Positions 1-64,000 of a stretch of DNA of 64,000 nucleotides are shown piece after piece. This stretch comes from an uncultured Verrucomicrobiae bacterium (GTDB lineage: Bacteria; Verrucomicrobiota; Verrucomicrobiia; Chthoniobacterales; JAFAMB01). A program made the position numbers and the translations under genes. The notes beneath the pieces are model-generated. The model made no database searches. It saw nothing but the letters and a program-made list of their open reading frames with translations, and had not been told where the DNA came from. Position 1 is the first letter of the stretch, and each line of letters begins with the position of its first letter. The DNA is taken from NCBI GenBank assembly GCA_963762565.1, contig CAVXLD010000001.1, positions 1,408,001-1,472,000 of the forward strand. Reading direction: 5' to 3'.

Positions 1-1
1 T

Positions 2-1789
2 AATCCAGGCACTGATGAAGGCCGGGCCTTATGCCAAGTCGTCTATGATTGCGCTCCTCATTGTAACTTAGCCTTTGCTACCGCGTTCATCAGTGAGGTG
101 GGTTTCGCCAACAATATAGTAGCCCTTCGGGCGGTAGCGAACTGTGACGTCATCGTTGATGATGTTACTTATTATGACGAACCGGTCTTTTCCGACGGTC
201 TTTTAGCTACCGCCGTCAATACCGTCTCTGAAAGCACCACGCTGCCGGGGCACCCAGCGGTGTACGCGTCTTCGGCTGGCAACGATTCCAATAACGGCTA
301 TCGCAGCACTTATCGTCCGGTCCCGGATTCGCAGGTTCGCAAACAGGGATATGGAAATCTGCAGCTTGGTCAGGTGCCTAAATCGCTAACCTCGGGTGGC
401 TGGCACAACTGGAATTCGAACGGCGGATTCGAACCTGCTACTACTGTGAGCGTACCATCCATTCCGGCCGATGGCACTTTCGGATACGCCATCTTCATGC
501 AATGGGATGATCCGTTTGATGAAGCAAACGGCATCACTGACAGCTACAATTTCCTGGTGTTCGACCAAGATGGCAACTTTTTGCCGCAATTCAGCAGCAC
601 AACCGACGCATTCTCAGTCCAACAACCTCTTCAAGGTATCGGCTATTTATCGAACAATACGACCTACCAAATCGCGATCACCGAGGGTAAGAAGAAGGCT
701 GGTTCACCGCCTTCTCCTTCCAGCCATCAGATCGCTTTCTACACCACCCTGGACGGGGCGGGCCAGCTAACCGGACCCTATTTCCACTATTATCCATTGG
801 ATGTGCCCACGCTCTTCGGGCACCCCGCCGCGGACTCAGCGATTGGAGTAGCCGCCTATGTCTATGACTGGACGGATACTAACCATTATCAACCTCAGAT
901 CGAAGACTATTCCTCCCCAGGACCGGCTGCGATCTATTTTGATCAAAACCAAAATCGACTGAGTGCTCCCACCTATCGATTGAAACCCGAAGTGGCCGGG
1001 GTCGACGGGGTTGGTACAACATTTTTCGGTGGTCCATATGAAACGAACCAATTCTCTTTCTTTGGTACCAGCTGTGCCGCTCCGCATATCGCCGGAGTTG
1101 CGGCCTTGATCGTCCAGGTAGCAGGCGGGCCCGGTTCGATTCATCCCGCTGACGTAAAAGATTTGTTAGAACAAACCGCTCCGCCGCGCGATGTTGATCC
1201 GTTGTTCAGCTCAGCGTTGGCTTCAAGTTCGAGCGGTTTCGTATCGGTGACCGCCCAGGGCACGGCCCAAGACGGCGCCAACTCATCTGCCAGCGGAAAC
1301 TTCTTTACCGTGAGCTTTTTGGGTGCTTCCGGTCAGTCACTCAACAGCATCACATTAAATGGAAAAGCCGCGGGCTTGGTCTATAACAGCAATTCGCCCA
1401 ACTATGTGCCTGAGCTCGGTACGCTGATTGGAATTTCTGCCTCGGACATTACGCTGGTACCGAATCCCGGTGCTGGAAAAGCGAAGTTGACTCTCAACTT
1501 TACCCCGGGCGTGTTTACCAGCGGTGTTTCCGTCAGCTTTAGAGTCAAGCCGGAAGTAAAGCTCGCAGCCTCCGGTGGCAGCTCGGCAGATTCGGAAGGC
1601 GCAGTAACCTTTACTGCGAAGTTCTGTGGTAGCTTCAAGGATACTGTTCAGGGCACGCTGCAAAACACTTTCGGCACCGGTATCACGAATCCAAACAACG
1701 GAGCATTGTTGCCGGATGGCTATGGATTGGTGAACGCGTTCGATGCGGTAGAAGCGTTATTGTCTTCCGCCGTTAAGAAAAAGCCCTGA
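2..1789 (+). CDS. Subtilisin-like (S8/S53 clan) serine peptidase, 5' end outside the window
   Basis: Frame is open from base 2 (NPGTDEGRALCQVVYDCAP); SSAGND oxyanion motif; KPEVAGVDGV; FFGTSCAAPHIAGVAAL catalytic Ser motif; C-terminal GYGLVNA. Confidence 0.85.
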   Translation, partial: NPGTDEGRALCQVVYDCAPHCNLAFATAFISEVGFANNIVALRAVANCDVIVDDVTYYDEPVFSDGLLATAVNTVSESTTLPGHPAVYASSAGNDSNNGYRSTYRPVPDSQVRKQGYGNLQLGQVPKSLTSGGWHNWNSNGGFEPATTVSVPSIPADGTFGYAIFMQWDDPFDEANGITDSYNFLVFDQDGNFLPQFSSTTDAFSVQQPLQGIGYLSNNTTYQIAITEGKKKAGSPPSPSSHQIAFYTTLDGAGQLTGPYFHYYPLDVPTLFGHPAADSAIGVAAYVYDWTDTNHYQPQIEDYSSPGPAAIYFDQNQNRLSAPTYRLKPEVAGVDGVGTTFFGGPYETNQFSFFGTSCAAPHIAGVAALIVQVAGGPGSIHPADVKDLLEQTAPPRDVDPLFSSALASSSSGFVSVTAQGTAQDGANSSASGNFFTVSFLGASGQSLNSITLNGKAAGLVYNSNSPNYVPELGTLIGISASDITLVPNPGAGKAKLTLNFTPGVFTSGVSVSFRVKPEVKLAASGGSSADSEGAVTFTAKFCGSFKDTVQGTLQNTFGTGITNPNNGALLPDGYGLVNAFDAVEALLSSAVKKKP

Positions 1790-1821
1790 CCGCCCAGTTA
1801 GCCGCACGCCAAGCGCAGGTT

Positions 1822-2676
1822 TTACGGTCCCGTCCGCGAAGGACGGGACCGTTTTGCTTCTGAAGCCGAGGACGCATCGGGGAAGGGCTGGCAGTGGGAA
1901 CACCAGCAAGTAGTGCGGCCGCCGATCTTTTCGCGCAGCAGGCTCGTTCCGCATCTGGGACAGCGGCCACCATCTTTCCAGCGATGGGAAAATAGCCAGG
2001 TGGACGGAAACTCCCAATTCTTGTCCACCTCGTTCATGGCTGAAACGGTGACTCGACGGATCGCTTGATAAAGTTTTTTGACTGCGGTTGGTGACAGCGC
2101 TCCGGCTAAGATCTTTGGGTGTGATTTTGCCCGCCAAAGGATCTCATCGGCCATCCAGTTGCCGATTCCCGGAAATCGGTCCTGCATCAAAAGCAATGGC
2201 TTGAGCGGGGTGCGCTTTCTTCGGGCACAAAATTCGGTTACCCAGTCCACCGTAAACCGGTCTGACAAAATCGGTGGCGGCAACCGCGTCCACCACGTCG
2301 GTTGGTCTACCCCTTGGGTTAGTCGTAGCCGGCCGAAACGCCGTTGATCGGAGAAGACCAACGAGTGGCGTGCTTGCCGTAGGACCAAATGGTCGTGCTT
2401 TTGAGGCTGGTAGCCGGCCGTCTCCACGGTAAGCTGGCCGGTCATACCCAGATGGATTCCTAGCCAGACATCCCGTCCAAATTGAAAGAGCATCTGTTTC
2501 CCGTGGGTCTCTGAGCCGGTCAAAGGTTTGCCGGTTAAAGCTGCTACCAGATCGGCTGAACGTACGCCGCGCCAGACCGGTGATCGAACGTTCTGCACGG
2601 AGACCGCCAGGATTTTATTGCCTTGGCCACGATGCCAAACCCGGCGGTTCTGTTCTACTTCGGCAAGTTCTGGCAC
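1822..2676 (-). CDS. mutM: Fpg/Nei family DNA glycosylase
   Basis: N-terminal MPELAEVE, GK motif, HLGMTG, GIGNWMADE H2TH motif, C-terminal zinc finger CPRC...CSHCQ. Confidence 0.9.
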   Translation of the reverse strand: MPELAEVEQNRRVWHRGQGNKILAVSVQNVRSPVWRGVRSADLVAALTGKPLTGSETHGKQMLFQFGRDVWLGIHLGMTGQLTVETAGYQPQKHDHLVLRQARHSLVFSDQRRFGRLRLTQGVDQPTWWTRLPPPILSDRFTVDWVTEFCARRKRTPLKPLLLMQDRFPGIGNWMADEILWRAKSHPKILAGALSPTAVKKLYQAIRRVTVSAMNEVDKNWEFPSTWLFSHRWKDGGRCPRCGTSLLREKIGGRTTCWCSHCQPFPDASSASEAKRSRPSRTGP

Positions 2677-2680
2677 AGCA

Positions 2681-2713
2681 AGAATAGCAAATAGCAGATC
2701 GCAAATAGCAAAT
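2681..2713. repeat. TAGCAAA heptamer array (orphan left arm)
   Basis: AGAATAGCAAATAGCAGATCGCAAATAGCAAAT, identical to 62781-62813. Confidence 0.85.
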
Positions 2714-2788
2714 AAAGACTTGGGCGATGCTGCACCGCCACGGCTTCGTTCTCCTCCTCTTAAGGAACACGCGTCGTCGCTCGCCCAA

Positions 2789-3081
2789 CGCCTGGAGGGG
2801 AGCCGCTTTGGCCTGTATGCCTCGCGCTCGCGATATTCGTTTCAGGGCACAATCTGGCTAAAAGAGGTCGCAACAGGCGGCTCCCGCGAATAACCCAGGA
2901 TGATGCAATTATGCTGTGGCTCAATCTGTGGAATCGGCTTGGACACCATCAGTAGACCTGCGCGAGCGCTGGGTGAGTTCCCGGGAGCCGCCTGCTTTCT
3001 ACGCGCATCGGCCGGGGGCCATATTCAGGCGAAACTTAGAAGGTCGGCCCGGCGCGCGCCAAAGCGGCTCCCCTCCAGGCG
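2789..3081. mobile_element. REPIN/MITE-like element, family B
   Basis: Perfect 24-bp terminal inverted repeat CGCCTGGAGGGGAGCCGCTTTGGC; inner inverted pair AGGCGGCTCCCGCGAA / TTCCCGGGAGCCGCCT. Confidence 0.8.
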
Positions 3082-3134
3082 CTGGACGGCTTCTGCACGC
3101 TACGGGGTCGAGGATCCACGGAAGACCGCACGGT

Positions 3135-3608
3135 TCAAGGGATGAGTTGAACCAGCTTTGTCTCGATCCCGGCTTCGCTAAAATCCGCTTTGACAAAACA
3201 GACTGGCAGTTTAAACCGGCGCGGACCTACGCTGCCCGGATTCACGTAAAGCACCCCCTTAGCCTTGCGAATCAGGGGCCGGTGTGAATGGCCGGATACT
3301 AGCATAGCGAAGCCAGCCACCGCGGGATCCAAGTCCAGGTTAGCTAGGACATGGAGCACATATACCAAGTGACCACGAATTGAGACCAATTCCGTCTCTG
3401 GCAGGTCCTTCAGATGATCATCAACGTTTCCCTGAACGGCAACCACGGGAGCATATTGCTTCAGCCGGTGCAGAACCGTCAGCTGCCCGACGTCTCCCGA
3501 ATGCAGGATCAGGTCGACGTTTCCGAGATGTTCCGTCAGTTCCGGACGAAAGAGACCATGAGTATCGCCCAGGATGGCAACGTTCTTAGCGTTCGGATAT
3601 TCGAGCAT
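3135..3608 (-). CDS. YfcE-type metallophosphoesterase
   Basis: GDTHG, HSGD, GNVD, SGHSH and NPGS motifs; start moved to ATG at 3608 (MLEYPN). Confidence 0.85.
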   Translation of the reverse strand: MLEYPNAKNVAILGDTHGLFRPELTEHLGNVDLILHSGDVGQLTVLHRLKQYAPVVAVQGNVDDHLKDLPETELVSIRGHLVYVLHVLANLDLDPAVAGFAMLVSGHSHRPLIRKAKGVLYVNPGSVGPRRFKLPVCFVKADFSEAGIETKLVQLIP

Positions 3609-3650
3609 CGCGTTCAGGTCTAAAATACATCGGATTATCGCCCAGCGCCC

Positions 3651-3790
3651 GGGGGGATTGCGTCCTGGTCCGGCAGCTGCCAGGCAGCTGCGGGATGGTG
3701 ACCGAAGCCGAGGACGTGTTGTGATCGCGGACCGAAATACCTTTTGAGTGGTGGCACGTCCTCGCAGCGCGCGAGGACGCGCGCCCTCCC
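3651..3790. repeat. REP doublet, family C (degenerate left arm)
   Basis: Right arm GCGCGCGAGGACGCGCGCCCTCCC is the reverse complement of the arm starting at 47226. Confidence 0.65.
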
Positions 3791-3921
3791 CCTCCCCGGT
3801 CGCGTCCCGTGTCTCGTATCCCACTACAAATGGACATCTGAGAGCCCACCGACACAAAATATTGCGTTTTTATGAACACTCTTGCTTGGCAGTGTTCAAG
3901 ATCTGCGATAAGAAGGAAGCT

Positions 3922-4824
3922 GTGTTCGAGCTCGCGATTCTTGGAAGTGGCAGCGGCGGAAACAGTGCGCTTATCACAACGGAGAATTGCCGGATACTGG
4001 TCGACGTCGGTTTCAGCGCGAGACAAATTTGCCATCGCCTGGGAGCTCTTGGTGTTACTCCGGACAGCTTGAACGCGATTCTACTCACGCACGAGCACGG
4101 CGATCACATCGCCGGCTTAGACGTGTTCAGTAGTAAGTTCAGGGTCCCGATTTATTCTAACCGGCTGACGGCCGAGGCCATCAGGGCGCAAGGAATAGCT
4201 CCAAATGCGCCCTGGACGATATTCAGCACCGGAACCTCGTTTACGATTCAGGACCTGGATGTTCAGACTTTTTATGTGCCGCATGACGCCGTAGATCCGG
4301 TGGGGCTCATCGCTTCAAGTGGTTATGGTTCAATAGGATTCCTCACGGATCTCGGCTTCGCCACTAAGATGGTCCGGGAACGAATTCGCGAAGTGCACAC
4401 GCTGGTTGTCGAGACCAATCACGACGAACGCAAGCTGCAAGACGATCCTAAAAGACCGTGGTCGGTGAAACAGCGTATTCTTTCCCGCCACGGCCACCTT
4501 TCGAATCGGGCCGCGGCGACCTTGGTAGCGGAGATTGCCGGAGATGGTTTGGAACGAGTGATTTTAGGTCATCTCAGCCGCGACTGTAATACTCAGGAGC
4601 TCGCTCTAGCTGAAATGGAACGCGTCGGGTTAGAACGGCTCGAGTTATTCTGCGCGCAACAACATGAAGTGAGCCCTCGTTTTTCGATCGGTCGGGTATT
4701 GTCTGAAACCGACGATCTAGATGATCTATCGAAGATAGAGGAGCAAATAGATCCAGTTGCCTATCACCAGGCCGACCGTTATCACACGCAATACACGCTG
4801 AACCTGCAATGGGATGGGATGTAA
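3922..4824 (+). CDS. MBL-fold metallo-hydrolase (YycJ/WalJ-like)
   Basis: LGSGSGGN, THEHGDH, PHDA, TDLG, GHLSN and HLS motifs; GTG start at 3922. Confidence 0.88.
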   Translation: MFELAILGSGSGGNSALITTENCRILVDVGFSARQICHRLGALGVTPDSLNAILLTHEHGDHIAGLDVFSSKFRVPIYSNRLTAEAIRAQGIAPNAPWTIFSTGTSFTIQDLDVQTFYVPHDAVDPVGLIASSGYGSIGFLTDLGFATKMVRERIREVHTLVVETNHDERKLQDDPKRPWSVKQRILSRHGHLSNRAAATLVAEIAGDGLERVILGHLSRDCNTQELALAEMERVGLERLELFCAQQHEVSPRFSIGRVLSETDDLDDLSKIEEQIDPVAYHQADRYHTQYTLNLQWDGM

Positions 4825-5145
4825 CCTGAGCCGTTTCATTCGAAACACCAGCACGGTAGTCGCGTAGATATCGAAAATAATTATGCCCAGGTACACCAAG
4901 CACATCAAGGGATTGGTGCGAAATGCCAGACCGATATCGCCATGCGCCAATGCTAACGCGCTTCGAGTTGCGCCACAGGTCGGACAGGGAACGCCGAAAG
5001 TGTGGCGGAACAAACAAACCGGCCAAGGTAATCGTAGCGCGAGCCAGGACAGACAGCCGAACCCGAAGCTAGCCGTCGCGAACAGGAACCAGGGTTCGAA
5101 ATCAATCTCCCTGGGTGCTAGCGGGCGGGCGCTGAATGCTTTCAC
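4726..5145 (-). CDS. DUF2752-like membrane protein
   Basis: CLFRHTFGVPCPTCGATR...NP motif; GTG start overlaps the upstream stop codon. Confidence 0.8.
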   Translation of the reverse strand: MKAFSARPLAPREIDFEPWFLFATASFGFGCLSWLALRLPWPVCLFRHTFGVPCPTCGATRSALALAHGDIGLAFRTNPLMCLVYLGIIIFDIYATTVLVFRMKRLRLHPIPLQVQRVLRVITVGLVIGNWIYLLLYLR

Positions 5146-6044
5146 GATTGTTGGGAGTGTGACACCGCCATCGCAATTATACCGATGTAAAGGCCACCCA
5201 CCATCAAACAACAAACCACATACGGCGCCAGCATCGCCACCGAGGCCTTCCACCCTTCAATCCCGTGCACTTTTGAAAGTCCGATGATGCTGGAAACGAA
5301 GAAGAACGGGATTACCGCAAAACCTCCACAGAACGGGATCAAGCTAAAGACATGTGCTGAGTAAGAATAACAGACGACCTTGTAGGTAGCATCGTATCCT
5401 TTGTTTGCCCCGCCCAGCAGCATGAGGATCAGGTGATGAATCCCTGCCATTAGGAAATTGAAACCCAACCAAATGGCGACATAGAGAATAAAAGCCCCAG
5501 GGATCAGAATCAATAGGGCCCAGACCGGAAAATTGAAATTTCTGAGCTCTTCTGAACCCGAGAAAGCTTTGGAAACATAAGGGAGTTGAACCAACTCCAG
5601 AGCAATCAAGATCCCGTAAGAGACTAAGCCTACCGTGAACTGTAACAACAAAAGGAAAGTGGTCGGCGGAATCAGCCGGCCATCGACCGGCATTCGCGGA
5701 AAGGTCAGATGAGGTTCGAATAAAACGTCTCGAATCGTCATGAAAAACGCCGGAAACAGTTTTTCTGCTGGGCGACGTTCCCACGCCGGCGCCACGTCGG
5801 GACGAGCGGCGCCGGGCACGATGGCGTCGCTAAGTGGCGGAGTAGGATAAGCCGGTGTTGCGGGTTCGACCGGCGCAGCAGGAATGTGAACCCCAGGAAA
5901 CTCGGAAAGCGGTTTCCAGCTCTCCATTCCTTCTTGCCAGGCTAGATCAGTAGCAACGAACTGTCCCTGATCAAGGCCGCGTTGCACCTCTTCAATCGTG
6001 TAGGTACCGAGATTTTGCCCAGCCCGATTTATCCAAATCTTCAT
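5142..6044 (-). CDS. GYF_2 (DUF4339) + YIP1-like membrane protein
   Basis: N-terminal GQNLGTY...LAWQEGMESWKPL, Pro-rich linker, about five hydrophobic segments. Confidence 0.8.
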   Translation of the reverse strand: MKIWINRAGQNLGTYTIEEVQRGLDQGQFVATDLAWQEGMESWKPLSEFPGVHIPAAPVEPATPAYPTPPLSDAIVPGAARPDVAPAWERRPAEKLFPAFFMTIRDVLFEPHLTFPRMPVDGRLIPPTTFLLLLQFTVGLVSYGILIALELVQLPYVSKAFSGSEELRNFNFPVWALLILIPGAFILYVAIWLGFNFLMAGIHHLILMLLGGANKGYDATYKVVCYSYSAHVFSLIPFCGGFAVIPFFFVSSIIGLSKVHGIEGWKASVAMLAPYVVCCLMVGGLYIGIIAMAVSHSQQS

Positions 6045-6161
6045 TCTGCCATGGGTTGTAGAGGAAGATATGGGTGAAGGTCAACTACTAGAGGTTTAAG
6101 GGGTCGAGCGCTGGGCTCTTGATTCGTCTCAGCACGGGGTACGCTCAATAGCCTGGATCGA

Positions 6162-6224
6162 ATGGGACCCGCCTCCGCCAAGCCTACGGCGCGGCAGGCT
6201 TTATGGCGCCTATGGGACTGATGG
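6162..6224. repeat. Small hairpin insert within a TATGGGAC 9-mer array
   Basis: Close match to 50759-50823. Confidence 0.65.
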
Positions 6225-6275
6225 AAGCTTTCAGCAGCCACCAGGACCGGCTAGCCAAATGCAAACCGCTAACGC

Positions 6276-6980
6276 CTAACTCGCTTCCGCGGGTCCGTTC
6301 ATGAGCGCCAGGATATGTTTCTTTTTCTGGTCATAACTCAGCGTGTGAAAATTTCTAATTTCTTCGACGCGTCGTACGCCGTTCAGGGAATCAAGGAAAT
6401 GCGTGTATTGCGATGCCAGCTCACTGGTTTCCATGTAACGCGCTCGCAGATTAGCATCCCGATAGGCGTTACCAGACCGTGATTCGAACAGATGAAACCG
6501 AAGCCAACGCCGGTCGGTTCGAGACACCCTTTGGCTACGGCGGAAAAACGCTACGTAGAGCAACAGGACGAGGTAGGTATCGACCATACCTTGCAGCTCT
6601 AAGTTTCGGGCAAAGTCTTCGCTATCGATGCGGCGTAAACCAGCTTTAAACTGGAGCGCCGCATGTAATGCGTGATTGATCTCTTCCACGAACATGATGA
6701 GAGATCGAATGTTCGTATTCGAAAGGCCGCTTCTTGGATCGTATTTCTCCAATTGCTCGATCAACCAGCTGGAATAATAGATCCCAACGTACAGCCGATC
6801 GTCCGCCGTCCTGAGGAAAGTACGCGCCAAATCGCTTAGTTCTCGCGAGGATGCGCCTGCTAAACGCGATAAGTGTGCACACCGCGAACGATCAATTAGG
6901 CAGTCTTCCAGATTGATCCCGACATTTGCGTAGGTGCGTTCGAACAAACGCTGCAGTTCGCTGAAAAGTGTAGGGTTCAT
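6276..6980 (-). CDS. Conserved hypothetical protein
   Basis: 234-aa ORF 1 bp downstream of the upstream gene; EEINH and ELQGMVDTY motifs. Confidence 0.75.
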   Translation of the reverse strand: MNPTLFSELQRLFERTYANVGINLEDCLIDRSRCAHLSRLAGASSRELSDLARTFLRTADDRLYVGIYYSSWLIEQLEKYDPRSGLSNTNIRSLIMFVEEINHALHAALQFKAGLRRIDSEDFARNLELQGMVDTYLVLLLYVAFFRRSQRVSRTDRRWLRFHLFESRSGNAYRDANLRARYMETSELASQYTHFLDSLNGVRRVEEIRNFHTLSYDQKKKHILALMNGPAEAS

Positions 6981-6981
6981 A

Positions 6982-7668
6982 TCAAATTACGGTTTGGCAA
7001 TAACGATGGTCTCCCAGATCGACTAGCTCGTCGGCCAGCTTGTTCAGAGCCAGACGACAGTCTCGGAAACGGTCCGACAGCGTCTCAAGTATGGGACCCA
7101 GCTCAAACTTCTTGGCCACGCCATGCGAAGCGGCGGCATGAAAACTGGTCCTGCCCAGCTCCTCATAGAACGAACAGCTCGGCGCCCCTCGGTGCCGGCG
7201 CGATTCGATATTTTCGTGAAAGATGCCGGTGACGAAAAGCGCGTAGTTGCCTACATGGGATTGAATCAAAAAAGCCTGGTATGGCGAAGCGTCCTTCAAT
7301 GCCAGCAATAGATCGGACAAATAGGTCGCCGGCCCCTCCGCGACCGGTCCTCGCATCTGGCGCGTACTGGAAAACTTCTCCAGGAGCGCCGCCACGTAAT
7401 CGCTCAATACTCGCTCCTCAATACCAACCCGGCGCAATACCAACCTCGACAGAATGTAAAAGTAAAACTGCGGCGAAATGGTCAGGTTGCCCGTATTTTC
7501 GAGGATCGCCCGATAGAGACTCTCGTGGTCCAAGATCTGATCCCGAGTTTCGGGATCGGTCAAAAGTTCGACTAGGCTGACTTTTTGCCGGTTGTCCCGC
7601 CCGAGAACTCGAACCACGAATTCAAAATCCTCAGCGGTAAACCTGGCCCGACAGTTCGGTTGAATCAT
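6982..7668 (-). CDS. Conserved hypothetical protein
   Basis: 228-aa ATG ORF in an apparent operon with 6276-6980; GNYALFVTGIF motif. Confidence 0.75.
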   Translation of the reverse strand: MIQPNCRARFTAEDFEFVVRVLGRDNRQKVSLVELLTDPETRDQILDHESLYRAILENTGNLTISPQFYFYILSRLVLRRVGIEERVLSDYVAALLEKFSSTRQMRGPVAEGPATYLSDLLLALKDASPYQAFLIQSHVGNYALFVTGIFHENIESRRHRGAPSCSFYEELGRTSFHAAASHGVAKKFELGPILETLSDRFRDCRLALNKLADELVDLGDHRYCQTVI

Positions 7669-7753
7669 CGGGACTTAATCTTTAGCAAATTATGGGCCAT
7701 CTTGGAAACATTTTCTCTAGTCCGTGGATCCCGATGTGAGCTTGCCCGACGCC

Positions 7754-8020
7754 CTGGTAGGGCGAGGCTCCCGAACAAGCGCCGATATTTCCGAAGGTTG
7801 CCGCGGTCTCTGCGACGACATCCACGAGGCCGAGTCGCTGCCGAGCCGGGCCCAGCGCCATGCAGCTGAAATGGCTTGTTGGTTGATCCTATCGATTCCA
7901 CGTAGGTTGTCGCACCAGCGGCCACGGCTCGGCGCGTCTTCAGGCGTGGTAAACGCTCGAAAGGTGAGCATTCCTTTCCGCGCTGACCCGCTGCGTCTTT
8001 CGGGAGCCTCTCCCTACCAG
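7754..8020. mobile_element. REPIN/MITE-like element, family A
   Basis: Terminal IR CTGGTAGGGCGAGGCTCCCGAA (1 mismatch); inner GCCGAGCCG / CGGCTCGGC. Confidence 0.8.
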
Positions 8021-8102
8021 CCGCCCACCAATCACCAATCACCTTTCACCTGTCACCCTTCACCTTTTGCCACGCCCCTTTCCCAAACGGCATCTTTGAC
8101 CG

Positions 8103-10394
8103 ATGATCACCCCAGCGATGCTTAAGAGTTTCCTTCGCATTACCCGCTGGCTGTTTCTGGTGATGGTGTGTGCGGGACTCGTCTGGCTTGGTTGGTATGG
8201 ATACACCAAGGGGTTGGGGCGCCATTGGCGGTCTCTCCTGGAAAAAGAGTTCGCTCGGTACGGTCTCTACATCGACGTCGGCAAGATCACCTTGGATCCG
8301 TTCCGAGGTTTGATTGCGCGGGACGTACAAATATTTAACAACAAGGAAGAAGAGAATCTCCTGGCTGAGATCAATCAGGTCTCGCTCGATATCAATTACG
8401 CTAACCTTTTTCAACATGAGCCGGCCCTTAATTCCGTGGATCTGAGCGGCGCGACTCTGATTGTTCCGCTTAACTTTCGATCACCGCAGAGCGGCAAGGT
8501 TCGGGTCACAGATTTCCATTCCCGTATCTATTTGTTTCCGGGTCGGATCGAAGTGAGACAGGCATCAGCTCAGTTGTACGGGATCCGCATCAATGCAGCG
8601 GCGACTCTGATTCATCCTGGGAACATCTCTACGGCGGTAGCCGCGGTGGCAAACGACCCGGATCCGTCGGATGTCACTATCAAGTTCATTGCCAATCTCT
8701 TTCACGAGCTTCGCAGGATGCGTTACCCGGAGCCGGCGGTGCTGAGCTTCTCTTTTCAGATGGACCTGGCGAACCCGCGAGATTGGCGGATCAGTGATGG
8801 CAGCTTAGTTGCCCCAGATGTCAAGAAAAGCAGCGCGGAGCTAAAAGACCTTGCTGCCAAATTCAGCTTTGAGAATCAGCGGCTTTCTCTTCACTCTTTG
8901 CATGTAACCGATTCCCGTGGCGAACTGTTTGCTCTCGGCACATGGGATGTCACTACCGGTGAAAAGAAGTTTCAGGTTCGGAGTACAATCGATCTCGCGC
9001 AACTGTTTCGGGACGAGCCCGGGTTTGACTGGTTACGTGAATGGGAGTTTGCGCAGCCGCCCGAGTTTGAGCTGGAAGGCGCTCTCCTGCGAAACTGGGA
9101 ACCCGAGATCATTGGAAAACTAAGTTTGGAACAGTTCTCCGTTCGAGGAGTTACCTTTCAGGGGTTACGCGCTGAATTTTCCAGGCGAGGTAAGTCTTGG
9201 ATGGCTTCTAACGTCGAGCTGACGCATCGAACTGGGACCGTGACAGGCGAAGTGATTGATCGGCCACAAGAATTTCGTCTGCGACTCCATTCTGCGCTCA
9301 ATCCAAAAGCGATAACCCCGCTGCTCCCGACCGCTTTCTTGTCGCTATTAGCCGATTGGGAATTTCAAGCGCCGCCCGTTGTGCAAATCGATTTACAGGG
9401 CTCGAGCCCCGAAATCCGGCGACTTAACGGTAGCGGTCAATGTTGGCTCGGCCCCAGTCGGTTTCGGGGCGTTTCCATCGATTCCGGCTCTGGCGCCTTT
9501 CGCCTGAAACCCTGGCAAATTTCTTTTGAAAATGTCCGCATCTCTCGCGCTGAAGGCGTGGCCAAATGCTCGTTTGTTTTTAATCTGCGGAGCAAGAAAC
9601 TGGCTCAGTTAGAGGCCGAAGCACACTTACAGCCGGCCGCCATCGCAGCTTGGTTCGCGCCTTCGTTTCTGCCTTTACTCGACCATTTTCAATTTTCACA
9701 AGCACCCGCGCTCAACCTCAAGTCGAATGAACAAAATGGCCGAGCCGAGCTTTCCATGCATATCGATGCAGACTCCGGAGTTGTCTTTCGGTGCGGGCTT
9801 TTGGAAATGCCGTTTGCCAGCGCCAGCGCGGACCTGCGTCAGAACCAAGACGAAACTGAGCTTACGATACCCAACGGCCGAATTGGTCAGGGTCAATGTT
9901 CCGTCACTGTCCAACAATCGCATCCGAACGCCACTCTCGACTCCGCGGTCAACTTCAATCGCGTTTCTCTGTCCGATCTTAGGATTCGCTCCACTTTTCT
10001 AGCCGGCTGGGAAGGAGAACTCAGCGGATGGTTAAAGAGTGGATTTGATGCTTCCGATTCGACTCGGGACCGAGCGGAAGGTAAATTAACACTGGAGACG
10101 GGCGACTTAAGTCAGCTGCATTTTGTCGAACCTGGGTTCAAGAAGCTGGTTTCCGCGGGGTTTAACCGGCTTGGACAGTTGGAGGTCGAGTTCGTCGTCG
10201 ATCTCGGCCTCCTCAAAATCAGCCAGTTGAGTTTAGTTTCTGGCGAACATGTTGTCGACCTGTCTGGGTCGGTTGATCTGAGCACTGGTGCAACCCAGCT
10301 GTCAGGCCATCTCGACCAAGAAGCCGCTATTGCTCGGGTCACGGGCAGCATCACCGATCCAGACTGGGAGCTCGTTTTCCCGCATCGGGATTGA
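8103..10394 (+). CDS. AsmA-like envelope protein
   Basis: N-terminal TM anchor followed by a long beta-rich periodic region; start could be 8118. Confidence 0.65.
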   Translation: MITPAMLKSFLRITRWLFLVMVCAGLVWLGWYGYTKGLGRHWRSLLEKEFARYGLYIDVGKITLDPFRGLIARDVQIFNNKEEENLLAEINQVSLDINYANLFQHEPALNSVDLSGATLIVPLNFRSPQSGKVRVTDFHSRIYLFPGRIEVRQASAQLYGIRINAAATLIHPGNISTAVAAVANDPDPSDVTIKFIANLFHELRRMRYPEPAVLSFSFQMDLANPRDWRISDGSLVAPDVKKSSAELKDLAAKFSFENQRLSLHSLHVTDSRGELFALGTWDVTTGEKKFQVRSTIDLAQLFRDEPGFDWLREWEFAQPPEFELEGALLRNWEPEIIGKLSLEQFSVRGVTFQGLRAEFSRRGKSWMASNVELTHRTGTVTGEVIDRPQEFRLRLHSALNPKAITPLLPTAFLSLLADWEFQAPPVVQIDLQGSSPEIRRLNGSGQCWLGPSRFRGVSIDSGSGAFRLKPWQISFENVRISRAEGVAKCSFVFNLRSKKLAQLEAEAHLQPAAIAAWFAPSFLPLLDHFQFSQAPALNLKSNEQNGRAELSMHIDADSGVVFRCGLLEMPFASASADLRQNQDETELTIPNGRIGQGQCSVTVQQSHPNATLDSAVNFNRVSLSDLRIRSTFLAGWEGELSGWLKSGFDASDSTRDRAEGKLTLETGDLSQLHFVEPGFKKLVSAGFNRLGQLEVEFVVDLGLLKISQLSLVSGEHVVDLSGSVDLSTGATQLSGHLDQEAAIARVTGSITDPDWELVFPHRD

Positions 10395-10425
10395 CAAGCC
10401 AACAGCGAGATCGGAGCGGGCGACA

Positions 10426-10539
10426 GGAGTGATGGAGTAGCGGAGTGTTGGAGTAATGGAACGAAAGTGTTCGAGCGATCGGGTAGACAAGCGCACCCGC
10501 AGACCAATCACTAATCACCAATCACTTTTCACTTTTCAC
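10426..10539. repeat. Orphan tandem arms (GGAGTnnn 8-mer left; ACCAATC/ACTTTTC 7-mer right)
   Basis: GGAGTGATGGAGTAGCGGAGTGTTGGAGTAATGG and ACCAATCACTAATCACCAATCACTTTTCACTTTTCAC. Confidence 0.7.
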
Positions 10540-10557
10540 GGCTAACCACCCCTCCTA

Positions 10558-11430
10558 ATGCCCTCTCCACGTAAAACTTCGCCACCCCTACCTCCCCTGC
10601 TCGGTGCCCATATGTCAATCGCCGGTGGACCAGCTAAAGCGCTGGAACGGGGTCATTCCGTCGGTTGTACCGCGATACAGATTTTCGTGAAGAACAACAT
10701 GCAATGGTTTGCCAAGGATTTCAGCAACACTGAGCTTGAAACTTTCGCAAACTCTGCTTATCGGCCGAACATCGTGTTCGGTCACTCCAGTTATCTGATC
10801 AATCTTTGCGCCATAGACCCGGTGACTTTTGAGCGGTCGCGGCTTGCCTTGAAAGCCGAGCTGGAAAGAGCTGATCAGCTGAGGCTTCCGTTCCTGGTAA
10901 TGCATCCGGGCGCTCACATGGGAGAGGGCGCGGATACCGGATTGGCGCGTATCGCCGAAAGTTTGGACTTCGTTTTTGCGTCACTGCCGAAAGGGCGTTG
11001 TAAAATCGCCCTTGAAGCAACCGCTGGCCAAGGCAGTACCCTGGGCAGAAGTTTCGTGGAATTAGCCACCATAATTGATCGTTGCCGCTACCCGAAGCGT
11101 CTCTTGGTGTGTTTGGATACTGCCCATCTGTTCGCCGCCGGGTACGATATTTCTACACCAAAGAAGTTTTGGACTGTGTTTGCTGAATTCGAGAAAGAGA
11201 TTGGATCTGCACGTCTGGCAGCCTGGCATTTAAACGATTCCAAAGCGCCGCTTGGTTCCAGGGTCGACCGCCATGAGCACATCGGTAAAGGAAAAATCGG
11301 TCTCGCTCCCTTCCGTGAAATCATGCGTTCAGAGCAATTCAGCCAGATCCCGAAAGTCTTGGAAACCCCGAAAGGCGAAGACCTGGCAGAGGACCGGGTC
11401 AACCTAGGGGTGCTGCGGGCGCTGCTGTAG
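10558..11430 (+). CDS. nfo: Endonuclease IV
   Basis: GAHMSIAGG, HSSYLINL, HPGAH, EATAGQG, DTAH, HLNDSK, DRHEHIG and LETP motifs. Confidence 0.95.
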   Translation: MPSPRKTSPPLPPLLGAHMSIAGGPAKALERGHSVGCTAIQIFVKNNMQWFAKDFSNTELETFANSAYRPNIVFGHSSYLINLCAIDPVTFERSRLALKAELERADQLRLPFLVMHPGAHMGEGADTGLARIAESLDFVFASLPKGRCKIALEATAGQGSTLGRSFVELATIIDRCRYPKRLLVCLDTAHLFAAGYDISTPKKFWTVFAEFEKEIGSARLAAWHLNDSKAPLGSRVDRHEHIGKGKIGLAPFREIMRSEQFSQIPKVLETPKGEDLAEDRVNLGVLRALL

Positions 11431-11484
11431 ACGAGCGGGCGTATCGGCGAACGGGCGAATGGGCGCGACCGAAGCTGGACGTTG

Positions 11485-11747
11485 GTAGGGCGAGGCTCCG
11501 GAATTAGGGTTGAGGTCCGCAAAGCTGCCGGCGATTTTCCATATTACAGTCTGCAAAAGTCCGATTCACTGCCGAGTCGGGCCCAGCGCGACGCAACCGG
11601 AACCGGCTTTTGGAGTGCCCCATTGATTCCTGGCTATTGACGCATCAGGGGCCGCGGCTCGGCAGCGAATTGGTCTTGCACAAACTATCGTAGAAACCCG
11701 TTAGTAGCCTTGGAAATATCAGCATGGTTTCCGGACCCTCGCCCTAC
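11485..11747. mobile_element. REPIN/MITE-like element, family A, nested inside GGGCGAAT/ATTCGCCC 8-mer arms (11434-11792)
   Basis: GTAGGGCGAGGCTCCGGAA ... TTCCGGACCCTCGCCCTAC; inner CTGCCGAG / CTCGGCAG. Confidence 0.8.
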
Positions 11748-11791
11748 AAAAGCCGAGCTTCGCTCGCCCCTTCGCCCATTCGCCCTCTCGC

Positions 11792-13579
11792 CTACTGACT
11801 CGGCGCAACATACACGTCGTTCCGCACATAGGTACCCACATAACGGTAATGGCTTTTGATGTAGGCTAAGGACGCTGCCGCCCATACACTGAATCGGGAA
11901 GATTCGGTAGCATTGATCGGATCATCGTTGATTAAGATCACAGAGGGTTTCTTCTCTTCAATCGCGGCGATTGTCTCCGTATCAAACGTCGTGGGCCGAG
12001 TGGCATTATCGACATACAAATTATAAAGATAACTTCGGCGATTGGTCATGAAGTTGACTGTCGGCGCGTACGGATAACAAATGACCCAATCGTTCGGTGC
12101 TGAATTCTTGGTCACAACCTGATACAGACCATCGTATTCCGTCTTTTGCTCTTTCGTTAGATAGGCCAGGACACCGTTGTCAGCTCGAAACAATTCTTCG
12201 TGCGGCTTCTTGCGACCAATTGATCCCATCCACGGGACCGCTAACCCGTAATCCAGATAAAACCATAACTGTACTAGCAAAAGGAGCATCCATAGCCGGG
12301 TACTCCAGCGCAACCACCGCTGTGGAGACCTCCAACGCCGGAGTGCCATCTCAAAGGAACAGGCGGAAAGCACCAGGAGCGGACACATCATTTCACTCAA
12401 GTGTTGTGGGTCCGGCCGGAAAAAGAAATATTGCGGGAACAACGTGAAGGCGGAGCCCAGGCCGATGGCTAGAACCAGCGCTTCACTTTTTTCATCAGCC
12501 CGGTTTCTCCTCATCCCGGAAACCGCCAAGAATAGAGCGGCAACCGCCAGGATAGCCCCGCTCAAAAGGGGATAGTACAATAGGAAAACCAGGATCCGTT
12601 TTTTGCCGAACTTTTCCGTGAACATCTGCGTCCAGGCCGGCAATTTTCGTTCTGACCGATCAGCGACCCGCGCTGCCGGGGTCGCATTGGCCACAGGTTG
12701 GATAGGTGGCGACAGTTCTAAAGGATGCCTCGCCGGAGCCGGTTTCAGACTAGCGACACTCACCGCTTTCCCCTCAATAAACTGCCAATAGCTCAGATAA
12801 TTCTCCCAAAAAGCGCCAGCAAAACCGTGTTGCTCCGCATAATAAGTGACCGGTAAATGCACCACCAGAAAGGTCACCGGTAACGCGACAACGGTCAGCA
12901 GAGTAATATTGATGCGCCGCCGGACATCGCCCCCTCCTAGGAGCAAATAAGCCACCGCACTCGCCAATGCCACCCCGCAAAAGAAAATACCAAGATCGAT
13001 CCGGATCAAAAAAGTGAGCGCTACGGCCAGCGCCGCAACGATAACCCAGATCACACGATATTTAGGAGAAGGGTGCGGTAATGCGAAAGCTTCTAACAAT
13101 GCCGCCAGATTGCCGACGCCGAGAAGACCAAGGTAATTACGAAACTGGATTCCGGGTATCAAGATCAAAACCAGGGCGCAACCGAAGGCCAGCGCGCTCG
13201 AGTCGGAAACCCGGCGAACGGACCGATAAGCCAGCAACCCAGTGACGATCGAAAGGCCAAAAAAGAAGATGCGTACGACCGTAAAATTCGGCCCGAAGAC
13301 CTGAAACAGCCAAACGAGCGGATAGAACCAGAGCAAGTTGTAGCCGAGGAAGGTATCAACAAAGGGTCGTTGCCCTTGCAGCAACCTTTGCGCATACACC
13401 GCGGTGGTTCCGCCTTCCCCACCCAAGTCTAGCCCGGACAACGCGTACGTCGCGTAGTAGGCGATAGCAAAACCTAAAAGAAGCGCGGGGAGCCACCATC
13501 GTTTTAAGTGCGCTTTCTTCAGAGCTTCGGAAGTTGAGACAGGTTGTCTAAGCCCGTCGCCTGGCGCTAAGTCGGTCAC
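11792..13579 (-). CDS. Polytopic membrane protein, probable GT-C (ArnT/PMT-like) glycosyltransferase
   Basis: GGEG...AQRLLQGQRPFVD loop after TM1; many TM segments; soluble C-terminal domain. Confidence 0.65.
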   Translation of the reverse strand: MTDLAPGDGLRQPVSTSEALKKAHLKRWWLPALLLGFAIAYYATYALSGLDLGGEGGTTAVYAQRLLQGQRPFVDTFLGYNLLWFYPLVWLFQVFGPNFTVVRIFFFGLSIVTGLLAYRSVRRVSDSSALAFGCALVLILIPGIQFRNYLGLLGVGNLAALLEAFALPHPSPKYRVIWVIVAALAVALTFLIRIDLGIFFCGVALASAVAYLLLGGGDVRRRINITLLTVVALPVTFLVVHLPVTYYAEQHGFAGAFWENYLSYWQFIEGKAVSVASLKPAPARHPLELSPPIQPVANATPAARVADRSERKLPAWTQMFTEKFGKKRILVFLLYYPLLSGAILAVAALFLAVSGMRRNRADEKSEALVLAIGLGSAFTLFPQYFFFRPDPQHLSEMMCPLLVLSACSFEMALRRWRSPQRWLRWSTRLWMLLLLVQLWFYLDYGLAVPWMGSIGRKKPHEELFRADNGVLAYLTKEQKTEYDGLYQVVTKNSAPNDWVICYPYAPTVNFMTNRRSYLYNLYVDNATRPTTFDTETIAAIEEKKPSVILINDDPINATESSRFSVWAAASLAYIKSHYRYVGTYVRNDVYVAPSQ

Positions 13580-13669
13580 AGGACTCGCCTCGATAAGCTT
13601 CGTCCCTAGGCTTGGGCAAGTGGAAAATAAATATTGCTATTTTTTATTCGCTATTTGCTATTTCCTCCC

Positions 13670-14641
13670 ATGACTCACCTCGAACGCGGTAAACTCGTGA
13701 TCAATCTCGAGATCGAGGAATTGAAACGCCTGGTTGATCGCCTCGACGATCGGTTCAGCCAAGCGGTTGAATTGCTACGCACCACCGTGGAAACGGGCAA
13801 GAAGGTGATCGTCTTGGGCGTAGGCAAATCGGGTCAGGTCGGCGAGAAGATAGCAGCCACATTGACCAGCACCGGATCTCCGGCCGTAGTTTTGAATCCA
13901 CTGAACGCTCTGCACGGCGATCTCGGCATTGTTAGCGCTGGTGATGCCGTATTAGCGCTAAGTTACGGTGGCGAGACCGCGGAGTTATTAAACATTCTGC
14001 CAGCCTTAAAACGCTTTGATGTCCAGATGATCGCTTTCACCGGGATGCTGTCTTCAACCTTAGCGAGACACAGTAACATCGTGTTAGATTGCTCCGTCCA
14101 ACAGGAAGCCTGCCCTTTAAATCTGGCGCCTACGGCTAGTACCACAGCCATGCTCGCACTGGGAGACGCTTTGGCCATGGCTTTGCTCGAAGCGAGAGGC
14201 TTTCAACGAGAGGATTTCGCTAAATTTCATCCGGGTGGCCGCCTAGGGAGAGTGCTCCTACAACGGGTCACCGATGTAATGCGCCCGGAAGATCGGATGG
14301 CGGTCGTTGCGCCGGATACGGATGTCTTAGGGGTGTTACATACAATGAATGAATGCCGGGCCGGCCTGGCTGTGGTGGTGAACGCAGACGGCAAATTAGC
14401 CGGGATCTTTACCCACGGAGATTTTGTCCGTTCGTTTGAGCGTAACCCGGCAATGACCGGGGATCCGGTAGCTCAGTACATGAATAAACATCCGGTCACT
14501 ATCGGTGTTAATCGTCTCGCGGTTGAAGTGCTCAACGTTCTGGCACAACATCGAATTGACGATTTAGTGGTAGTCGACGACAGGAATCACCCAGTCGGCA
14601 TTGTCGATTCACAGGATTTGACGAAGTTAAACCTTCTGTAA
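13670..14641 (+). CDS. kdsD: KpsF/GutQ arabinose-5-phosphate isomerase
   Basis: GVGKSG, HGDLG, EACPLNLAPTAST and FHPGG motifs, CBS pair; ATG at 13670. Confidence 0.92.
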   Translation: MTHLERGKLVINLEIEELKRLVDRLDDRFSQAVELLRTTVETGKKVIVLGVGKSGQVGEKIAATLTSTGSPAVVLNPLNALHGDLGIVSAGDAVLALSYGGETAELLNILPALKRFDVQMIAFTGMLSSTLARHSNIVLDCSVQQEACPLNLAPTASTTAMLALGDALAMALLEARGFQREDFAKFHPGGRLGRVLLQRVTDVMRPEDRMAVVAPDTDVLGVLHTMNECRAGLAVVVNADGKLAGIFTHGDFVRSFERNPAMTGDPVAQYMNKHPVTIGVNRLAVEVLNVLAQHRIDDLVVVDDRNHPVGIVDSQDLTKLNLL

Positions 14642-14693
14642 TTGTTACCGTCTTTTCGTGATAAGCTAATTTAGCGTCGGGTAATCGTTTTTT

Positions 14694-15251
14694 ATGGCAG
14701 CAGCAAATGACCTCCGCAAAGGAATGGCTCTTCGTTACAACGGCGATATCGCCGTCATTCTTGACGTTCAACATCGCACCCCGGGTAATCTTCGGGCCTT
14801 CGTGCAGGCGACCCTGAGAAGCATTCGGACCGGCAAATCCAGCAACGTTCGCTTTAGCTCGACCGAAACCGTGGAACTGGTCGACGTGAACCGCCGGAAA
14901 CTAGAGTACAGTTATAAGGATCAAGACGGCTACGTTTTCATGGATCCGGAGACCTACGAAACGGAGACACTGAACGCAGAACTTCTAGCCAGTGCGAACG
15001 AGTTTTTGACGGAGAATCTCGCCGTGGACGTGCTTTACGCGGAGGGGAAAGCAGTTGAGGTCGAGTTACCTTCGTCGGTGACATTAAAGGTGGTCGAAGC
15101 GCCGGAAGGTCTGCGAGGCGATAGCGCCACCAATGTGCAAAAATCGGCTAAGCTGGAGACCGGCAAAATGGTTCAGGTACCTTTGTTCATTAAAGAAGGT
15201 GAACTGATTCGGGTCGATACTCGCACAGGTGCGTACATGGGACGGGCCTGA
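14694..15251 (+). CDS. efp: Elongation factor P (PGN tip)
   Basis: HRTPGNLRAFVQ, FMDPETYE, GLRGDS, LETG and VPLFI motifs. Confidence 0.95.
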   Translation: MAAANDLRKGMALRYNGDIAVILDVQHRTPGNLRAFVQATLRSIRTGKSSNVRFSSTETVELVDVNRRKLEYSYKDQDGYVFMDPETYETETLNAELLASANEFLTENLAVDVLYAEGKAVEVELPSSVTLKVVEAPEGLRGDSATNVQKSAKLETGKMVQVPLFIKEGELIRVDTRTGAYMGRA

Positions 15252-15260
15252 GGAACGCCG

Positions 15261-15537
15261 TGGTAGGGCGAGGCTCCGGACCAACCTAAAAAGTTGAGCA
15301 AAAGGTATGCAACTAACGCGAAGACCCCGCGTGCCGCGCCAAGACGCCGCCGAGCCGTTTCCAGGATGTGAGCTCAGACCATTTGCGACCAAGTAAGTTC
15401 AGTCCCCTACCTCGACAATCCTTGGTGGCTAACCAGGGGTCACGGCTCGGCAGTTTTTCGTTCCGGCTTATTTTTCGACCAGATCTGCGTAGTCGCCTTG
15501 CAGACCATTTCGGTCTGATTGGAGCCTCGCCCTACCA
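15261..15537. mobile_element. REPIN/MITE-like element, family A
   Basis: TGGTAGGGCGAGGCTCC ... GGAGCCTCGCCCTACCA; inner GCCGAGCCGT / ACGGCTCGGC. Confidence 0.8.
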
Positions 15538-15549
15538 TCGCTCGTTTCC

Positions 15550-16308
15550 ATGACCACGAAACGGCGCAAATTAAAGAGCAGCGCTCTTTACAAGCAGAGC
15601 CGAGCGCCAACAAGGCAAGAGCTCGCTATTCCCATCCGCTGGCTTAAACAGGTGATCGGCCTCTTCCTCTTGCCGGTCGCCTGGATATTGACTCGAGCAT
15701 TTTTTTGTAGTTTCTCGCAAGCCACTATTAATCACTCCTTCTGGCTCTCCGAAGAATTCTGGTTCTTTTCTCTCGGAGCCGTTCTCTGGCTAATCGCGTT
15801 TGTCGGGTTGCCCAAGCCGATGGTGATGTACGTGTTCGGTCACGAGTTGACCCATGCTCTTTGGGTCTGGTTGATGGGCGGAAAAGTGCGCGAATTTCGG
15901 ATTGGCTCTGACGGCGGCCATATCGTGACGGATACCACCAATTTATGGATCGCATTGGCTCCGTATTTTTGTCCGATTTACAGCGTTATCGTCTTCGGAA
16001 TTTACGGTGGTCTAGGGTTGTTCTTCGATCTAGAGCCATATCATCGCTGGCTCTTCGGATGTATCGGATTCACCTGGATGTTCCATATCACTTTTACCCT
16101 GTGGATGCTGTGGAACGGACAGAGCGACCTGATCGAGCATGGAACCTTCTTCTCCATGATGGTGATCTATCTGCTGAATTTCTTGGTCCTGAGCTTGATG
16201 CTGATTCTGGCCAGCCGCGATGTCACTTTCGCTTCCTTCGGCAAAGAATTACTCGCCGGAGCGATGGATTTCTCCGATGGGATCGTGCGATTGGTCGGAG
16301 CCAAGTGA
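15550..16308 (+). CDS. Membrane metalloprotease-like protein (M50-like)
   Basis: HELTH motif in a hydrophobic context, LAPY, SD near the C-terminus. Confidence 0.7.
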   Translation: MTTKRRKLKSSALYKQSRAPTRQELAIPIRWLKQVIGLFLLPVAWILTRAFFCSFSQATINHSFWLSEEFWFFSLGAVLWLIAFVGLPKPMVMYVFGHELTHALWVWLMGGKVREFRIGSDGGHIVTDTTNLWIALAPYFCPIYSVIVFGIYGGLGLFFDLEPYHRWLFGCIGFTWMFHITFTLWMLWNGQSDLIEHGTFFSMMVIYLLNFLVLSLMLILASRDVTFASFGKELLAGAMDFSDGIVRLVGAK

Positions 16309-16338
16309 GCGCTACAGCGCTTCGAATGGTCTGCAGCA

Positions 16339-16570
16339 CTGGAGGGGAGCCGCTTTATCGCAGGGCAGCTCTATGAGGTGGCAGCAAGCGGCTCCCGGGA
16401 AGAACCCAGCATGTACCATTACCGCTGGGTTGGTTGGGCAAAACAGCTTTGAAGAGCCGATAAAACGAACGCAATCAGGGACCGTTCCCGGGAGCCGCCT
16501 GCTAGCCCCGAAAGCTTTCGAGGCTAGCAACCGATAGAGCTAGCAAAGCTACAAAGCGGCTCCCCTCCAG
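16339..16570. mobile_element. REPIN/MITE-like element, family B
   Basis: CTGGAGGGGAGCCGCTTT ... AAAGCGGCTCCCCTCCAG; inner GCGGCTCCCGGGAA / TTCCCGGGAGCCGC. Confidence 0.8.
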
Positions 16571-16708
16571 CGCGAGAGAGCAAATCCGTACGCTGGAACG
16601 AAAACCGCTTTCGACGACGACAACAGCCTGCCCGACGAACCTTTAGGTTTATAGGGAAGCAGCTCGGGCGGTGAGCGAAGTCGGGAGTACGACACTTGCG
16701 GTCGCGCG

Positions 16709-17137
16709 CTAACTCTTCAGATGACCAAACTCCAATTCCCAGTGCGCCGGCAATCGCATGACTTTCATGTCGGGGAGCTTGACGACCACCAACATCTGTC
16801 TGCAGGTGATCAGCAATTCATTACCGGCCTCTCGCCTGATCGTGAACGCGCACCAGAACCGGGATCGCTCGAATTTTTCTAACTGTCCGTGTACAACCAG
16901 CTTATCCCAAAGCCGGGCCGGACGGCGGTAATCGATCTCAGTCCTCACCACCACCGGACATTCTTGCAGGTCCATCATTTCTCCGAGCTTCCACCCCAAC
17001 TTTTCCGCCAGTAACGACCGGTTGGTTTCGATGAAACGCAGGTAAGCAATGTTATGAACAACCCCTCCGGCATCGGTATCAAAAAACATTACTCGCTCGG
17101 TCGTTTCCAGGGTTGGAGCGTGGTTCTTCGGATCCAT
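16709..17137 (-). CDS. Acyl-CoA thioesterase (YbgC/4HBT family)
   Basis: DTDAGGVVHNIAYLRFIE hotdog-fold motif. Confidence 0.88.
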   Translation of the reverse strand: MDPKNHAPTLETTERVMFFDTDAGGVVHNIAYLRFIETNRSLLAEKLGWKLGEMMDLQECPVVVRTEIDYRRPARLWDKLVVHGQLEKFERSRFWCAFTIRREAGNELLITCRQMLVVVKLPDMKVMRLPAHWELEFGHLKS

Positions 17138-17171
17138 AGTCAGCGCGCTAACTCGCTCTAGGCTCGTCAGC

Positions 17172-17257
17172 GAATAGCAAATAGCAAATAGCAGATAGCA
17201 AACGAGGTCACAAACGGGCCAGCGCTACTCCAGCAGACGATTTGCTATTTGCTATTC
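17172..17257. repeat. Inverted TAGCAAA heptamer array pair
   Basis: GAATAGCAAATAGCAAATAGCAGATAGCAAA ... TTTGCTATTTGCTATTC. Confidence 0.85.
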
Positions 17258-19368
17258 CGAACCTCCTTCAGGCGAGTTCGGAGGTCGTCCGTCGTCGTGA
17301 CCGGCGGTTCACAAGCAAAATGCCGGCAAACATAGGCGGCGGCTTTACCATCAATCAGCCTCATGCCTTTAAGCGCCGGCATATGCTGAGAAAGCCAAGA
17401 ATCGCTTTCATCGGCGTAGAGTACGATTTTGTCTGGTGAGAAGAGTTGGCCAATCACTTTGATTAGGGGTTCTTCATTCTTGTCCTGAGTGGCGATCACC
17501 ACTTGGACCGGCTCCGCCAACAATCCACACAATGCCGCCAGCATTTGAGGTACCGCAGCAGGGCTCCGCTCCAGGACAGCGGCGTAGCTGGTCATGATCC
17601 GGTAAGCACCGTCTCGGAACTCCGTTAGGTCAAAGATCCAACCCAGCCGGAGCAGGTTCATCGCAGCAACGGAGTTAGCCGCCGGCTCGGCGCCATCATG
17701 GTCATCTCTTAACCGAAACAAGATATCCGCCGCCCCTTCTTCGGTGCTGAAATAGCCGCCTTTCGGATCAGCAAATAAAGCTCCCATTTGCACCTGGAGC
17801 TCACCCGCCCAACGCAACCATCGGGTATCAAAGTCTGCCTCGTACAAGTCCAATAAACCTTGGATGAGAAACGCGTAATCCTCGGCAAACGCGTAAATCG
17901 AACTCGGACCTTCACGATAGCTGCGCAGTAAACGCTTATGGTAAAGGTGACGTTGAATGAAATCTGCGGCTCGTTGCGCCGTTTCTAGATGCTGCACCTC
18001 TCCCAATACCTGATAAGCCTTGGCGAATGCCGTAATCGTCATCCCGTTCCAAGCGGTGACGATTTTATCGTCCAGGTGCGGACGCGGACGGCGAGAACGA
18101 ATTTCGAACAATTTCTTTTGAGCTGACGCCAAAAGCTGTTGGATAACATCCACGGGCTTACCCGTGAGCTTCGCCACCAACTCCGGTTCAGTTTGTCGGA
18201 ACAGAACATTTTGGCTGCCTAACTCACCGTGCGGGTCACTGTCAGGAGAGACGTTTCCTGCCTGTTCCACTCCAAAAGTACGGCGAAACACGGTGGCTTC
18301 GTCCGGCGTCAGGTACTCATTAATTTCGTCAGCGGTCCAAACGTAAAAGGCACCTTCTCGTTTGTGATCCGCCTCGGCGCTAGGCAAACTATCGGCATCT
18401 TCCGCGGAATAGAACCCGCCTACAGAAGAGGTCAGGTCTCGTTTGATATAGGCCAAGGTTTCACGCGCAACTTGCGCAAACCAACTGTCCTGAGAGATTT
18501 GGAACGCTTCTAAGTAGACGACTGCCAATTGGGCCTGATCGTACAACATTTTTTCAAAATGGGGCACGTGCCAGCGCGCATCGACCGAGTATCGGTGAAA
18601 GCCGCCACCCAGGTGATCATACATCCCGCCATCCGCCATTTTTTTGAGGCTGAACAAGGCCATATCCCGGGCTTGATCTGAACCCGTTCGGTACCAATAC
18701 CGGAAAAGAAAATTGAAGACGGCTGGACGCGGAAACTTAGGGGCAGGACTGAATCCCCCTTCGTCCGGGTCGAAGCCCTGAGCCAGTTGTTGATAGCCCA
18801 GGTCGAGCCATTCTTCGCGCGGCGCCGAGATATCTTTGGCGGACGTATTGACTAGATAAGATTGGATCGCGTCGGTGAACCGATTGCCTTGCTCGACAAT
18901 CTTTTCGGGTTGTTTTGCCCAGATGTCGGCCAGACGGGTCAACAAAGAACCAAAGCCCGGACGGCCATATCGATCATCCGGTGGATAATACGTGCCTCCC
19001 AAAAACGGTTGGATCGTGGGTGTCAGGAACACACTCATCGGCCAACCACCGGAGCCAGTGGTACTTTGTACAAAGAGCATGTAGACCCGATCAACATCAG
19101 GTCGTTCTTCGCGGTCGACCTTAATGCTGATAAAGTGCTCGTTGAGGAGGGCGGCGATGGCAGGGTTTTCGAACGATTCGTGCTCCATGACGTGGCACCA
19201 ATGGCAGGTCGAATATCCGATCGACAGAAAAATCAGTTTGTTCTCAGATCGCGCGTTGGCGAAGGCCTCTTCTCCCCATGGATACCAGTCCACCGGGTTG
19301 TGCGCGTGTTGGAGCAAGTAGGGCGATCTTTCGCTGATCAGCCGATTTGTGTGAGGTTCCCCGCTCAT
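17245..19368 (-). CDS. Thioredoxin-domain protein YyaL/SSP411 family
   Basis: [23 protein letters not shown] and PHFEKMLYD motifs; ATG at 19368. Confidence 0.92.
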
Positions 19369-19386
19369 GCAGCAGCAAACCACGGG

Positions 19387-19510
19387 TCCTTCGGAATAGC
19401 CAATCGACAATAGCCGATAGCCAATAGCGAATGGTCCTGATCGGCCCTGTGCGGGGTTTACAGCAGATCGACTTGGCTATTGGCTATCGGCTATCGTTTA
19501 TTCCGAAGGA
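19387..19510. repeat. Inverted ATAGCCA heptamer array pair
   Basis: TCCTTCGGAATAGCCAAT...ATAGCCGATAGCCAA / TTGGCTATTGGCTATCGGCTAT...TATTCCGAAGGA. Confidence 0.85.
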
Positions 19511-19583
19511 GCCTAAGCGACTTCGGATTGACATTCGGGCTCGGGACGTAGAGGTTTGATTACCGTTAACATTCCCCTCAGTT

Positions 19584-20021
19584 ATGTCATCGGCGGATTT
19601 AAATAACGGGAGTCCAGATTTCCGTCATCCGGAAAAGACGGATTCGGTCGACGAGTTGACCCGAGTCTATGGCGGACTTGCACCCCGATTGTTCTTCAGC
19701 CAACTAGTGCAGGACTTTCGCCCCGTTCGCTCGTTGCAACCGGAATTGGAGCGAGCCTCGTTCTTATACTGCCGGATGCGTGGCTATCGTTTATGGCTTT
19801 TGTTCTGGAGCGCTATTTCTATTCTCATACCCACGTTGCCGCTCCTGTGCCTGATTTCACCCGCTGACCTCGGTTTAACCTGGTTCGTTTGCGCGATCTG
19901 TGCCGAAGGACCAGCCGTTTTTATCTTGTGGAAAATCCATCACAAGTGGATCTCCTGCCGGCGTGATTACACCCGCTGGTTGCGCTTGGTACACCGGCGA
20001 GTCGCAGAAGAAGAGGGGTGA
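19584..20021 (+). CDS. Hypothetical two-TM membrane protein
   Basis: 145-aa ATG ORF filling the gap; two hydrophobic segments. Confidence 0.6.
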   Translation: MSSADLNNGSPDFRHPEKTDSVDELTRVYGGLAPRLFFSQLVQDFRPVRSLQPELERASFLYCRMRGYRLWLLFWSAISILIPTLPLLCLISPADLGLTWFVCAICAEGPAVFILWKIHHKWISCRRDYTRWLRLVHRRVAEEEG

Positions 20022-20168
20022 GTTGCGGGCTTCGGGTTGCGAGTTTGCCGGAGCTAGCGGCGCATATAAATCCTATCGATCGGGGTCCTAATGCGCGCCG
20101 AGGCGCCGTGTGGCTTCGGTCAAAACGGCAACGCGTAACCCGCAACTCGTAACCCTTAACCCGCAACC
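20018..20168. repeat. Inverted GTTGCGG/CCGCAAC heptamer array pair
   Basis: GAGTTGCGGGCTTCGGGTTGCGAGTT / AACCCGCAACTCGTAACCCTTAACCCGCAAC. Confidence 0.75.
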
Positions 20169-20169
20169 T

Positions 20170-20652
20170 TCACGGTTTGAGCGGAAACTGTTCTCGATTT
20201 GACGGCCGTACCAGCAACACGGGGCAGGGAGCATGATCAAGCACGAACCGCGCGACGTGCCCTACTGATTTCGGGCCAATCTTATGCTTGTCTTTATACT
20301 CGGCTCGCGGACAAATGATGATTAGGTCGGCGCCCCACTCGGCTGCGGCGTTGACAATCTCGCGTTCCGGTCGCCCCTCGCGTTGCAAAACCTCAGCCCC
20401 AGATAGGTAGCGTAAGCTTTCTTCGATGATTTCCCGGGCCGAAGTTTGTTCTACTTCCACCATTTGATGTTCTCGACGGGGCGGCGGACCAGGCGGCCGA
20501 AAAAACCGCTCGCGAGTATGCTCGATGTCATGATGCGGTCCCTTATCAATCACGTAAATAACACCCAGGGACAATCCGGCCGGCGTGAGCAAGGCCGTCG
20601 CTCTGCCGATCGATTCAAGGTTGGTTCCGTCGAGGCAACAGAGTACGCGCAT
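20170..20652 (-). CDS. Universal stress protein
   Basis: GRPEREIV...ADLII, GHVARFVLDHAPCPVLLVR. Confidence 0.9.
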   Translation of the reverse strand: MRVLCCLDGTNLESIGRATALLTPAGLSLGVIYVIDKGPHHDIEHTRERFFRPPGPPPRREHQMVEVEQTSAREIIEESLRYLSGAEVLQREGRPEREIVNAAAEWGADLIIICPRAEYKDKHKIGPKSVGHVARFVLDHAPCPVLLVRPSNREQFPLKP

Positions 20653-20676
20653 CGCTTCGCTCCTTCTTCTTTTCTG

Positions 20677-21984
20677 CTACAGCAGTAACCAGATAGTGAG
20701 TGCTCCGGCGAGCAACATGATCGGAGTAACTATCACACCGACCTTAAAATAATCGAGACCGGAGACATCGATGCCTTGCCGGCGCAAGATCAGCAACCAT
20801 AAGACGGTGGCCAACGAACCGACAGTGGTGAGATTTGGTCCGAGATCGCAACCAAACATCGTGGCGGCGAGGAATCCATGTTGAACGGCCACCGGTGCAT
20901 GTTGAATACTTCCCAAAGCGGAACTCATCATCACCGCCATCGGGATATTGTTGATTAGGTTCGTGCCCAGCGCCGCTCCGGCTGTCCCTACCATCACCGC
21001 CCCAAAACTGTTTCCTCCTGAAAGCTGTAATAGCCAATTGCCGAAGCCGGCGGCGAGTCCGGTATCTTCGATCGCCCGGATCACAATGGACATGCCGGCG
21101 ATGAACCCGAAGATAGACCAAGAGATCCGTTTGCCGGTCTCGCGCAGCGTACTCTGTTTCCAGCTGAGCGCTCCCACTAGTAACAAAAAAGCGGCTCCGC
21201 CCGCGACCAGTGAGAGGGGAATCCGTGCGGCCGACGCCAGCACGTATGCCACCGCGACACCGATCAAAACCAAACAAGTGTACCGAAAATAGGCGCGATG
21301 TTTGATCGTTTCATTAGCCGAGGGCAAACGCTCGGCCTTGAACTGTCCCTGGAGCTCGTCGCGATAAAGCAGAAAGAAAATCCCGATATTAATTCCGATG
21401 ACAACCAGACTCGGCAGCAGCAACAAGCGTAAGAAGGTTAAAAGATCGAGAGGAAAATGGGACAGGATAATAATATTGATGGGATTACTGACCGGTAACA
21501 AAAACGAGGCGGTATCAGCGATGAAGGTACAAGCAAACAGATAAGGTAAAATCGGCAGGCGCAGTTTCGTGACCAGGACATAGACAACCGGGGTTAGGAT
21601 CAAAGCGGTTGCATCGTTGGACAGGATCATTGAGATCAAGGTCCCTAGGAGGAAGATGTTCAGGAACAACCGCCGGGCACTTTGCTGGGCCAGGCGCGCC
21701 GCTTGAACTGCCAGCCAATCAAAGAGACCGGCTGCCTCCGCCAAGGCGGACAAGCTCATCATGCCGAGAAAGAAGAGGAAGGTGTTCCAGTCCCGGCAGA
21801 GAGTAAAAAAGGCATCGGCCGGGCTGATAAGGCCGAGTAAGAGCAGCAGACTCGCCCCACCCATCGCGATTGTCGCCTCATTCCAGCGGAACGGACGCGT
21901 CATGATGCCAATCAACGTTAGTCCGCCCACGAATGACGCGATTATTGTCTTCGTGAGCTCAGGTACCGAAATAAACTGGAACAA
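20677..21984 (-). CDS. ArsB/NhaD family ion transporter
   Basis: SNDATALILTP, SFLLPVSNPIN, NNIP, GPNLT.VGSLAT..W motifs. Confidence 0.85.
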   Translation of the reverse strand: MFQFISVPELTKTIIASFVGGLTLIGIMTRPFRWNEATIAMGGASLLLLLGLISPADAFFTLCRDWNTFLFFLGMMSLSALAEAAGLFDWLAVQAARLAQQSARRLFLNIFLLGTLISMILSNDATALILTPVVYVLVTKLRLPILPYLFACTFIADTASFLLPVSNPINIIILSHFPLDLLTFLRLLLLPSLVVIGINIGIFFLLYRDELQGQFKAERLPSANETIKHRAYFRYTCLVLIGVAVAYVLASAARIPLSLVAGGAAFLLLVGALSWKQSTLRETGKRISWSIFGFIAGMSIVIRAIEDTGLAAGFGNWLLQLSGGNSFGAVMVGTAGAALGTNLINNIPMAVMMSSALGSIQHAPVAVQHGFLAATMFGCDLGPNLTTVGSLATVLWLLILRRQGIDVSGLDYFKVGVIVTPIMLLAGALTIWLLL

Positions 21985-22062
21985 CCGAATCCTTTCTGAT
22001 GGCGGTCACGAAAAACAGCAAGCTTGATTGCGGGTGGCGGCTCGTCAATGCATTTGTGAACA

Positions 22063-23043
22063 ATGCAGGCTGACCACATGCAACTCCCGATCCGCGAGTT
22101 TGTGCGGCGTGATTTCGTCCAACTCTCTCAGAACATGCGGGTCAGCGAAGCGTTAGACTTCATTCGAGATTACCGTTCACCGGGACAATCGTTGATCTAT
22201 TTCTATGTGGTCGATGAGGCATCCCGCCTCGTTGGGGTACTGCAAACGCGCGCGCTGCTCACATCGCAACCGGACGAGTCTCTCGCCGATGTGATGATCC
22301 GGCAAGTCATCGCGATTCCAGAAAGCGCCACCGTGCTCGAGGCCTGCGAATTTTTTGTCCTGCACAAATTTTTGGCGTTTCCGATTGTCGATCGAGAACG
22401 GCGGCTCAAGGGCGTCGTCGACATTAACTTGTTTAACGAGGAAGTCTTCGGAATCCCCGAGACAGAGAGGAGCGATGACCTATTCCAGGCGATCGGCTTT
22501 CACATCGCTCAAGCGCGATCGGCCTCACCGTTACAGGTGTTCCGCTTTCGTTTCCCATGGTTACTGGTCACAATCGCTGGAGGAACGGTGTGCGCCTTTG
22601 TTGCGCAGGCGCACGAGAAGACGCTCCAACACACGTTAGTAGTGGCCTTTTTCATGACCCTCATATTATCAATGGGAGAAAGTGTAGCGGTGCAATCCTT
22701 GGCCCTCGTTTTGGAAACGTTAAGGCTGCGAAATGTTACACCAATGTGGTTCTTCAACACGTGCAAACGGGAGGTAGTAACCGCGATGCCTCTCGCGGCC
22801 GCCACCGGTATTGTGGTGTTTATCGTCGTCTTGATAGTGGACCATGCGCTTTGGCCTGCGACCGTCATCAGCGCAAGCTTGGCAATCGGGGTGGGCGCCT
22901 CCTGTTTACTCGGCATCAGTATCCCGACCTTGTTACGCGTGGCGAAGCTCGATCCTACCATCGCCGCCGGCCCGATCACCTTGGCGGCGACGGATGTTGC
23001 GGTGTTGCTGATTTATCTGGGGATTACTGGAGTGCTGTTGTAG
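22063..23043 (+). CDS. mgtE: MgtE-type magnesium transporter
   Basis: CBS pair followed by RFPWL and DPTIAAGPITLAATD membrane domain. Confidence 0.85.
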   Translation: MQADHMQLPIREFVRRDFVQLSQNMRVSEALDFIRDYRSPGQSLIYFYVVDEASRLVGVLQTRALLTSQPDESLADVMIRQVIAIPESATVLEACEFFVLHKFLAFPIVDRERRLKGVVDINLFNEEVFGIPETERSDDLFQAIGFHIAQARSASPLQVFRFRFPWLLVTIAGGTVCAFVAQAHEKTLQHTLVVAFFMTLILSMGESVAVQSLALVLETLRLRNVTPMWFFNTCKREVVTAMPLAAATGIVVFIVVLIVDHALWPATVISASLAIGVGASCLLGISIPTLLRVAKLDPTIAAGPITLAATDVAVLLIYLGITGVLL

Positions 23044-23073
23044 CGGGAAGGCGAGGCCGGGCTCGGACCGATG

Positions 23074-23232
23074 AGTGGACGGACTGGACACAGTGGACGG
23101 GAGTGGACCGGGTGGACGTAGTGGACACCGTAAGCGGCGTGCACGGATCATTTGGGCGAGACGCGAAACGTCCACTCCCGTCCACTGTGTCCACCACGTC
23201 CACTTAGTCCACTTAGTCCACTTTCGTCCACT
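23074..23232. repeat. Inverted GTGGAC ~9-mer array pair
   Basis: Six (G/C)TGGAC units facing seven GTCCAC units. Confidence 0.88.
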
Positions 23233-23279
23233 CTGGATTTATTTTGGATGAGGGACGATTCCTGGCCTATTTGTGCACC

Positions 23280-24131
23280 ATGGCTTCGGATACAAAGACT
23301 TCTCGCGCGTGGTTCATTACCGGCTCGTCAACCGGCTTCGGCAGGGTATTAGCAGAGATGCTTTTGAAACGGGGCGAGCGCGTGGCCGTGACGGCACGTA
23401 ACCCCGATCAGATTCAGGACCTGGTTGGCTGCTACAAGGACAGGGGATTGGCGCTGGCGTTAGACGTGAACCAGCCAAAGCAAGTCGCATCGTCGGTTGC
23501 TGCCGCCGAAAAGTTTTTCGGTCAAATTGATGTGTTGGTTAATAACGCTGGGTACGGTTATCTGGCCGCAGTCGAAGAGGGCGAAGCAGACGAAGTACGC
23601 GCCATGTTTGAGACCAATTTTTTCGGCTTGGTAGCGGTCACAAAAGCCGTACTGCCCGGGATGAGAGCTCGGGGCGCTGGGCACATTGTGAATATCAGTT
23701 CTATCGGTGGCCTGGTGGCGAATCCAAGCGTCGGCTATTACGCAGCCACTAAGTTTGCCGTTGAAGGTCTATCGGAGGCTCTAGCCAAAGAAGTAGAACC
23801 TTTGGGTATTCGGGTAACCGCCATTGAGCCTGGCCCTTTCCGCACAGATTGGGCAGGCCGCTCGTTGAAAGTGGCCAAAGGGTCGATACCCGAGTATGTG
23901 GGTACCGCTGGCGCGCGTAGCCGTGAGATCGCGGAGCGTAGCGGGAAACAGCCTGGTGATCCGGTTCGGGCTGCCGAAGCAATCATCACGATCGTTGAGG
24001 CTGACCAACCGCCGCGCAATCTCTTTTTGGGTAAGAGAGCCGTGGACATGGCCCGAGAGAAGCTAACCTATCTTTCCGGGACTATCGAACAATGGGAGGA
24101 ATTGTCGTTGGGAACCGATTTCCCTGACTGA
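23280..24131 (+). CDS. SDR family oxidoreductase
   Basis: TGSSTGFG, NNAG and YAATK motifs; ATG at 23280. Confidence 0.92.
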   Translation: MASDTKTSRAWFITGSSTGFGRVLAEMLLKRGERVAVTARNPDQIQDLVGCYKDRGLALALDVNQPKQVASSVAAAEKFFGQIDVLVNNAGYGYLAAVEEGEADEVRAMFETNFFGLVAVTKAVLPGMRARGAGHIVNISSIGGLVANPSVGYYAATKFAVEGLSEALAKEVEPLGIRVTAIEPGPFRTDWAGRSLKVAKGSIPEYVGTAGARSREIAERSGKQPGDPVRAAEAIITIVEADQPPRNLFLGKRAVDMAREKLTYLSGTIEQWEELSLGTDFPD

Positions 24132-24147
24132 GAACCGTGTCTTCGTC

Positions 24148-24816
24148 GTGAGCACCGTCCGCTTTGCAAAGGTTGTTGAGGCTTGCGGGAAACCGGACAT
24201 TCATTTGCTGCTGATCGACCCCGCCAAAGACAAGACGTTGCAGGCGGCGATTAAGACGGATCGAGTCATGACGCTCTATCAAGAGTCCGGCGGTACCGAT
24301 CATGGTGTCGTCGGCTTTGAACAGGGACGATCCCGTCAGTTTCTTGTATTCCCAAAACCGTTGAAACCGTTCTTGGGTCAACGCATCGTCGGGATCAAAT
24401 ACGAGCTACTCGAGGACGCTCCCGCTCCGAAAAAGGAACCAATCAGAAAAGAACCGGTTAAGCCATCAGCGGAAGAACCGGGCGAGGCGGCGTCGACCAC
24501 GAAGGGCATTGAGTCTGCAAAGCAGACTGATCGGCAGATTCCGACCGTAATGCCTAATCCCGGCGCTGCTAAACCAGGCAAGAAAGGGCCGCCCGAAGAA
24601 AAGAAAGCAGATCAGCAACCCGGGAAATCGCCCTCGGAAGATAAAGTCGTTAAATTCGAAGCTCCTGAACCCGAGAAGCAACCGGCCCCCGAAAGCGACG
24701 AAGTCAAAGAAATCAAACGCCGGGTGCGGGCAGCGATGGAAGCCCTGGAAAAGGGAAAACAAGTCGCCGCTTTCAATGTTCTAAAAAGCATTCTGGAGTC
24801 GGGCACGAAGCATTAG
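24148..24816 (+). CDS. Hypothetical protein with Lys/Pro/Glu-rich linker
   Basis: 222-aa ORF directly downstream of the SDR gene. Confidence 0.65.
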   Translation: MSTVRFAKVVEACGKPDIHLLLIDPAKDKTLQAAIKTDRVMTLYQESGGTDHGVVGFEQGRSRQFLVFPKPLKPFLGQRIVGIKYELLEDAPAPKKEPIRKEPVKPSAEEPGEAASTTKGIESAKQTDRQIPTVMPNPGAAKPGKKGPPEEKKADQQPGKSPSEDKVVKFEAPEPEKQPAPESDEVKEIKRRVRAAMEALEKGKQVAAFNVLKSILESGTKH

Positions 24817-24817
24817 A

Positions 24818-24943
24818 AGGAGTTCAGGAGTTGCAGGAGTTCAGGACCCTCCATCGTAGGTACTCGGTTCTCACGTTCCTGGTTCACGGGGCCTTTGTGC
24901 TTGCAATTCTGGGATCGCCCCCAGGCTGAACTCCTGAACTCCT
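24818..24943. repeat. Inverted AGGAGTTC 8/9-mer array pair
   Basis: AGGAGTTCAGGAGTTGCAGGAGTTCAGG / CTGAACTCCTGAACTCCT, between convergent genes. Confidence 0.8.
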
Positions 24944-24946
24944 CGT

Positions 24947-26137
24947 TCACTTCTCTGGCGTTGCTTGCATCGCGGTCACAAATTCATCGATAAACCGCTT
25001 CACATCGACGTCTTGGACGACGTTGACCTTTCGTTCGCCTAGATGCGGAGCAACCTGATCCGACCAGATTCGGGCGGCGCCGTATGCTGGGCCATGGCTC
25101 AGATCGACGTCCATTGTCACCGCGGTTTGTTTCGTGACCAAGGTCGGATCAACAAAGATACCAACAGTTAGTTCGTCCCACAAAGGCACACCTTTTTCTG
25201 CATACCTGGCGATGTATTCGGTTAGCGGTGTCTTCTTTTCGGCGATCCTTTTAACCAGTTCGTCGCTGAACATCGTTTCGTTAGTAACATCACCAACTGC
25301 CGTAATTGCCGGCCAATCTGCGGCCAGCACAATTTCCGCAGCCTCTGGATCGAACAGTAAGTTAAAGTCGGAGCCGAAATCAGGATTGCCGGTTGCCTTA
25401 GAAATGCCGCCGATCAGGCCTCCCATAAAGATTAGTTCTTTCGCTAGTGAAGCGAACTCCGGATCGAGCCGGATCGCCAATGCCAGGTTGGTGAGCGGTC
25501 CCGCCGCGACAATGGTGACTTGATGCGGGTACTGGTGAACTTGCCGGATCAGAAAACTTGCCGCGATTTCGTTGGCTGCCTTAGTCGACGGCTCACCCTC
25601 ATCGAGATGCGGTACCTCGAAAGGACCGTGAGGTTTATAGTCAGGAAATAGTCCTTCTTTTGGATCATTCCAAGCGCCTTTCCAGGGAATAATTCCGAAT
25701 GATTTCTCCCAAGCATGTTCCTTGGTTTTTGTGTTCACCAAAGGGAAAACTGCACCTGGAACCACCGGAACGTCGGTCCGGCCCAAAATCTCCAAGAACC
25801 TTAGCGTGTGAGCTACTTCTTCATCCCTCCAACCATCACCGGTGACCACTGTCAGACCGAGTGGTTTGATGTCGGGACTGTTTAATAGGAGCGCGGCCGC
25901 CTGGAGATTAGTGCTGGCTGGACCGAAAAAGTCGTTGTCGAAAATCACCAACCGTGGAGCTTGAGCTCCGCCAACTGTCTGCGCCTGCAGCAGCGCGGCG
26001 GACCAGAAGCCAGCCAGTAAAGCAGTTTGGGCCCAGCGCGAAATAAGTTTGAGAGCCCGCCCTCGTATTCTGGCCTCCTCTTGGTTGGCCTCGACGGCCA
26101 TCGCGGCAGGTTTCTTTCCCTGTGATACCGTTTGCAT
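24947..26137 (-). CDS. Nucleoside hydrolase (IU-NH family), probably exported; start uncertain
   Basis: IFDND, GPLTNLA, MGG, FNLLFDPEAA and LWD motifs; signal-like segment ending AALLQA. Confidence 0.85.
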   Translation of the reverse strand: MQTVSQGKKPAAMAVEANQEEARIRGRALKLISRWAQTALLAGFWSAALLQAQTVGGAQAPRLVIFDNDFFGPASTNLQAAALLLNSPDIKPLGLTVVTGDGWRDEEVAHTLRFLEILGRTDVPVVPGAVFPLVNTKTKEHAWEKSFGIIPWKGAWNDPKEGLFPDYKPHGPFEVPHLDEGEPSTKAANEIAASFLIRQVHQYPHQVTIVAAGPLTNLALAIRLDPEFASLAKELIFMGGLIGGISKATGNPDFGSDFNLLFDPEAAEIVLAADWPAITAVGDVTNETMFSDELVKRIAEKKTPLTEYIARYAEKGVPLWDELTVGIFVDPTLVTKQTAVTMDVDLSHGPAYGAARIWSDQVAPHLGERKVNVVQDVDVKRFIDEFVTAMQATPEK

Positions 26138-26210
26138 AGAAGCTTTGATCCAGAGCAGTAATCAGGCGAGATTGGCGTAAGGACCGTTCCAACCTGGTCA
26201 CAGGGACAAA

Positions 26211-27557
26211 ATGAACGACGTTTTTATTTGTGACGCAATACGAACCCCATTCGGCCGTTATGGCGGAGTCTTAGCGTCTATTCGAGCCGATGATCTAGCC
26301 GCCATTCCGATCCGCGCACTGATCGAACGAAACTCGACCGTCGATTGGTCGGCGGTCGACGATGTGATCTTCGGGTGTACCAATCAAGCGGGTGAAGATA
26401 ACCGCAATGTCGCGAGAATGGCTCTTTTGTTGGCTGGGTTACCAGAGACAGTACCTGGAACAACGGTTAACCGTCTTTGCGGTTCGAGCTTGGACGCCAT
26501 CGCCACCGCGGCCCGAGCGATTAAATCCGGAGAAGCGGATCTGATCATTGCAGGTGGTGTCGAAAGCATGTCACGCGCACCGTTTGTGTTGGCGAAATCC
26601 GAGACCGCTTTCAGCCGCACAGCAGAAATCTACGATACCACGATTGGTTGGCGGTTCGTGAACCCACGGATGCAGAAGCTTTACGGGATCGATTCGATGC
26701 CTGAGACCGCCGAAAACGTGGCGGAACAATTCCGGATTAATCGAGAAGATCAGGATGCGTTCGCATTGCGCAGCCATCAACGTTGGGCAGCCGCTAACAA
26801 AACCGGCTTTTTCGCCCGCCAAGTGGTTCCGGTCGAAGTCCCCCAAAAAAAGGGTGAGCCGCAAATTGTCACTACCGATGAACATCCAAGACCGAATACA
26901 ACCTTGGAGGCATTATCCAGGCTCCGGACGGTGGTGAAGCCCAGCGGTACAGTTACTGCCGGGAACGCCTCGGGCATCAATGACGGAGCCGGCGCGGTTT
27001 TACTTGTATCCGAACGCGCTTTGATCAAATACCGATTAACCCCGCGCGCTCGGGTAGTTGGTGCAGCGGCGGCTGGGATTGAGCCGAGAATCATGGGGAT
27101 GGCGCCTGTCCCCGCAACCCGGAAAGTGCTGACGATGGCTAACCTGGAGCTCTCGGAAATGGATGTTATCGAATTAAATGAAGCTTTCGCTGCCCAAGCC
27201 TTGGCGGTACTCCGCGAACTAGGTTTACCCGATGACGCTCCTCACCTTAATCCGAATGGTGGCGCTATCGCCATCGGGCATCCATTGGGAGCCAGCGGTG
27301 CCCGTTTAGCAACTGCGGCGGTAAACCAACTCGAGGTTATCAGCGGGCGATACGCACTTTGCACAATGTGCATCGGTGTTGGCCAAGGAATCGCCATGAT
27401 CCTCGAAAACTGTGTTGGCTTCGTCGAAGATGTCTTGGAAGAAGACGCCGAACACGAGTTGGAACCCGACGAGGAGGATTTGTTGGAGATTCCGGCGGCG
27501 GAGCGAGGAGGAGCGCTGGTTAGTAAGGCGGAGACGCCGGTTAAAGGTGAAAAGTGA
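26211..27557 (+). CDS. pcaF: 3-oxoadipyl-CoA thiolase (PcaF/PaaJ type) with acidic C-terminal tail
   Basis: NQAGEDNRNVAR, NRLCGS, NEAFA, GHPLGASG and CIGVGQG motifs. Confidence 0.85.
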   Translation: MNDVFICDAIRTPFGRYGGVLASIRADDLAAIPIRALIERNSTVDWSAVDDVIFGCTNQAGEDNRNVARMALLLAGLPETVPGTTVNRLCGSSLDAIATAARAIKSGEADLIIAGGVESMSRAPFVLAKSETAFSRTAEIYDTTIGWRFVNPRMQKLYGIDSMPETAENVAEQFRINREDQDAFALRSHQRWAAANKTGFFARQVVPVEVPQKKGEPQIVTTDEHPRPNTTLEALSRLRTVVKPSGTVTAGNASGINDGAGAVLLVSERALIKYRLTPRARVVGAAAAGIEPRIMGMAPVPATRKVLTMANLELSEMDVIELNEAFAAQALAVLRELGLPDDAPHLNPNGGAIAIGHPLGASGARLATAAVNQLEVISGRYALCTMCIGVGQGIAMILENCVGFVEDVLEEDAEHELEPDEEDLLEIPAAERGGALVSKAETPVKGEK

Positions 27558-27565
27558 AAGGCTCA

Positions 27566-27852
27566 GGGTTGGTGGGGCGAGGCTCCGGAACCGCCGCTGG
27601 TGTTTGCGAAGCTATTCGCGGACCGCGACGGCAGGGTGAGCAAGGCCGATTCGCTGCCGAGCCGGGCCCAGCGCTGTGCAGCTTAAACCTTGGCTGGCTG
27701 AAGTGAGTTTTGGGTCGGTCGAACGTCTTTAGGGGTGGCAAACTATGGGCCCGGCTCGGCAATGTGTCGGCCCGGTGTGCAACAATCTCGGCCGAACGCG
27801 AGTCGCCTTGTGCGCGCTCCTCGGCCGTTCCGGAGCCTCGCCCCACCAACCC
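27566..27852. mobile_element. REPIN/MITE-like element, family A, nested inside GTGAAAG/CTTTCAC heptamer arms (27543-27874)
   Basis: GGGTTGGTGGGGCGAGGCTCCGGAAC ... GTTCCGGAGCCTCGCCCCACCAACCC. Confidence 0.82.
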
Positions 27853-27981
27853 CGGGCACCCTTTCACCTTTCACGGTCTTCTCCCAACGTTGACAGAACC
27901 GCCCTATCAGCTTTGGTATTAATCACACCATAATGATACCAAAAACGCGTCGGATCAGGAAGAGGGAGCGCAGGGACCGGG

Positions 27982-29415
27982 ATGTCTGATTGTGTTGAGA
28001 ACGTTCTCGACGCGAGGGAACCGGACCGCAGTCGTTCAAACTTAACTGCATTCATTGTTTGTCTGGGGTGCGTGGTCGTTCTGCTCGACATTTCGATCGT
28101 CAATGTCGCGCTGAGACCAATAGCCTCGGGTCTGGGCGGCAGACTCAGCGATCTTCAGTGGATTGTCGATGCCTATACAGTCGCCTTTGCCAGCTTTCTT
28201 CTCAGCGCCGGCACCGCCGGAGATCGCTTCGGAAACAAAAAGGTTTTTGCAGTCGGATTTCTTTTATTCACGATCGCCTCAGTCGTTTGTGGCGCCGCCG
28301 GCAGCCTGCCGGCATTGATCGGCGCCCGCATCCTCCAAGGGATCGGCGCATCGCTGATTATCCCCTGTTCGCTGACACTGTTGAATCATGCATACGATGA
28401 TCCAGCCCAACGAGCGAAGGCGTTCGGCTGGTGGGCGGGGAGCGGTGGAGCTTCAGTCGCTGCCGGTCCAGTCATCGGTGGTTTTCTTGTACACAGTTTT
28501 GGTTGGCGCAGTATTTTTTATGTCAACGTTCCAATCGGTTTAGCTGCGCTTTTCTTGACCTGTAGCTACATTCAGAATGAGCAGCCGCGTCTTGGGCAAC
28601 GAATCGATTGGCCGGGGCAGCTGGTCAGTCTATTTGCGCTCGCTTCGCTCACCACAGTTCTGATCGAAGGAACCAATTGGGGATGGCTTTCTCCAGGAAT
28701 CATAACTTTAAGTGCTGCTTTCGTTGGATTAGCTCTCCTATTTTTTGCGGTCGAGAAGCGACAATCCCACCCGATGTTGCCGTTAACCCTTTTTCAATCC
28801 ACACAATTCACCGTTTCGACCTTCCTCGGCCTTCTCCTGAGTTTCTCGTTTTACGGACTGATCTTTACGCTCAGTATTTATTTCCAACAGGCTCGTCACT
28901 TAACCCCTTTGGAGACAGGATTCGCTTTCTTACCGGTTACAGGGTTGCTCACGGTGATGAACGTTTTTGCTGGCAGACTCGGCGTATGGCGCGGAATGCG
29001 GTTTCCGATTGTGGTCGGGTTTATCGTCGGCGGGATAGGCTTTTTCTGGCTCGCATTTGCCACCGACGCCACCACCGCCTACTCGGGCTTACTTCTCCCA
29101 TTGCTATGCGTTGGCGCTGGGGTACCGCTTATCTTACCGCCTCTGACCACGGTCGTATTGGCATCGGTTGATCGGTCTCAAGTAGGTCTGGCCTCGGCAA
29201 CGTTAAACACCGGACGCCAGATTGGCGCAGCCGCCGGCGTAGCGATGCTCGGTTCATTGCTCACAGCTGCACCCGGCCTGGTTGCCGGTTTTCGCTGGGG
29301 CATGATCATCTCCAGCATTATCTACCTGGTTGGCGCCTTGGTGACCCTCCGCTATTTGCCCCACAACCCGACTTTGCAGAGCGAAGACAACAGACTAAAT
29401 CCAACCGCAGATTGA
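27982..29415 (+). CDS. MFS transporter, DHA2 (14-TM) type
   Basis: LDISIVNVAL, QWIVDAY, GDRFGNK, GPVIGG and WRSIFYVNVP motifs. Confidence 0.92.
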   Translation: MSDCVENVLDAREPDRSRSNLTAFIVCLGCVVVLLDISIVNVALRPIASGLGGRLSDLQWIVDAYTVAFASFLLSAGTAGDRFGNKKVFAVGFLLFTIASVVCGAAGSLPALIGARILQGIGASLIIPCSLTLLNHAYDDPAQRAKAFGWWAGSGGASVAAGPVIGGFLVHSFGWRSIFYVNVPIGLAALFLTCSYIQNEQPRLGQRIDWPGQLVSLFALASLTTVLIEGTNWGWLSPGIITLSAAFVGLALLFFAVEKRQSHPMLPLTLFQSTQFTVSTFLGLLLSFSFYGLIFTLSIYFQQARHLTPLETGFAFLPVTGLLTVMNVFAGRLGVWRGMRFPIVVGFIVGGIGFFWLAFATDATTAYSGLLLPLLCVGAGVPLILPPLTTVVLASVDRSQVGLASATLNTGRQIGAAAGVAMLGSLLTAAPGLVAGFRWGMIISSIIYLVGALVTLRYLPHNPTLQSEDNRLNPTAD

Positions 29416-29624
29416 CGCAGATTAACGCAGATTAGCGAGCGGCAAAAAAACAACCGCGAATGGACGCTAGTTATTCTAAACACAACCTTCATGCCGGAAC
29501 CGTTTAGTACTTTTCCCACCGGCGCTTAGATCCGCCCAAAACCGAAATCTGCGTAATCTGCGGATCATTCCATCTGCAGCTGGCCCGCCATAGCTTTAGC
29601 GACGGCTGGTTCATCTGCGGTTGG
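29397..29624. repeat. CGCAGAT / CGAAT decamer arms (GxxExxY-type) with a hairpin insert
   Basis: CCAACCGCAGATTGACGCAGATTAACGCAGAT, AACCGCGAATGGACGC ... ATCTGCGTAATCTGCGG ... ATCTGCGGTTGG. Confidence 0.85.
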
Positions 29625-29637
29625 TCTGTTACCGGTT

Positions 29638-31323
29638 TTACTCTTTTGTCAGCTTTGCCTTGGCTAAAAGGTATTCGTTGTAAGTAGTCTGGTTGGTAGC
29701 AACGCATCGGGCGTAATAATCTGCGGCTTTTTCTCGATCCCCTGCCAGTTGGCGTTTAAGCCCGGCAAAAAACCATCCTTCGCATGTCTGTCCCCGAATA
29801 GCGACGCCGCTACGCCCGGTTTTGGCCGCTGCCAAGAGCGACGCCTCATCTGTCTTGTCCAGCAAGAAGGCCGCAATCGTCTTCAACCACAACTGAGAGT
29901 TACGTAACTGATTACTTTGGAGATAGTCGGTTAGGCGTTGGTTAGCTTCCGCGACCCGGTTTTGTTGGGCCAGAATCATCCAGAGATAGATTTGACCGTA
30001 GAAACGAACCCGATCGGTTTGCGCTCGCTCGAGCGCCTGTTTTAGGTCCGTGAATGCGCCATCCAAATTAGCGTCCGCTAACTTAATCACCGCCCGTCCA
30101 TTGTAGCCGACAGCATCCGTCGTATCGATTTTTACCGCGGCGTCATAATCTGCCAGCGCGCCGGTCAGATCTCCTTTAGCCCCTCGGAGAAAGCCGCGAT
30201 AACGGTAGCCGGCGGCCTGTTTTGGATCCAATTCGAGCGCTTTGTTGAAATCGCTCTCAGCTTGATCAAGGTCACCACGCCGAACCCGAATGGCCCCACG
30301 ATCCAAGTAAGCGGCCGCGGATTCGGGCCGCAACTGGACTTGAGCGTTCTCGTCGGTTAACGCGGCAGCGGTATCACCCAGGTCCCAGTCGGCAAACCCC
30401 CGCAGAGCGAGAGCGGAAGCGTCCTGTGGCTTAATCTGCAAGGCTCGATTGTAATCGGCGATCGCACCTGCCGAATCATAATTCTCGTGCTTAGCTCGGC
30501 CTCGCTGCACATACGCACTGGCCATCCGCGGATCGACTTTGATAACCTTTGTTAAGTCGGTCTGGGCTCCGTCGTAGTCCCCCACGTCCATCTTAGTAAT
30601 GCCCTCCCAGAAATAGAGGTTGGCCCGGCTTTTGATCAGATTTTGTTCGTGCTTATAACTATTCAGCGCACCGCTAAAATTCAGGACGAACACCTTATGT
30701 AATTCGTTGGTGTGCTCGGACTCAATCCATTTGTTCTGGAGTCTGATGGCTTCTTCGTAATCGGCCAGCGCCGCCGGGAACGCTTTCAGCAGCCGGTTTG
30801 CTCGGGCGCGTCTGATGAAGGCTTGATCAAACTGAGGGCTATATTCCACCGCTTTGGTATAGTCCTCAATAGCTCCCCGCAAGTCTTTGCGCTCTTGTTT
30901 CAGACTGCCGCGACTGACGTACGCGACGCCAAACTGCGGACTAATGTTGATCACTTTGTTGTAGTCGGCCAAAGCACCATCGAAATCGGACTGCGCTTGC
31001 TTTGCGCTACCTCTGCCTAGGTAGGCCATAAAAAATGACGGTGCTATCTGAATAGTTTTGTCGTAATCGGCGATGGCTCCAACCAAATCCGGTAGGCTCT
31101 GTTTAGCGTTGGCCCGACGATAATAAGCTGCCGCAAAGTCTTTGCGCAGCTCGATGGCTTTAGTGAAAAGATTGATGGCTCCGGCGAGATCGCCTCGAAC
31201 TTGGTGCGCAATGCCCCAACTGAAATAGTTATCCGCAGTTGCCGGAGGAAGGGGCCGGCTGCAAGCGATTGGCAAGAGCCCGAGCAAGAGGAAGAGAAAC
31301 CGCGAATGCACGCGAATGGACAC
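29638..31323 (-). CDS. Tetratricopeptide-repeat protein, probable lipoprotein
   Basis: Many 34-aa AY..RG..K...GD..GA.ADY repeats; hydrophobic N-terminus ending in Cys. Confidence 0.88.
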   Translation of the reverse strand: MSIRVHSRFLFLLLGLLPIACSRPLPPATADNYFSWGIAHQVRGDLAGAINLFTKAIELRKDFAAAYYRRANAKQSLPDLVGAIADYDKTIQIAPSFFMAYLGRGSAKQAQSDFDGALADYNKVINISPQFGVAYVSRGSLKQERKDLRGAIEDYTKAVEYSPQFDQAFIRRARANRLLKAFPAALADYEEAIRLQNKWIESEHTNELHKVFVLNFSGALNSYKHEQNLIKSRANLYFWEGITKMDVGDYDGAQTDLTKVIKVDPRMASAYVQRGRAKHENYDSAGAIADYNRALQIKPQDASALALRGFADWDLGDTAAALTDENAQVQLRPESAAAYLDRGAIRVRRGDLDQAESDFNKALELDPKQAAGYRYRGFLRGAKGDLTGALADYDAAVKIDTTDAVGYNGRAVIKLADANLDGAFTDLKQALERAQTDRVRFYGQIYLWMILAQQNRVAEANQRLTDYLQSNQLRNSQLWLKTIAAFLLDKTDEASLLAAAKTGRSGVAIRGQTCEGWFFAGLKRQLAGDREKAADYYARCVATNQTTYNEYLLAKAKLTKE

Positions 31324-31726
31324 GAAGTTGAGTTACGCCGAACACATACAAACCACAACCGCAGATGGAAGCAGCCGTCGCTAAAGGTATGGCGGGAAAG
31401 CTGCAGATAAAATGATCCGCAGATTACACAGATTACGCAGATTACGATCTGGGAGCGAATGTAAGCGGTCAGGCTAGTGAGACCGCGTCCTCGTGTCGCG
31501 TTTCTCCGACCGCCGGTCGTATCAACACCCCAAACGAAATCTGCGTAATCTGCGTAATCTGCGGATATTAAGAACGCTTCCTCGGCTGCTCCACGGCGAG
31601 GCGCGATGCATGTCCCCGCAATAATTTCTATTCGCGTCCATTCGCGGCTTGCCTTTGTCTTTGGCTCCCTCTATCTGCGTAAATTTCACCCCGGAGAATT
31701 TCGGGGCTGCGTTCATCTGCGGTTGG
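31297..31726. repeat. Compound cluster of CGAAT and CGCAGAT 9/10-mer arms with hairpin inserts
   Basis: Left arms at 31297, 31356 and 31415; right arms at 31538, 31629 and 31672. Confidence 0.85.
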
Positions 31727-31732
31727 TCTCTC

Positions 31733-32503
31733 TCACATGGCCCAACGCGGCAGGGTCCGTGACGCATCGGCGAGCGCGCGGTCTAACTTGCGCCAGTTTG
31801 GTTCGAACCGTTCGACTAACTTCCAGAATCGAATGGAGTGATTCAGTTCCTTGGTATGGCAAAGTTCATGCAGCAGCACATAGGTGGCAATTTCCGGCGC
31901 CACGAATAATAGGCGAGCATTCAGACTAATATTTCCGCTTCTGGAACAACTGCCCCAACGAGTCTTTTGTAACCTTACCGTAAATCGAGAATAGGTGAGC
32001 CGTGTTCGTTCGCTCAGTTGTTTAAGCCAAACGCTGAATACTTTTTCCGCCCGAGCGATTAACCAGGCGCGCAAAACTGTCCGCCAGGTGTTATCCCGCC
32101 AATCGCCGCGCAAATGAAGATGATGTCGCGGACGCTCTTCTAGTTGGGGACTTGCTCCGATGATATGCTCCTGACTGATCGTCCAGGTTTCAGCGATTGC
32201 CGGTAACGAAATAGTCTCCGGAGGCGTCTTCAGCTCCCGGTTGGCTGCCAATTGCTCATCGCAAAGTCTTTTCAGTGCTCGTTCAATCCAGGTCCGGTTC
32301 TTCGCTAAGACCTCGGGTATTTGGCGGCGGGCGGCAGCCGATGGAACCACGACCTCGAGACCGTGCGTAACGGTTACGCGTAAGATAATTCGTTTTGCCC
32401 GGCGATTTTCACGTACCCGGTACGTGAAAGCCTGTCGCGCCGTAGCCTTGGCTAAGGCGGACACCTCTGCAAACGGCAGGAATAGCTGATCTGGTGTGCC
32501 CAT
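31733..32503 (-). CDS. YgjP/DUF45 (SprT-like) zinc-dependent hydrolase
   Basis: QKTRWGSCS, YVLLHELCH and NHS..FW motifs. Confidence 0.88.
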   Translation of the reverse strand: MGTPDQLFLPFAEVSALAKATARQAFTYRVRENRRAKRIILRVTVTHGLEVVVPSAAARRQIPEVLAKNRTWIERALKRLCDEQLAANRELKTPPETISLPAIAETWTISQEHIIGASPQLEERPRHHLHLRGDWRDNTWRTVLRAWLIARAEKVFSVWLKQLSERTRLTYSRFTVRLQKTRWGSCSRSGNISLNARLLFVAPEIATYVLLHELCHTKELNHSIRFWKLVERFEPNWRKLDRALADASRTLPRWAM

Positions 32504-32548
32504 GGGTGAGGCTGAGATATCAGAGTTTTGACCCTGATATATCCGATT

Positions 32549-33349
32549 TCAGGGCAGGACCTCAGCTAAAAATTTGATAATGATCTCGTTGAACTGGTGC
32601 GCCTGTTCAATGTTGCCAATGTGAGCCGCGCCGGTCAGGAACTTTAATTGGGCGTTTTTGATCCTGGATTGAATGGTTTTCGAAACGCTCTCGGGAAACG
32701 CTTGATCAAATTCACCGGGAACCACGAGCGTGGGTACGGTTATGCTCGAGAGTCGATCGAGGGTATCCAGTTCCTGGATAGCTCGACAACCGTTGATGAA
32801 TCCGGCTGGTGATGTCTTTCGGTACAAGCTTCTAACCCAATCGATGGTGGCAGGAGCAGCTGCCGCGAATGCGGGTGTAAACCATCTGGTCATGCTAGCA
32901 TCGACCTGCGTCTCGATTCCTCGCTCGTTCACATCGGCGATGCGATCCTCGAAGATTTTTCTTCCGGTTTCATTGGTCTGGCAGCCGGTGCTGCAAAGGA
33001 CTAAGGCGTAGAGCCGGTCCGGATAAAGGAATGCGAAATGTTGGGCGATCATGCCACCGATTGAAAGTCCCACCAAAGCTATCCTCTTTATTCCCACGTG
33101 ATCGAGAAGCGCAGCCAGTTCATTAGCGAAATCATCGAAAGAATCCTGCCCGACTGGAGGGTCGCTGTCGCCATGACCCGGTAGGTCGTAAACCAGAACC
33201 CGGAATTTCGAGGTTAAGAGAGGTAACTGATACCCCCACATCTCGGCACTGGCTCCCAAGGAGTGGCCCAGCACGACAGCCGGCGCGCTCTCTGGCCCAA
33301 GCAACGCGTAGGCGATCTTTCTTCCATTAATCTCCGTCTTTTGTTTCAT
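32549..33349 (-). CDS. Alpha/beta hydrolase, 3-oxoadipate enol-lactonase-like
   Basis: HSLG, YDLPGHG, GLSIGG and AAH..NIEQ motifs. Confidence 0.8.
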   Translation of the reverse strand: MKQKTEINGRKIAYALLGPESAPAVVLGHSLGASAEMWGYQLPLLTSKFRVLVYDLPGHGDSDPPVGQDSFDDFANELAALLDHVGIKRIALVGLSIGGMIAQHFAFLYPDRLYALVLCSTGCQTNETGRKIFEDRIADVNERGIETQVDASMTRWFTPAFAAAAPATIDWVRSLYRKTSPAGFINGCRAIQELDTLDRLSSITVPTLVVPGEFDQAFPESVSKTIQSRIKNAQLKFLTGAAHIGNIEQAHQFNEIIIKFLAEVLP

Positions 33350-33581
33350 CGGTTGTGATTGGTCGAACCGTTCTCGACGGTGACGGTCCGGTAGCTGGTC
33401 CTTGGCGTCAATATGCAGAAGCTTCTTTCTCGTTCTCGAATCCGGTCCCGCGGAGTAATGGAGTACAGGAGTTTTGGAGTACTGGTCTAGGTCCTTTCTT
33501 TGTTCTGCATTCGGCTTCTCTTCATGGTGATTTGTGATTCGCGAAAGGCGCCATCTTGTTCTATTTGCTATTCGCGAAGCG

Positions 33582-34199
33582 ATGAAATGGGACGAGCTCT
33601 ATCAAGCGAAGGAAACGCCTTGGGAGAAAGGGGCGCCTGCTCCTCCGCTATTGGAATGGTTACGGATGCGCGGCCCACTAGAAGGAGAGGTGCTCGTACC
33701 GGGGTGCGGCCACGGACATGACGTTCGCGCGATCGCTGCCGCTTCCCCAAAGAGTACGGTGGTCGGCATTGACATTTCCATAACCGCTCTAAGCGAAGCC
33801 ATAAAATATCCTAGTGTCGGCCGCGAAGTATTTCAGTCGGCTGACATCTTTGCTTTACCCCAGTCGCTGCAGTGCCGCTTTGATTGGCTTTTTGAGCACA
33901 CTTGTTTCTGCGCAATTCAACCGGAACAACGCCTTGATTACATAAAAATGGCGGTTTCAGCGCTTAAACCGGATGGACAACTGCTGGCGATCTTCTTTTT
34001 GAATCCATGGGATCCCGGAGACGAAGTCCCCGAGGGCGGAGGTCCGCCGTTCGGCGTTGCTAAAGAAGAGCTCGAGAATCTTTTTAGTCCGCACTTTAGT
34101 CTCGTCGAGGAGTTCAAGCCGAACACAGCTTATCCGGGACGCGAAGGCCGGGAGACTGTGAGACTACTGCGGAAGAAACGTGTGGGCGTGTCGGCGTAA
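33582..34199 (+). CDS. TPMT/HOL-type SAM methyltransferase
   Basis: TPWEKG, VLVPGCGHGHD, EHTCFCAI and GPPFG motifs; ATG at 33582. Confidence 0.88.
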   Translation: MKWDELYQAKETPWEKGAPAPPLLEWLRMRGPLEGEVLVPGCGHGHDVRAIAAASPKSTVVGIDISITALSEAIKYPSVGREVFQSADIFALPQSLQCRFDWLFEHTCFCAIQPEQRLDYIKMAVSALKPDGQLLAIFFLNPWDPGDEVPEGGGPPFGVAKEELENLFSPHFSLVEEFKPNTAYPGREGRETVRLLRKKRVGVSA

Positions 34200-34220
34200 C
34201 GGCGTATCGAAGCCCAGGGC

Positions 34221-34484
34221 TGGTGGGGCGAGGCTCCGGAACGGGCGCTGATATTTCCAAGGCTTTTCGCGGGGTTCCACCGCAATGTGTCTCGGGCCGA
34301 TACGCTGCCGAGCCGCGATCCTGATTCGCCAACACCCAGGAACGCCAAAATCACCCACAAACAGTTTCAGCTGCACCGCGCTGGGCAACGGCTCGGCAGC
34401 GTACGGGCCCAACCCGTCACAAATACACTCACCCAGCTAACCTTCGCCCCAAGTTCTAGCCCGTTCCGGAGCCTCGCCCCACCA
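34221..34484. mobile_element. REPIN/MITE-like element, family A, inside GGCGTGTC-type 8-mer arms
   Basis: Perfect 26-bp IR TGGTGGGGCGAGGCTCCGGAACGGGC; inner GCTGCCGAGCCG / CGGCTCGGCAGC. Confidence 0.85.
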
Positions 34485-34522
34485 ACGCTGAACTTCGTTC
34501 ACCCAAACATCCGACACGCCGA

Positions 34523-35137
34523 CTACGTCCCATAAAGCCGGTCACCATAGTCACCTAGCCCCGGCAAAATATATCTTTGTGCGTTCAGTTCCCGGTCGAG
34601 AGCGGCAGCAAAAATCTGGATGGACGGATCCACTGCTTCTACGGCTTTGACCCCTTCCGGCGCTGCCACCACACACACAACCGAAATGTTCTGCCCACCA
34701 TTCTCTTGAACCAGCCGGACGGTTTGCACTGCGGAACCGCCAGTTGCCAACATCGGATCGACAATCAAGACATGCCGGCCAGCTAACGGAGGAAGTTTAC
34801 AGTAATAGTTCCGGGCAACCGCCGTCTCATGATCGCGCTCTAATCCGACATAACCGATACTGACATCCGGAAACAGGTCAGTGAACGGCTGCACTAAACC
34901 GATAGCGGCTCGCAAGATAGGAACTAGCACCAAAGAATCACCCAAAACCGCCCCGCGATACGTTTCTAACGGCGTCTCGATTACGGTTTCCTTAGTCTGC
35001 AGGTTCCGGGTCGATTCCAACGCCAGCAACAGACCGATTTGGTAGGTCAACGTCCGGAAAGTAACCGGTTTAGTTGTCCGATCGCGCAAATGGGTCATGA
35101 TGTGCGCGCCCAGCGGATGGTTGAGCAGACGGAGCAT
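34523..35137 (-). CDS. upp: Uracil phosphoribosyltransferase
   Basis: PILRA, VDPMLATGGS and YILPGLGDYGDRLYGT motifs. Confidence 0.95.
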   Translation of the reverse strand: MLRLLNHPLGAHIMTHLRDRTTKPVTFRTLTYQIGLLLALESTRNLQTKETVIETPLETYRGAVLGDSLVLVPILRAAIGLVQPFTDLFPDVSIGYVGLERDHETAVARNYYCKLPPLAGRHVLIVDPMLATGGSAVQTVRLVQENGGQNISVVCVVAAPEGVKAVEAVDPSIQIFAAALDRELNAQRYILPGLGDYGDRLYGT

Positions 35138-35214
35138 TGAAGAGGAAGGATATAGAATCCAGGAGCCAGAATCCAGGAGCTTCCAGGGGATAATCGTGAC
35201 CCAAAAGAAAGCTT

Positions 35215-35364
35215 AACCGCAAATGGACGCAGATTAACGCAGATAAAAGCCAATCCGAACAAACGCTTTGGACGGGAACAAACGCGAATCAAGATTAGAG
35301 GTGCATAAAAGCGAACTGGCGCTCCCACCCCATTATCTGGGTAAATCTGCGTCTGTCTGCGGTT
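35215..35364. repeat. Empty CGCAGAT decamer inverted pair (GxxExxY-type arms)
   Basis: AACCGCAAATGGACGCAGATTAACGCAGATAA / TTATCTGGGTAAATCTGCGTCTGTCTGCGGTT. Confidence 0.82.
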
Positions 35365-35436
35365 GATTTCGTTCTCCGCATCCGTCGAGCCTATTAACGG
35401 TTGAAAATTTTCGATGAAACGCAGAATCTTCGGCTT

Positions 35437-36900
35437 ATGTCCGATCCTGTCTCATCTTCGGGAGCAACTGCAGCTCCTGCTCGTACCGGCGGAAAATATC
35501 TTACCTTACCGGATCAACAGCGGACCACGATGCCCCCCGGTGTGCCTTACATCATCGGAAATGAGGCAGCGGAACGCTTCAGTTTTTATGGGATGCGGTC
35601 GATTCTCACGGTTTTCATGACGAAATACCTGTTGGATCGGAGCGGCCACCTGGCTGTGATGGGCGATGACGAAGCTGGCTCCTGGAGCCATCTTTTTGTT
35701 TCCGCGGTATATTTGCTACCGATCCTCGGTGCGCTCTTATCGGACGGAGTTATAGGGAAATTCAGGACGATCTTTTATCTATCAATCGTCTATTGTTTCG
35801 GCCACTTTTCTTTGGCTTTGGACGATACGCGTCTGGGGTTATTCTTAGGTCTGCTATTAATTTCGTTTGGCGCCGGCGGCATTAAGCCGTGTGTTTCGGC
35901 CAATGTGGGGGATCAATTCGGTCAAGGAAACAAGCACCTGCTCCCCAGGGTGTTCTCCTGGTTCTACTTCTCTATCAATGTCGGCTCGTTCGTCTCCATC
36001 TGGGTCTGCCCGATCTTACTCGATAATCCAAGATTTGGCCCGCACTATGCCTTTGGGCTACCGGGCGTGTTCATGGTGATTGCCACCATCGTGTTTTGGC
36101 TGGGCCGCAAGAAATTCGTACATGTCCGACCTGGCGGCCTTGGTTTCGTCCGTGAAGCCGTAAGTCGCGAAGGCCGCTCTGCCATCGGCCAATTGTTCTT
36201 GATCTACCTGTTCGTCGCGATTTTTTGGGCCCTATGGGATCAAAGCGCCGGAATCGAATGGACGCTGCAAGCCGAACACCTGAATTTAAATTTATTCGAT
36301 ATCCAGCTGTTTGGCTGGCATTTCGGAATGAAATTCTTAGCGGCTCAAGTGTCCGACGCTAACGCTATTTTGATTTTGATTTTTATCCCCCTGTTTAGCT
36401 ACGTCGTTTATCCGCTCATCAATCGGGTGTTTCCGTTAACTCCACTGCGCAAGATCGGTATCGGCCTGTTCGTCATGGCAATCGCATTTGCCATTGTTTG
36501 GTGGTTACAGGTTCGGATTGATGCCGGCGAGACTCCGAATGTCGGATGGCAGTTGTTAGCCTACGTATTCCTGACCGCGAGCGAAACGATGGTTTCAATA
36601 ACCGGTTTAGAGTTTTCTTATACCCAGGCGCCACCAAAGATGAAGAGCGCCATTATGGCGGTCTGGTTGTTAGTGGTTTCTCTCGGAAATTTGTTCACCG
36701 CATTCATTCATAAGCTCGTTCCAACGCTTAAGCCGCTGGGTCTCAATCTTGAAAACGCTGGGTGGTTTCAATTTTTCACGCTGCTAATGCTGGCAACAGC
36801 GGTCCTATACGTTTTTGTCGCTCGCTGGTACCGGGGGAAAACTTATATCCAAGGTGAAGAACTTACCGAATTAGCCACGGCCGAAACACTCAGCAGCTAG
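35437..36900 (+). CDS. POT family proton-dependent oligopeptide transporter
   Basis: EAAERFSFYGMR, GGIKP and FYFSINVG motifs. Confidence 0.92.
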   Translation: MSDPVSSSGATAAPARTGGKYLTLPDQQRTTMPPGVPYIIGNEAAERFSFYGMRSILTVFMTKYLLDRSGHLAVMGDDEAGSWSHLFVSAVYLLPILGALLSDGVIGKFRTIFYLSIVYCFGHFSLALDDTRLGLFLGLLLISFGAGGIKPCVSANVGDQFGQGNKHLLPRVFSWFYFSINVGSFVSIWVCPILLDNPRFGPHYAFGLPGVFMVIATIVFWLGRKKFVHVRPGGLGFVREAVSREGRSAIGQLFLIYLFVAIFWALWDQSAGIEWTLQAEHLNLNLFDIQLFGWHFGMKFLAAQVSDANAILILIFIPLFSYVVYPLINRVFPLTPLRKIGIGLFVMAIAFAIVWWLQVRIDAGETPNVGWQLLAYVFLTASETMVSITGLEFSYTQAPPKMKSAIMAVWLLVVSLGNLFTAFIHKLVPTLKPLGLNLENAGWFQFFTLLMLATAVLYVFVARWYRGKTYIQGEELTELATAETLSS

Positions 36901-36994
36901 GAAGAAATCCAACCGCAGCCCCGAAATTCTCCGGGGTGAAATGGACGCAGATTTGAACCGCGAATGGACACGAATAGACGCGAATAATGTGTCT

Positions 36995-37414
36995 TCAAGC
37001 GCACTCCAGATCGTCGGGGTTGCGGCAATCGGTACTAATGAGACGTTCCCATTCCAATTTTGCGTACTTAAAGTTGAGGATTATTCCAACCGGTAATCGG
37101 CTGATCTTGAGGTAATTCAGCATTTGCCCTCTTTCATGGTTGGTATTCTTATCGATCACTTTGGTATCTACGATGATCCTGCCAAGGACGACTAGGTCTG
37201 GAGTGAATTGGCCGACCTTGACCTTCTTGTAGATAATATCAAAAGGCCTTTGTTGCTGATAGGGCATGTCACGAAGCTGGAATTCGACCGCCAAAGCCCG
37301 CTCATAGGGTTTTTCATGAATCCCGTGGCCAAGCTCCCGTAAAACCTCGATCGCCGCACCCACAATAGAGTAGACCTCCTTAAAAAGGATCTGAGGCGCT
37401 GCTTTCTGCTTCAC
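36995..37414 (-). CDS. GxxExxY protein (PD-(D/E)XK nuclease superfamily)
   Basis: LGHGIHEKPY motif; PD...IIVDTK catalytic core; QMLNYL; GIILNF; 139 aa. Confidence 0.92.
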   Translation of the reverse strand: MKQKAAPQILFKEVYSIVGAAIEVLRELGHGIHEKPYERALAVEFQLRDMPYQQQRPFDIIYKKVKVGQFTPDLVVLGRIIVDTKVIDKNTNHERGQMLNYLKISRLPVGIILNFKYAKLEWERLISTDCRNPDDLECA

Positions 37415-37419
37415 GAAAT

Positions 37420-37447
37420 GCTATAACATATAATAATGATGTATCAA
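37420..37447 (-). promoter_or_regulatory. Candidate sigma70 promoter for a leaderless GxxExxY transcript
   Basis: Minus strand TTGATA-N16-TATAGC (with TGn extension), 5 nt before the GTG; very AT-rich patch. Confidence 0.4.
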
Positions 37448-37617
37448 TATTTGGCGCTCGGGATTCATCCCGAATCGTTCGATCCGCTAACCGCCTGCCC
37501 GCCGACCCACGAATCTCGGAGAAACCCGTATTCGTGTTCATTCGTGTCCATTCGTGGTTTCTTCGTCCTGCTTTCATCTGCGGTTGTTCTCTTCGCCGTT
37601 CGTGCCCAAAGTAATCT

Positions 37618-38160
37618 ATGCGAACCCCAATCTGGTTGGTGATCCTTCTCGGTCTTGTTGGTTGTACTCACCAGGAGGTCACTGAACAGATTTCTATCGG
37701 CGGCCACAGAGTCGTCACCTTCAAGCGCGTCGGAAATGAATTCGCTAGATCTGAGAACGATCGGTTTGCGGTGGTAGAAGCGGGTCTGACTACTTATCGA
37801 ACGGAGGGAAGGAACTTTGTTCGCTGGCAATTCGCGATCCGGCCGAGACCGGAGACCCAGTTGGCGGTTGTCGAAGTAGAAGACGTAACCGGCAGAAGAC
37901 CAGTTTTGCTAAGCAAAGATGAACATCCCCAGATCGAAGAACTACAATGGAGCGGGCAAGGCCCACTGATCCGAGCAACACCGGCCCTGGTTCCCTGGCT
38001 ATTTACCCCGGCTGAAAGTACGCACGTCTTCCGAATCACGGTCACTGAGCCGGACGGCAAACGGTCCTCGCTCTATGAGGCGACACGCTACACCGCAGAC
38101 GCGAAGAAGAAATTCCGCATCATGATGGGGCCAGAATTGCAGAATCCGCCGCAAAGCTGA
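37618..38160 (+). CDS. Hypothetical lipoprotein
   Basis: MRTPIWLVILLGLVGC lipobox. Confidence 0.7.
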   Translation: MRTPIWLVILLGLVGCTHQEVTEQISIGGHRVVTFKRVGNEFARSENDRFAVVEAGLTTYRTEGRNFVRWQFAIRPRPETQLAVVEVEDVTGRRPVLLSKDEHPQIEELQWSGQGPLIRATPALVPWLFTPAESTHVFRITVTEPDGKRSSLYEATRYTADAKKKFRIMMGPELQNPPQS

Positions 38161-38173
38161 AAGCGGAAGGTAG

Positions 38174-38359
38174 CCGTGGAGCGTGCCTCGCTTGCGAGGC
38201 CGTGGTGAGCAAAGCGGACGATGTAGTCACGCGCATTGGCGGGCTGGCTTTTTCGTGTCTATAGGAGAAGGTCGCGACATAGAGCACCGACCGAGATGTG
38301 TTCTGAATCACGGTGTTCCCTTGATCACCACGGCCTCGCAAGCGAGGCACGCTCCACGG
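38174..38359. mobile_element. REP doublet (REPIN-like), family D
   Basis: Perfect 35-bp IR CCGTGGAGCGTGCCTCGCTTGCGAGGCCGTGGTGA; each arm holds a GCCTCGC-TT-GCGAGGC hairpin. Confidence 0.82.
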
Positions 38360-38405
38360 GTTTCCTCCCATTGACAACCCTCGGTAAGCTTCTGAGATTC
38401 AAGCG

Positions 38406-39041
38406 ATGAGCGGTGGCGAGTTTTTTGTTCAGGAACCTTCGGTCCACGCTTTCATCGCTGAAGTTCAGTCGGCGCTGGAGCGCGAATCCGACGTACATAA
38501 GCGCCTGGCCAGTCTAAGATCGCCCTACCGGAAGCTGCTGGAAGACCGATCGTGGCTACCGGCAGAGTTCCGGGAGATCAACCCGAACAGCGGGATGGGC
38601 GGCGGGATTGCGTCGTGGTTGCTCTTCCAATCTTCAGCCAAAGACCTGTCGCTTTTCGCTCTGGTTGTGCCGCCTGGGGTTACCACCCCTATCCATAATC
38701 ACCTGGCCTGGGGTTTGGTCGGACTTTACCAGGGAGAACAGGAGGAAGAAGAATTCGAAGTAGAACAGCACGATCATTTACATCCGGGCGACAGCGTGCG
38801 GATGAATCGGCGTTTTCTGCGGGTATTGAAGCCGGGCGAGTTTTATGAGCTCATACCGCCTCATAATGACGTTCACCGGGTTAAGACCATCTCGGCCGAG
38901 CCGTCGATCAGTCTACATTTGCTTGCTAACGATACCGGATGCGTGATTCGACAGAGATTCGACGGAACTGGCCGAGTTGACGAATTTCGATCGGGCTGGA
39001 GTAACAAACCTTGTCCTGAATCGTTGGCTGATCGACATTAA
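38406..39041 (+). CDS. Cysteine dioxygenase-like cupin
   Basis: TPIHNHLAWGLVG, DVHRV and SISLH motifs. Confidence 0.8.
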   Translation: MSGGEFFVQEPSVHAFIAEVQSALERESDVHKRLASLRSPYRKLLEDRSWLPAEFREINPNSGMGGGIASWLLFQSSAKDLSLFALVVPPGVTTPIHNHLAWGLVGLYQGEQEEEEFEVEQHDHLHPGDSVRMNRRFLRVLKPGEFYELIPPHNDVHRVKTISAEPSISLHLLANDTGCVIRQRFDGTGRVDEFRSGWSNKPCPESLADRH

Positions 39042-39061
39042 GACGCGATCCTCTACCAGCC

Positions 39062-40549
39062 ATGGCCTTAAAAGTAACCCCCCTTAGAGAAGCAAATCTG
39101 AATTTACTCCCACCGGAGGTGGGCGTACCGACTTACAATCGGAAAGAAGTTGGCCAGTCGATCTGTCACGTGGGCGTCGGCGGTTTCCATCGGGCGCATC
39201 AAGCGGTTTACGCAGACGATCTCCTGCAAAAGAGAGATAATTTGGAGTGGGGGTTGTGTGGGATTGGACTTTTGCCTCACGACGTTCGGCTGCGGGACGT
39301 TCTCCGGGATCAAGACTACCTGTACACAGTCGTCGAGCGCGAGCTGGGGCAGGATCAGGCCAGAGTGATCGGTTCGATAGTCAATTTTCTTTACGCCCCT
39401 GAGAATCGAGAAGCCGTCCTAGAGAAATTAGCGGCTCCGGCAACCAAGATCGTTTCGCTGACCATTACCGAAGGCGGTTATTATCTGAACCAAGCGACCG
39501 GCGAATTCGACGATCAACACCCGGATATCAAACACGATCTCGAGCATCCGCATAAACCGGATTGCTCGTTCGGGTACCTAATCGAGGCTTTGAATCGGAG
39601 GCGGGAGCGAGGTCAACCGCCATTCACCATCATGTCATGTGACAATGTGCAGAGTAACGGGGAGATCTCTAAACGTATGCTCCTGGCATTCGCTGAGCTT
39701 CGGGATCCTGCGCTCCGGAACTGGCTGGAAAGAAATGGAGCGTTTCCGAACAGCATGGTGGATCGCATCACGCCGGCAACCACAGACGCTCACCGCGAGT
39801 TTGTACGAGAAAAATTTGGTATCGATGATGCTTGGCCGGTCGTACCGGAGGCATTCCGCCAGTGGGTAATCGAGGACCATTTCCTCCATGGCCGCCCCGC
39901 CTGGGAAGAGGCCGGCGCAGAAATGACTTCCGATGTGTTGCCCTATGAGAAGATGAAAATGCGTCTCTTGAACGCCAGTCATCAAACCATGTGCTACATC
40001 GGCATGTTAGTAGGGTATCAATATGCCGACGAAACCATGGGTGACGCGGAGATCGTACGCCTTGTACAGCGCATGATGGATGACGAGGTCACGCCTATCT
40101 TAGATCCGGTACCCGGTATTGACCTGGACGATTATAAACGGACCCTGATCCGCCGGTTCTCCAATCCTGCGATTAAAGATACCTTGGTCCGGTTGGCGAC
40201 CGAAGGGTCAGCGCGGATCCCAAAGTTCATTCTCCCATCGATCGTCGATAGTCTGAGTTCCGGTACGCCAAATCGGTTGTTGATCTTTACGGTGGCGACT
40301 TGGTTCCGGTATCTCACCGGCACCGATGATCATGGTCGCGAGCTGCAGATTATCGATCCGCTTAAAGAGCGGTTAAAAGAGCGCGCTCTGAAAGGCAAGG
40401 AGGACCCGGGTCCATTGCTGGAAATCTCGGAATTGTTCCCAGCCGCTTTAACGCAGTCAGCGTTGTTCCTGAACGAGCTACGCGACGCGATGCGCTATTT
40501 ATACGGCGAAGGGGCTAGGGCGGCTTTAACGCGATACCTTGGGGCGTAG
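39062..40549 (+). CDS. Mannitol dehydrogenase family protein
   Basis: HVGVGGFHRAHQA, SLTITEGGY, SCDN, FPNSMVDRITP and KMRLLNASH motifs. Confidence 0.92.
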   Translation: MALKVTPLREANLNLLPPEVGVPTYNRKEVGQSICHVGVGGFHRAHQAVYADDLLQKRDNLEWGLCGIGLLPHDVRLRDVLRDQDYLYTVVERELGQDQARVIGSIVNFLYAPENREAVLEKLAAPATKIVSLTITEGGYYLNQATGEFDDQHPDIKHDLEHPHKPDCSFGYLIEALNRRRERGQPPFTIMSCDNVQSNGEISKRMLLAFAELRDPALRNWLERNGAFPNSMVDRITPATTDAHREFVREKFGIDDAWPVVPEAFRQWVIEDHFLHGRPAWEEAGAEMTSDVLPYEKMKMRLLNASHQTMCYIGMLVGYQYADETMGDAEIVRLVQRMMDDEVTPILDPVPGIDLDDYKRTLIRRFSNPAIKDTLVRLATEGSARIPKFILPSIVDSLSSGTPNRLLIFTVATWFRYLTGTDDHGRELQIIDPLKERLKERALKGKEDPGPLLEISELFPAALTQSALFLNELRDAMRYLYGEGARAALTRYLGA

Positions 40550-40565
40550 GGGCAGCACGACTGGT

Positions 40566-40740
40566 AATCGTCCAATCGTCCTGGGCGTCGGTTTGGGACA
40601 ACTGGGCTGGACGCTGCGCGAACCGGTAAAAAAAGCCGCTATGGAGAACATATAAGTCCCATAGGTCATATAGGTCCCATCCGGTCGCGTAGCCCGTGGT
40701 TCGCACCGATTCGAGGACGAGGACGACGACGAGGACGAAT
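40566..40740. repeat. GAGGAC/GACGAC hexamer arms enclosing a CATAGGTCC 9-mer array
   Basis: AATCGTCC...; CATATAAGTCCCATAGGTCATATAGGTCCCAT; TCGAGGACGAGGACGACGACGAGGACGAAT. Confidence 0.75.
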
Positions 40741-40760
40741 CCCGACTAAGCCTTCGGGGC

Positions 40761-41375
40761 TTAAACCGGTTGCCGTAGCAGTATCTGGACAACGGGAGGA
40801 GACATCGACACATGAACTCCTTTTCTGAACTTAACAAGCTGAGCGCCTTCGTTCAGCGCGATATCGAGAATCTCTTCTCCCTGACATTCGAAAAAGGGCC
40901 TATTTGCTTGAGGTGTTCCTTGGCTAAAGGCGATCGCTAACTTCCCTCCGGGTGAGAGCAGTCCGATAAGAGAAGCGATGGCGGGCGCTCTTTCGTCCGG
41001 CGCCAGGTGCATCCACATCGCGTTCGAAAGGATAAAATCGAAGCGAGATTTTCGAGCAGAAACTTTGGCGAGTTGAGGTAAGCGATCGTCGATCCATTCG
41101 ACATTGCGACAACGCCCAAGGCGTTTGGCATGGGCCGTCATTCGCCTGGACGGCTCTACCGCCACCACCTTGTGACCAAGCGAGCAAAGCCAAGCTGCGT
41201 CTCGCCCTGGACCGGCCCCAACATCAAGAACGTGCGCCGGCGGTCTGGGGAGATCCTTTCGCAACCAGGCATTTGCGTCGGTAGCCCGGATCGATTCGTG
41301 ACGTTCGATTACGGATTCAGCGTGCAGGTTATACCATTCGATAGAATCAACGGCCAGGTCAGCATTGGGGGCCAT
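40761..41375 (-). CDS. Class I SAM-dependent methyltransferase
   Basis: VLDVGAGPGRDA, AVEPS and FDFILSNAMWMHL motifs. Confidence 0.88.
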   Translation of the reverse strand: MAPNADLAVDSIEWYNLHAESVIERHESIRATDANAWLRKDLPRPPAHVLDVGAGPGRDAAWLCSLGHKVVAVEPSRRMTAHAKRLGRCRNVEWIDDRLPQLAKVSARKSRFDFILSNAMWMHLAPDERAPAIASLIGLLSPGGKLAIAFSQGTPQANRPFFECQGEEILDIALNEGAQLVKFRKGVHVSMSPPVVQILLRQPV

Positions 41376-41429
41376 GCATTAAGATATAATGATGTTTCGG
41401 ACTGAGGCAATGGGACAGGAGCTGAGACA

Positions 41430-41516
41430 GCGAAACGGCGAATGGGCGAGCAGGCGAAACGGCGAGGGCTGTTCGCCCACACGTTCGGTCGCCCTTTCGC
41501 CCACTCGCCGTTTCGC
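41430..41516. repeat. Inverted GGCGAAAC 8-mer array pair
   Basis: GCGAAACGGCGAATGGGCGA / TCGCCCACTCGCCGTTTCGC. Confidence 0.8.
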
Positions 41517-41588
41517 GGTTTCGTCTGCTCTCCCGGCATTGACAACCTCCAGACTAGTAAGACCTTGCTAGGAATCCCCATCAGACCT

Positions 41589-42215
41589 ATGAACGCAAAA
41601 ACTACTGCAGTAGTCCTCATTGAGTTCCAGAACGATTTCACCTCACAGGGTGGCAAACTTCATGATGCAGTGAAGCCAGTCATGGAATCGACCGGCATGC
41701 TGGAGAACACGGTCGCTACAGTTAATGAAGCGAGAAACGCAGGCGCAATTATCGTTCACGTTCCCATTCAGTTCGCGCCCGATTTTCGGGAGATCAGCAA
41801 TTCACCATATGGCATCCTCAAAGGCTGCAAAGACGGTGAGACGTTCCAGAAAGGGACTTGGGGAGCAGAAATTGTTGATGCGCTAAAGCCGGACGCAACT
41901 GATATCGTAGTCGAGGGGAAACGCGGACTAGACGGATTCGCGACCACGAATCTCGATTTCATTCTACGGAGCCGAAAGATCGAGAACGTAGCAATAGCCG
42001 GTTTCCTGACGAATTGCTGCGTCGAGTCAACCATGCGGACTGCCTACGAACTAGGCTACAATGTTGTTACTCTCAAAGATTGTGCGGCCACTGTTAGCGA
42101 AGAAGCCCACCAAAATGCGATCGCACATGACTTTCCGATGTTCTCCCATCCGCTGACTCACGAAGAATTTCTGGCAGAACTCGCCGGCAAAAAGGTGGAG
42201 GTCGCAGCGACCTAG
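41589..42215 (+). CDS. Isochorismatase-like cysteine hydrolase
   Basis: IEFQNDF, GK and GFLTNCCVEST motifs; ATG at 41589. Confidence 0.9.
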   Translation: MNAKTTAVVLIEFQNDFTSQGGKLHDAVKPVMESTGMLENTVATVNEARNAGAIIVHVPIQFAPDFREISNSPYGILKGCKDGETFQKGTWGAEIVDALKPDATDIVVEGKRGLDGFATTNLDFILRSRKIENVAIAGFLTNCCVESTMRTAYELGYNVVTLKDCAATVSEEAHQNAIAHDFPMFSHPLTHEEFLAELAGKKVEVAAT

Positions 42216-42224
42216 AATCAGTGT

Positions 42225-42557
42225 TGGTGGGGCGAGGCTCCGGAAAGGACTAAGGTGCCATGCAAGGCGAATTATGTTCGCCGCGATTGTCACTCACTGG
42301 GCCGAGACCCTGCCGAGCCGGACCCGTCGCATGCCACCTCTTTAGACGGTCGAAGATATCGCCGCGGGCTTCGAACACGGCCCGCTTTCCATTAGGCGCG
42401 ATCTCGTAAGCCCGAATCTGTTTGGACCAGTCCCCGATCCCTTAGGTGCATTAGCGCTGGGCAGCGGCTCGGCAGCATCAGCCTGGTTCAGGATCTGGTC
42501 GAGAACCGCCGGAGACCCGGCGAACATCAGGCCTAGTTCCGGAGCCTCGCCCTACCA
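42225..42557. mobile_element. REPIN/MITE-like element, family A
   Basis: TGGTGGGGCGAGGCTCCGGAA ... TTCCGGAGCCTCGCCCTACCA; inner CTGCCGAGCCG / CGGCTCGGCAG. Confidence 0.8.
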
Positions 42558-42634
42558 CCCCGAGGCTCCGGTCACACTTTCGCCCATTCGCCGCTTCGCC
42601 CTATCGCCGGTTCGCTTACTCGCATTTCCTACTT

Positions 42635-42991
42635 TCACCCAAAGCCGGCAATAACTAGGAGCGCCAATAACACCACTGCTATCAAAAAGAACAGCAGCAC
42701 GGCGTCCCCGAACGGATCCGGCAAGCGGATACAACGCCTTCTTTGCTCCGCAGCCAAGCGAACCGTTTCTTCTAGCCCGAGTAATCGGTCCTCCGCCTCG
42801 GCTTCTTTTAAGAAAGCTCGCCGGGCAGTAAAGAAATCGATGATCTTTTCACTCTGCAAATCGGAGCTGACGGCCCTTTGCTGGGTCGTCTTGGCACTTT
42901 CAGGCTGTTCTGTCGTAATCATGGAGGGTTGGTAACAGCGAACCGACAGAGGCATAACCTCTGATCGAGTTACAGGTTGATTGAGATTCAC
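42635..42991 (-). CDS. Hypothetical protein with C-terminal TM helix (start uncertain, possibly 42922)
   Basis: C-terminal hydrophobic helix; fills the gap. Confidence 0.5.
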   Translation of the reverse strand: MNLNQPVTRSEVMPLSVRCYQPSMITTEQPESAKTTQQRAVSSDLQSEKIIDFFTARRAFLKEAEAEDRLLGLEETVRLAAEQRRRCIRLPDPFGDAVLLFFLIAVVLLALLVIAGFG

Positions 42992-43064
42992 CGTGAGCCG
43001 CGCTCAGCACGACTCAGGTTGACCGAACGAAATACGCCGCGATTGCGGCGGAAAAGCGGAGGAT

Positions 43065-43145
43065 TTACGGCTTGGCCATCCCGAAGAAGGGCAATCCGAC
43101 AATGCGACGCTGCGAGTGATACCAATCGGTGCGCGTTTTGATCAT
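43065..43145 (-). CDS. Candidate 26-aa small ORF MIKTRTDWYHSQRRIVGLPFFGMAKP
   Basis: AAAGGAGG Shine-Dalgarno 4 nt before the ATG; followed by a CGCCGC-AATC-GCGGCG hairpin and a T-rich tail. Confidence 0.4.
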   Translation of the reverse strand: MIKTRTDWYHSQRRIVGLPFFGMAKP

Positions 43146-43208
43146 ATTGCCTCCTTTCAAGAGAGGTCGAGACTGAACCAGAAGAACGGGTATTCCGCAA
43201 CTGAAAAG

Positions 43209-44042
43209 TTAGCGCGATCCCGGTTCTACCTGCTCAATTTCTTCAGTGGTGACCCGAAAATGCTCTAGAGTATGCCTTCCAAACGCCATAGCGATGGGGA
43301 CATCGCCAGCATCGCGGCCGCGGCCAATCACAACTCGACCGATCCGGCGCGCGTTGTGTCGAGCATCAAATGTGTACCACCGGTTGCCTAGAAAAACCTC
43401 GAACCAAGCGCTGAAATCCATTGGATCCGGGGTGGCAGGAACCCCGATATCGCCCAGATAGCCGGTCACGTAGCGCGCAGGGAAATTGAGGCAACGGCAC
43501 AATGTGATCGCCAAGTGGGTAAAGTCGCGGCAAACACCGACCCGTTCATGAAAAGCCTCAAGGGCCGTGCGGTTGGACCTCGCTTGCAGGTAGTCAAATC
43601 GGATATGCCGGTGGACAAAGTCACAGACCGCTTGCACCCGGTGCCAACCGGTCGGGGTTGATCCGAAGGTGGACCAGGCAAAGTCGAGCAATTCGCTATC
43701 CACTTCGCAGTATCGGCTGGGAAGAACGAAAGCCAGTGTCTCGAGGGGCAAGGAAGTAACATCATTCTGGAGCTCGGCGGGAAAGCAAGGATCAGGCTCG
43801 CCCAAATCACGTATCACTGCCTCGTTGATAAACCGGATGTTGCCCATGAGCGCATTCACGCGGCCACAGCGGTTCCCGAATCCGTCGAGATACTCTTCAA
43901 TGGGCAAACTCGGCTCAACCCGGAAATTCTCGGGGGTTACCAAATCGGCGCCACGAGAAGGATGAACGCGTAATACGAAGACGATGGTGGTGGCAGCTGG
44001 GAGACCCAGGGCAATATCGTAACCTAGCTTGATAAAGATCAC
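43209..44042 (-). CDS. Transglutaminase-like protein
   Basis: PSRYCE, GVCRDFTHL, PARYVTGYLGD and DFSAWFE motifs; GTG coupled to the upstream stop. Confidence 0.9.
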   Translation of the reverse strand: MIFIKLGYDIALGLPAATTIVFVLRVHPSRGADLVTPENFRVEPSLPIEEYLDGFGNRCGRVNALMGNIRFINEAVIRDLGEPDPCFPAELQNDVTSLPLETLAFVLPSRYCEVDSELLDFAWSTFGSTPTGWHRVQAVCDFVHRHIRFDYLQARSNRTALEAFHERVGVCRDFTHLAITLCRCLNFPARYVTGYLGDIGVPATPDPMDFSAWFEVFLGNRWYTFDARHNARRIGRVVIGRGRDAGDVPIAMAFGRHTLEHFRVTTEEIEQVEPGSR

Positions 44043-45247
44043 GCTGTCGCTCCCTTTTTGCCCCAATGCAGTAGGCATCGCACCAGGAGCTTAGGCCCAA
44101 ATAACAAAGCGGATTCATTGAGGTCGAAAGTGGCAGTGTGCACTGGTGTTACTTTTCTTTCCGGAAAAGCTGTGCCCAAGGTCATCATACAGCCAGGCAC
44201 TTTCGCGGTGTAATCGGCGAAATCCTCGCCCCCGAGGCTCGGTGGATCATTGCTGATCACGTTTTCGGAGCCCAGGAACTCGCGAGCGACTGCGGCGCAG
44301 GCGATAGCCGTGTGTTCGTCGTTCACCATCCCGTTCAACAGACTTCTAAATGTCACCTTTATATCGGCTTTAAATGCCCGCGCGGTCGCCTCCGAAAGTC
44401 GTTCGAGGGTTGCACTGGCGTCGATCGCGACCTCCCCTCGAAGAGCGCGGATAGTTCCTTTTAATGTAACTAAATCCGGGATCACGTTGCTGGTGTGTCC
44501 ACCCTGGATCATGCCAATCGTTATCACCAGAGGATCTCGGGTATCGGAACTCCGTGGCAGGGCTTGATAGATTAGAGTGACCAGATGAGCGGCTGCCGCA
44601 ATCGGATCGATAGTGGAATACGGCCGGGCGGCGTGCCCTCCTCGTCCGTGGACTTCGATCGCAAAATCGCGACAAAAAGCGCTCCGGGGGCCGGGAGTAA
44701 CTCCAACCTTCCCTTTTTGTCGATTCGGATCGACATGCAGAGCCAGGATGCCGTCAACGCTCTCCAGTGCGCCTTCCTGTATCAATTGTTGAGCGCCCTG
44801 CCCCTCTTCTTCGCTAGGCTGGAAGATGATGCGCCAAGAGAATGGTAATTTATTTTCCTGCTTAAGCGCCAGGGCTGTCGTCAACAGCATGGCGGTATGC
44901 GCATCGTGACCGCAGGCGTGCATTACCCCGGGGTTGTTCGAGCGATAAAGGGTGTCGGTTTCCTCCGGAATCGGTAAGGCATCGATGTCTGCTCGCAGCG
45001 CAATAACCGGAGCTCCCGGATCGGGCGAGCGCACAATATCGCCAATGATGCCACGCCCGTTCGCAGCCAATCGGTGCGGGATCGCCGCACCAGCGAGAAC
45101 TTGGCTGATGAAACGAGCCGTGTTTGTCTCTTGGCCGCTGAGCTCCGGGTGTTGATGAATGTGACGCCGGAATGCGATGAGTTTAGGTTCGGTTTCTTCC
45201 AGGTAACTGTCTAGCCGCTGAACAACTTCGATCGATTGCTGCTCCAT
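44039..45247 (-). CDS. M20D family amidohydrolase
   Basis: HQHPELS, LRADIDALP, MHACGHD, FQPSEE and GGEDF motifs. Confidence 0.92.
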   Translation of the reverse strand: MEQQSIEVVQRLDSYLEETEPKLIAFRRHIHQHPELSGQETNTARFISQVLAGAAIPHRLAANGRGIIGDIVRSPDPGAPVIALRADIDALPIPEETDTLYRSNNPGVMHACGHDAHTAMLLTTALALKQENKLPFSWRIIFQPSEEEGQGAQQLIQEGALESVDGILALHVDPNRQKGKVGVTPGPRSAFCRDFAIEVHGRGGHAARPYSTIDPIAAAAHLVTLIYQALPRSSDTRDPLVITIGMIQGGHTSNVIPDLVTLKGTIRALRGEVAIDASATLERLSEATARAFKADIKVTFRSLLNGMVNDEHTAIACAAVAREFLGSENVISNDPPSLGGEDFADYTAKVPGCMMTLGTAFPERKVTPVHTATFDLNESALLFGPKLLVRCLLHWGKKGATA

Positions 45248-45312
45248 CCGATGGAGACGACTTTAGCGCGGGACGGCCGCTTGTCCCAAGGATTTCGTGG
45301 AGCGAGTCTTAA

Positions 45313-45399
45313 CTCGTAATCGTTCTCGTCGTTGTCGAGCGCGGTTGTGGCCAGCGCACGGAAGGGGCCTGCATCGCGCAAATCGAGGACGATTACGAG
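45313..45399. repeat. Inverted hexamer array pair
   Basis: CTCGTAATCGTTCTCG / CGAGGACGATTACGAG. Confidence 0.7.
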
Positions 45400-45474
45400 A
45401 GCCGTCGACGGCTCACGATTAGGGCGTTGACGCTTAAAGCAATCCCGTTTCTTCTTTGGGGGGAGACTTTCGCC

Positions 45475-46389
45475 ATGGAACCATCAACTGATCCATCTCG
45501 ATTTGAGATAATGGAACGAGCCGTAGAGCTCAGGCTCGACTCTAAGAGATTGGCAGAGCTTCTGGATAATGGAGCCGAGTTTATCGTGACTTGGCGCGGT
45601 CAGAACTTGTTTGGTCAGAACGGTCTGGGAAAGCCAATTTTAGTTCCGGCAGCCCAGGCCAAACATTTAGCGACCCCGATTTTTCTAGGGTTGCGCCCGG
45701 ATGGTGTAGGCTTGTTTGCCGTGAATGTGGCTGGCGCGGATACCGAGGAGGCAGCCTTGCGCGCGATCGGCGTTGGCGACTCATCCGCTTTTGTTCAGCT
45801 TCGCGAATTCAAGGGAACGTTAACCCCGGATGAACGGAGCGCTTTGCTCTATTCGCGGGCTTTAGTCCACTGGCACGATACCCAGCGATTTTGCAGCCGT
45901 TGTGGAAGTCCAACGGTCGATACTGAGGGCGGCCATGTCATGGTGTGTACCAATCCGGGATGTAAGCACCAGTATTTCCCCCGCAGTGATCCAGCGACGA
46001 TCATGCTCGTTCATCGACCCGGTTTCTGTTTGCTAGGGCGGCAGCCCAGCTGGCCCGAAGGCGTCTATTCAACGTTAGCTGGATTCGTCGAGGCCGGAGA
46101 AAGCGCAGAACAGGCCGTCGTCCGGGAAGTAAAAGAAGAAAGCGGGATCGAGATCCAAAACCTGCGCTATTTCAGGTCTCAACCTTGGCCGTTTCCGCAG
46201 TCTCTGATGTTAGGGTTTTTCGCCGAGGCAGTTACAACTGAGATTGTTTGTGGGAGCGAACTGGCGGATGTCCGCTGGTTTAGCGTTGAAGAGACCCGGA
46301 CCCTACTAGCGCGGCTTTCCACCCGCATGCCTCACCTGGACACAATCGCGCGGAGATTGATCCGAACGTGGTTAGAACAGCAGGCGTAG
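45475..46389 (+). CDS. nudC: NAD(H) diphosphatase
   Basis: FCSRCG zinc finger, AGFVEAGES...REVKEE Nudix box, SQPWPFPQS. Confidence 0.92.
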   Translation: MEPSTDPSRFEIMERAVELRLDSKRLAELLDNGAEFIVTWRGQNLFGQNGLGKPILVPAAQAKHLATPIFLGLRPDGVGLFAVNVAGADTEEAALRAIGVGDSSAFVQLREFKGTLTPDERSALLYSRALVHWHDTQRFCSRCGSPTVDTEGGHVMVCTNPGCKHQYFPRSDPATIMLVHRPGFCLLGRQPSWPEGVYSTLAGFVEAGESAEQAVVREVKEESGIEIQNLRYFRSQPWPFPQSLMLGFFAEAVTTEIVCGSELADVRWFSVEETRTLLARLSTRMPHLDTIARRLIRTWLEQQA

Positions 46390-46398
46390 CGAAGACAA

Positions 46399-46642
46399 AA
46401 AATCTCACGCAAAGACGCCAAGGCGCAAAGTTCGAAGAAGAAAGCCGGAATAGCCGCGAAAGAACGCAAAAAACGCAAAAAAAAGACAGCCCCGGTAGGG
46501 CGAGGCTTCATTCCCCCTGCGACCTCTTTGGGTTTTTCCGGAGCCTAGCCCTACCAACTTTCTTTGCGTTCTTTGCGATCTTTCGCGGCTAATTTTGCCT
46601 TCTGTCTTTCCTTTGCGTCTTGGCGTCTTTGCGTGAGATTTT
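46399..46642. repeat. Three nested inverted-repeat layers
   Basis: Outer 46399-46430/46611-46642; middle 46451-46479/46563-46591; collapsed family A core 46494-46555. Confidence 0.88.
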
Positions 46643-46666
46643 CAGCTTTGAGCACATTTTCCGGAC

Positions 46667-47218
46667 GTGAAAGAGAAGATCATTCTATCCACGGTCAGTG
46701 CCTGGGAGCTTGGCGACCATTTTGAATCTGCGCAGGCGCAAAAGAATGACGCCTTGCGTGAAGCGAAAGTTGCGAAGCTGGACGGAGATCTGAGCGAGAA
46801 CGCCCCTTACCAGGCAGCTAAAGAAAAGTTTCGGACCATGGGCCGGATACAACGGCGATTGACCCGGGAAATGGATCAATTGTTGAAAGAGGGGCATCGT
46901 CTCGTGGATCCGCTAACTTGGGCCAGCGACAGCGTTGCGGAAGTCGTCGAGCTGGGCGCCGTAGTGGTGATCGATCTAGATGGTGAACGCGAGAAGTTCC
47001 TGGTTGCAGGCGCACGCGACCATCATATCCCCAATGAAGGCGACATCCTTCCGATTCCTTATAGCTCGCCTTTGGGAGGCGCGTTGATCGGGAAACACGA
47101 CCAGGAGCGTTTCACGGTGACCATCCGGGACGCCGTGCGCAGCGTGTACATCCACTCCATTCGCCGCCCGACCAGAGAAGAGATTCTGGCGATCTTTCCG
47201 GTGTTGAGGGAAGCGTGA
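46667..47218 (+). CDS. GreA/GreB family transcription factor
   Basis: GDLSENAPYQAAK and SSPLGGALIG motifs. Confidence 0.85.
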   Translation: MKEKIILSTVSAWELGDHFESAQAQKNDALREAKVAKLDGDLSENAPYQAAKEKFRTMGRIQRRLTREMDQLLKEGHRLVDPLTWASDSVAEVVELGAVVVIDLDGEREKFLVAGARDHHIPNEGDILPIPYSSPLGGALIGKHDQERFTVTIRDAVRSVYIHSIRRPTREEILAIFPVLREA

Positions 47219-47225
47219 GGCGTAA

Positions 47226-47347
47226 GGGAGGGCGCGCGTCCTCGCGCGCCGCGAAGACGTTCCAAGCCTGAGAGTGTATTTACGTCGCTCGTGGCAAGAT
47301 TGCGACCGGCTTCGATAACGGCGGATCGCGGGGACGCGATCCCTCCC
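47226..47347. repeat. REP doublet, family C
   Basis: GGGAG-GGCGCGCG-TCCT-CGCGCGCC facing GGATCGCG-GGGA-CGCGATCC-CTCCC. Confidence 0.8.
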
Positions 47348-47348
47348 C

Positions 47349-48458
47349 CTAAACCAGATTCTCCGGATTCAGCGCCTTTAATTCCTCTAGAACGAATTTG
47401 CCGTCTTTTCTGATCAGCTTCTTATCGAAGTAGATTTCACCACCGCCGTATTCCGGACGCTGGATACAAACCAGATCCCAGTGAACCTGGCTTCGATTGC
47501 CGTTATCCGCCTCCTCATAGGCTTGCCCTGGGGTGAAATGGAATGAGCCGGCGATCTTTTCATCGAACAAGATGTCGCGCATTGGTTCGAGGATGAAGGG
47601 ATTGAACCCAAGAGCAAACTCGCCGATGAACCGTGCTCCGTCGTCGGTGTCGAGGATCTCATTGATCCGAGCGGTATTGCTGCCGATGGCGTCCGTTATT
47701 CGCCCGTCTTTAAATGTGAGCTTTATCGAATCGAAGGCGACACCTTGATAGATGGTTGGCGCGTTATATTGGACCTGGCCCTGAACTGAATCCCGGACCG
47801 GACAAGTGAATACCTCCCCGTCGGGAATATTATGCGATCCGCTGCAGGGCACCGTCGAAATGCCTCGAATACTAAAGTTCAAATCGGTCCCCGGGCCAGT
47901 GATTCGGACCCGATCGGTATCGTTCATCAGAGCCACCAACGGTTTCATGGCGGCTGCCATTTTCGAATAGTTCAAGGTGCACACTCGAAAAAAGAAATCT
48001 TCAAATGCTTCCGTGCTCATCCCTGCCATCTGGGCCATGGAAGATGTCGGCCAGCGTAAAACTACCCACTTTGTCTGGTAGACCCGCTGATCGAGCACCG
48101 GTTTCAGTAGCTTCATGGCCAGCTTCATCCGATCCGGTGGAACATCCGATTGTTCGGTGATGTTATGGCTGCCGCGGACCGCTATGTACGCGATAACCCC
48201 TTTCATCCTGACCATCTCGTACTCAGCCATCAATTCGTACTGGCTCTCTTCGGCTTCTCGAAGCAATTCCCGGTTGATAGCGTGGCTTTGCAGGTTAGCC
48301 AAAGGAATTGCGCCTTTTTCGCGGGCCTTCCGAATCAGAGCAATGACGATCTCAGGCGGCGCGTCAAAAGAGTCGATAAGGACTTTTTCTCCGCTTTGTA
48401 GACGGGTGGAAAACCCGGTCAGAACTTCGGCTAACTGGTCATAACGCGGGTCACGCAT
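47349..48458 (-). CDS. Aminopeptidase, M29 (AmpS/AmpT) family
   Basis: [22 protein letters not shown] and SQVHWD motifs. Confidence 0.92.
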
Positions 48459-48534
48459 AGGATTGGATGAATTTGAATTGGGTTAGACTTACTTTTAGAA
48501 AGTGGTACTGCAACTGAAAACGCCGGGTTTTAAC

Positions 48535-49008
48535 ATGTTAGGCAAGATCGTGCCTGAGGCCGAGGCAGCCATCATCAGGAAGAGTTACGCGCAGCAACGA
48601 GTTGTATTCACCAACGGTTGCTTCGACATCCTGCACGTCGGCCATATCCGTTATCTAACGGCTGCGAAGCAGCTAGGAGATATTCTGGTGGTTGGATTAA
48701 ACAGCGACGATTCGGTGCGCCAGTTAAAAGGACCCGGCAGACCAATCAATTCAGAGGCCGATCGAGCGGAAATCTTAGCAGCGTTAGCCGTAGTGGACCA
48801 TGTCGTGATTTTTCAGGAGATGCGCGCAAGCCGGTTGATCACTCTTTTGCGGCCAGATTTCTATGTTAAAGGAGGAGATTACTCCATAGATGGCCTGGAC
48901 CGGAGTGAGGTCGATGCGCTACGCTCAGTAGGCGCCGAGATCAAGATTGTGCCACTTGTGCCTGGCCGGTCTACGACCCGGCTAATCGAAGGTATCCAGA
49001 ACACATGA
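48535..49008 (+). CDS. rfaE2: ADP-heptose adenylyltransferase (RfaE domain II)
   Basis: VFTNGCFDILHVGH, GLNSD, KG..RP and KGGDY motifs. Confidence 0.88.
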   Translation: MLGKIVPEAEAAIIRKSYAQQRVVFTNGCFDILHVGHIRYLTAAKQLGDILVVGLNSDDSVRQLKGPGRPINSEADRAEILAALAVVDHVVIFQEMRASRLITLLRPDFYVKGGDYSIDGLDRSEVDALRSVGAEIKIVPLVPGRSTTRLIEGIQNT

Positions 49009-49601
49009 ACAGGCGAATAAAGCTTGGGGTGCTTGGCTCCGGTAAGGGCTCCAATTTCAAGGCTATTATGGAGCAAATCATTGACGGGAAATTGCCCGCT
49101 GAGGTTCGGCTCGTGATTTCGGATGTGCCTGATGCCGGTATCCTCTCTTACGCGCGAGATTTTCAGGTGCCGGCTCTTTTCGTGAACCCTGGCAAATACC
49201 GGACGCGCCTGGAGACGGAGGTAGAGCAGGATATCGTGAGACTGCTGCAGGAAGCCGGGGTGGAGTTAGTGGTTCTGGCCGGGTTTATGCGAGTTTTGAA
49301 GGAGCCACTGCTGAAAGCTTTCTCTAAATCGATCATCAATATCCATCCTTCTCTATTGCCAAAATATAAGGGGTTAGAGGCATGGAAACGGGCTTTGGAA
49401 GCGGGAGAAAAAGTCACTGGCTGCACGGTTCATTACGTTGACGCTGCAGTCGATGCCGGCCACGTCTTAGGTCAACGGGAAGTGGCCATCCAACCTGACG
49501 ATACCCCCGCTTCATTACACGCCAGAATCCAGGAAGCCGAACACGACCTTCTGCCCGAGGTGGTGCGGCAAATCGCGCTTAGCAAGAAAGGAGCTAGCTA
49601 G
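49005..49601 (+). CDS. purN: Phosphoribosylglycinamide formyltransferase
   Basis: SGKGSN, LAGFMR, NIHPSLLP and GCTVHYV motifs. Confidence 0.95.
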   Translation: MNRRIKLGVLGSGKGSNFKAIMEQIIDGKLPAEVRLVISDVPDAGILSYARDFQVPALFVNPGKYRTRLETEVEQDIVRLLQEAGVELVVLAGFMRVLKEPLLKAFSKSIINIHPSLLPKYKGLEAWKRALEAGEKVTGCTVHYVDAAVDAGHVLGQREVAIQPDDTPASLHARIQEAEHDLLPEVVRQIALSKKGAS

Positions 49602-49603
49602 GA

Positions 49604-50208
<605 letters not shown>

Positions 50209-50308
50209 GCATGGTCACCTGTTTGCTATCCGGTCGCCGTGGTCTACGCCGATACGCTCCCGCGTCCGCACCCAAACGCCGGCGCGCCTTATTCAGTCTG
50301 TCTTGGCT

Positions 50309-50704
50309 ATGGACGAGGTGACTACCGTTTCTCCCGACCTGCAGGCCTCATTGATTTGTGAAGATGTCAGGCAGGAAGTTAACGGTATGCAGACGCTGGT
50401 CGGCATCATAAATATGATTCCTGCCAGGGTGCTGCCAGTGGCGATCCTGAAGCTGTGCGTCTGGACCCGGTGGTCTAGCGGCATTGGTCGTTTTCGACAA
50501 GTATCCCGGATCTTGGGCGCCGACGAAGAGCAGGTATTGGCGGAGTCCCAAATTGAGTTCGAATTAAAAGAACTGGAGAGCCATGTCACCAACGTCAATT
50601 TGTTTACGGGGGTACAGTTCCAGCGATATGGTCTGCACTACGTGGAGATCTTGTTGGAGAATGAATTAAGGCTGCGTTATCCCGTTCCGGTGGTGAAAGT
50701 GTGA
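50309..50704 (+). CDS. Conserved hypothetical beta-sandwich protein
   Basis: LICEDVRQE..G...LVGI N-terminal motif. Confidence 0.7.
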   Translation: MDEVTTVSPDLQASLICEDVRQEVNGMQTLVGIINMIPARVLPVAILKLCVWTRWSSGIGRFRQVSRILGADEEQVLAESQIEFELKELESHVTNVNLFTGVQFQRYGLHYVEILLENELRLRYPVPVVKV

Positions 50705-50758
50705 GGGGCTGGGGTTGGGGTTCGACCTGGCCCAGCGAACACCTGGGACTAGGCACGG

Positions 50759-50823
50759 ATGGGATCCGCCTTCGCAAAGCCTACGTCGCGACAGGCTTTA
50801 TAGGACCTATGGGACTAAATGGG
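50759..50823. repeat. Small hairpin insert within a TATGGGAC 9-mer array
   Basis: Close match to 6162-6224. Confidence 0.65.
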
Positions 50824-50962
50824 GGAGCCCACGAACAGGCAAATGATAGAGCTGCCGCCGGTCAAAGCCCGGGTGCAACCTACCCTCGCTTCTCACCCAT
50901 TCGACCCGCTCGATGCTTGCTCGGGGCAGGCCTCTCACCAATCACTTCTCACCTCTCACTTC

Positions 50963-52420
50963 TCACCTCTCACCCAAGAGTGGCTTCGCCAGATGCCAAT
51001 CGGTGTTCTGCTCATAAGCGTGTGCCACTCGCAACACGGTGGCTTCGTCCAGTGCTTTGCCTAGGATTTGCAATCCGATCGGCAATTTCTTTCCTTCAAC
51101 CTCGGCGAAACCACACGGGATACTAATCCCGCAAATCCCGGCCATGTTCGCAGCCAAAGTGAAAATATCCGCCAGATACATTTGCAGCGGGTCACCGGTC
51201 CGCTCGCCCAGTTTGAACGCTGGAATCGGGGAAGTCGGGCACAGAATGGCGTCAACTTTGGCAAAAGCGTCATCAAAATCGCGCCGAATCAAGGTCCTTA
51301 CTTTCTGAGCACGCAAATAGTAGGCATCGTAATAGCCGGAGCTCAGAGCATAAGTACCCAGGATGATCCGCCGTTTTACTTCCTGTCCGAAACCCTCCTC
51401 CCGGGTCTTGCCATAATGATCCAGCAAACCAGTGGTTCCTTCAGCCCGGAAGCCATAACGGACACCATCGAATCGGGCGAGATTGGCTGAAGCCTCAGCT
51501 GGAGCGATGATGTAGTAAGTGCTCAGGGCATACTCGGTGTGGGGCAGCGAAATATCGACGACCTTCGCACCCAGCTTTTCGTAGCGAGCAACGGCAGCTC
51601 GCACTGTTTCTTCAACCTGAGGATCCAGACCTTCAATGAAATATTCTTTGGGCAACCCGAGAGTAAGCCCCCTTACTCCTTGGTCCAGATCCGCTGTGTA
51701 ATCAGGAACCGGCGCATCCAACGTTGTTGAATCGCACGGATCCACCCCACTGATGACGTTCATGATAAGTGCCGCGTCACGGACGTCCTTTGCGAGCGGT
51801 CCGATCTGGTCCAAAGACGAAGCAAACGCGACCAAACCATAACGGGAAACGCGCCCATAAGTCGGTTTGACGCCCACGCAGCCGCAAAGGGCAGCGGGTT
51901 GACGAATCGAGCCTCCGGTATCAGAGCCAAGCGCAGCCAATGCTTCATCGGCAGCGACCACCGCGGAGGACCCGCCACTTGAACCGCCGGGCGCTCGTTC
52001 CGGGTCCCAAGGGTTATGGGTCGGCCCGAATGCAGAATTTTCCGTAGACGACCCCATGGCGAACTCGTCCATGTTCGTCCGGCCGAAAGGGATGGCGCCC
52101 GCTGCTCGCAATTTTTTGATTACGGTGGCGTCGAACGGAGCGGTATAGCCTTTTAAAATCTTGGAAGCGCAGCCGCAGGGATGACCTTTAACACTGACGA
52201 CATCCTTGATGGCAATGGGAATACCTCCCAGCGGAAGAGAAACGTCCGCGTGCTCCGCCTCCTCCAAAGCGCGCTGCGGATCGAACGATAAGTATCCGTG
52301 AACCACTTCGTCGACCTGTTCGATTCGTCTGATTAGCGCTTCGACAATCTCTTTCGGCGATATCTCTTTCCGCCGAAGCAGGTCCAGAGCCTCGTGAACG
52401 GTGAGTGAAGACAATCCCAC
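50963..52420 (-). CDS. gatA: Asp/Glu-tRNA amidotransferase subunit A
   Basis: IAIKD, GGSSGGS, GSDTGGSIRQP and VKRRIILG motifs. Confidence 0.96.
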   Translation of the reverse strand: MGLSSLTVHEALDLLRRKEISPKEIVEALIRRIEQVDEVVHGYLSFDPQRALEEAEHADVSLPLGGIPIAIKDVVSVKGHPCGCASKILKGYTAPFDATVIKKLRAAGAIPFGRTNMDEFAMGSSTENSAFGPTHNPWDPERAPGGSSGGSSAVVAADEALAALGSDTGGSIRQPAALCGCVGVKPTYGRVSRYGLVAFASSLDQIGPLAKDVRDAALIMNVISGVDPCDSTTLDAPVPDYTADLDQGVRGLTLGLPKEYFIEGLDPQVEETVRAAVARYEKLGAKVVDISLPHTEYALSTYYIIAPAEASANLARFDGVRYGFRAEGTTGLLDHYGKTREEGFGQEVKRRIILGTYALSSGYYDAYYLRAQKVRTLIRRDFDDAFAKVDAILCPTSPIPAFKLGERTGDPLQMYLADIFTLAANMAGICGISIPCGFAEVEGKKLPIGLQILGKALDEATVLRVAHAYEQNTDWHLAKPLLGER

Positions 52421-52421
52421 G

Positions 52422-52709
52422 TTATTCCACCACTTTAGTTACGATGAATAATCCTTGAGCCTGACGCGGGGCGTTTGCCAGCGCGGCTTCCCGCTCGAGG
52501 CAGGGCCGGGTCTGGTCCTCACGAAAGATGTTATAGATCGGGAAACTGTGGGCAGTCGGTTCGACCTGGCTGACATCGAGTTGGTTAAGCTTCTCGACAT
52601 GCTCGAGCACATGGCCAAGCTGCGACTCGAAAGTGGCAATTTCCGCAGGCTCCAGCTTTATCCGAGCAAGCCCGGCCAAATATCGCACGTTGAATTTTTC
52701 TGCGTTCAT
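52422..52709 (-). CDS. gatC: Asp/Glu-tRNA amidotransferase subunit C
   Basis: LARI, VEPT, RED and NAP motifs; directly upstream of gatA. Confidence 0.92.
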   Translation of the reverse strand: MNAEKFNVRYLAGLARIKLEPAEIATFESQLGHVLEHVEKLNQLDVSQVEPTAHSFPIYNIFREDQTRPCLEREAALANAPRQAQGLFIVTKVVE

Positions 52710-52740
52710 CGAGAAGCCTTAACGAATAGAACGCCCTAGA

Positions 52741-52846
52741 AACGCCGTCAACGCCCTTAGCAACGCCGGGACCGCCGCGATCGCCGACAACGCCGACAAC
52801 GAGATCAGATGCCGGCGATGACGGCGATAAGGGTTTTGTCGGCGTT
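52741..52846. repeat. Inverted AACGCCGAC 9-mer array pair
   Basis: AACGCCGTCAACGCCCTTA... / ...TAAGGGTTTTGTCGGCGTT. Confidence 0.75.
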
Positions 52847-53225
52847 ACAAATGGTTCATGAGCTGCATGACGAGATACACCACGATACTTCCCGCAACGA
52901 TCACGGCGCCGAGCAGAGCAACCAACCGGAGCCGGGCGGCCCGGCGTTGTGCCCGGCGGGGTCTGGGCGGCCTGTCGATTAAAACATCGGATTGATGCCG
53001 AACATCCTCGAGAATATCCGGTGAATCCAAAGGGCTCCGCCGAGTGCTCGCGCGCGCGATTCGTTCCTGGCGGTCCTGTTCCAACCTTTCCTCGGCAAGT
53101 TTAGGCGCGTCGGAAATGACCTTCTCCAACTCGGCCATTTCCCTCCGCAACGCTTCCTCTTGCTTGGCCAGTTGTTCTTTCTGAGAATCGATCGGCGTTT
53201 GGCGGAATTGTTTGCGGTGCATCAC
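52845..53225 (-). CDS. Hypothetical coiled-coil protein with C-terminal TM
   Basis: Coupled to the upstream gene; charged helix then hydrophobic tail. Confidence 0.7.
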   Translation of the reverse strand: MMHRKQFRQTPIDSQKEQLAKQEEALRREMAELEKVISDAPKLAEERLEQDRQERIARASTRRSPLDSPDILEDVRHQSDVLIDRPPRPRRAQRRAARLRLVALLGAVIVAGSIVVYLVMQLMNHL

Positions 53226-53842
53226 CTGGCAAAGGCAGCGTGCGCGATAAAGAGTATTGCCAGCGCGATCAATCCAAAAATGATGAGAGGCAGCGTAAAT
53301 GCTAAGCCCCTCTTAAACCACGTGACAAAACTCCCGTCGTCGGTCGGGTACTCCGCAAAATCAGACGTTCCCATTGGTTCGAGGACCTCGGCCTCCGACT
53401 CGGCATTTATTTTAGTAATCGACTTCGAATATTCGGTCCTGGCATCGTCCACCGCGCTTAAGGCTTTGCTCAATTCGCGATGCAAGTCGCCATTGTTCCA
53501 GGCCTTTGGATTAATTCGCTCCAGCGTGTGCAGGTGCTGCGTGAAAGCAGTCGTCGAAGACCTAAGCTGCTCGACCCGCTTCTCGCTTTCGTAAGTCTGG
53601 CGTTCGATCACCACCAGGGACCGACTCAGTTTTTCGATCATCTCTGCGCGCCCTTTTTCCAGCTCGTCTTGCTTTCGGCTGAGCTCTTCCAGCTCGCGTT
53701 TCTGTCGCTCGATCGCTTCCTGCTGGCGTTTCAGTTGCAGGAGCTGTTCTTGGGCACGCTGAACCTTATCGTCTAGTTCATCCGGCGAGGGTGGGTCGCC
53801 GTTCGAGAGATCGAGGAACGGCTCTTTCGTACTTTCCGACAT
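53222..53842 (-). CDS. Hypothetical coiled-coil protein with C-terminal TM
   Basis: Long Q/E/K/R heptad region then a TM segment. Confidence 0.75.
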   Translation of the reverse strand: MSESTKEPFLDLSNGDPPSPDELDDKVQRAQEQLLQLKRQQEAIERQKRELEELSRKQDELEKGRAEMIEKLSRSLVVIERQTYESEKRVEQLRSSTTAFTQHLHTLERINPKAWNNGDLHRELSKALSAVDDARTEYSKSITKINAESEAEVLEPMGTSDFAEYPTDDGSFVTWFKRGLAFTLPLIIFGLIALAILFIAHAAFAR

Positions 53843-53960
53843 CCCTGGACAATATCCGAGAAATCACCGTTCCGCGACCGGAAAACCTTCTGTCAAGAGT
53901 ATAGAACAGAGTTTTCAAAGCGAGTGGATGAGGTCTACGCGCATGGCCACACCGGGTCGC

Positions 53961-54177
53961 AATCGTTCTCGTCCTCGTCGTCGTCCTCGAATGGGTGTGG
54001 ACCGCTTAGCGATGCGACTAGGGTCTGAGTCATATTAGTCCTATAGGTCCTATAGGTCCCATACGTCCTATACGTCCTATCCGTGCCATGCGCTCCATCG
54101 CGCCTCTGACCAAAGCGACCGCCACCACCTGAAGACCCAAATCGAGGACGAGGACGACGACGAGAACGAGAACGATT
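53961..54177. repeat. Inverted hexamer arms enclosing a TATAGGTCC 9-mer array
   Basis: AATCGTTCTCGTCCTCGTCGTCGTCCTCGA / TCGAGGACGAGGACGACGACGAGAACGAGAACGATT; 9-mers at 54031-54080. Confidence 0.85.
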
Positions 54178-54188
54178 CCCCCTTCGCC

Positions 54189-55358
54189 CTAGCGTCCTGG
54201 TAACAACTGAAAAACAAATCCCTTCAGATATTCGGTCTCTGGAAGATGGGGCAGGATCGGGTGATCGAGGGGTTGGGACAGCGATTTGATCCGGCGCAAG
54301 TGTCTTCTGGCGTCGACGCTGGCATCCACGACAATATCCGAAAGGGCGGACTGACTGATATGGTGTGAACAGGAGAACGTCACCAACAGACCTTGTGGCG
54401 CCAGCAGCTGGATAGCTCGCAAATGAATCTCTTTGTAGCCACGACGAGCCCCCTCTAAGGTTTCACGTGACCGGGTAAACGATGGCGGATCCAAGATGAT
54501 CAAGTCATAGCTTTCCTGTCTAGCGACCTGCTCCGTTAAAAAATCGAAAACGTTCTTCGGATAAACGGTCAATGAGACATGATTCAGTCGCGCATTGGTT
54601 TCGATAGCCGCTGCCAGAGGTTCACTAATCTCGACAGCTGTCACCGACTCCGCGCCGTTTTTAGCGCACGCAATGGCAAAGGCGCCTTGGTTGGCAAAAC
54701 AATCCAGCACCCGTTTCCCGGACGCCAGCTGGGCCACCTCGTTATAGTTGTCGATCTGATCGAGATAAAACCCGGTCTTTTGCCCGCTCAAAAGCTCTAA
54801 CTCAAAATCCATTCCGGCGATACTCATGGTCAGACGCGGTGGTGCTTCGCCTTTGAGGACGCCCGTTTTGAGTTCCATGCCCTCTGCTCGTCGCACCGGG
54901 GCATCGTTACGCTCGATGATTGAAGTAGGCGAAAACAGAGAATCGAGTGCCTGAACGACCAGTTCTTTCCGCTGATCCATGGCGACGGTCAAAGTCTGGA
55001 TCACTAAATTACTGCCGTAGCGATCCACAATCAGCCCGGGGAGCCCGTCACTCTCGCTCCACACCAATCGGCCAGGGTCGCGGTCGAGCGTCCATTGTTG
55101 GCGGAGCTCATGGGCCTGCCGGATACGTCGAACGAAAAAATCCAGATCAAGTTTTTCGCGACGCCGAGAGAATCGACGCGCCACGATCTGCGAATGTGGA
55201 TTATAAATTGCGCTGCCCAACATTTGGTCGCGCCCATCCTTTAGAGAAACGACAGATCCTGCTTCTGGGTCACCAAATACCTTCAGCACCTCGGTGTTGA
55301 ATACCCAATCATGCCCATGAAAAATGCGCGCCCGTGGCCGGACGACGATACCTGCCAT
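54189..55358 (-). CDS. RlmI/RlmK-like SAM-dependent rRNA methyltransferase
   Basis: GHDWVF PUA domain, ESDGLPGL, GQKTGFYLDQ, ILDPPSF and FSCS motifs; ATG at 55358. Confidence 0.9.
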   Translation of the reverse strand: MAGIVVRPRARIFHGHDWVFNTEVLKVFGDPEAGSVVSLKDGRDQMLGSAIYNPHSQIVARRFSRRREKLDLDFFVRRIRQAHELRQQWTLDRDPGRLVWSESDGLPGLIVDRYGSNLVIQTLTVAMDQRKELVVQALDSLFSPTSIIERNDAPVRRAEGMELKTGVLKGEAPPRLTMSIAGMDFELELLSGQKTGFYLDQIDNYNEVAQLASGKRVLDCFANQGAFAIACAKNGAESVTAVEISEPLAAAIETNARLNHVSLTVYPKNVFDFLTEQVARQESYDLIILDPPSFTRSRETLEGARRGYKEIHLRAIQLLAPQGLLVTFSCSHHISQSALSDIVVDASVDARRHLRRIKSLSQPLDHPILPHLPETEYLKGFVFQLLPGR

Positions 55359-55415
55359 TGAATATGATCCGTGGGAATGCGTCGCTGCGCTAGCGGTTAT
55401 CGCGACACAGGGCAC

Positions 55416-55647
55416 GGAGGGGAGCCGCTTTGTAGGTTGGCAGCTCTGCTGGTTGGCAGCAGGCGGCTCCCGCGAACGGCTGCACGGCTACGGGTTGATT
55501 CCTGACGGTTGGGATAAGAGAGGCCTAGGGTAAGAACATCACGCTGGATACTTCGCGGGAGCCGCCTGCTTTCACCTCTTCGAGTTGCACTCGCTTTGCG
55601 GAGAATGCCGACGGGCCATCGCATACGCCCCAAAGCGGCTCCCCTCC
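55416..55647. mobile_element. REPIN/MITE-like element, family B
   Basis: GGAGGGGAGCCGCTTTG ... CAAAGCGGCTCCCCTCC; inner GCAGGCGGCTCCCGCGAA / TTCGCGGGAGCCGCCTGC. Confidence 0.82.
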
Positions 55648-55706
55648 AGGCCGAGGGCGGCGCTCACTTCTTTGGCTCTTTTGCGGCTATCCCCCGATTC
55701 GAGAAC

Positions 55707-56906
55707 TTACGAGAACAACAACTCGTCCGCTGGCTCTATTACCCGCTGGAACTTGGGTTTCTCGGCCACCTCGGGATATTCGAATATCTTGCCCTCGTAA
55801 TTGCGAATCACGACCTTATCCTGATCATGGAACAAGACGTAATCGGGGTTAATCGGCACTTTGCCGCCGCCTCCGGGAGCATCGATAACAAATTGTGGGA
55901 CCGCGTAGCCCGAGGTGTGTCCACGTAACGACTCGATAATATCGATCCCTTTGGCCACCGAGGTCCGCAGATGCGAAGAACCGTGAATCAGGTCGCACTG
56001 ATAGAGGTAATACGGGCGAACGCGGCACTTTAACAGCTTCTGCACCAAGGTCCGCATGACCTCTGCATCATCATTAACCCCTCTCAAAAGAACGCTTTGG
56101 TTACCGAGCGGAACCCCATGGTCTGCCAATTTTTCCAAAGCCGTTTTTACCTCGGTTGTCAATTCTCGGGGATGATTGACATGCACACTCATCCACAACG
56201 GATGAAACTGCTGCAGCATCCGGCAAAACGCGTCCGTGATCCTCTGGGGAAGAAAAATCGGCACCCGGGTGCCGATCCGGAGAAACTCGATATGAGGAAT
56301 CTCCCTGAGCCGGGTCAGGATGCCTTTCAGTTTATCATCGGAAAACAGCAAAGCATCTCCACCAGAAATAAGGACGTCGCGGACTTCGGTGTGTGAACGC
56401 AAGTAAGCATAGATTTCCTCGAAGTCGGTTTGCAGTTCTTGTTCACCAACTCCGCTGACCACGCGGCTGCGAGTGCAGTAGCGGCAATACGACGCGCATC
56501 GGTCAGTTACCAGAAAGAGCACCCGGTCCGGGTATCGGTGTACCAGGCCCGGAACCGGCATGTGGGAATCTTCGCCACACGGGTCCGCCACCTCCCAAGG
56601 GGCGCGGAAGGATTCTTCGATTCTGGGAATTACTTGCCTTCGAATCGGGCATTCCGGGTCTTCCGGATCAATCAAATTGAAAAAGTGCGGAGTGACAGCA
56701 AAAGCTAATTTCTGCCCTGCCAGCAGCACACCGGCACGCTCTTCTTTCGTGAGCCGGATTTTCGATTCGAGCGCTTCTAGAGTCGCCACTCGATTCTTGA
56801 GTTGCCACTTCCAGTCGTTCCAAAGCTCGGACGGAACATCTGGCCAGTAGCCGGGAGCGTGTGAGGTAAATTGCTGGTCGTTCGAAACTACAATGGATTC
56901 GGTCAT
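55707..56906 (-). CDS. KamA family radical SAM enzyme (lysine 2,3-aminomutase-like)
   Basis: HRYPDR, CASYCRYC, SGGD, NQSVLL.GVND, PYY and PGGGGK motifs. Confidence 0.9.
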   Translation of the reverse strand: MTESIVVSNDQQFTSHAPGYWPDVPSELWNDWKWQLKNRVATLEALESKIRLTKEERAGVLLAGQKLAFAVTPHFFNLIDPEDPECPIRRQVIPRIEESFRAPWEVADPCGEDSHMPVPGLVHRYPDRVLFLVTDRCASYCRYCTRSRVVSGVGEQELQTDFEEIYAYLRSHTEVRDVLISGGDALLFSDDKLKGILTRLREIPHIEFLRIGTRVPIFLPQRITDAFCRMLQQFHPLWMSVHVNHPRELTTEVKTALEKLADHGVPLGNQSVLLRGVNDDAEVMRTLVQKLLKCRVRPYYLYQCDLIHGSSHLRTSVAKGIDIIESLRGHTSGYAVPQFVIDAPGGGGKVPINPDYVLFHDQDKVVIRNYEGKIFEYPEVAEKPKFQRVIEPADELLFS

Positions 56907-56925
56907 TTCTTGACTAATTGGTACA

Positions 56926-56953
56926 AATCTAAGGACCGCTGGGTTCTTGTCAA
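56926..56953 (-). promoter_or_regulatory. Candidate sigma70 promoter of the KamA gene
   Basis: Minus strand TTGACA-N16-TAGATT, about 20 nt upstream of the ATG. Confidence 0.55.
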
Positions 56954-56954
56954 T

Positions 56955-57189
56955 TAGCCTGCGCCGCCGGGCAAATGGTCTGCATTTCCCCGGCGGCGCA
57001 GGCTATGTGATTTTTCGTCTATAAAAAATCGATTTGCGTCAAAGCTCCGGATTGGCCTGGACAACGCAGGCTTGACCCCCTTGCTCCCGAGTTTATTAGC
57101 AGAGGATCAGCCGGCGATAGCCGGCTGATCCTCTGCCCCAGCCAGCGCCGCTGACAAATGCTATTACGCATTTGTCAGCGGCGCTGGCT
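56955..57189. repeat. Three long stem-loops
   Basis: 56955-57005 (23-bp stem, 1 mismatch), 57099-57136 (17-bp stem), 57140-57189 (22-bp stem). Confidence 0.85.
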
Positions 57190-57260
57190 AGTGCGATCGG
57201 TTCTACTGGCGCGCTGGATCAGCTCCGCACTCTCGCTGTACACTACATGATTTTAGACAT

Positions 57261-58688
57261 ATGAACGTCGCTCGGGTTTTCACGGTGGGTTTCGCTATCG
57301 CGGGTCTCGGGTTGCTCCTCGATTCATCCGCCCTCTGTCAGGGCACTGGAAACAGCGCCCATGACCTGGTTCATCAGCTAAACGACGCGCTCGAGTCTGT
57401 CTATGACCACGTTGCTCCTACCGTCGTCGTGATCGACATCAGCAAGAACGCTAACCCGGGCAACGGCAACAACCCATTTGAGGGTTTCGATTTCTTCCAT
57501 GGCCCGCAAGGTGATGAAGGGGGCGACCAACCCGACCAAAGTGAAGGGTCCGGGTTTATTGTACGTTCCGACGGTTACATACTAACCAACAACCACGTCA
57601 TCGAAGGGGCCGATAAGATTCAGGTAAAGCTTAAAGACGGCCGGGTGTTACCGGCTCGGTTGATTGGAGCTGACGATAGGACGGATGTTGCCGTCATCAA
57701 GATCGATGGGACGAACCTGCCGGTGGTGGATGTCGGAGATAGCGATCAGGTCAAAGTAGGCCAACTGGTTTGTGCGATCGGCACTCCGTACAAGTTCGAA
57801 TACACGTTCACCACCGGGGTGGTTAGCGCGAAAGGGCGCAATGAGCTCCTGGCCGACAAGTACGAAGACTACATTCAGACTGACGCGGCGATAAACCCGG
57901 GTAACAGCGGAGGTCCATTGTGTGATATCGATGGCAAAGTGATCGGGATGAATACTCTGATCCACGGACTGAATCGAGGGCTCGGATTCGCGATCTCCAG
58001 CAACCTTTTCAAGCAGGTGAGCGATCAGCTCATTGCGACCGGAAAGATTGTCAGACCGTGGCTAGGCATCATCATTGAATCGCTGAACGGCGAAAACCGG
58101 GCGGACGTTTCAAAAGGCGTCGATAAAGGGGTTGTGATCCGAACCGTGCAGGCCAACACCCCTGCCGCCAAGAGTGATCTCCGGCCAGCCGACGTAATCA
58201 CGGAGGTGGATGGAGTTGAGGTCGCGTCCGCGCGCGAGCTGCAACGAGAGATCCTGAAAAAGAAAGTAGGTGATCAGGTCAACCTTGGCATTTGGCGAAG
58301 CGGCAAACGTCTAGTAGTCGGTGTTCGGACTGAGGAGCTGCCCGTCGAGCCAAAAAGTTTGGCGGGAGCTGAGCCAACTCCGACACAGGCGCCGGTGGCT
58401 AACACCAGTTTTGGTCTTCAGCTACAGGAATTGACACCGGATCTGAAACGCGATTTAGGGCTAAAAACCGATTCTGGATTGGTAGTGGTAGCAGTCGAGC
58501 CGAACAGCCCGGCAGCAATCGCCGATATCCAGCCTGGCGATGTGATCACCGAGGTCGGAAAAACCCCGGTCTCATCGCTGGATACTCTGCAGAAGGCGCT
58601 TGGCGATCAAAAAAATAAAACCAATCTATTGCTTTTGCTGGACCGCCGCGGAATAAAGACCTATTCTATCGTTAAATCTGGTAAATAA
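57261..58688 (+). CDS. HtrA/DegP family serine protease with two PDZ domains
   Basis: Signal peptide; LTNNHV, TDVAVIK and INPGNSGGPL motifs. Confidence 0.93.
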   Translation: MNVARVFTVGFAIAGLGLLLDSSALCQGTGNSAHDLVHQLNDALESVYDHVAPTVVVIDISKNANPGNGNNPFEGFDFFHGPQGDEGGDQPDQSEGSGFIVRSDGYILTNNHVIEGADKIQVKLKDGRVLPARLIGADDRTDVAVIKIDGTNLPVVDVGDSDQVKVGQLVCAIGTPYKFEYTFTTGVVSAKGRNELLADKYEDYIQTDAAINPGNSGGPLCDIDGKVIGMNTLIHGLNRGLGFAISSNLFKQVSDQLIATGKIVRPWLGIIIESLNGENRADVSKGVDKGVVIRTVQANTPAAKSDLRPADVITEVDGVEVASARELQREILKKKVGDQVNLGIWRSGKRLVVGVRTEELPVEPKSLAGAEPTPTQAPVANTSFGLQLQELTPDLKRDLGLKTDSGLVVVAVEPNSPAAIADIQPGDVITEVGKTPVSSLDTLQKALGDQKNKTNLLLLLDRRGIKTYSIVKSGK

Positions 58689-58718
58689 GTCGTACCCCCA
58701 GTTCTCTCTCCTTGTTGC

Positions 58719-58748
58719 GAAGGCCGAAGTTGCAAAACTTCGGCCTTC
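58719..58748 (+). terminator. Hairpin after HtrA (probable terminator)
   Basis: GAAGGCCGAAGTT-GCAA-AACTTCGGCCTTC, 13-bp stem with GNRA loop; weak U tail. Confidence 0.55.
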
Positions 58749-58779
58749 CGGCTTTATAAGAACTCATTTTAAGAACTCA

Positions 58780-58879
58780 TTTTAACAGGAGGGAACAGAG
58801 CAAACAGAGGGAAGACTTGCCGCCATTGGCACGCGGGTCCTTATAAATCTCCGTTTCCTCTGTTATCTCCCGTTTAAAA
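58780..58879. repeat. Inverted AACAGAG 9-mer array pair
   Basis: TTTTAACAGGAGGGAACAGAGCAAACAGAG / CTCCGTTTCCTCTGTTATCTCCCGTTTAAAA. Confidence 0.75.
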
Positions 58880-58903
58880 CTTCTGTTCCGGCAGTTACTC
58901 ACT

Positions 58904-59569
58904 ATGCGAGACGGTACATCAGAACGGACAAGACCTAAGTTGCGACGGTCGCGGATTAGCGAACTAGGTCGCTCCCAAAGATTGCGGATTATCCATCTGT
59001 TAAAGAAGACCAGAGGGTTGGCAGTCACGGAAATAGCAAGTCGACTTGGCCTCAGCTACATGGGCGTTAAACAGCATTGCGCAGAATTGGAAAAGCAAGG
59101 CGTGGTGGATACCTGGCGCCGGCCCAAACCAGTTGGACGTCCGGAGTTGGTCTATCGGTTGACACCAAAAGCAGGCGTATTCTTCCCGGCTGAAACGAAC
59201 GTCAGCACCATCGAAATTTTGCACGCCGCTCGGCAGCTGTTTGGAGCAACTGCCTCTGACAAACTCCTGCTCGCGCTCTTCCGAAAGAAAGCAGAAAATT
59301 ACGCGCGCAGTCTACGGGGCGATACTCCAGAAGCCAGGGCCGAAGCCTTAGCGCGCCTACGCGATGCGGAAGGCCATCTAGCCGAAGTGGTGAAAGGACC
59401 CGAGCTGATGATCCAGGAATACCATTCCCCGATTCTGGATCTCTTGGATGCTTTTCCATTGGTCAGGCGACTAGAAAAAGAAATGTTCGAGACTCTTCTC
59501 GGTGCTTCCGTTGAACGGCATGAAGAACGCGCCTCAGGGCTTTATCTCTGTACGTTCCTGATCGGGTGA
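58904..59569 (+). CDS. Winged-HTH transcriptional regulator (SufR/ArsR-like)
   Basis: EIASRLGLSYMGVKQH...GRP..VY.LT; start may lie further downstream. Confidence 0.8.
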   Translation: MRDGTSERTRPKLRRSRISELGRSQRLRIIHLLKKTRGLAVTEIASRLGLSYMGVKQHCAELEKQGVVDTWRRPKPVGRPELVYRLTPKAGVFFPAETNVSTIEILHAARQLFGATASDKLLLALFRKKAENYARSLRGDTPEARAEALARLRDAEGHLAEVVKGPELMIQEYHSPILDLLDAFPLVRRLEKEMFETLLGASVERHEERASGLYLCTFLIG

Positions 59570-59583
59570 TAAGCAGCGAAAGG

Positions 59584-59807
59584 CCGGTAGGGCGAAAATC
59601 TCGGCGCGCCGGGCATGAGCTATTCATACTGCATTTGTGCGCGCCGGATTTGAGCCGCGCCGTGCGTGTGCCATGTCGAGGGTTGAGACAGTAACCGAAA
59701 GCGATAACGCCCTAGGCGATGCGACGCGCACGCATGGCTCAAATCCGGCGCGGTTGAGCCAGCGAAGTGGCTGTGGTGGCCCCGCGCCGAGATTTTCGCC
59801 CTACCGG
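59584..59807. mobile_element. REPIN/MITE-like element, family E
   Basis: Perfect 25-bp IR CCGGTAGGGCGAAAATCTCGGCGCG; inner GCGCCGGATTTGAGCC / GGCTCAAATCCGGCGC. Confidence 0.82.
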
Positions 59808-59862
59808 GCGTTTTCGCCGGCGCGCCGTTTCGCCCATTCGCCCTTTTCGCCCTTTTCGCCCC

Positions 59863-60555
59863 TCACTCCGCTGCCGACGTTTGCTGATTCTCCCCCGCCA
59901 ATGGTCCTCGGCGTTTGTAATAATCGTACCTCGCCAGGATCGTCCTGACGTAGTGCGCGGTCGACGGAAAATCGATACTGTCTTCGAATGCCTCCGCACT
60001 GAGCGGCTGCTTATTTCGTTGTAAGGCGACCCGAATCCAACGGTCGACTCGGCTTTTACCCGCGTTGTATTCGGCCAACGCAAAGGGGACCGGCTCCGTC
60101 TGCGAGTTCCATCGTTGTAACGCCTTGCTCAAGTACCAGCACCCGATTTCCAAGTTAACCTCAGGATTAAACAATTGATTCGGCTCAAAATTGGGAACCG
60201 CGTTCGACTTTGCCCACTCACGAGCGGCGATTTCCGAGACCTGCATGAGGCCCCTCTCATTGTTTCTGCCGACCATATCGGTTTGGAACTGGCTTTCTCG
60301 CCATACCACCGCTTTCACCAGACGCGGATCTAACAGATGTTCGTTGGCGATCTGAGTTATCAAGCTATCGTACTGTTTGAAGTCGCTCCAATTCTTCAGC
60401 TCGCGAACTACATAGAGCGGGTCTTTGGTGCGCAGAACCAAGTATCCTACCGCCGCTACCGCCGATAAAAGCAGTACCAGGGCCAGTTTAATCAACCAAC
60501 TAACCAGTAAGCTGGGTAGACGCCGGATTTGACTTCGTTCTGACCTGGACGCCAT
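59863..60555 (-). CDS. Lytic transglycosylase (SLT domain)
   Basis: RES, GLMQ and YNAG motifs; N-terminal TM. Confidence 0.9.
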   Translation of the reverse strand: MASRSERSQIRRLPSLLVSWLIKLALVLLLSAVAAVGYLVLRTKDPLYVVRELKNWSDFKQYDSLITQIANEHLLDPRLVKAVVWRESQFQTDMVGRNNERGLMQVSEIAAREWAKSNAVPNFEPNQLFNPEVNLEIGCWYLSKALQRWNSQTEPVPFALAEYNAGKSRVDRWIRVALQRNKQPLSAEAFEDSIDFPSTAHYVRTILARYDYYKRRGPLAGENQQTSAAE

Positions 60556-60568
60556 TGGTAAACAAACG

Positions 60569-62779
60569 ATGTCGCTCTATGCGCGGGTGGTCACGGATGA
60601 CCCGACCAACAAAGAACTAGATTATCTCGTCCCACCACCATGGGAAAGCAAGGTCCATGTCGGCTCCCGGGTCAAGGTCCCTTTGCGTTCGAGAGACAGT
60701 TTGGCCACCGTCGTTGCGCTGGTCGATGAATCGACTGCGCCCGGGATCAAGAATGTTGCCGCCCTGGTTTCAGAAGAACCGGTTCTTGATCCCCGGATGC
60801 TAGAGCTTAGCCGCTGGATGGCGGAGTATTACTGTTGTCCCCTGGACGCCGCGATCCGTTGCGCGCTACCTCAAGTGATCCGGTCCGGTACGTTCAAACG
60901 CGAGCGTTGGCTCTCGGTTAACCTGCCCGCAGCCAAGGACATTGTGGAACAACTCAAGGTGCGAGCCCCACGGCAGGCGGAAGTTCTTGAAGTAGCCTTA
61001 CAATTCACTGGGCCGATCCGATGGGCTGAGCTACTCGAAGCCGCTGCTACCAGTGATCGCACCATCAAACAATTGGTAAATCAAGGCTGGCTGACCCTGC
61101 AGATGCTGAACGCCGAACGCGATCCGTCTCAAGGGGAGGAATATGCGTCCACCGCTCCCCTCCGGCTTAATCCCGGGCAACTCAGCATTCTGACGATGTT
61201 GAACGAAGCGATCGATCGCGGCAAAAGTAAACCGATTCTGCTTCACGGGATTACGGGCAGTGGCAAGACCGAGATCTACCTTCAAGCGATTCAGCACTGT
61301 CTCGACCTGGGGCGCGGCGCCTTGGTGTTAGTACCCGAGATCTCGCTGACTCCGCAAACGGTGGAACGGTTTAAATCGAGATTTCCTCGTGAGTTGATTG
61401 CGGTCTTACATAGCCACCTCTCAGCAGGTGAACGACACGACGAATGGCACCGGTTGCGAAGAAGCGCAGCGCGGGTCGCTATCGGCGCCCGCAGCGCGGT
61501 GTTTGCTCCCGTAAAAGACCTGGCCCTGATCGTGGTGGATGAAGAACATGAGAACTCTTATAAGCAGGAGGAAACCCCGCGTTATCAGGCGAGGGACCTA
61601 GCGGTGGTACGCGGTCAGATTGAGGGGTGCGCGGTCTTGCTCGGCTCGGCCACACCCTCACTGGAAAGTTATCACAATGCTCGCACCGGAAAGTATGAGC
61701 TAGCTCGGTTAACCACTCGGGTGGACGATCGGCAACTGCCTTTAATCCGGATAGTCGATCTCCGGCAAGAATTTGCTAAGAGTAAACATCCTTCGATCCT
61801 TTCCCGGCGTTTAACGCAGGCCATCGAAGATCGTCTGCAAAAAAGCGAACAAACGATCCTCTTTCTTAATCGGCGCGGATTCGCTTCTTCTCTGCTCTGC
61901 TCGAAATGCGGGTATGTGTGCGAATGTGCTAACTGCAGCATCCCCTTGACCTTTCATATGACTGAGAACCGCTTGAAATGCCATCTCTGCGGTTATCAAG
62001 CGGTCGCGCCAAAGAAATGTCCGGGCTGTGGCGACCCTGGTATTCGCTACAGCGGATATGGCACTGAGAAAGTCATCGAACTAGTGGAGAAAATCTTTCC
62101 CACGGCACGCGCCGTCCGCATGGATGCGGACTCTATGTCGCGAAAAGATGCTTATCGAAAGACCCTCAATTCCTTTCGTAGCGGCAAGATTGATATCCTG
62201 ATCGGTACGCAGATGATCGCCAAAGGGCTGGATTTTCCCAAGGTGACGCTGGTGGGGATCATCAACGCCGATATTGGGCTCCATATCCCGGACTTCCGGG
62301 CGGGCGAACGCACCTTTCAATTGCTGACGCAGGTAGCAGGCCGGGCCGGTCGAGGTGAGACCCCGGGAGAAGTCTTCGTACAGACGGCGACACCATTCAG
62401 CCCTTCGATCCAGTTCGCCCGGCACCATGATTTCGACGGTTTTTGGGATCAAGAACGCGAATTCCGTGAACGCTGCGAATATCCCCCGTTTAATCATCTC
62501 GTTTTGCTCCAGATCAAATCTGAACACCAGAGATTAGCGGAATTCACAGCGGAGACGCTCCACCGCCGTTTGGGCGAGAAGATTGACTCATCGGTGACGC
62601 TTCACTCCGTCGTTCCCGCCCAAATCGAACGGGTGAAAGGGTTTTATCGGTTCCAGATCTTGTTGCGTACCCGGGCTATCCTCCGGCTCTCACGAACGAT
62701 CCGCGAAGTGATCGATAGCCTTTCGTTTCCAGATGATGTGCAGGTGAGTATCGATGTCGATCCGTACCAGCTGCTGTGA
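60569..62779 (+). CDS. priA: Primosomal protein N'
   Basis: GITGSGKT, DEEH, SATPS, four CxxC pairs and QVAGRAGR. Confidence 0.96.
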   Translation: MSLYARVVTDDPTNKELDYLVPPPWESKVHVGSRVKVPLRSRDSLATVVALVDESTAPGIKNVAALVSEEPVLDPRMLELSRWMAEYYCCPLDAAIRCALPQVIRSGTFKRERWLSVNLPAAKDIVEQLKVRAPRQAEVLEVALQFTGPIRWAELLEAAATSDRTIKQLVNQGWLTLQMLNAERDPSQGEEYASTAPLRLNPGQLSILTMLNEAIDRGKSKPILLHGITGSGKTEIYLQAIQHCLDLGRGALVLVPEISLTPQTVERFKSRFPRELIAVLHSHLSAGERHDEWHRLRRSAARVAIGARSAVFAPVKDLALIVVDEEHENSYKQEETPRYQARDLAVVRGQIEGCAVLLGSATPSLESYHNARTGKYELARLTTRVDDRQLPLIRIVDLRQEFAKSKHPSILSRRLTQAIEDRLQKSEQTILFLNRRGFASSLLCSKCGYVCECANCSIPLTFHMTENRLKCHLCGYQAVAPKKCPGCGDPGIRYSGYGTEKVIELVEKIFPTARAVRMDADSMSRKDAYRKTLNSFRSGKIDILIGTQMIAKGLDFPKVTLVGIINADIGLHIPDFRAGERTFQLLTQVAGRAGRGETPGEVFVQTATPFSPSIQFARHHDFDGFWDQEREFRERCEYPPFNHLVLLQIKSEHQRLAEFTAETLHRRLGEKIDSSVTLHSVVPAQIERVKGFYRFQILLRTRAILRLSRTIREVIDSLSFPDDVQVSIDVDPYQLL

Positions 62780-62781
62780 CA

Positions 62782-62875
62782 GAATAGCAAATAGCAGATC
62801 GCAAATAGCAAATGGGGCTTTTGAACTGCCCAGCGCTCGGTTCGCGGACAATTTGCTATCTGCTATTTGCTATTC
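62782..62875. repeat. Inverted TAGCAAA heptamer array pair
   Basis: GAATAGCAAATAGCAGATCGCAAAT / ATTTGCTATCTGCTATTTGCTATTC. Confidence 0.88.
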
Positions 62876-62894
62876 AGTCCGGCTCTGACGGCAG

Positions 62895-62958
62895 CCTGGA
62901 GGGGAGCCGCTTTGTAGTGTGGCAGCTCTGTAGCTTGGCAGCAAGCGGCTCCCGGGAA
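62895..62958. repeat. Half copy of family B element
   Basis: CCTGGAGGGGAGCCGCTTTG...GCAAGCGGCTCCCGGGAA; right half absent. Confidence 0.75.
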
Positions 62959-62973
62959 TGACCCAGGCTCTGG

Positions 62974-63288
62974 CTATTCCGGCCCCGGATCCAAAGACCT
63001 CAAATACTCGTATGAATAAATCCCGGAGCTATGGCCGTCAGCCCATACCGGTTGAAGTGCATAGCCACCGATTGGAGCGCACGATTTCAACACGAAACTG
63101 TCCGCAGACCAAGTTGGCGACCCTCCGTATTGCCGTCCTAACAGATCTTTCTCTCCGGCGCAAACCGCGCATGGACACCTCCGGCGCAACTCATCCAGGC
63201 GAATGTAACTCTCCACGCCATCTTTCCAGCGGATGGCAAGTTCCTCACCGATGACTGCATACGATTCTAACGCCAAGGTGCTTCCCAT
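62974..63288 (-). CDS. DUF971 / GBBH-N-like protein
   Basis: LRRRCPCAVC, GGYAL...WADGHSSGIY motifs. Confidence 0.88.
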   Translation of the reverse strand: MGSTLALESYAVIGEELAIRWKDGVESYIRLDELRRRCPCAVCAGEKDLLGRQYGGSPTWSADSFVLKSCAPIGGYALQPVWADGHSSGIYSYEYLRSLDPGPE

Positions 63289-63353
63289 ATTTTACGATCG
63301 TCCTCGACTCCTCAGATAGAGCGAACAAGCAAAAGATGGCGTGTTACCGCCAA

Positions 63354-63416
63354 TTTGTCATTTGTCATCTGTCATTTGTCATCCCCTTTGGCTATCGGCT
63401 ATTGGCTATTGGCAAT
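63354..63416. repeat. Orphan right arms: TTTGTCA and TTGGCTA heptamer arrays
   Basis: TTTGTCATTTGTCATCTGTCATTTGTCAT and TTGGCTATCGGCTATTGGCTATTGGC. Confidence 0.8.
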
Positions 63417-63437
63417 GCGGAGCTCGCGAAGCCCCGA

Positions 63438-63465
63438 TTGACGGCACGAAGGTTCCGGCTAACCT
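63438..63465 (+). promoter_or_regulatory. Candidate leaderless sigma70 promoter
   Basis: TTGACG-N16-TAACCT, 6 nt before the ATG at 63472; no Shine-Dalgarno. Confidence 0.5.
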
Positions 63466-63471
63466 GATCGA

Positions 63472-64000
63472 ATGAGCACCAGTTATTTCGCCGGTTGCAC
63501 GGTTCTGGTCACCGGCGCGTCGGCAGGAATTGGCCGCGAGTTCGCTCGCCAGCTGGCTCCGGTGGTAGATTCTATGATTCTGGTGGCTCGCCGGGCCGAT
63601 CGTTTGGAAGCTCTGGAACTGGAGCTGAAGGTGATCAATCCGAATCTAGATGTTTTCTATCGTGCTCTCGACCTCCGAAACCATGATGATTTAGCCAAGT
63701 TCTGCGATTGGCTGGAGGAAAGCGGTTTAGCCGTCGATCTGCTCATCAATAACGCCGGCCTCGGGGATTGGGGCCCGTTCATCGATAGTGAGTGGGACAA
63801 AGTGAACGCGATGCTCCGCGTCAACATTGAAGCTTTGACTTATCTGACATACCGAATTCTTCCTTCGATGGGTAAATCCGGTTGTGGCGCTATCTTGAAT
63901 GTTAGTTCGGTAGCCGGGTTTCTTCCGGTGCCGACCTTCGCGGTTTACGCTGCGACCAAGGCCTACGTTACTAGTTTCAGCGAAGCTCTAAGAGCCGAGC
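63472..64000 (+). CDS. SDR family oxidoreductase, 3' end outside the window
   Basis: Hand translation MSTSYFAGCTVLVTGASAGIG...NNAG...NVSS...YAATK; absent from the ORF track. Confidence 0.88.
   Translation, partial: MSTSYFAGCTVLVTGASAGIGREFARQLAPVVDSMILVARRADRLEALELELKVINPNLDVFYRALDLRNHDDLAKFCDWLEESGLAVDLLINNAGLGDWGPFIDSEWDKVNAMLRVNIEALTYLTYRILPSMGKSGCGAILNVSSVAGFLPVPTFAVYAATKAYVTSFSEALRAE

Follow-up and report, generated by a model that had tools for sequence, protein, structure and literature searches.

The window, a 64,000-nt stretch of DNA from an uncultured Verrucomicrobiae soil bacterium, carries short tandem arrays in its intergenic gaps, some of them as facing inverted pairs (doublets). 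We propose that these arrays are probably the terminal arms of small gene cassettes resembling intervening sequences (IVS) and, far more often, copies of such arms without a gene. The same arms bracket two gene families, namely IVP, the four-helix-bundle "23S rRNA intervening-sequence protein" (PF05635/TIGR02436), and GxxExxY, a PD-(D/E)XK nuclease (PF13366/TIGR04256).

Short-period arrays in the genome and in the window

The genome of the window (G000, 6.1 Mb) was assigned to a Chthoniobacterales-like Verrucomicrobium from the best GatA hits. TRF detected 4479 merged short-period arrays in the whole genome, which make up 2.3% of its DNA. Their main periods are 7 (1542 arrays), 9 (819), 8 (637), 10 (380) and 6 nt (334). 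There are 1200 distinct units, and the largest single family, AATCACC, has 201 arrays. Other large families are AGCTAGG (170), ACGAGG (169), AAATGAC (116), AATAGCC (79), AAGTGAG (75), AAACGCC (72), ACCTCTC (69), AAGCAGT (67), ACAGATG (61) and the octamer AACACTCC (33). The arrays are not equally common inside coding sequences: their density is 1.98/kb outside gene interiors versus 0.27/kb inside, an approximately 7-fold difference. When the same intergenic segments were subjected to one dinucleotide-preserving shuffle, the TRF rows decreased from 3696 to 217 (17-fold). The arrays share their gaps with REP/RAYT elements of the classical kind and with further nested repeats.

Pairing was tested with the 1841 pairs of neighbouring arrays in G000 that lie at most 300 nt apart. 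As many as 493 matched in inverted orientation, against 21 direct, 4 reverse-only and 53 complement-only matches, and random same-period array pairs matched at 5.5%. Thus, the inverted pairing that an earlier note on this DNA had described is borne out and applies genome-wide. The median spacer of the inverted pairs is 96 nt. Purines predominate in the 5′ (left) arm of 421 of these pairs and pyrimidines in that of 67, with 5 ties, in agreement with the claim that the purine-rich strand reads inward in most families. This bias is equal in all four gene-orientation contexts, and the polarity is near-absolute inside most unit families. Where no partner was detected, arrays still lie on the preferred side at about 2:1, which bears out what had been said of orphan arms. 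The reported reversal of the hexamers was also observed (ACGAGG, 0:19; ACGAGC, 0:6), and by the purine measure the heptamers AAACGCC (0:14) and AACGCCG (0:10) are reversed as well.

The spacers had been described as unique, but they are not simply so: blastn matches joined 835 spacer pairs, 743 of them between different unit families and 92 within one family. The cross-family matches arise because other repeat elements are nested in the spacers, and the within-family matches that were inspected proved to be nested repeats or a local duplication. Same-family spacers are otherwise unrelated, and the copies of one family have no common spacer. Therefore, a doublet that moved as a unit would need rapid change of its loop, and one orthologous doublet (19395–19496, below) is an example of such change. 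An arm is no more complementary to its own partner (mean score 21.9) than to a same-family arm elsewhere (23.6, a control slightly favoured by the design). Thus, the data give no hint that pairing is selected locally. The sense-strand bias of G·U-type mismatches is weak and not significant (212 vs 179). By sequence reading, the arms are tandem box arrays with a strong strand asymmetry, and the units are not imperfect palindromes. For all five window doublets that were folded, stems of about 16–33 bp were predicted (z −2.4 to −7.7).

The window has 45 gaps that measure 40 nt or more, and 29 of them (64%) contain an array. The earlier note had stated that most gaps carry paired inverted arrays; this is correct for arrays, but a pair is present in only 9–10 gaps by the strict test and in about 14 by eye. 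Every array that it had named is present. Most were found by TRF (76 rows in the window), and those at 20022, 27544, 29405, 35215, 36956, 45313, 46403 and 58784 were verified by sequence reading. Solo arms, all delineated by TRF, are AATAGCA x4.6 (2683–2714), TTGCTAT x4.3 (13634–13663), GGAGTACT x4.2 (33452–33485), GGCGTATC x3.1 (34185–34209), a TTCGCCC-type arm (42579–42615) and TTTCGCCC x5.9 (59812–59861). The GGCGTATC arm is polymorphic by one 8-nt unit, since CGGCGTAT is inserted behind 34199 in a strain contig (run X2). At the right side of their gaps lie a pyrimidine-rich solo arm, CACCAAT/TCACCTT, of the AATCACC family (8026–8067) and two adjacent pyrimidine-rich solo arms, all also found by TRF, ATTTGTC x4.3 and TTGGCTA x3.7 (63353–63413). 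A further solo arm, CCTCTCA x6.3 (50931–50974), is found at the 3′ end of gatA.

The doublets differ in unit and build. TRF delineated an AATAGCC doublet (19395–19496; fold −65.7 kcal/mol, z −7.7), an octamer doublet of AGGAGTTC (24818–24943; z −2.8), an AATAGCA doublet (62783–62874; −43.0 kcal/mol, z −6.3) and a wide doublet of GGCGAA-type octamers (11432–11796, arms 11432–11465 and 11763–11796), which is a strict inverted pair. TRF and sequence reading together gave GGAGTGAT x4.4 followed by AATCACT/TCACTTT arrays (10426–10539), a GTTGCGG/GCAACCC doublet (20022–20168, arms 20022–20051 and 20128–20168), a GTGGAC 9-mer doublet of about 6 + 7 units with variable linkers (23073–23233), a GGCGAAAC octamer doublet (41430–41523; −58.9 kcal/mol, z −6.0) and, besides these doublets, 9-mer arrays of the AACGCCGAC type upstream of gatC (52730–52828). 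By the same means, a second AATAGCA doublet (17141–17285; arms 17169–17202 and 17240–17256) was seen to have a small outer hairpin on each side, and the loop of the left hairpin resembles the conserved TCGCCTNAGGCTC motif; its RNA fold is −46.7 kcal/mol (z −2.4). Sequence reading alone gave a degenerate AACAGAG box doublet (58784–58889), a short reversed-polarity hexamer doublet (45313–45399; 45313–45339 and 45382–45399) and a GTGAAAG doublet (27544–27874; arms 27544–27561 and 27859–27874), which encloses a GGGGCGAGGCTCC-type inverted repeat (27566–27591 and 27827–27852).

Several other elements are composite; except where stated, they were delineated by TRF and sequence reading. An outer CGCGAAT doublet (31298–31647; 31298–31327 and 31627–31647) contains an inner CGCAGATTA doublet (31418–31446 and 31538–31563). 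A three-layer nest (46403–46638) consists of an outer CGCAAAG box doublet (46403–46430 and 46611–46638), an inner CGCAAAA/CGCGAAAG doublet (46452–46485 and 46558–46590) and a GGGCGAGGC-type inverted repeat in the centre. A solo AGAATCC/AGGAGCC arm (35154–35180) precedes a CGCAGAT doublet (35215–35246 and 35343–35364; whole element 35154–35364). At 49604–49810, GGCGAAAC x4.8 faces a degenerate partner (49783–49810), and a GTCCCATAA 9-mer stretch (49715–49734) is nested between them. Reversed-polarity hexamers surround 9-mer arrays at two sites: TCGTCC-type units (40566–40581) and CGAGGA (40712–40738) around 40649–40676 (element 40566–40738, by TRF), and TCGTCC (53963–53989) and CGAGGA (54143–54175) around a GTCCTATAC array at 54038–54089 (element 53963–54175).

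IVP and GxxExxY genes inside the arms

The earlier note had asked which genes lie inside the arm families and had named four-helix-bundle, GxxExxY and RAYT genes as candidates. The first two are indeed bracketed, in G000 and in its relatives. In G000, inverted arrays bracket six of the seven PF05635 loci and all 11 PF13366 loci. The arms of the six IVP genes belong to large families, AATCACC, ACGAGG and AATAGCC, and further to AAGTGAG with ACCTCTC, AAGCAGT and octamers of the ACCACTCC/AACACTCC type; an IVP gene of G000, for example, matches TIGR02436 at 8.7e-23. In the relatives, an inverted repeat with a score of at least 28 flanks 24 of the 27 IVP loci with full flanks (30 were fetched) and 26 of 30 GxxExxY loci. 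As a control, 300 random G000 genes of 100–200 aa were scored, and 15 had such a repeat. RAYT did not hold as a candidate: on either side of the five small Y1_Tnp genes in G000 lie ordinary palindromic REPs (GTCCCGTAGGGAC, CCAGGCATTTCATGCCTGG), not short-period arrays.

IVP arms have about five boxes with a 7–8-nt period (rarely 6 or 10) and measure about 31–33 nt, and GxxExxY arms have about three boxes, about 9–10 nt apart. The preferred number of about five phased boxes matches the five chains of the solved homologues 2rld and 2gsc. IVP is also distantly similar to Avd, the accessory protein of DGRs (NF033474, 27.6 bits, below the cut-off of 80).

No IVP gene lies in the window, where all arms are gene-less except those of one complete GxxExxY cassette (36939–37585, minus strand). 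Its gene (36995–37414, minus strand) matches PF13366 at 1.8e-31 and TIGR04256 at 1.3e-34. The arms, delineated by TRF and sequence reading, are CGCGAAT/ACGAAT boxes (36956–36987 and 37527–37559) with outer CGCAGAT boxes. Gene-less arms of the window have cognate genes elsewhere. The AATCACC family of the arm at 8026–8067 has an IVP gene at C11:15998 of G000, and the CCTCTCA family (50931–50974) has one at C11:106043. The arms of the hexamer doublet at 53963–54175 also flank an IVP gene, at C5:382164. The CGCAGATT doublet (29405–29563; TRF and sequence reading) has three 10-nt boxes and arms of the GxxExxY type, and its unit also flanks GxxExxY genes at C1:643983 and C11:64902. For three of the biggest families, AGCTAGG (170), AAATGAC (116) and AAACGCC (72), G000 contains no cognate gene. 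Among the families that lack one in G000, AGGAGCT, AGGAGCC, AATGACA and the GGCG octamers have IVP cognates in relatives; AGGAGCC arms, as at 35154–35180, flank IVP genes in G004 and G005.

Turnover between genomes and comparison with known elements

Co-occurrence was surveyed in 200-kb samples of each genome (183 kb for G024). G022, G030 and G026, which have neither gene family, had 0 inverted pairs. Four of the five genomes with the genes had 3–5 inverted pairs, and G000 had 28; G021 has both gene families, yet 0 inverted pairs were found in its 200 kb. In these samples, close relatives of the same order had essentially no doublets.

Turnover was measured in 24 bounded comparisons of orthologous gaps between G000 and G002 or G005. 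Arrays were present only in G000 in eight and only in the relative in two, so that presence or absence differed in 10 of 24. Nine comparisons had different families, three had a family in common at least in part, and two were empty on both sides. Thus, species of one genus gain, lose and exchange unit families. For example, the gap of the 17141–17285 doublet has GTAATCA in G002, GTAAGCA in G005, where one unit of the other type is kept, and nothing in G001. At 19395–19496, G002 keeps the arms and the outer stem with an unalignable spacer, and G005 has a hexamer doublet instead. The gap of 20022–20168 has no array in G002 and a different 9-mer in G005, and in both it contains an extra stretch of about 0.7 kb. 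At 23073–23233, G003 has 3 + 2 units, and a metagenome contig of about 97% identity has 97 nt where the window has 185 nt. The GxxExxY cassette of the window is alignable in G002, with an identity roughly that of its neighbours; therefore, it was inherited and did not move recently. Neither a transposition event nor a target-site duplication nor an exact empty site was observed; for target-site duplications, this refers to the flanks read, where element boundaries are approximate.

REP/REPIN elements are short modules that recur hundreds of times outside genes, often as inverted, hairpin-forming doublets, with fast turnover between species. One or a few copies per family bear a gene, the RAYT (Y1) transposase, flanked by the same repeats, and the REP unit is in itself an imperfect palindrome. 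The arrays of G000 are similar in their hundreds of extragenic copies (families of up to 201 arrays), their inverted doublets, their few gene-bearing copies and their fast turnover. In contrast, the genes flanked here are not Y1 transposases, and the arms are tandem box arrays, not palindromes. To our knowledge, no mobilising activity has been described for IVP or GxxExxY. We rejected an assignment to MITEs, which would require a conserved internal sequence and a target-site duplication; only 92 of the 835 matching spacer pairs fall within a family.

STRRs are the short tandemly repeated repetitive heptamers of heterocystous cyanobacteria. Beggiatoaceae have intergenic TAACTGA heptamer repeats, with a single inverted set in a Beggiatoa genome (PMC4679880). 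As far as these accounts go, the likeness to our arrays consists in few-copy tandem heptamers that are overwhelmingly intergenic, patchy across phyla and of unexplained function. Unlike the arrays here, those repeats are described as direct, with one or a few units, and the texts consulted mention no link to a flanked gene. Membership in the STRRs was rejected: the sequence type is the same, but the host is a Chthoniobacterales-like Verrucomicrobium. The Ssn single-strand nucleases recognize NTS/SRM repeats in a family-specific manner (PMC11893778). The parallel is a gene for a small nuclease that is linked to a short sequence found in hundreds of genomic copies. However, the Ssn fold is GIY-YIG, that of GxxExxY is PD-(D/E)XK, and the abstract on Ssn does not present its repeats as phased tandem box arrays in inverted doublets.

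Another close parallel is that of the 23S rRNA IVS. In the IVS of Coxiella burnetii and Leptospira, a PF05635 gene lies between terminal inverted repeats, and in Coxiella the terminal stem of 28 bp is cut by RNase III (PMC4990558). Tandem GACAGAT heptamers, in strain-variable number, stand upstream of the Coxiella S23p ORF; tandem heptamers in the 5′ arm and a purine-rich arm on the upstream side of the ORF are common to both, and the G000 family ACAGATG is the GACAGAT unit in another rotation. A PF05635/TIGR02436 ORF lay inside the element for 6 of 7 genes in G000 and 24 of 27 in relatives, and all five folded window doublets are predicted to form a long terminal stem. Unlike IVS, the elements here lie between protein genes and not in rRNA: the single 23S gene of G000 (C12:223485-226335) is uninterrupted, at 2851 nt against 2925 model positions. 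Moreover, there are thousands of mostly gene-less intergenic arms in at least 98 unit families, and a second gene class, GxxExxY, with the same build.

Possible origins of the arms

The length of heptamer arrays peaks at 30–33 nt, about 4.5 copies (431 of 1542), and the distribution is modal, not decaying. A 33-mer of the AGGAGCT family, with the off-consensus centre unit AGAATCT, occurs in 31 exact copies and 136 copies within 3 mismatches in G000; the AGAATCT unit is present in 102 of the 143 arrays with the flanks of this 33-mer. Thus, the arms are dispersed fixed-length modules, not slippage products, and an assignment as slippage microsatellites or contingency loci was rejected. It is hardly credible that each array arose by local, microsatellite-like replication slippage, with inverted pairs due to chance or quasi-palindrome correction. 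Copy number does slip by whole units, as shown by the 8-nt insertion at 34199, by 7-nt indels between orthologous arms and by the 6 + 7 versus 3 + 2 units at 23073. However, identical complex modules at more than 100 unlinked loci, the length mode, the 493 inverted against 21 direct pairs, the 17-fold excess over shuffled DNA and the link to two gene families leave slippage only as a secondary process. The earlier note's dismissal of independent slippage therefore stands, and the near-absolute polarity within most families agrees with it. Its idea of one mechanism with several specificities stands by half: the unit families correspond to the arms of single small genes, but at least two gene classes, together with REP/RAYT and nested repeats in the same gaps, speak against a single mechanism.

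Three other explanations assign the arms to the host, to gene conversion or to de novo synthesis. The doublets may be host-serving RNA structures under selection (RNase III sites, bidirectional terminators or transcript insulators) with the small genes as occasional passengers. Of the stop-proximal arrays in G000, 531 of 1439 lie within 10 nt of the stop codon, paired arrays in convergent gaps have a median distance of 15 nt to the nearest gene end, stable stems are predicted, and the equivalent Coxiella stem is cut by RNase III (PMC4990558). An intrinsic terminator, a G+C-rich stem before a U tract, stands downstream of a gene; arrays are indeed close to stop codons, but divergent gaps, which need no terminator, are nearly as rich in inverted pairs (87 in 332 kb vs 122 in 310 kb of convergent gaps). 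The other families or empty gaps at orthologous sites of sister species, the lack of excess complementarity to the own partner, the non-significant G·U asymmetry and the near absence of doublets from close relatives of the same order also make a host function unlikely. Slightly less likely still, the arrays are binding sites for IVP rings or other DNA-binding proteins, for instance in chromosome organisation, which were spread and homogenised by gene conversion and not by transposition. The concerted units of G002 and G005 at one orthologous site, the single unit of the other type kept in G005, the doublet with conserved arms and changed spacer, and the match between the preferred five boxes and the five chains of 2rld and 2gsc fit this explanation. 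Gene conversion, however, requires an array already at the target; therefore, it cannot seed new gaps, and array presence differs in 10 of 24 comparisons. Finally, telomerase-like copying of a short template, over and over, could write arms de novo wherever a nick or break leaves a 3′ end, with an Avd-like protein and a reverse transcriptase as candidates. The inward reading of one and the same strand from either side, which holds in every gene orientation, would follow from this; reverse-transcriptase genes are present in G000, and the sub-threshold similarity of IVP to Avd was described above. We nevertheless regard it as very improbable. Arm phase is fixed at both ends, length is preferred and the off-consensus centre unit is conserved in about 100 copies, which points to copying of a whole 31–33-nt module, not to repeated 7-nt copying, and no reverse-transcriptase gene was seen beside the G000 cassettes read.

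We return to IVS-like cassettes and read the gene-less arrays as their derivatives, analogous to REPINs and with fast turnover between species. In this reading, thousands of intergenic repeats that had no explanation are tied to candidate protein partners, the products of two kinds of tiny gene. An arm is a fixed-length module of phased short boxes, of an IVP-type or a GxxExxY-type class. Two inverted arms bracket a spacer between genes or one of the small genes, so that a stem of about 16–33 bp can form in each DNA strand or in the RNA transcribed from it. Polarity is built into each unit family, with the purine-rich arm 5′ in most. By analogy with REPINs and RAYT, gene-less arms may spread in trans through cassette-encoded proteins, and the ring-forming IVP and the GxxExxY nuclease would read the phased boxes; we infer both the spread and this recognition. 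Transcribed doublets may be cut by RNase III, as happens to the arms of genuine IVS in 23S rRNA, and such cutting would make insertions between genes tolerable.

More tentatively, pentameric IVP rings and GxxExxY nucleases might be sequence-specific readers of five boxes about 7 nt apart and of three boxes about 9–10 nt apart, respectively, and might form with the arms a RAYT-independent, REPIN-like class of mobile DNA. If this is true, a RAYT-independent class could overrun a genome, here with about 4500 arrays and 64% of the window gaps, and it would also account for the intervening sequences of 23S rRNA and for the STRR-type heptamers of other phyla.

Abundance and inverted pairing of the arrays

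The assembly of the source genome comprises 6.12 Mb in 15 contigs (54% G+C). The window carries ordinary housekeeping genes (fpg, efp, priA, gatCA, glnB, an htrA-like gene and others), and the best matches of its GatA are MAGs labelled Chthoniobacterales, with at most 80% identity. An Rfam gathering scan of the window gave 0 matches. TRF returned 76 rows in the window, arrays with a period of about 6-10 nt. These rows cover most of the coordinates named in the earlier note, and at the sites missed by TRF arrays are visible on reading of the sequence. Thus, the arrays exist where they had been reported. The whole genome contains 4479 merged arrays, which occupy 142,762 nt (2.3% of the genome). 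A period of 7 is the most frequent (n = 1542), followed by 9 (819), 8 (637), 10 (380) and 6 (334). With a rough gene model (ORFs scored by codon usage, most-upstream starts, 60 nt trimmed per 5′ end), the array density was 1.98/kb outside genes and 0.27/kb within them. Furthermore, intergenic segments gave 3696 TRF rows, as compared with 217 after one dinucleotide-preserving shuffle. Therefore, neither of the outcomes that the earlier note had named as speaking against it, namely inverted pairing and polarity no more frequent than in shuffled DNA or arrays equally common inside coding sequences, was found.

Pairing was analysed with 3852 arrays of period 6-11, of which neighbours at most 300 nt apart formed 1841 pairs; rotation and one mismatch were permitted in a match. 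Inverted-repeat matches were found in 493 of these pairs, whereas direct (21), reverse-only (4) and complement-only (53) matches were few. The background, measured with random same-period array pairs, was 5.5%. When partners were searched with higher sensitivity (at least 2 units), 975 of 2741 intergenic arrays had an inverted partner and 42 a direct one. At 300-3000 nt there was no general signal (210 inverted vs 198 direct pairs; polarity 113 vs 94), and the ORFs enclosed at that distance were ordinary genes except for IVP and GxxExxY, which are described below. No local co-evolution of the two arms of a doublet was detected, and the G.U asymmetry, used as a test of pairing at the RNA level, was not significant (212 sense vs 179 antisense).

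The claim that most gaps of the window hold paired arrays stands only in part: 29 of the 45 gaps of at least 40 nt contain an array, but a strict inverted pair is present in only 9-10 of them, or about 14 by eye. Likewise, the spacer between two arms, described as unique, often is not: 835 spacer pairs share blastn blocks, 743 of them between different unit families, because other repeats are nested inside the spacers. These include inverted repeats of the GGGGCGAGGCTCC type, an element of about 130 nt (GGGAGGG...CGCGTCCTCGCG), and a GGATCCGCCTTCGC... element that carries a 9-mer tail. Of the cases in which two pairs occupy one neighbourhood, 8 are nested, 1 is interleaved and 4 lie side by side; the excess of nesting fits repeated insertion into existing loops, although these numbers are too small to carry weight.

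Several of the nested elements recur. The MITE-like element of about 130 nt, with termini GGGAGGG(A/C)(T/G)CGCGTCCTCGCG, lies inside doublet spacers of several different unit families (C1:88058, C1:558123, C12:161168 and C12:368792 of the source genome). The inverted repeat GGGGCGAGGCTCC / GGAGCCTCGCCCC recurs immediately inside array arms (window 27566-27591 / 27827-27852 and 46494-46510 / 46540-46556), and in the related genomes G002 and G005 the orthologue of gap 17138 has a related motif next to its arrays. Arrays of the 9-mer type GTCCTATAG / CTATGGGAC (window 54038-54089, 40649-40676 and 49715-49734; C1:82719 and C1:1259798) are nested in hexamer doublets as a rule, and elsewhere in the genome they are joined to GGATCCGCCTTCGCAAAGCCTACGGCGCGACAGGCT, a conserved element about 45 nt long.

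Polarity, position and length of the arms

The 5′ arm was purine-rich in 421 of the 493 inverted pairs and pyrimidine-rich in 67, the other 5 being ties; the purine-rich arm lies on the left in 83 of 98 families, with the reverse in 13. The shared polarity described from the window therefore extends to the genome. In most families it is near-absolute: AAATGAC 49:0, AGCTAGG 39:0, AATCACC 33:0, ACGAGG 0:19 and AAACGCC 0:14, the ACGAGG count confirming the reversal reported for the hexamer family. Arrays for which no partner was detected also hold their side preference, at about 2:1, as had been noted for orphan arms. The purine-left polarity was alike in ++, --, +- and -+ gene contexts; this is expected because an inverted pair looks identical from both strands. 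Arrays cluster near gene ends, above all near stops: 531 of 1439 stop-proximal arrays lie at most 10 nt from the stop codon. In about 80% of the arrays within 30 nt of a gene, the purine-rich strand points away from that gene. AGGAGCT arms often occupy both extremes of a gap, with everything else, including other repeats, between them.

The arrays could have arisen independently by local slippage, and differences of the kind expected from slippage do occur. At the 23073 site the source genome has 6+7 units and the related genome G003 has 3+2, and at 34199 a strain contig has one additional 8-nt unit. However, the length of heptamer arrays has a mode at 30-33 nt (431 of 1542 arrays, about 4.5 copies) and side peaks offset by one unit. 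Moreover, the AGGAGCT 33-mer AGGAGCTAGGAGCTAGAATCTAGGAGCTAGGAG is present in 31 exact copies and in 136 copies within 3 mismatches, and its position-specific variants are common to unlinked loci. Of 143 arrays that have its flanks, 102 carry the off-consensus AGAATCT as centre unit, and the uniform version occurs exactly only twice. The length mode and the off-consensus centre unit at unlinked loci rule out local slippage as the origin of the arrays, in agreement with the earlier note; slippage is real but secondary. Thus, a family corresponds to one internally periodic module, fixed in length and dispersed. Arms of AATAGCA and AATGACA recur as 31-mers in which an inner unit has a G variant.

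On the outside of many AATAGCA and AATGACA arms lies a small hairpin. Its loop is the conserved TCGCCTNAGGCTC, which includes the palindrome CCTNAGG, and its stem differs from copy to copy yet stays paired (window 17141-17168 and 17257-17285; C1:224022, C1:32400 and C1:170300). In copies of the AGGAGCT 33-mer across the genome (family AGCTAGG, e.g. C1:137813), the conserved centre unit creates CTAGAATCT, which holds a -10-like TAGAAT that reads inward. In divergent gaps, arms of this family lie 40-60 nt from both genes. Judging from this motif and spacing, the arms might therefore supply promoters.

Genes between the arms

The earlier note had suggested listing the genes that lie inside arm families. 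This list yields IVP (S23p, the four-helix-bundle 23S rRNA intervening-sequence protein) and the GxxExxY nuclease. PF13366 (PDDEXK_3) has 11 loci in the source genome, three of which are split or broken, and flank reading showed that all 11 are bracketed by inverted arms of about three boxes, about 9-10 nt apart. Their box types include CACAGAG, CGCAGAT, CGCAACG, CACAAAG and ACGAAT. The window contains one full cassette of this kind: the gene is at 36995-37414 on the minus strand (PF13366, 1.8e-31; TIGR04256 'GxxExxY protein', 1.3e-34), and its arms were located at 36956-36987 and 37527-37559 by sequence reading. PF05635 (23S_rRNA_IVP) has 7 loci above the cut-off; six are bracketed by inverted arrays of 6-8-nt units, and the seventh is truncated. 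The units of these arms are GGTGATT, GTGAGAR, GTAAGCA, AATAGCC, GGAGTGTT and CGAGGA (reversed polarity), and these six families rank among the largest array families of the genome. At the IVP gene C7:441213 the arms are hugely expanded: upstream there are more than 25 octamers of the GGAGTGTT type, and downstream lies a long array of CCACCACT; therefore, arms can exceed the usual five boxes by far.

RAYT genes had also been proposed as candidates inside the arms. The source genome contains five small Y1_Tnp (RAYT-like) genes (C7:408772, C3:712536, C3:55497, C9:102253 and C1:119032), but each lies between classical REP palindromes and not between arrays, so we rejected them as owners of the arrays. 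This genome therefore has both ordinary REP/RAYT systems and array systems.

To examine the link between gene and arms within the order, we used 31 genomes, which supplied 30 loci each for IVP and GxxExxY; a few of these loci are the source genome's own. The best local inverted repeat between two 330-nt flanks was scored with a threshold of at least 28. Of the 27 IVP loci whose flanks were complete, 24 reached this score (arm period 7 in 17, 8 in 6 and 10 in 1), as did 26 of the 30 GxxExxY loci, compared with 15 of 300 random small genes of the source genome. Some families without a cognate gene in the source genome have an IVP cognate in relatives: AGGAGCT in G014, AATGACA in G007, AGGAGCC in G004 and G005 (with an identical AGAATCC centre unit), and GGCG-type octamers in G002, G003, G009 and G013. 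In samples of 200 kb per genome (183 kb for G024), three genomes of the order, each 99% complete (G022, G030 and G026), had 0 inverted pairs, and neither gene family was found in them. G012, G016, G024 and G017 possess the genes and had 3-5 pairs, and the source genome had 28; G021 possesses the genes yet had 0 pairs in its 200 kb. This co-occurrence is supportive only, because few genomes were sampled and they are not phylogenetically independent.

Turnover, proposed mechanism and significance

Genomes of the same genus share gene order with the source genome and about 80% identity in coding DNA. G002 and G005 provided 24 bounded comparisons of orthologous gaps. Arrays were present only in the source genome in 8 and only in the relative in 2; the families were different in 9, common at least in part in 3, and both gaps were empty in 2. 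In six further comparisons array-bearing gaps, the GxxExxY cassette among them, align straight through, retention being checked by eye at 19383 only. For example, gap 17138-17298 has AATAGCA in the source genome, GTAATCA in G002, nothing in G001, and GTAAGCA with one remaining unit of the other type in G005. At 19383-19527, an AATAGCC doublet is common to the source genome and G002; apart from indels of 7-nt units, its arms and outer stem are conserved, whereas the spacers (40 nt and about 10 nt, respectively) are unalignable. Thus, loops change much faster than arms, which can reconcile the spread of doublets as units with unique-looking spacers.

In a metagenome contig about 97% identical to the window, 97 nt replaces the 185 nt of 23049-23233, a further example of secondary slippage. 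Most contig joints and depth spikes at arrays in 17000-36999 came from the same arms of other loci or organisms and were not used; one bridging contig and one one-unit insertion were kept. Two gaps contain extra DNA in sister genomes: 20022-20169 has about 0.7 kb in G002, G005 and G003, apparently a reverse-strand gene, and 21985-22062 has about 5.2 kb in G002 and about 1 kb in G003. In the source genome these gaps hold arrays or 60 nt only.

Among documented systems, the nearest is the intervening sequence (IVS) of 23S rRNA that bears an ORF. According to the Coxiella description (PMC4990558), RNase III cuts the terminal stem of this IVS, which is 28 bp long, and tandem GACAGAT heptamers, whose number differs from strain to strain, lie upstream of the S23p ORF. 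The same paper cites a Xanthomonas S23p structure that is a homopentameric toroid. GACAGAT as given there is a rotation of our family ACAGATG (61 arrays) and is also present within AATGACA arms. In contrast, we looked for an IVS insertion in the 23S gene of the source genome and none was found. An IVP of the source genome matches the solved homologues 2rld and 2gsc, with five chains in each deposition. Given the Coxiella features, the rotated heptamer and the five-chain homologues, the arrays are probably arms of IVS-like cassettes together with their gene-less derivatives, which would work like REPINs. The number of phased boxes, about five in IVP arms, gives a hint that an IVP ring may read them, a step that we infer. 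Folding of the window doublets predicted stems of 16-33 bp, which would suit RNase III, but neither the G.U asymmetry nor arm co-evolution gave a signal of pairing.

To our knowledge, S23p/IVP and GxxExxY are two very large protein families with no known function, and we know of no explanation, over decades, for the tandem heptamer repeats of bacterial intergenic DNA. Intergenic TAACTGA repeats of Beggiatoaceae (PMC4679880) and the repeats in a survey of prokaryotic satellites are described, in the portions of those texts available, without a link to a flanked gene. Among the literature found, S23p is tied to heptameric repeats in the Coxiella paper alone, and we found no paper beyond that description linking these arrays to the two gene families, many subscription papers lying outside the search. 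The present work adds genome-scale statistics, a family polarity rule, quantised arm length, family-to-gene matching, and co-occurrence and turnover data. The source genome is an extreme case, with 2.3% of its DNA in about a hundred unit families of fixed polarity, and the families can be matched one by one to arms around individual small genes. A vague repeat problem thereby becomes testable: each arm can be matched to the protein that would bind or cut it, and doublets can be examined for processing as RNA. The arms also matter for annotation, because they are present in most untranslated regions, 5′ and 3′, of this organism and vary among sister species at 19 of the 24 gaps compared.

Follow-up and report, generated by a model that had tools for sequence, protein, structure and literature searches.

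The window, i.e. the whole 64-kb stretch of DNA analysed here, carries a small gene of the GxxExxY / PDDEXK_3 nuclease family that lies between two layers of inverted repeat arrays (Table 1). This cassette occupies a spacer bounded by the stop of a POT transporter gene at 36900 and the start of a lipoprotein gene at 37618; these two genes run on the strand opposite to the nuclease. A preliminary description of the same DNA had the cassette interrupting unrelated genes; it sits in the POT-lipoprotein spacer, and no gene is interrupted. The inner and outer arms and the AT-rich promoter-like patch inside them, which that description also reported, are all present. The inner arms, 31 nt each and 87% complementary, are built of decamer units of the form NNACRCGAAT around a core ACRCGAAT / ACGCAGAT, the outer ends of the cassette reading AACC...GGTT. 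In the outer, CGCAGAT-type layer, CAACCGCAG (36910-36918) and GACGCAGAT (36944-36952) pair with ATCTGCGGTTG (37576-37586). An AT-rich stretch like the promoter-like site of the window is found in all three orthologues, and a scan of the cassette for intrinsic terminators found none. With its second arm layer and its own promoter-like region within the arms, the window cassette is a long form of the element.

Table 1. Features of the nuclease cassette and of the gene-less elements, in window coordinates
Feature	Position	Strand	Details
GxxExxY / PDDEXK_3 nuclease gene	36995..37414	-	139 aa, GTG start
Inner arm upstream of gene	37529..37559	-	gene orientation: AACCACGAAT GGACACGAAT GAACACGAAT A, three decamer units
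Inner arm downstream of gene	36956..36986	-	gene orientation: TATTCGCGTC TATTCGTGTC CATTCGCGGTT, begins 9 nt past stop codon
Promoter-like AT-rich site	37447..37418	-	TTGATA-18-TAGCAT, between upstream arm and start codon
Outer arm, CGCAGAT type	36910..36952	.	CAACCGCAG ... TGAAATGGACGCAGAT; 95% complementary to 31673-31711
Mini-hairpin splitting outer arm	36919-36936		18 nt, CCCCGAAATTCTCCGGGG
Outer arm partner	37568..37587	.	CTGCTTTCATCTGCGGTTGT
Gene-less hairpin	35215..35364	.	AACCGCAAATGGACGCAGATTAACGCAGAT, 86-nt loop, reverse-complement arm; upp-POT divergent spacer
Composite gene-less region	31297..31726	.	three interleaved arm pairs
Arm pair in composite region	31298-31326/31627-31650		CGCGAAT
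Arm pair in composite region	31355-31376/31705-31726		outer type
Arm pair in composite region	31415-31453/31528-31566		CGCAGATTA 9-mers
Gene-less element	29401..29626	.	CCAACCGCAGATTGACGCAGATTAACGCAGAT ... TTCATCTGCGGTTGG; lies where MFS and TPR genes converge

The encoded protein bears GHGIHEKPY at residues 29-37, in which G29, E34 and Y37 are the GxxExxY residues, followed by P72-D73, D83-x-K85 (D-T-K, 83-85) and Q97xxxY101; D73, D83 and K85 are invariant among 45 aligned homologues. Only two profiles match it, Pfam PDDEXK_3 (PF13366; 1.8e-31, 109.3 bits against a cut-off of 22) and NCBIfam GxxExxY (TIGR04256; 1.3e-34, 119 bits against a cut-off of 35). An AF2 model (pLDDT 83; helix 34-47, four strands, helix 92-105, two strands) has the predicted alpha-beta-beta-beta-alpha-beta topology of a restriction-endonuclease-like fold, and the top Foldseek matches to it, the best being 3ijm, LHK-Exo, SSO0001 Cas4, lambda exonuclease and Hjc, are all PD-(D/E)XK nucleases, at weak scores (E about 4e-3, TM 0.35-0.52). 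The two profiles and the predicted fold thus agree with the preliminary description, which had read this frame as an intact PD-(D/E)XK nuclease. Comparison of the family profile with the sequences of solved structures gave chance-level matches only (E 0.3). The nuclease has no match in PADLOC or PHROGs, which leaves a known defence or phage role unsupported, and a phage collection searched with a Bacteroides homologue returned no match. A 2012 survey of the superfamily gives, in its entry for PDDEXK_3, the function as 'Unknown' (PMC3424549).

How tightly are gene and arrays linked outside the window? A search returned 913 relatives near the window nuclease, and the testable set comprised 78 genes in 10-kb loci, namely 77 homologues from Verrucomicrobiota MAGs and the window's own. 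When the 400-nt flanks of each gene are compared for inverted matches, the best match has the unit on both of its arms in every case (78/78), and for 74 of them each arm holds at least two units. A flank score of at least 30 was reached by 74/78 GxxExxY genes versus 9/371 of the remaining genes in these loci (p 1.5e-40, Mann-Whitney). Four of the seven high-scoring control genes scanned (listed at a score of at least 28) are transposase or RAYT-like genes, which indicates that the flank test finds real elements. The 81 genes fall into 28 flank contexts, and arms are seen in 27 of these 28 independent contexts; AACC... upstream together with ...GGTT downstream marks 72 of the 81 genes. A typical cassette measures 425-450 nt with 30-nt arms, and the genes on either side lie close against it, at median distances of 5.5 and 10.5 nt from the arms. 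The pairing of gene and array is not due to chance, and the specific link that the preliminary description had proposed is strongly supported.

The second expectation of that description, co-variation of the repeat unit with protein phylogeny, is borne out as well: unit type (R type) tracks the protein tree with 2 changes versus about 20-23 in shuffles, the latter range being that of five listed of 200 shuffles. Residue 14 is T in all six cassettes with (A/G)GAT units and in none of the 64 with AAT units, a correlation that may reflect one to four events (single-clade AU test p 0.065; one pair only on well-supported branches). An independent-contrast test of V14T against unit type was non-significant, with too few supported pairs. 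The association also reaches beyond the phylum, since distant homologues in Bacteroidota and Gemmatimonadota have units related to those of the window (ACRCRRAK) in their flanks. Full inverted arrays stand at the gene in Bacteroides finegoldii and Bernardetia, and in Gemmatirosa the gene is bracketed by two complete hairpins. In nine plasmid loci, the 2.88 kb adjoining gene ends contain 21 occurrences of ACRCRRAK versus 9 in 23.9 kb elsewhere; the plasmid homologues are 28-37% identical (eight hits, and a second plasmid search gave the same eight records).

The locus had further been taken for an autonomous mobile element, for which empty or absent states of the POT-lipoprotein junction might be expected in close relatives. 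None was found: the junction carries the gene in 3/3 collinear relatives (L001-L003), the relatives' loci having all been chosen for carrying a GxxExxY gene. This occupancy, the mere 28 contexts for 81 genes and purifying selection in place (see below) speak against autonomous mobility, and the window cassette is currently non-mobile and inherited vertically at a fixed site. Several paralogous cassettes may share one genome, and such paralogues are only 65-88% identical.

Arms of the same kind recur without a nuclease, as had been claimed, at the three gene-less sites of Table 1. A double-unit pattern matches 13 times in the window versus 0.16 expected, a count reached by 0/100 shuffles, and all 13 matches lie within 29.4-37.6 kb; the same interval holds all 7 unit arrays of the window (0.03 expected). 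The gene-less copies seen in the 64-kb window are no further than about 8 kb from the gene, and in other loci too they are found near cassettes, clustered within about 2 kb, their density per 10 kb declining from 0.72 at a distance of 1-2 kb to 0.08-0.19 at 3-5 kb. These hairpins also come and go between orthologous spacers. The element at 35215-35364, which folds as ssDNA (z -4.4), is missing from the orthologous upp-POT spacer of L001 and L003, and L028 has two gene-less copies that are 91% identical and 1.4 kb apart; in the window, the right half of the 29401..29626 element is 89% complementary to 31368-31437. An origin by internal deletion (MITE-like) was rejected, the loops being without gene remnants and matching only arm units and one duplicated hairpin. 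From the clustering near cassettes and the presence or absence in orthologous spacers, the gene-less pairs would seem to be dependent on the nuclease. Most of the window's gene-less copies are of the CGCAGAT type, whereas the inner arms of the gene are of the CRCGAAT type, and cognate specificity is therefore not clean. One idea is that the CGCAGAT-type copies go with another paralogue, such as the one in L006, which comes from the same MAG as L001.

Taken together, gene and arrays travel together across Verrucomicrobiota and arm type follows protein clade. We see roughly even chances that the locus belongs to a conserved, vertically inherited nuclease-repeat partnership, in which the gene is housed between inverted arrays of its cognate unit of about 10 bp. 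The nuclease would recognise these units on DNA, where they are spaced one helical turn apart, two to three per arm and in mirror symmetry, and would cut at or near them; cutting, together with host repair or replication, might then seed, duplicate or maintain the nearby gene-less hairpins, and the same activity might occasionally copy or convert cassettes between sites. To our knowledge, a hydrolytic PD-(D/E)XK nuclease alone is incapable of strand transfer, and any copying must therefore rely on host functions. The link between enzyme and substrate is drawn from co-occurrence and co-divergence, and co-inheritance alone could yield both. A broader proposition, which we advance tentatively and at somewhat less than even odds, is that GxxExxY proteins and ACRCRRAK arrays form an ancient, multi-phylum and RecB/Cas4-like 'genome symbiont', a second class after RAYT-REP. 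The protein would read a 7-8-base word once per helical turn and cut there, with host repair seeding hairpins into neighbouring spacers and converting cassettes between sites.

What kind of constraint keeps the arms? Across four orthologous groups, arm identity is 0.86-0.96, compared with 0.87-0.95 at codon positions 1+2 and 0.49-0.67 at position 3; the arms are conserved like non-synonymous codon positions, and purifying selection acts in place on both gene and arms. One rival reading is an RNA-level element, in which base-pairing of the two arms within the transcript would give a stem of about 30 bp enclosing the whole ORF, a layout that recalls a 23S rRNA intervening sequence with its loop ORF or the fold-back lock of hok mRNA. 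The stem would be cut by RNase III or would hide the start codon. A toxic nuclease would thereby be kept very low and the insert uncoupled from the host operon, and the gene-less hairpins would be ordinary RNA stem-loops. The start codon falls within the upstream arm, as an in-frame ATG, in 36 of the 48 compact cassettes, and 35 of 69 cassettes are co-oriented with both neighbours across gaps of a few bases, so that the arms would be transcribed. The compact cassettes moreover match in size and layout Coxiella's intervening sequence (IVS), described as 428-444 nt with a 28-bp stem, an ORF in the loop and RNase III cleavage (PMC4990558). However, wobble bias is absent from the arms, G-T equalling A-C (72 versus 72 in 2160 arm cells, sense strand), and the most variable arm positions, the spacer positions 11, 12, 21 and 22, are no more complementary than shuffles. 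The same core is kept in all six units (their R base is common to all six in 51/72 cassettes), something that pairing alone does not need. Nor does the RNA scheme suit the Gemmatirosa gene, which lies between two complete hairpins and not within one, or the window itself, where 114 nt including the promoter-like site separate arm and start, so that the upstream arm may be missing from the mRNA, and where Rfam has no family match over 28-40 kb. With neither an excess of G-U over A-C nor spacer covariation, the constraint looks to be DNA- or protein-level rather than one of RNA pairing, and we hold the RNA explanation to be unlikely.

Similarly improbable, in our estimate, is a homing-type selfish gene whose nuclease cuts intact hairpins of a pre-existing host repeat, repair then inserting the gene centrally, where, flanked by two half-sites, it is protected from its own product. 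The position of the gene exactly between two half-arrays accords with this, as do the arms nested within arms in the window, L001, L002 and L003, which insertion into hairpin centres predicts. Two further cases point the same way: at one BMC-gene junction, the cassettes belong to different protein clades (L024 versus L036/45/55/70; AU p 0.0365, which is marginal), and L045_b resembles L045, from its own genome (88%), more than L016, at its own site (75%). Yet intact gene-less hairpins persist beside cassettes, although a working homing enzyme should convert them, and there is no empty allele at the POT-lipoprotein junction among the three relatives, chosen as they were for carrying the gene. 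Homing genes usually decay after fixation, and long-term purifying selection at fixed sites would be unusual for them.

Less probable again is an operator model, in which the protein, or a host factor, binds the arrays and represses the gene by DNA looping between the arms, the nearby gene-less copies being decoys or regulatory sites of neighbouring genes with no copying activity. Units about one helical turn apart and mirrored around the gene, an arm that overlaps the start codon or promoter region, and arms conserved like protein-coding positions would all suit an operator, but the invariant catalytic residues would be needless for a pure repressor, and regulation alone does not explain why gene-less copies differ between orthologous spacers and duplicate. 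An autonomous transposon (IS) with MITE derivatives is disfavoured, the site being occupied in 3/3 relatives and the gene-less loops being unlike cassette interiors.

The nuclease-repeat partnership, if true, would supply the first function for a protein family of unknown function, and the fixed link to a defined DNA word already offers the large GxxExxY / PDDEXK_3 family a concrete, testable candidate substrate. It could also account for some of the dense inverted short-tandem arrays in verrucomicrobial intergenic DNA. The link further gives an entry point to where the many hairpin arrays of Verrucomicrobiota spacers come from, and it hints at more than one origin, with unrelated enzymes, for repeat-nuclease partnerships of the REP-RAYT type. 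The full-text literature, with subscription-only papers and database family notes outside its scope, yielded no description of the gene-array association.

Which known systems does the cassette recall? With IS elements and MITEs it shares inverted ends, sharp boundaries, short gene-less derivatives and nested arrangements. Unlike them, it has no DDE, serine or tyrosine transposase, no consistent target-site duplication was noticed in the cassette junctions inspected (non-systematically), the cassettes have diverged and keep their synteny across species instead of being multi-copy and near-identical, and the gene-less loops are unrelated to the gene. The 23S rRNA IVS (Coxiella, S23p) is similar in its length of about 430 nt, its inverted repeats of about 28-30 nt and the ORF filling its loop, whereas the cassette lies outside rRNA, encodes a nuclease and not a four-helix-bundle protein, and has unit arrays for arms, with no RNA-type covariation. 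The fold and the catalytic D...D-x-K recall the RecB/Cas4/lambda-exonuclease branch and archaeal Hjc, and the QxxxY in the helix after the core is presumably the motif of that branch; in contrast to these enzymes, the GxxExxY protein is without Fe-S cysteines and much smaller (125-140 aa), the structural matches are weak, and no sequence match to solved structures was found at E<=0.3.

Judged by analogy, the partnership would functionally resemble RAYT-REP/REPIN, with a hydrolytic nuclease and tandem-unit arms in place of the usual components. In both, a single small nuclease-type gene is flanked by inverted short repeats (78/78 here) that also occur without the gene, repeat type tracks gene clade, and the gene is inherited vertically at fixed sites instead of hopping, RAYTs being described as typically single-copy and seemingly no longer copying themselves (PMC5581495). 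The differences lie in the enzyme, a PD-(D/E)XK hydrolase here versus an HUH/Y1 (IS200-like) transposase in RAYT; in the arms, here tandem arrays of 9-10-bp units, where a REP is described as a single imperfect palindrome tagged with GTAG/CGTC (PMC3733652); and in the several paralogous cassettes that one genome can hold. True Y1 genes with GC-rich palindromes of their own coexist with cassettes in the same genomes (L009, L024). Of the RAYT-like mobilisation first proposed for this locus, the link between gene and array and the co-divergence of the units stand, whereas mobility does not, the gene being fixed in 3/3 relatives. Fixed, vertically inherited and repeat-flanked, as has been suggested for RAYTs, the cassette is therefore better understood by analogy with RAYT than as a transposon.

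At the window locus, an ORF with intact nuclease motifs does stand between inner and outer inverted arms, with gene-less arm pairs nearby, as the preliminary description had it; the accompanying claim that the cassette interrupts unrelated genes does not hold, because the gene fills the spacer between the POT and lipoprotein-like genes and breaks neither. Read in gene orientation, the upstream inner arm is AACCACGAAT-GGACACGAAT-GAACACGAAT, i.e. three NNAC-R-CGAAT decamers, and the downstream inner arm is its mirror image. The double-unit pattern is matched 13 times in the window versus 0.16 expected, and a generalised unit-array scan found 7 arrays versus 0.03 in simulations, every one of them at 29.4-37.6 kb, the remaining ~56 kb having none. 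An 18-nt mini-hairpin splits the left outer arm; its near reverse complement occupies the same place in another outer arm, and the 39-nt stretches around the two are 95% complementary.

Features of the cassette, its surroundings and other repeats (window positions unless a locus from another genome, L-numbered, is named)
Feature	Position	Strand	Remark
GxxExxY nuclease gene	36995..37414	-	139 aa, GTG start; sole ORF in 36905-37586
POT peptide transporter gene	35401-36900	+	one neighbour
Lipoprotein-like ORF	37618-38160	+	other neighbour; lipobox LVGC read by eye
Inner arms	36956-36986 / 37529-37559		31 nt, 87% complementary
Outer layer, CGCAGAT-type units	36910-36952 and 37568-37587		outside inner arms
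Mini-hairpin CCCCGAAATTCTCCGGGG	36919-36936		left outer arm
Its near reverse complement	~31689-31706		another outer arm
Promoter-like site TTGATA-18-TAGCAT	37447..37418	-	between upstream arm and start codon
Gene-less arm pair	29401-29626
Gene-less arm pairs	31297-31726		three, interleaved
Gene-less arm pair	35215-35364
Other array pairs	10426-10539, 17169-17256, 19384-19513, 23073-23235, 24818-24943, 41412-41534, 53961-54177, 62778-62879		and others
Two-layer gene-less array	46399-46642		ACGCAAAG-type units, end AAAATCTCACGCAAAG
Same end and unit around NUDIX gene	L002 8770-8803, downstream of 9959
MITE-like family	2782-3088, 16327-16582, 55396-55667		CTGGAGGGGAGCCGCTTTG inverted ends ~190-250 nt apart
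MITE-like family, relative	L001 ~2580-2870		CTGGAGGGGAGCCGCTTTG family
Inverted-repeat family, GGTGGGGCGAGGCTCCGGAAC ends	27561-27857 and 34208-34497		two copies
48-nt pair	38165-38368		90% complementary, 108 nt between arms
Direct repeats, Prevotella	L082 1370-1460 + 1880-1980
Direct repeats, fusobacterium	L083 1390-1470 + 1850-1920
Y1 genes	L009 6369-6935, L024 9157-9882		42-45-nt GC-rich inverted repeats

Profile searches matched the product to PDDEXK_3 (Pfam, 1.8e-31) and to TIGR04256 'GxxExxY protein' (NCBIfam, 1.3e-34); its motifs G29-x-x-E34-x-x-Y37, P72-D73 and D83-T-K85 are in place, and all 45 aligned homologues keep the catalytic residues. The AlphaFold model (pLDDT 83) has an alpha-beta-beta-beta-alpha-beta core, whose Foldseek matches are weak (E ~4e-3, TM 0.35-0.52) and all PD-(D/E)XK nucleases (3ijm, LHK-Exo, Cas4 SSO0001, lambda exonuclease, Hjc); a sequence search of solved structures found no match to the family, and PADLOC, PHROGs and Rfam gave none for the locus. 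Part of the conserved helix H-E-R-G-Q-x-L-N-Y is a QxxxY word, which we take to be associated with the RecB/Cas4 branch. In the orthologue of the relative's locus L003, TGA replaces the conserved Trp122 codon (~5340), so that the protein is ~17 residues shorter, and a Gemmatirosa copy (L088 1494-1868), matched in two pieces, may be frameshifted; both keep their arms. The family's function stands as 'Unknown' in the 2012 PD-(D/E)XK superfamily survey (PMC3424549), and one preprint mentions the domain merely in passing.

Is the pairing of gene and arms more than coincidence? Many other window spacers also contain short tandem arrays (period 6-10) paired in hairpin fashion, with quite different units (among them GGAGTGAT, AGCAAAT, AATAGCC, GAGTGGACG, AGGAGTTC, GCGAAACG, TCGTCC and AATAGCA) and, in the window, with no gene inside; coincidence therefore had to be excluded. 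One family-alignment scan of GTDB representative genomes gave 79 loci, nearly all of them in Verrucomicrobiota MAGs and with homologues of 55-78% protein identity, this clade (at least 55%) being the only one densely sampled; with the window included, tblastn located 81 genes, 78 of which have 400 nt on both sides. When each upstream flank was aligned locally with the reverse complement of the downstream flank, the unit C-R-C-N-R-A-T occurred in both arms of the best alignment for 78/78 genes, with at least two units per arm for 74. Scores of at least 30 were reached by 74/78 GxxExxY genes versus 9/371 other ORFs in the same loci (Mann-Whitney p 1.5e-40), which bears out the proposed enrichment of inverted arrays over control genes, many loci being orthologous, so that the independent units are ~28 contexts, not 78. 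Two of the controls scoring at least 28 are Y1/IS200-like (RAYT-like) genes and two more are DDE transposases, so that the test does pick up real elements; the rest belong to other array families. The exact ends AACC... and ...GGTT are present at 72/81 genes. Several MAG records (L008, L023, L045, L048, L058, L070) are titled Klebsiella, Bifidobacteriaceae or Akkermansia muciniphila; flank synteny places them with loci labelled Verrucomicrobiota or Verrucomicrobiae, so that the taxon labels look unreliable.

The usual cassette measures 425-450 nt (30-nt arm, ORF, 30-nt arm) and is abutted by its neighbours: the stop codon upstream is a median 5.5 nt away, the start codon downstream a median 10.5 nt. 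Both neighbours share the cassette's orientation in 35/69 cases and run against it in 12/69, the window's arrangement. Among compact cassettes, 36/48 have the in-frame ATG closest to the core within the arm itself, at the AATGGAC unit junction, and this accounts for database proteins with N-termini such as MDAN. The long variant (574-604 nt), found in the window and its orthologues L001-L003, has ~115 additional bases, with an AT-rich stretch conserved between its arm and start, and these four vary from one to three arm layers, every layer having two or three units.

By flanking context, the 81 genes form 28 groups, the largest with 12, 10, 9, 7, 7 and 7 members. Gene order over ~10 kb of the window is shared with L001-L003 (mannitol dehydrogenase, lipoproteins, GxxExxY, POT, upp, methyltransferase), and all three carry the gene at the same POT-lipoprotein junction, which, by the yardstick that the preliminary description itself set, argues against the currently autonomous mobile element first envisaged, in a locus set picked by gene presence, where empty alleles cannot appear. 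Older copying or conversion may nevertheless have left traces. Between two microcompartment genes, one and the same junction is occupied by a CGCAGAT-type cassette in L024 and by CACGAAT-type ones in L036, L045, L055 and L070, and a tree uniting them is marginally rejected (p-AU 0.0365); L045 has two cassettes 3.3 kb apart, 88% identical, the second only 75% identical to its site-mate L016. At this recurrent insertion site the upstream gene ends ...VDAVIIGIVD... and the downstream gene begins M-x-x-V/I-N/D-E-T/N-L-I/V-R, with a EutN/CcmL gene near in L024.

Beyond Verrucomicrobiota, eight plasmid records hold homologues of 28-37% identity, a second Gemmatirosa copy making a ninth locus. Inverted triple 9-mers (GGAC-R-CAGAG) flank the gene in Bacteroides finegoldii, inverted CACAGAGA arrays in Bernardetia, two complete hairpins (AACCGCAGAG-GACGCAGAG-GGCCGCAGAG / reverse complement) in Gemmatirosa and a single inverted ACACGGAT unit per side in Treponema; Sphingomonas, with the gene between fabD and fabG, has a ACGCGAAG array upstream only, and Persicobacter no unit near the gene. 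The Prevotella and fusobacterium homologues have ~50-65-nt direct repeats, not inverted arrays, as if a spacer had been duplicated around the gene. Across the nine plasmid loci, a small sample, ACRCRRAK occurs 21 times in 2.88 kb beside gene ends versus 9 in the other 23.9 kb; in this sample the word and the AACC...GGTT ends recur across phyla.

Gene and arms alike are constrained, since arm identity in four orthologous cassette groups (0.86-0.96) equals that of codon positions 1+2 (0.87-0.95) and far exceeds that of position 3 (0.49-0.67). What is being conserved? An RNA stem of the IVS or fold-back type is suggested by a layout strikingly like the Coxiella IVS (PMC4990558). The arm pair statistics oppose this and leave it improbable: a one-strand RNA stem should favour G-U over A-C, whereas 72 cassettes at 30 arm positions gave 1862 Watson-Crick cells, 72 G-T, 72 A-C and 154 others. 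At the most variable, spacer positions (11, 12, 21, 22), complementarity was no higher than in partner shuffles (31-89 of 500 reaching the observed value), and one purine is common to all six units in 51/72 cassettes. These patterns indicate that the arms are complementary as arrays of one conserved word, not through kept pairing, and point to word recognition on DNA by a protein rather than to an RNA stem. Single strands of the gene-less elements are nevertheless predicted to fold as long hairpins (z -4.4 to -8.3).

Unit type tracks the protein tree, as the preliminary description had suggested checking: purine state changes twice versus ~20-23 times in the five listed of 200 shuffles, on trees of 118 columns with few supported branches. 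This shows co-inheritance, which alone is no proof of recognition. Thr stands at residue 14 in 6/6 cassettes of the (A/G)GAT unit type and in 0/64 of the AAT type, a group defined after the labels were seen; the six occupy four places on the tree and different syntenic groups, a single origin is not clearly rejected by an AU test (p 0.065), and well-supported branches carry only one contrast. Residue 14 is thus a candidate specificity residue, a lead and no more.

Complete gene-less arm pairs of 67-210 nt occur at at least 10 loci. Within 250 nt of a cassette they number 3.1 per 10 kb (extra layers); the density is 0 inside adjacent genes, 0.72 at 1-2 kb, where the next spacers lie, and 0.08-0.23 further out. 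The upp-POT spacer has a 150-nt gene-less element in the window only, L001 having a different repeat and L003 a short spacer without the element, and L028 has two gene-less copies 1.4 kb apart, 91% identical; beyond such a pair, no gene-less loop matches another or the gene. Judged from such differing spacers and local duplicates, gene-less elements turn over locally while the cassette stays. The L001 repeat belongs to the MITE-like family. The ACGCAAAG/AAAATCTCACGCAAAG arrays, recurring in another genome around a NUDIX gene, look like a second conserved array family near the generalised unit.

What, then, could bind a gene to its arrays? A homing-type gene sitting in its own target is an unlikely answer, and an operator and looping role of the arrays a still more doubtful one. 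Best supported, and held with middling confidence, is a RAYT-REP-like partnership of nuclease and repeats: the gene is fixed and vertically inherited, its product would recognise the flanking word arrays on DNA, and the activity of that product, together with host repair or replication, may cause gene-less hairpins to be maintained and locally propagated. The data show the association, the selection and the local turnover; binding, cutting and a causal role are inferred. No account of the gene-array pairing was found in the full-text literature on the family (subscription journals, database family notes and bioRxiv supplements lay outside the scope), and the literature on Verrucomicrobia/Planctomycetes repeats held nothing relevant to it. 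The likeness to RAYT-REP lies in the way of working; enzyme class and repeat form differ, and GxxExxY therefore falls outside the RAYT family. True Y1 genes that have palindromes of their own share genomes with GxxExxY cassettes, the IS200-like (RAYT-like) genes of L009 and L024 lying a few kb from them, so that both kinds of gene-plus-repeat pairing coexist in one genome.
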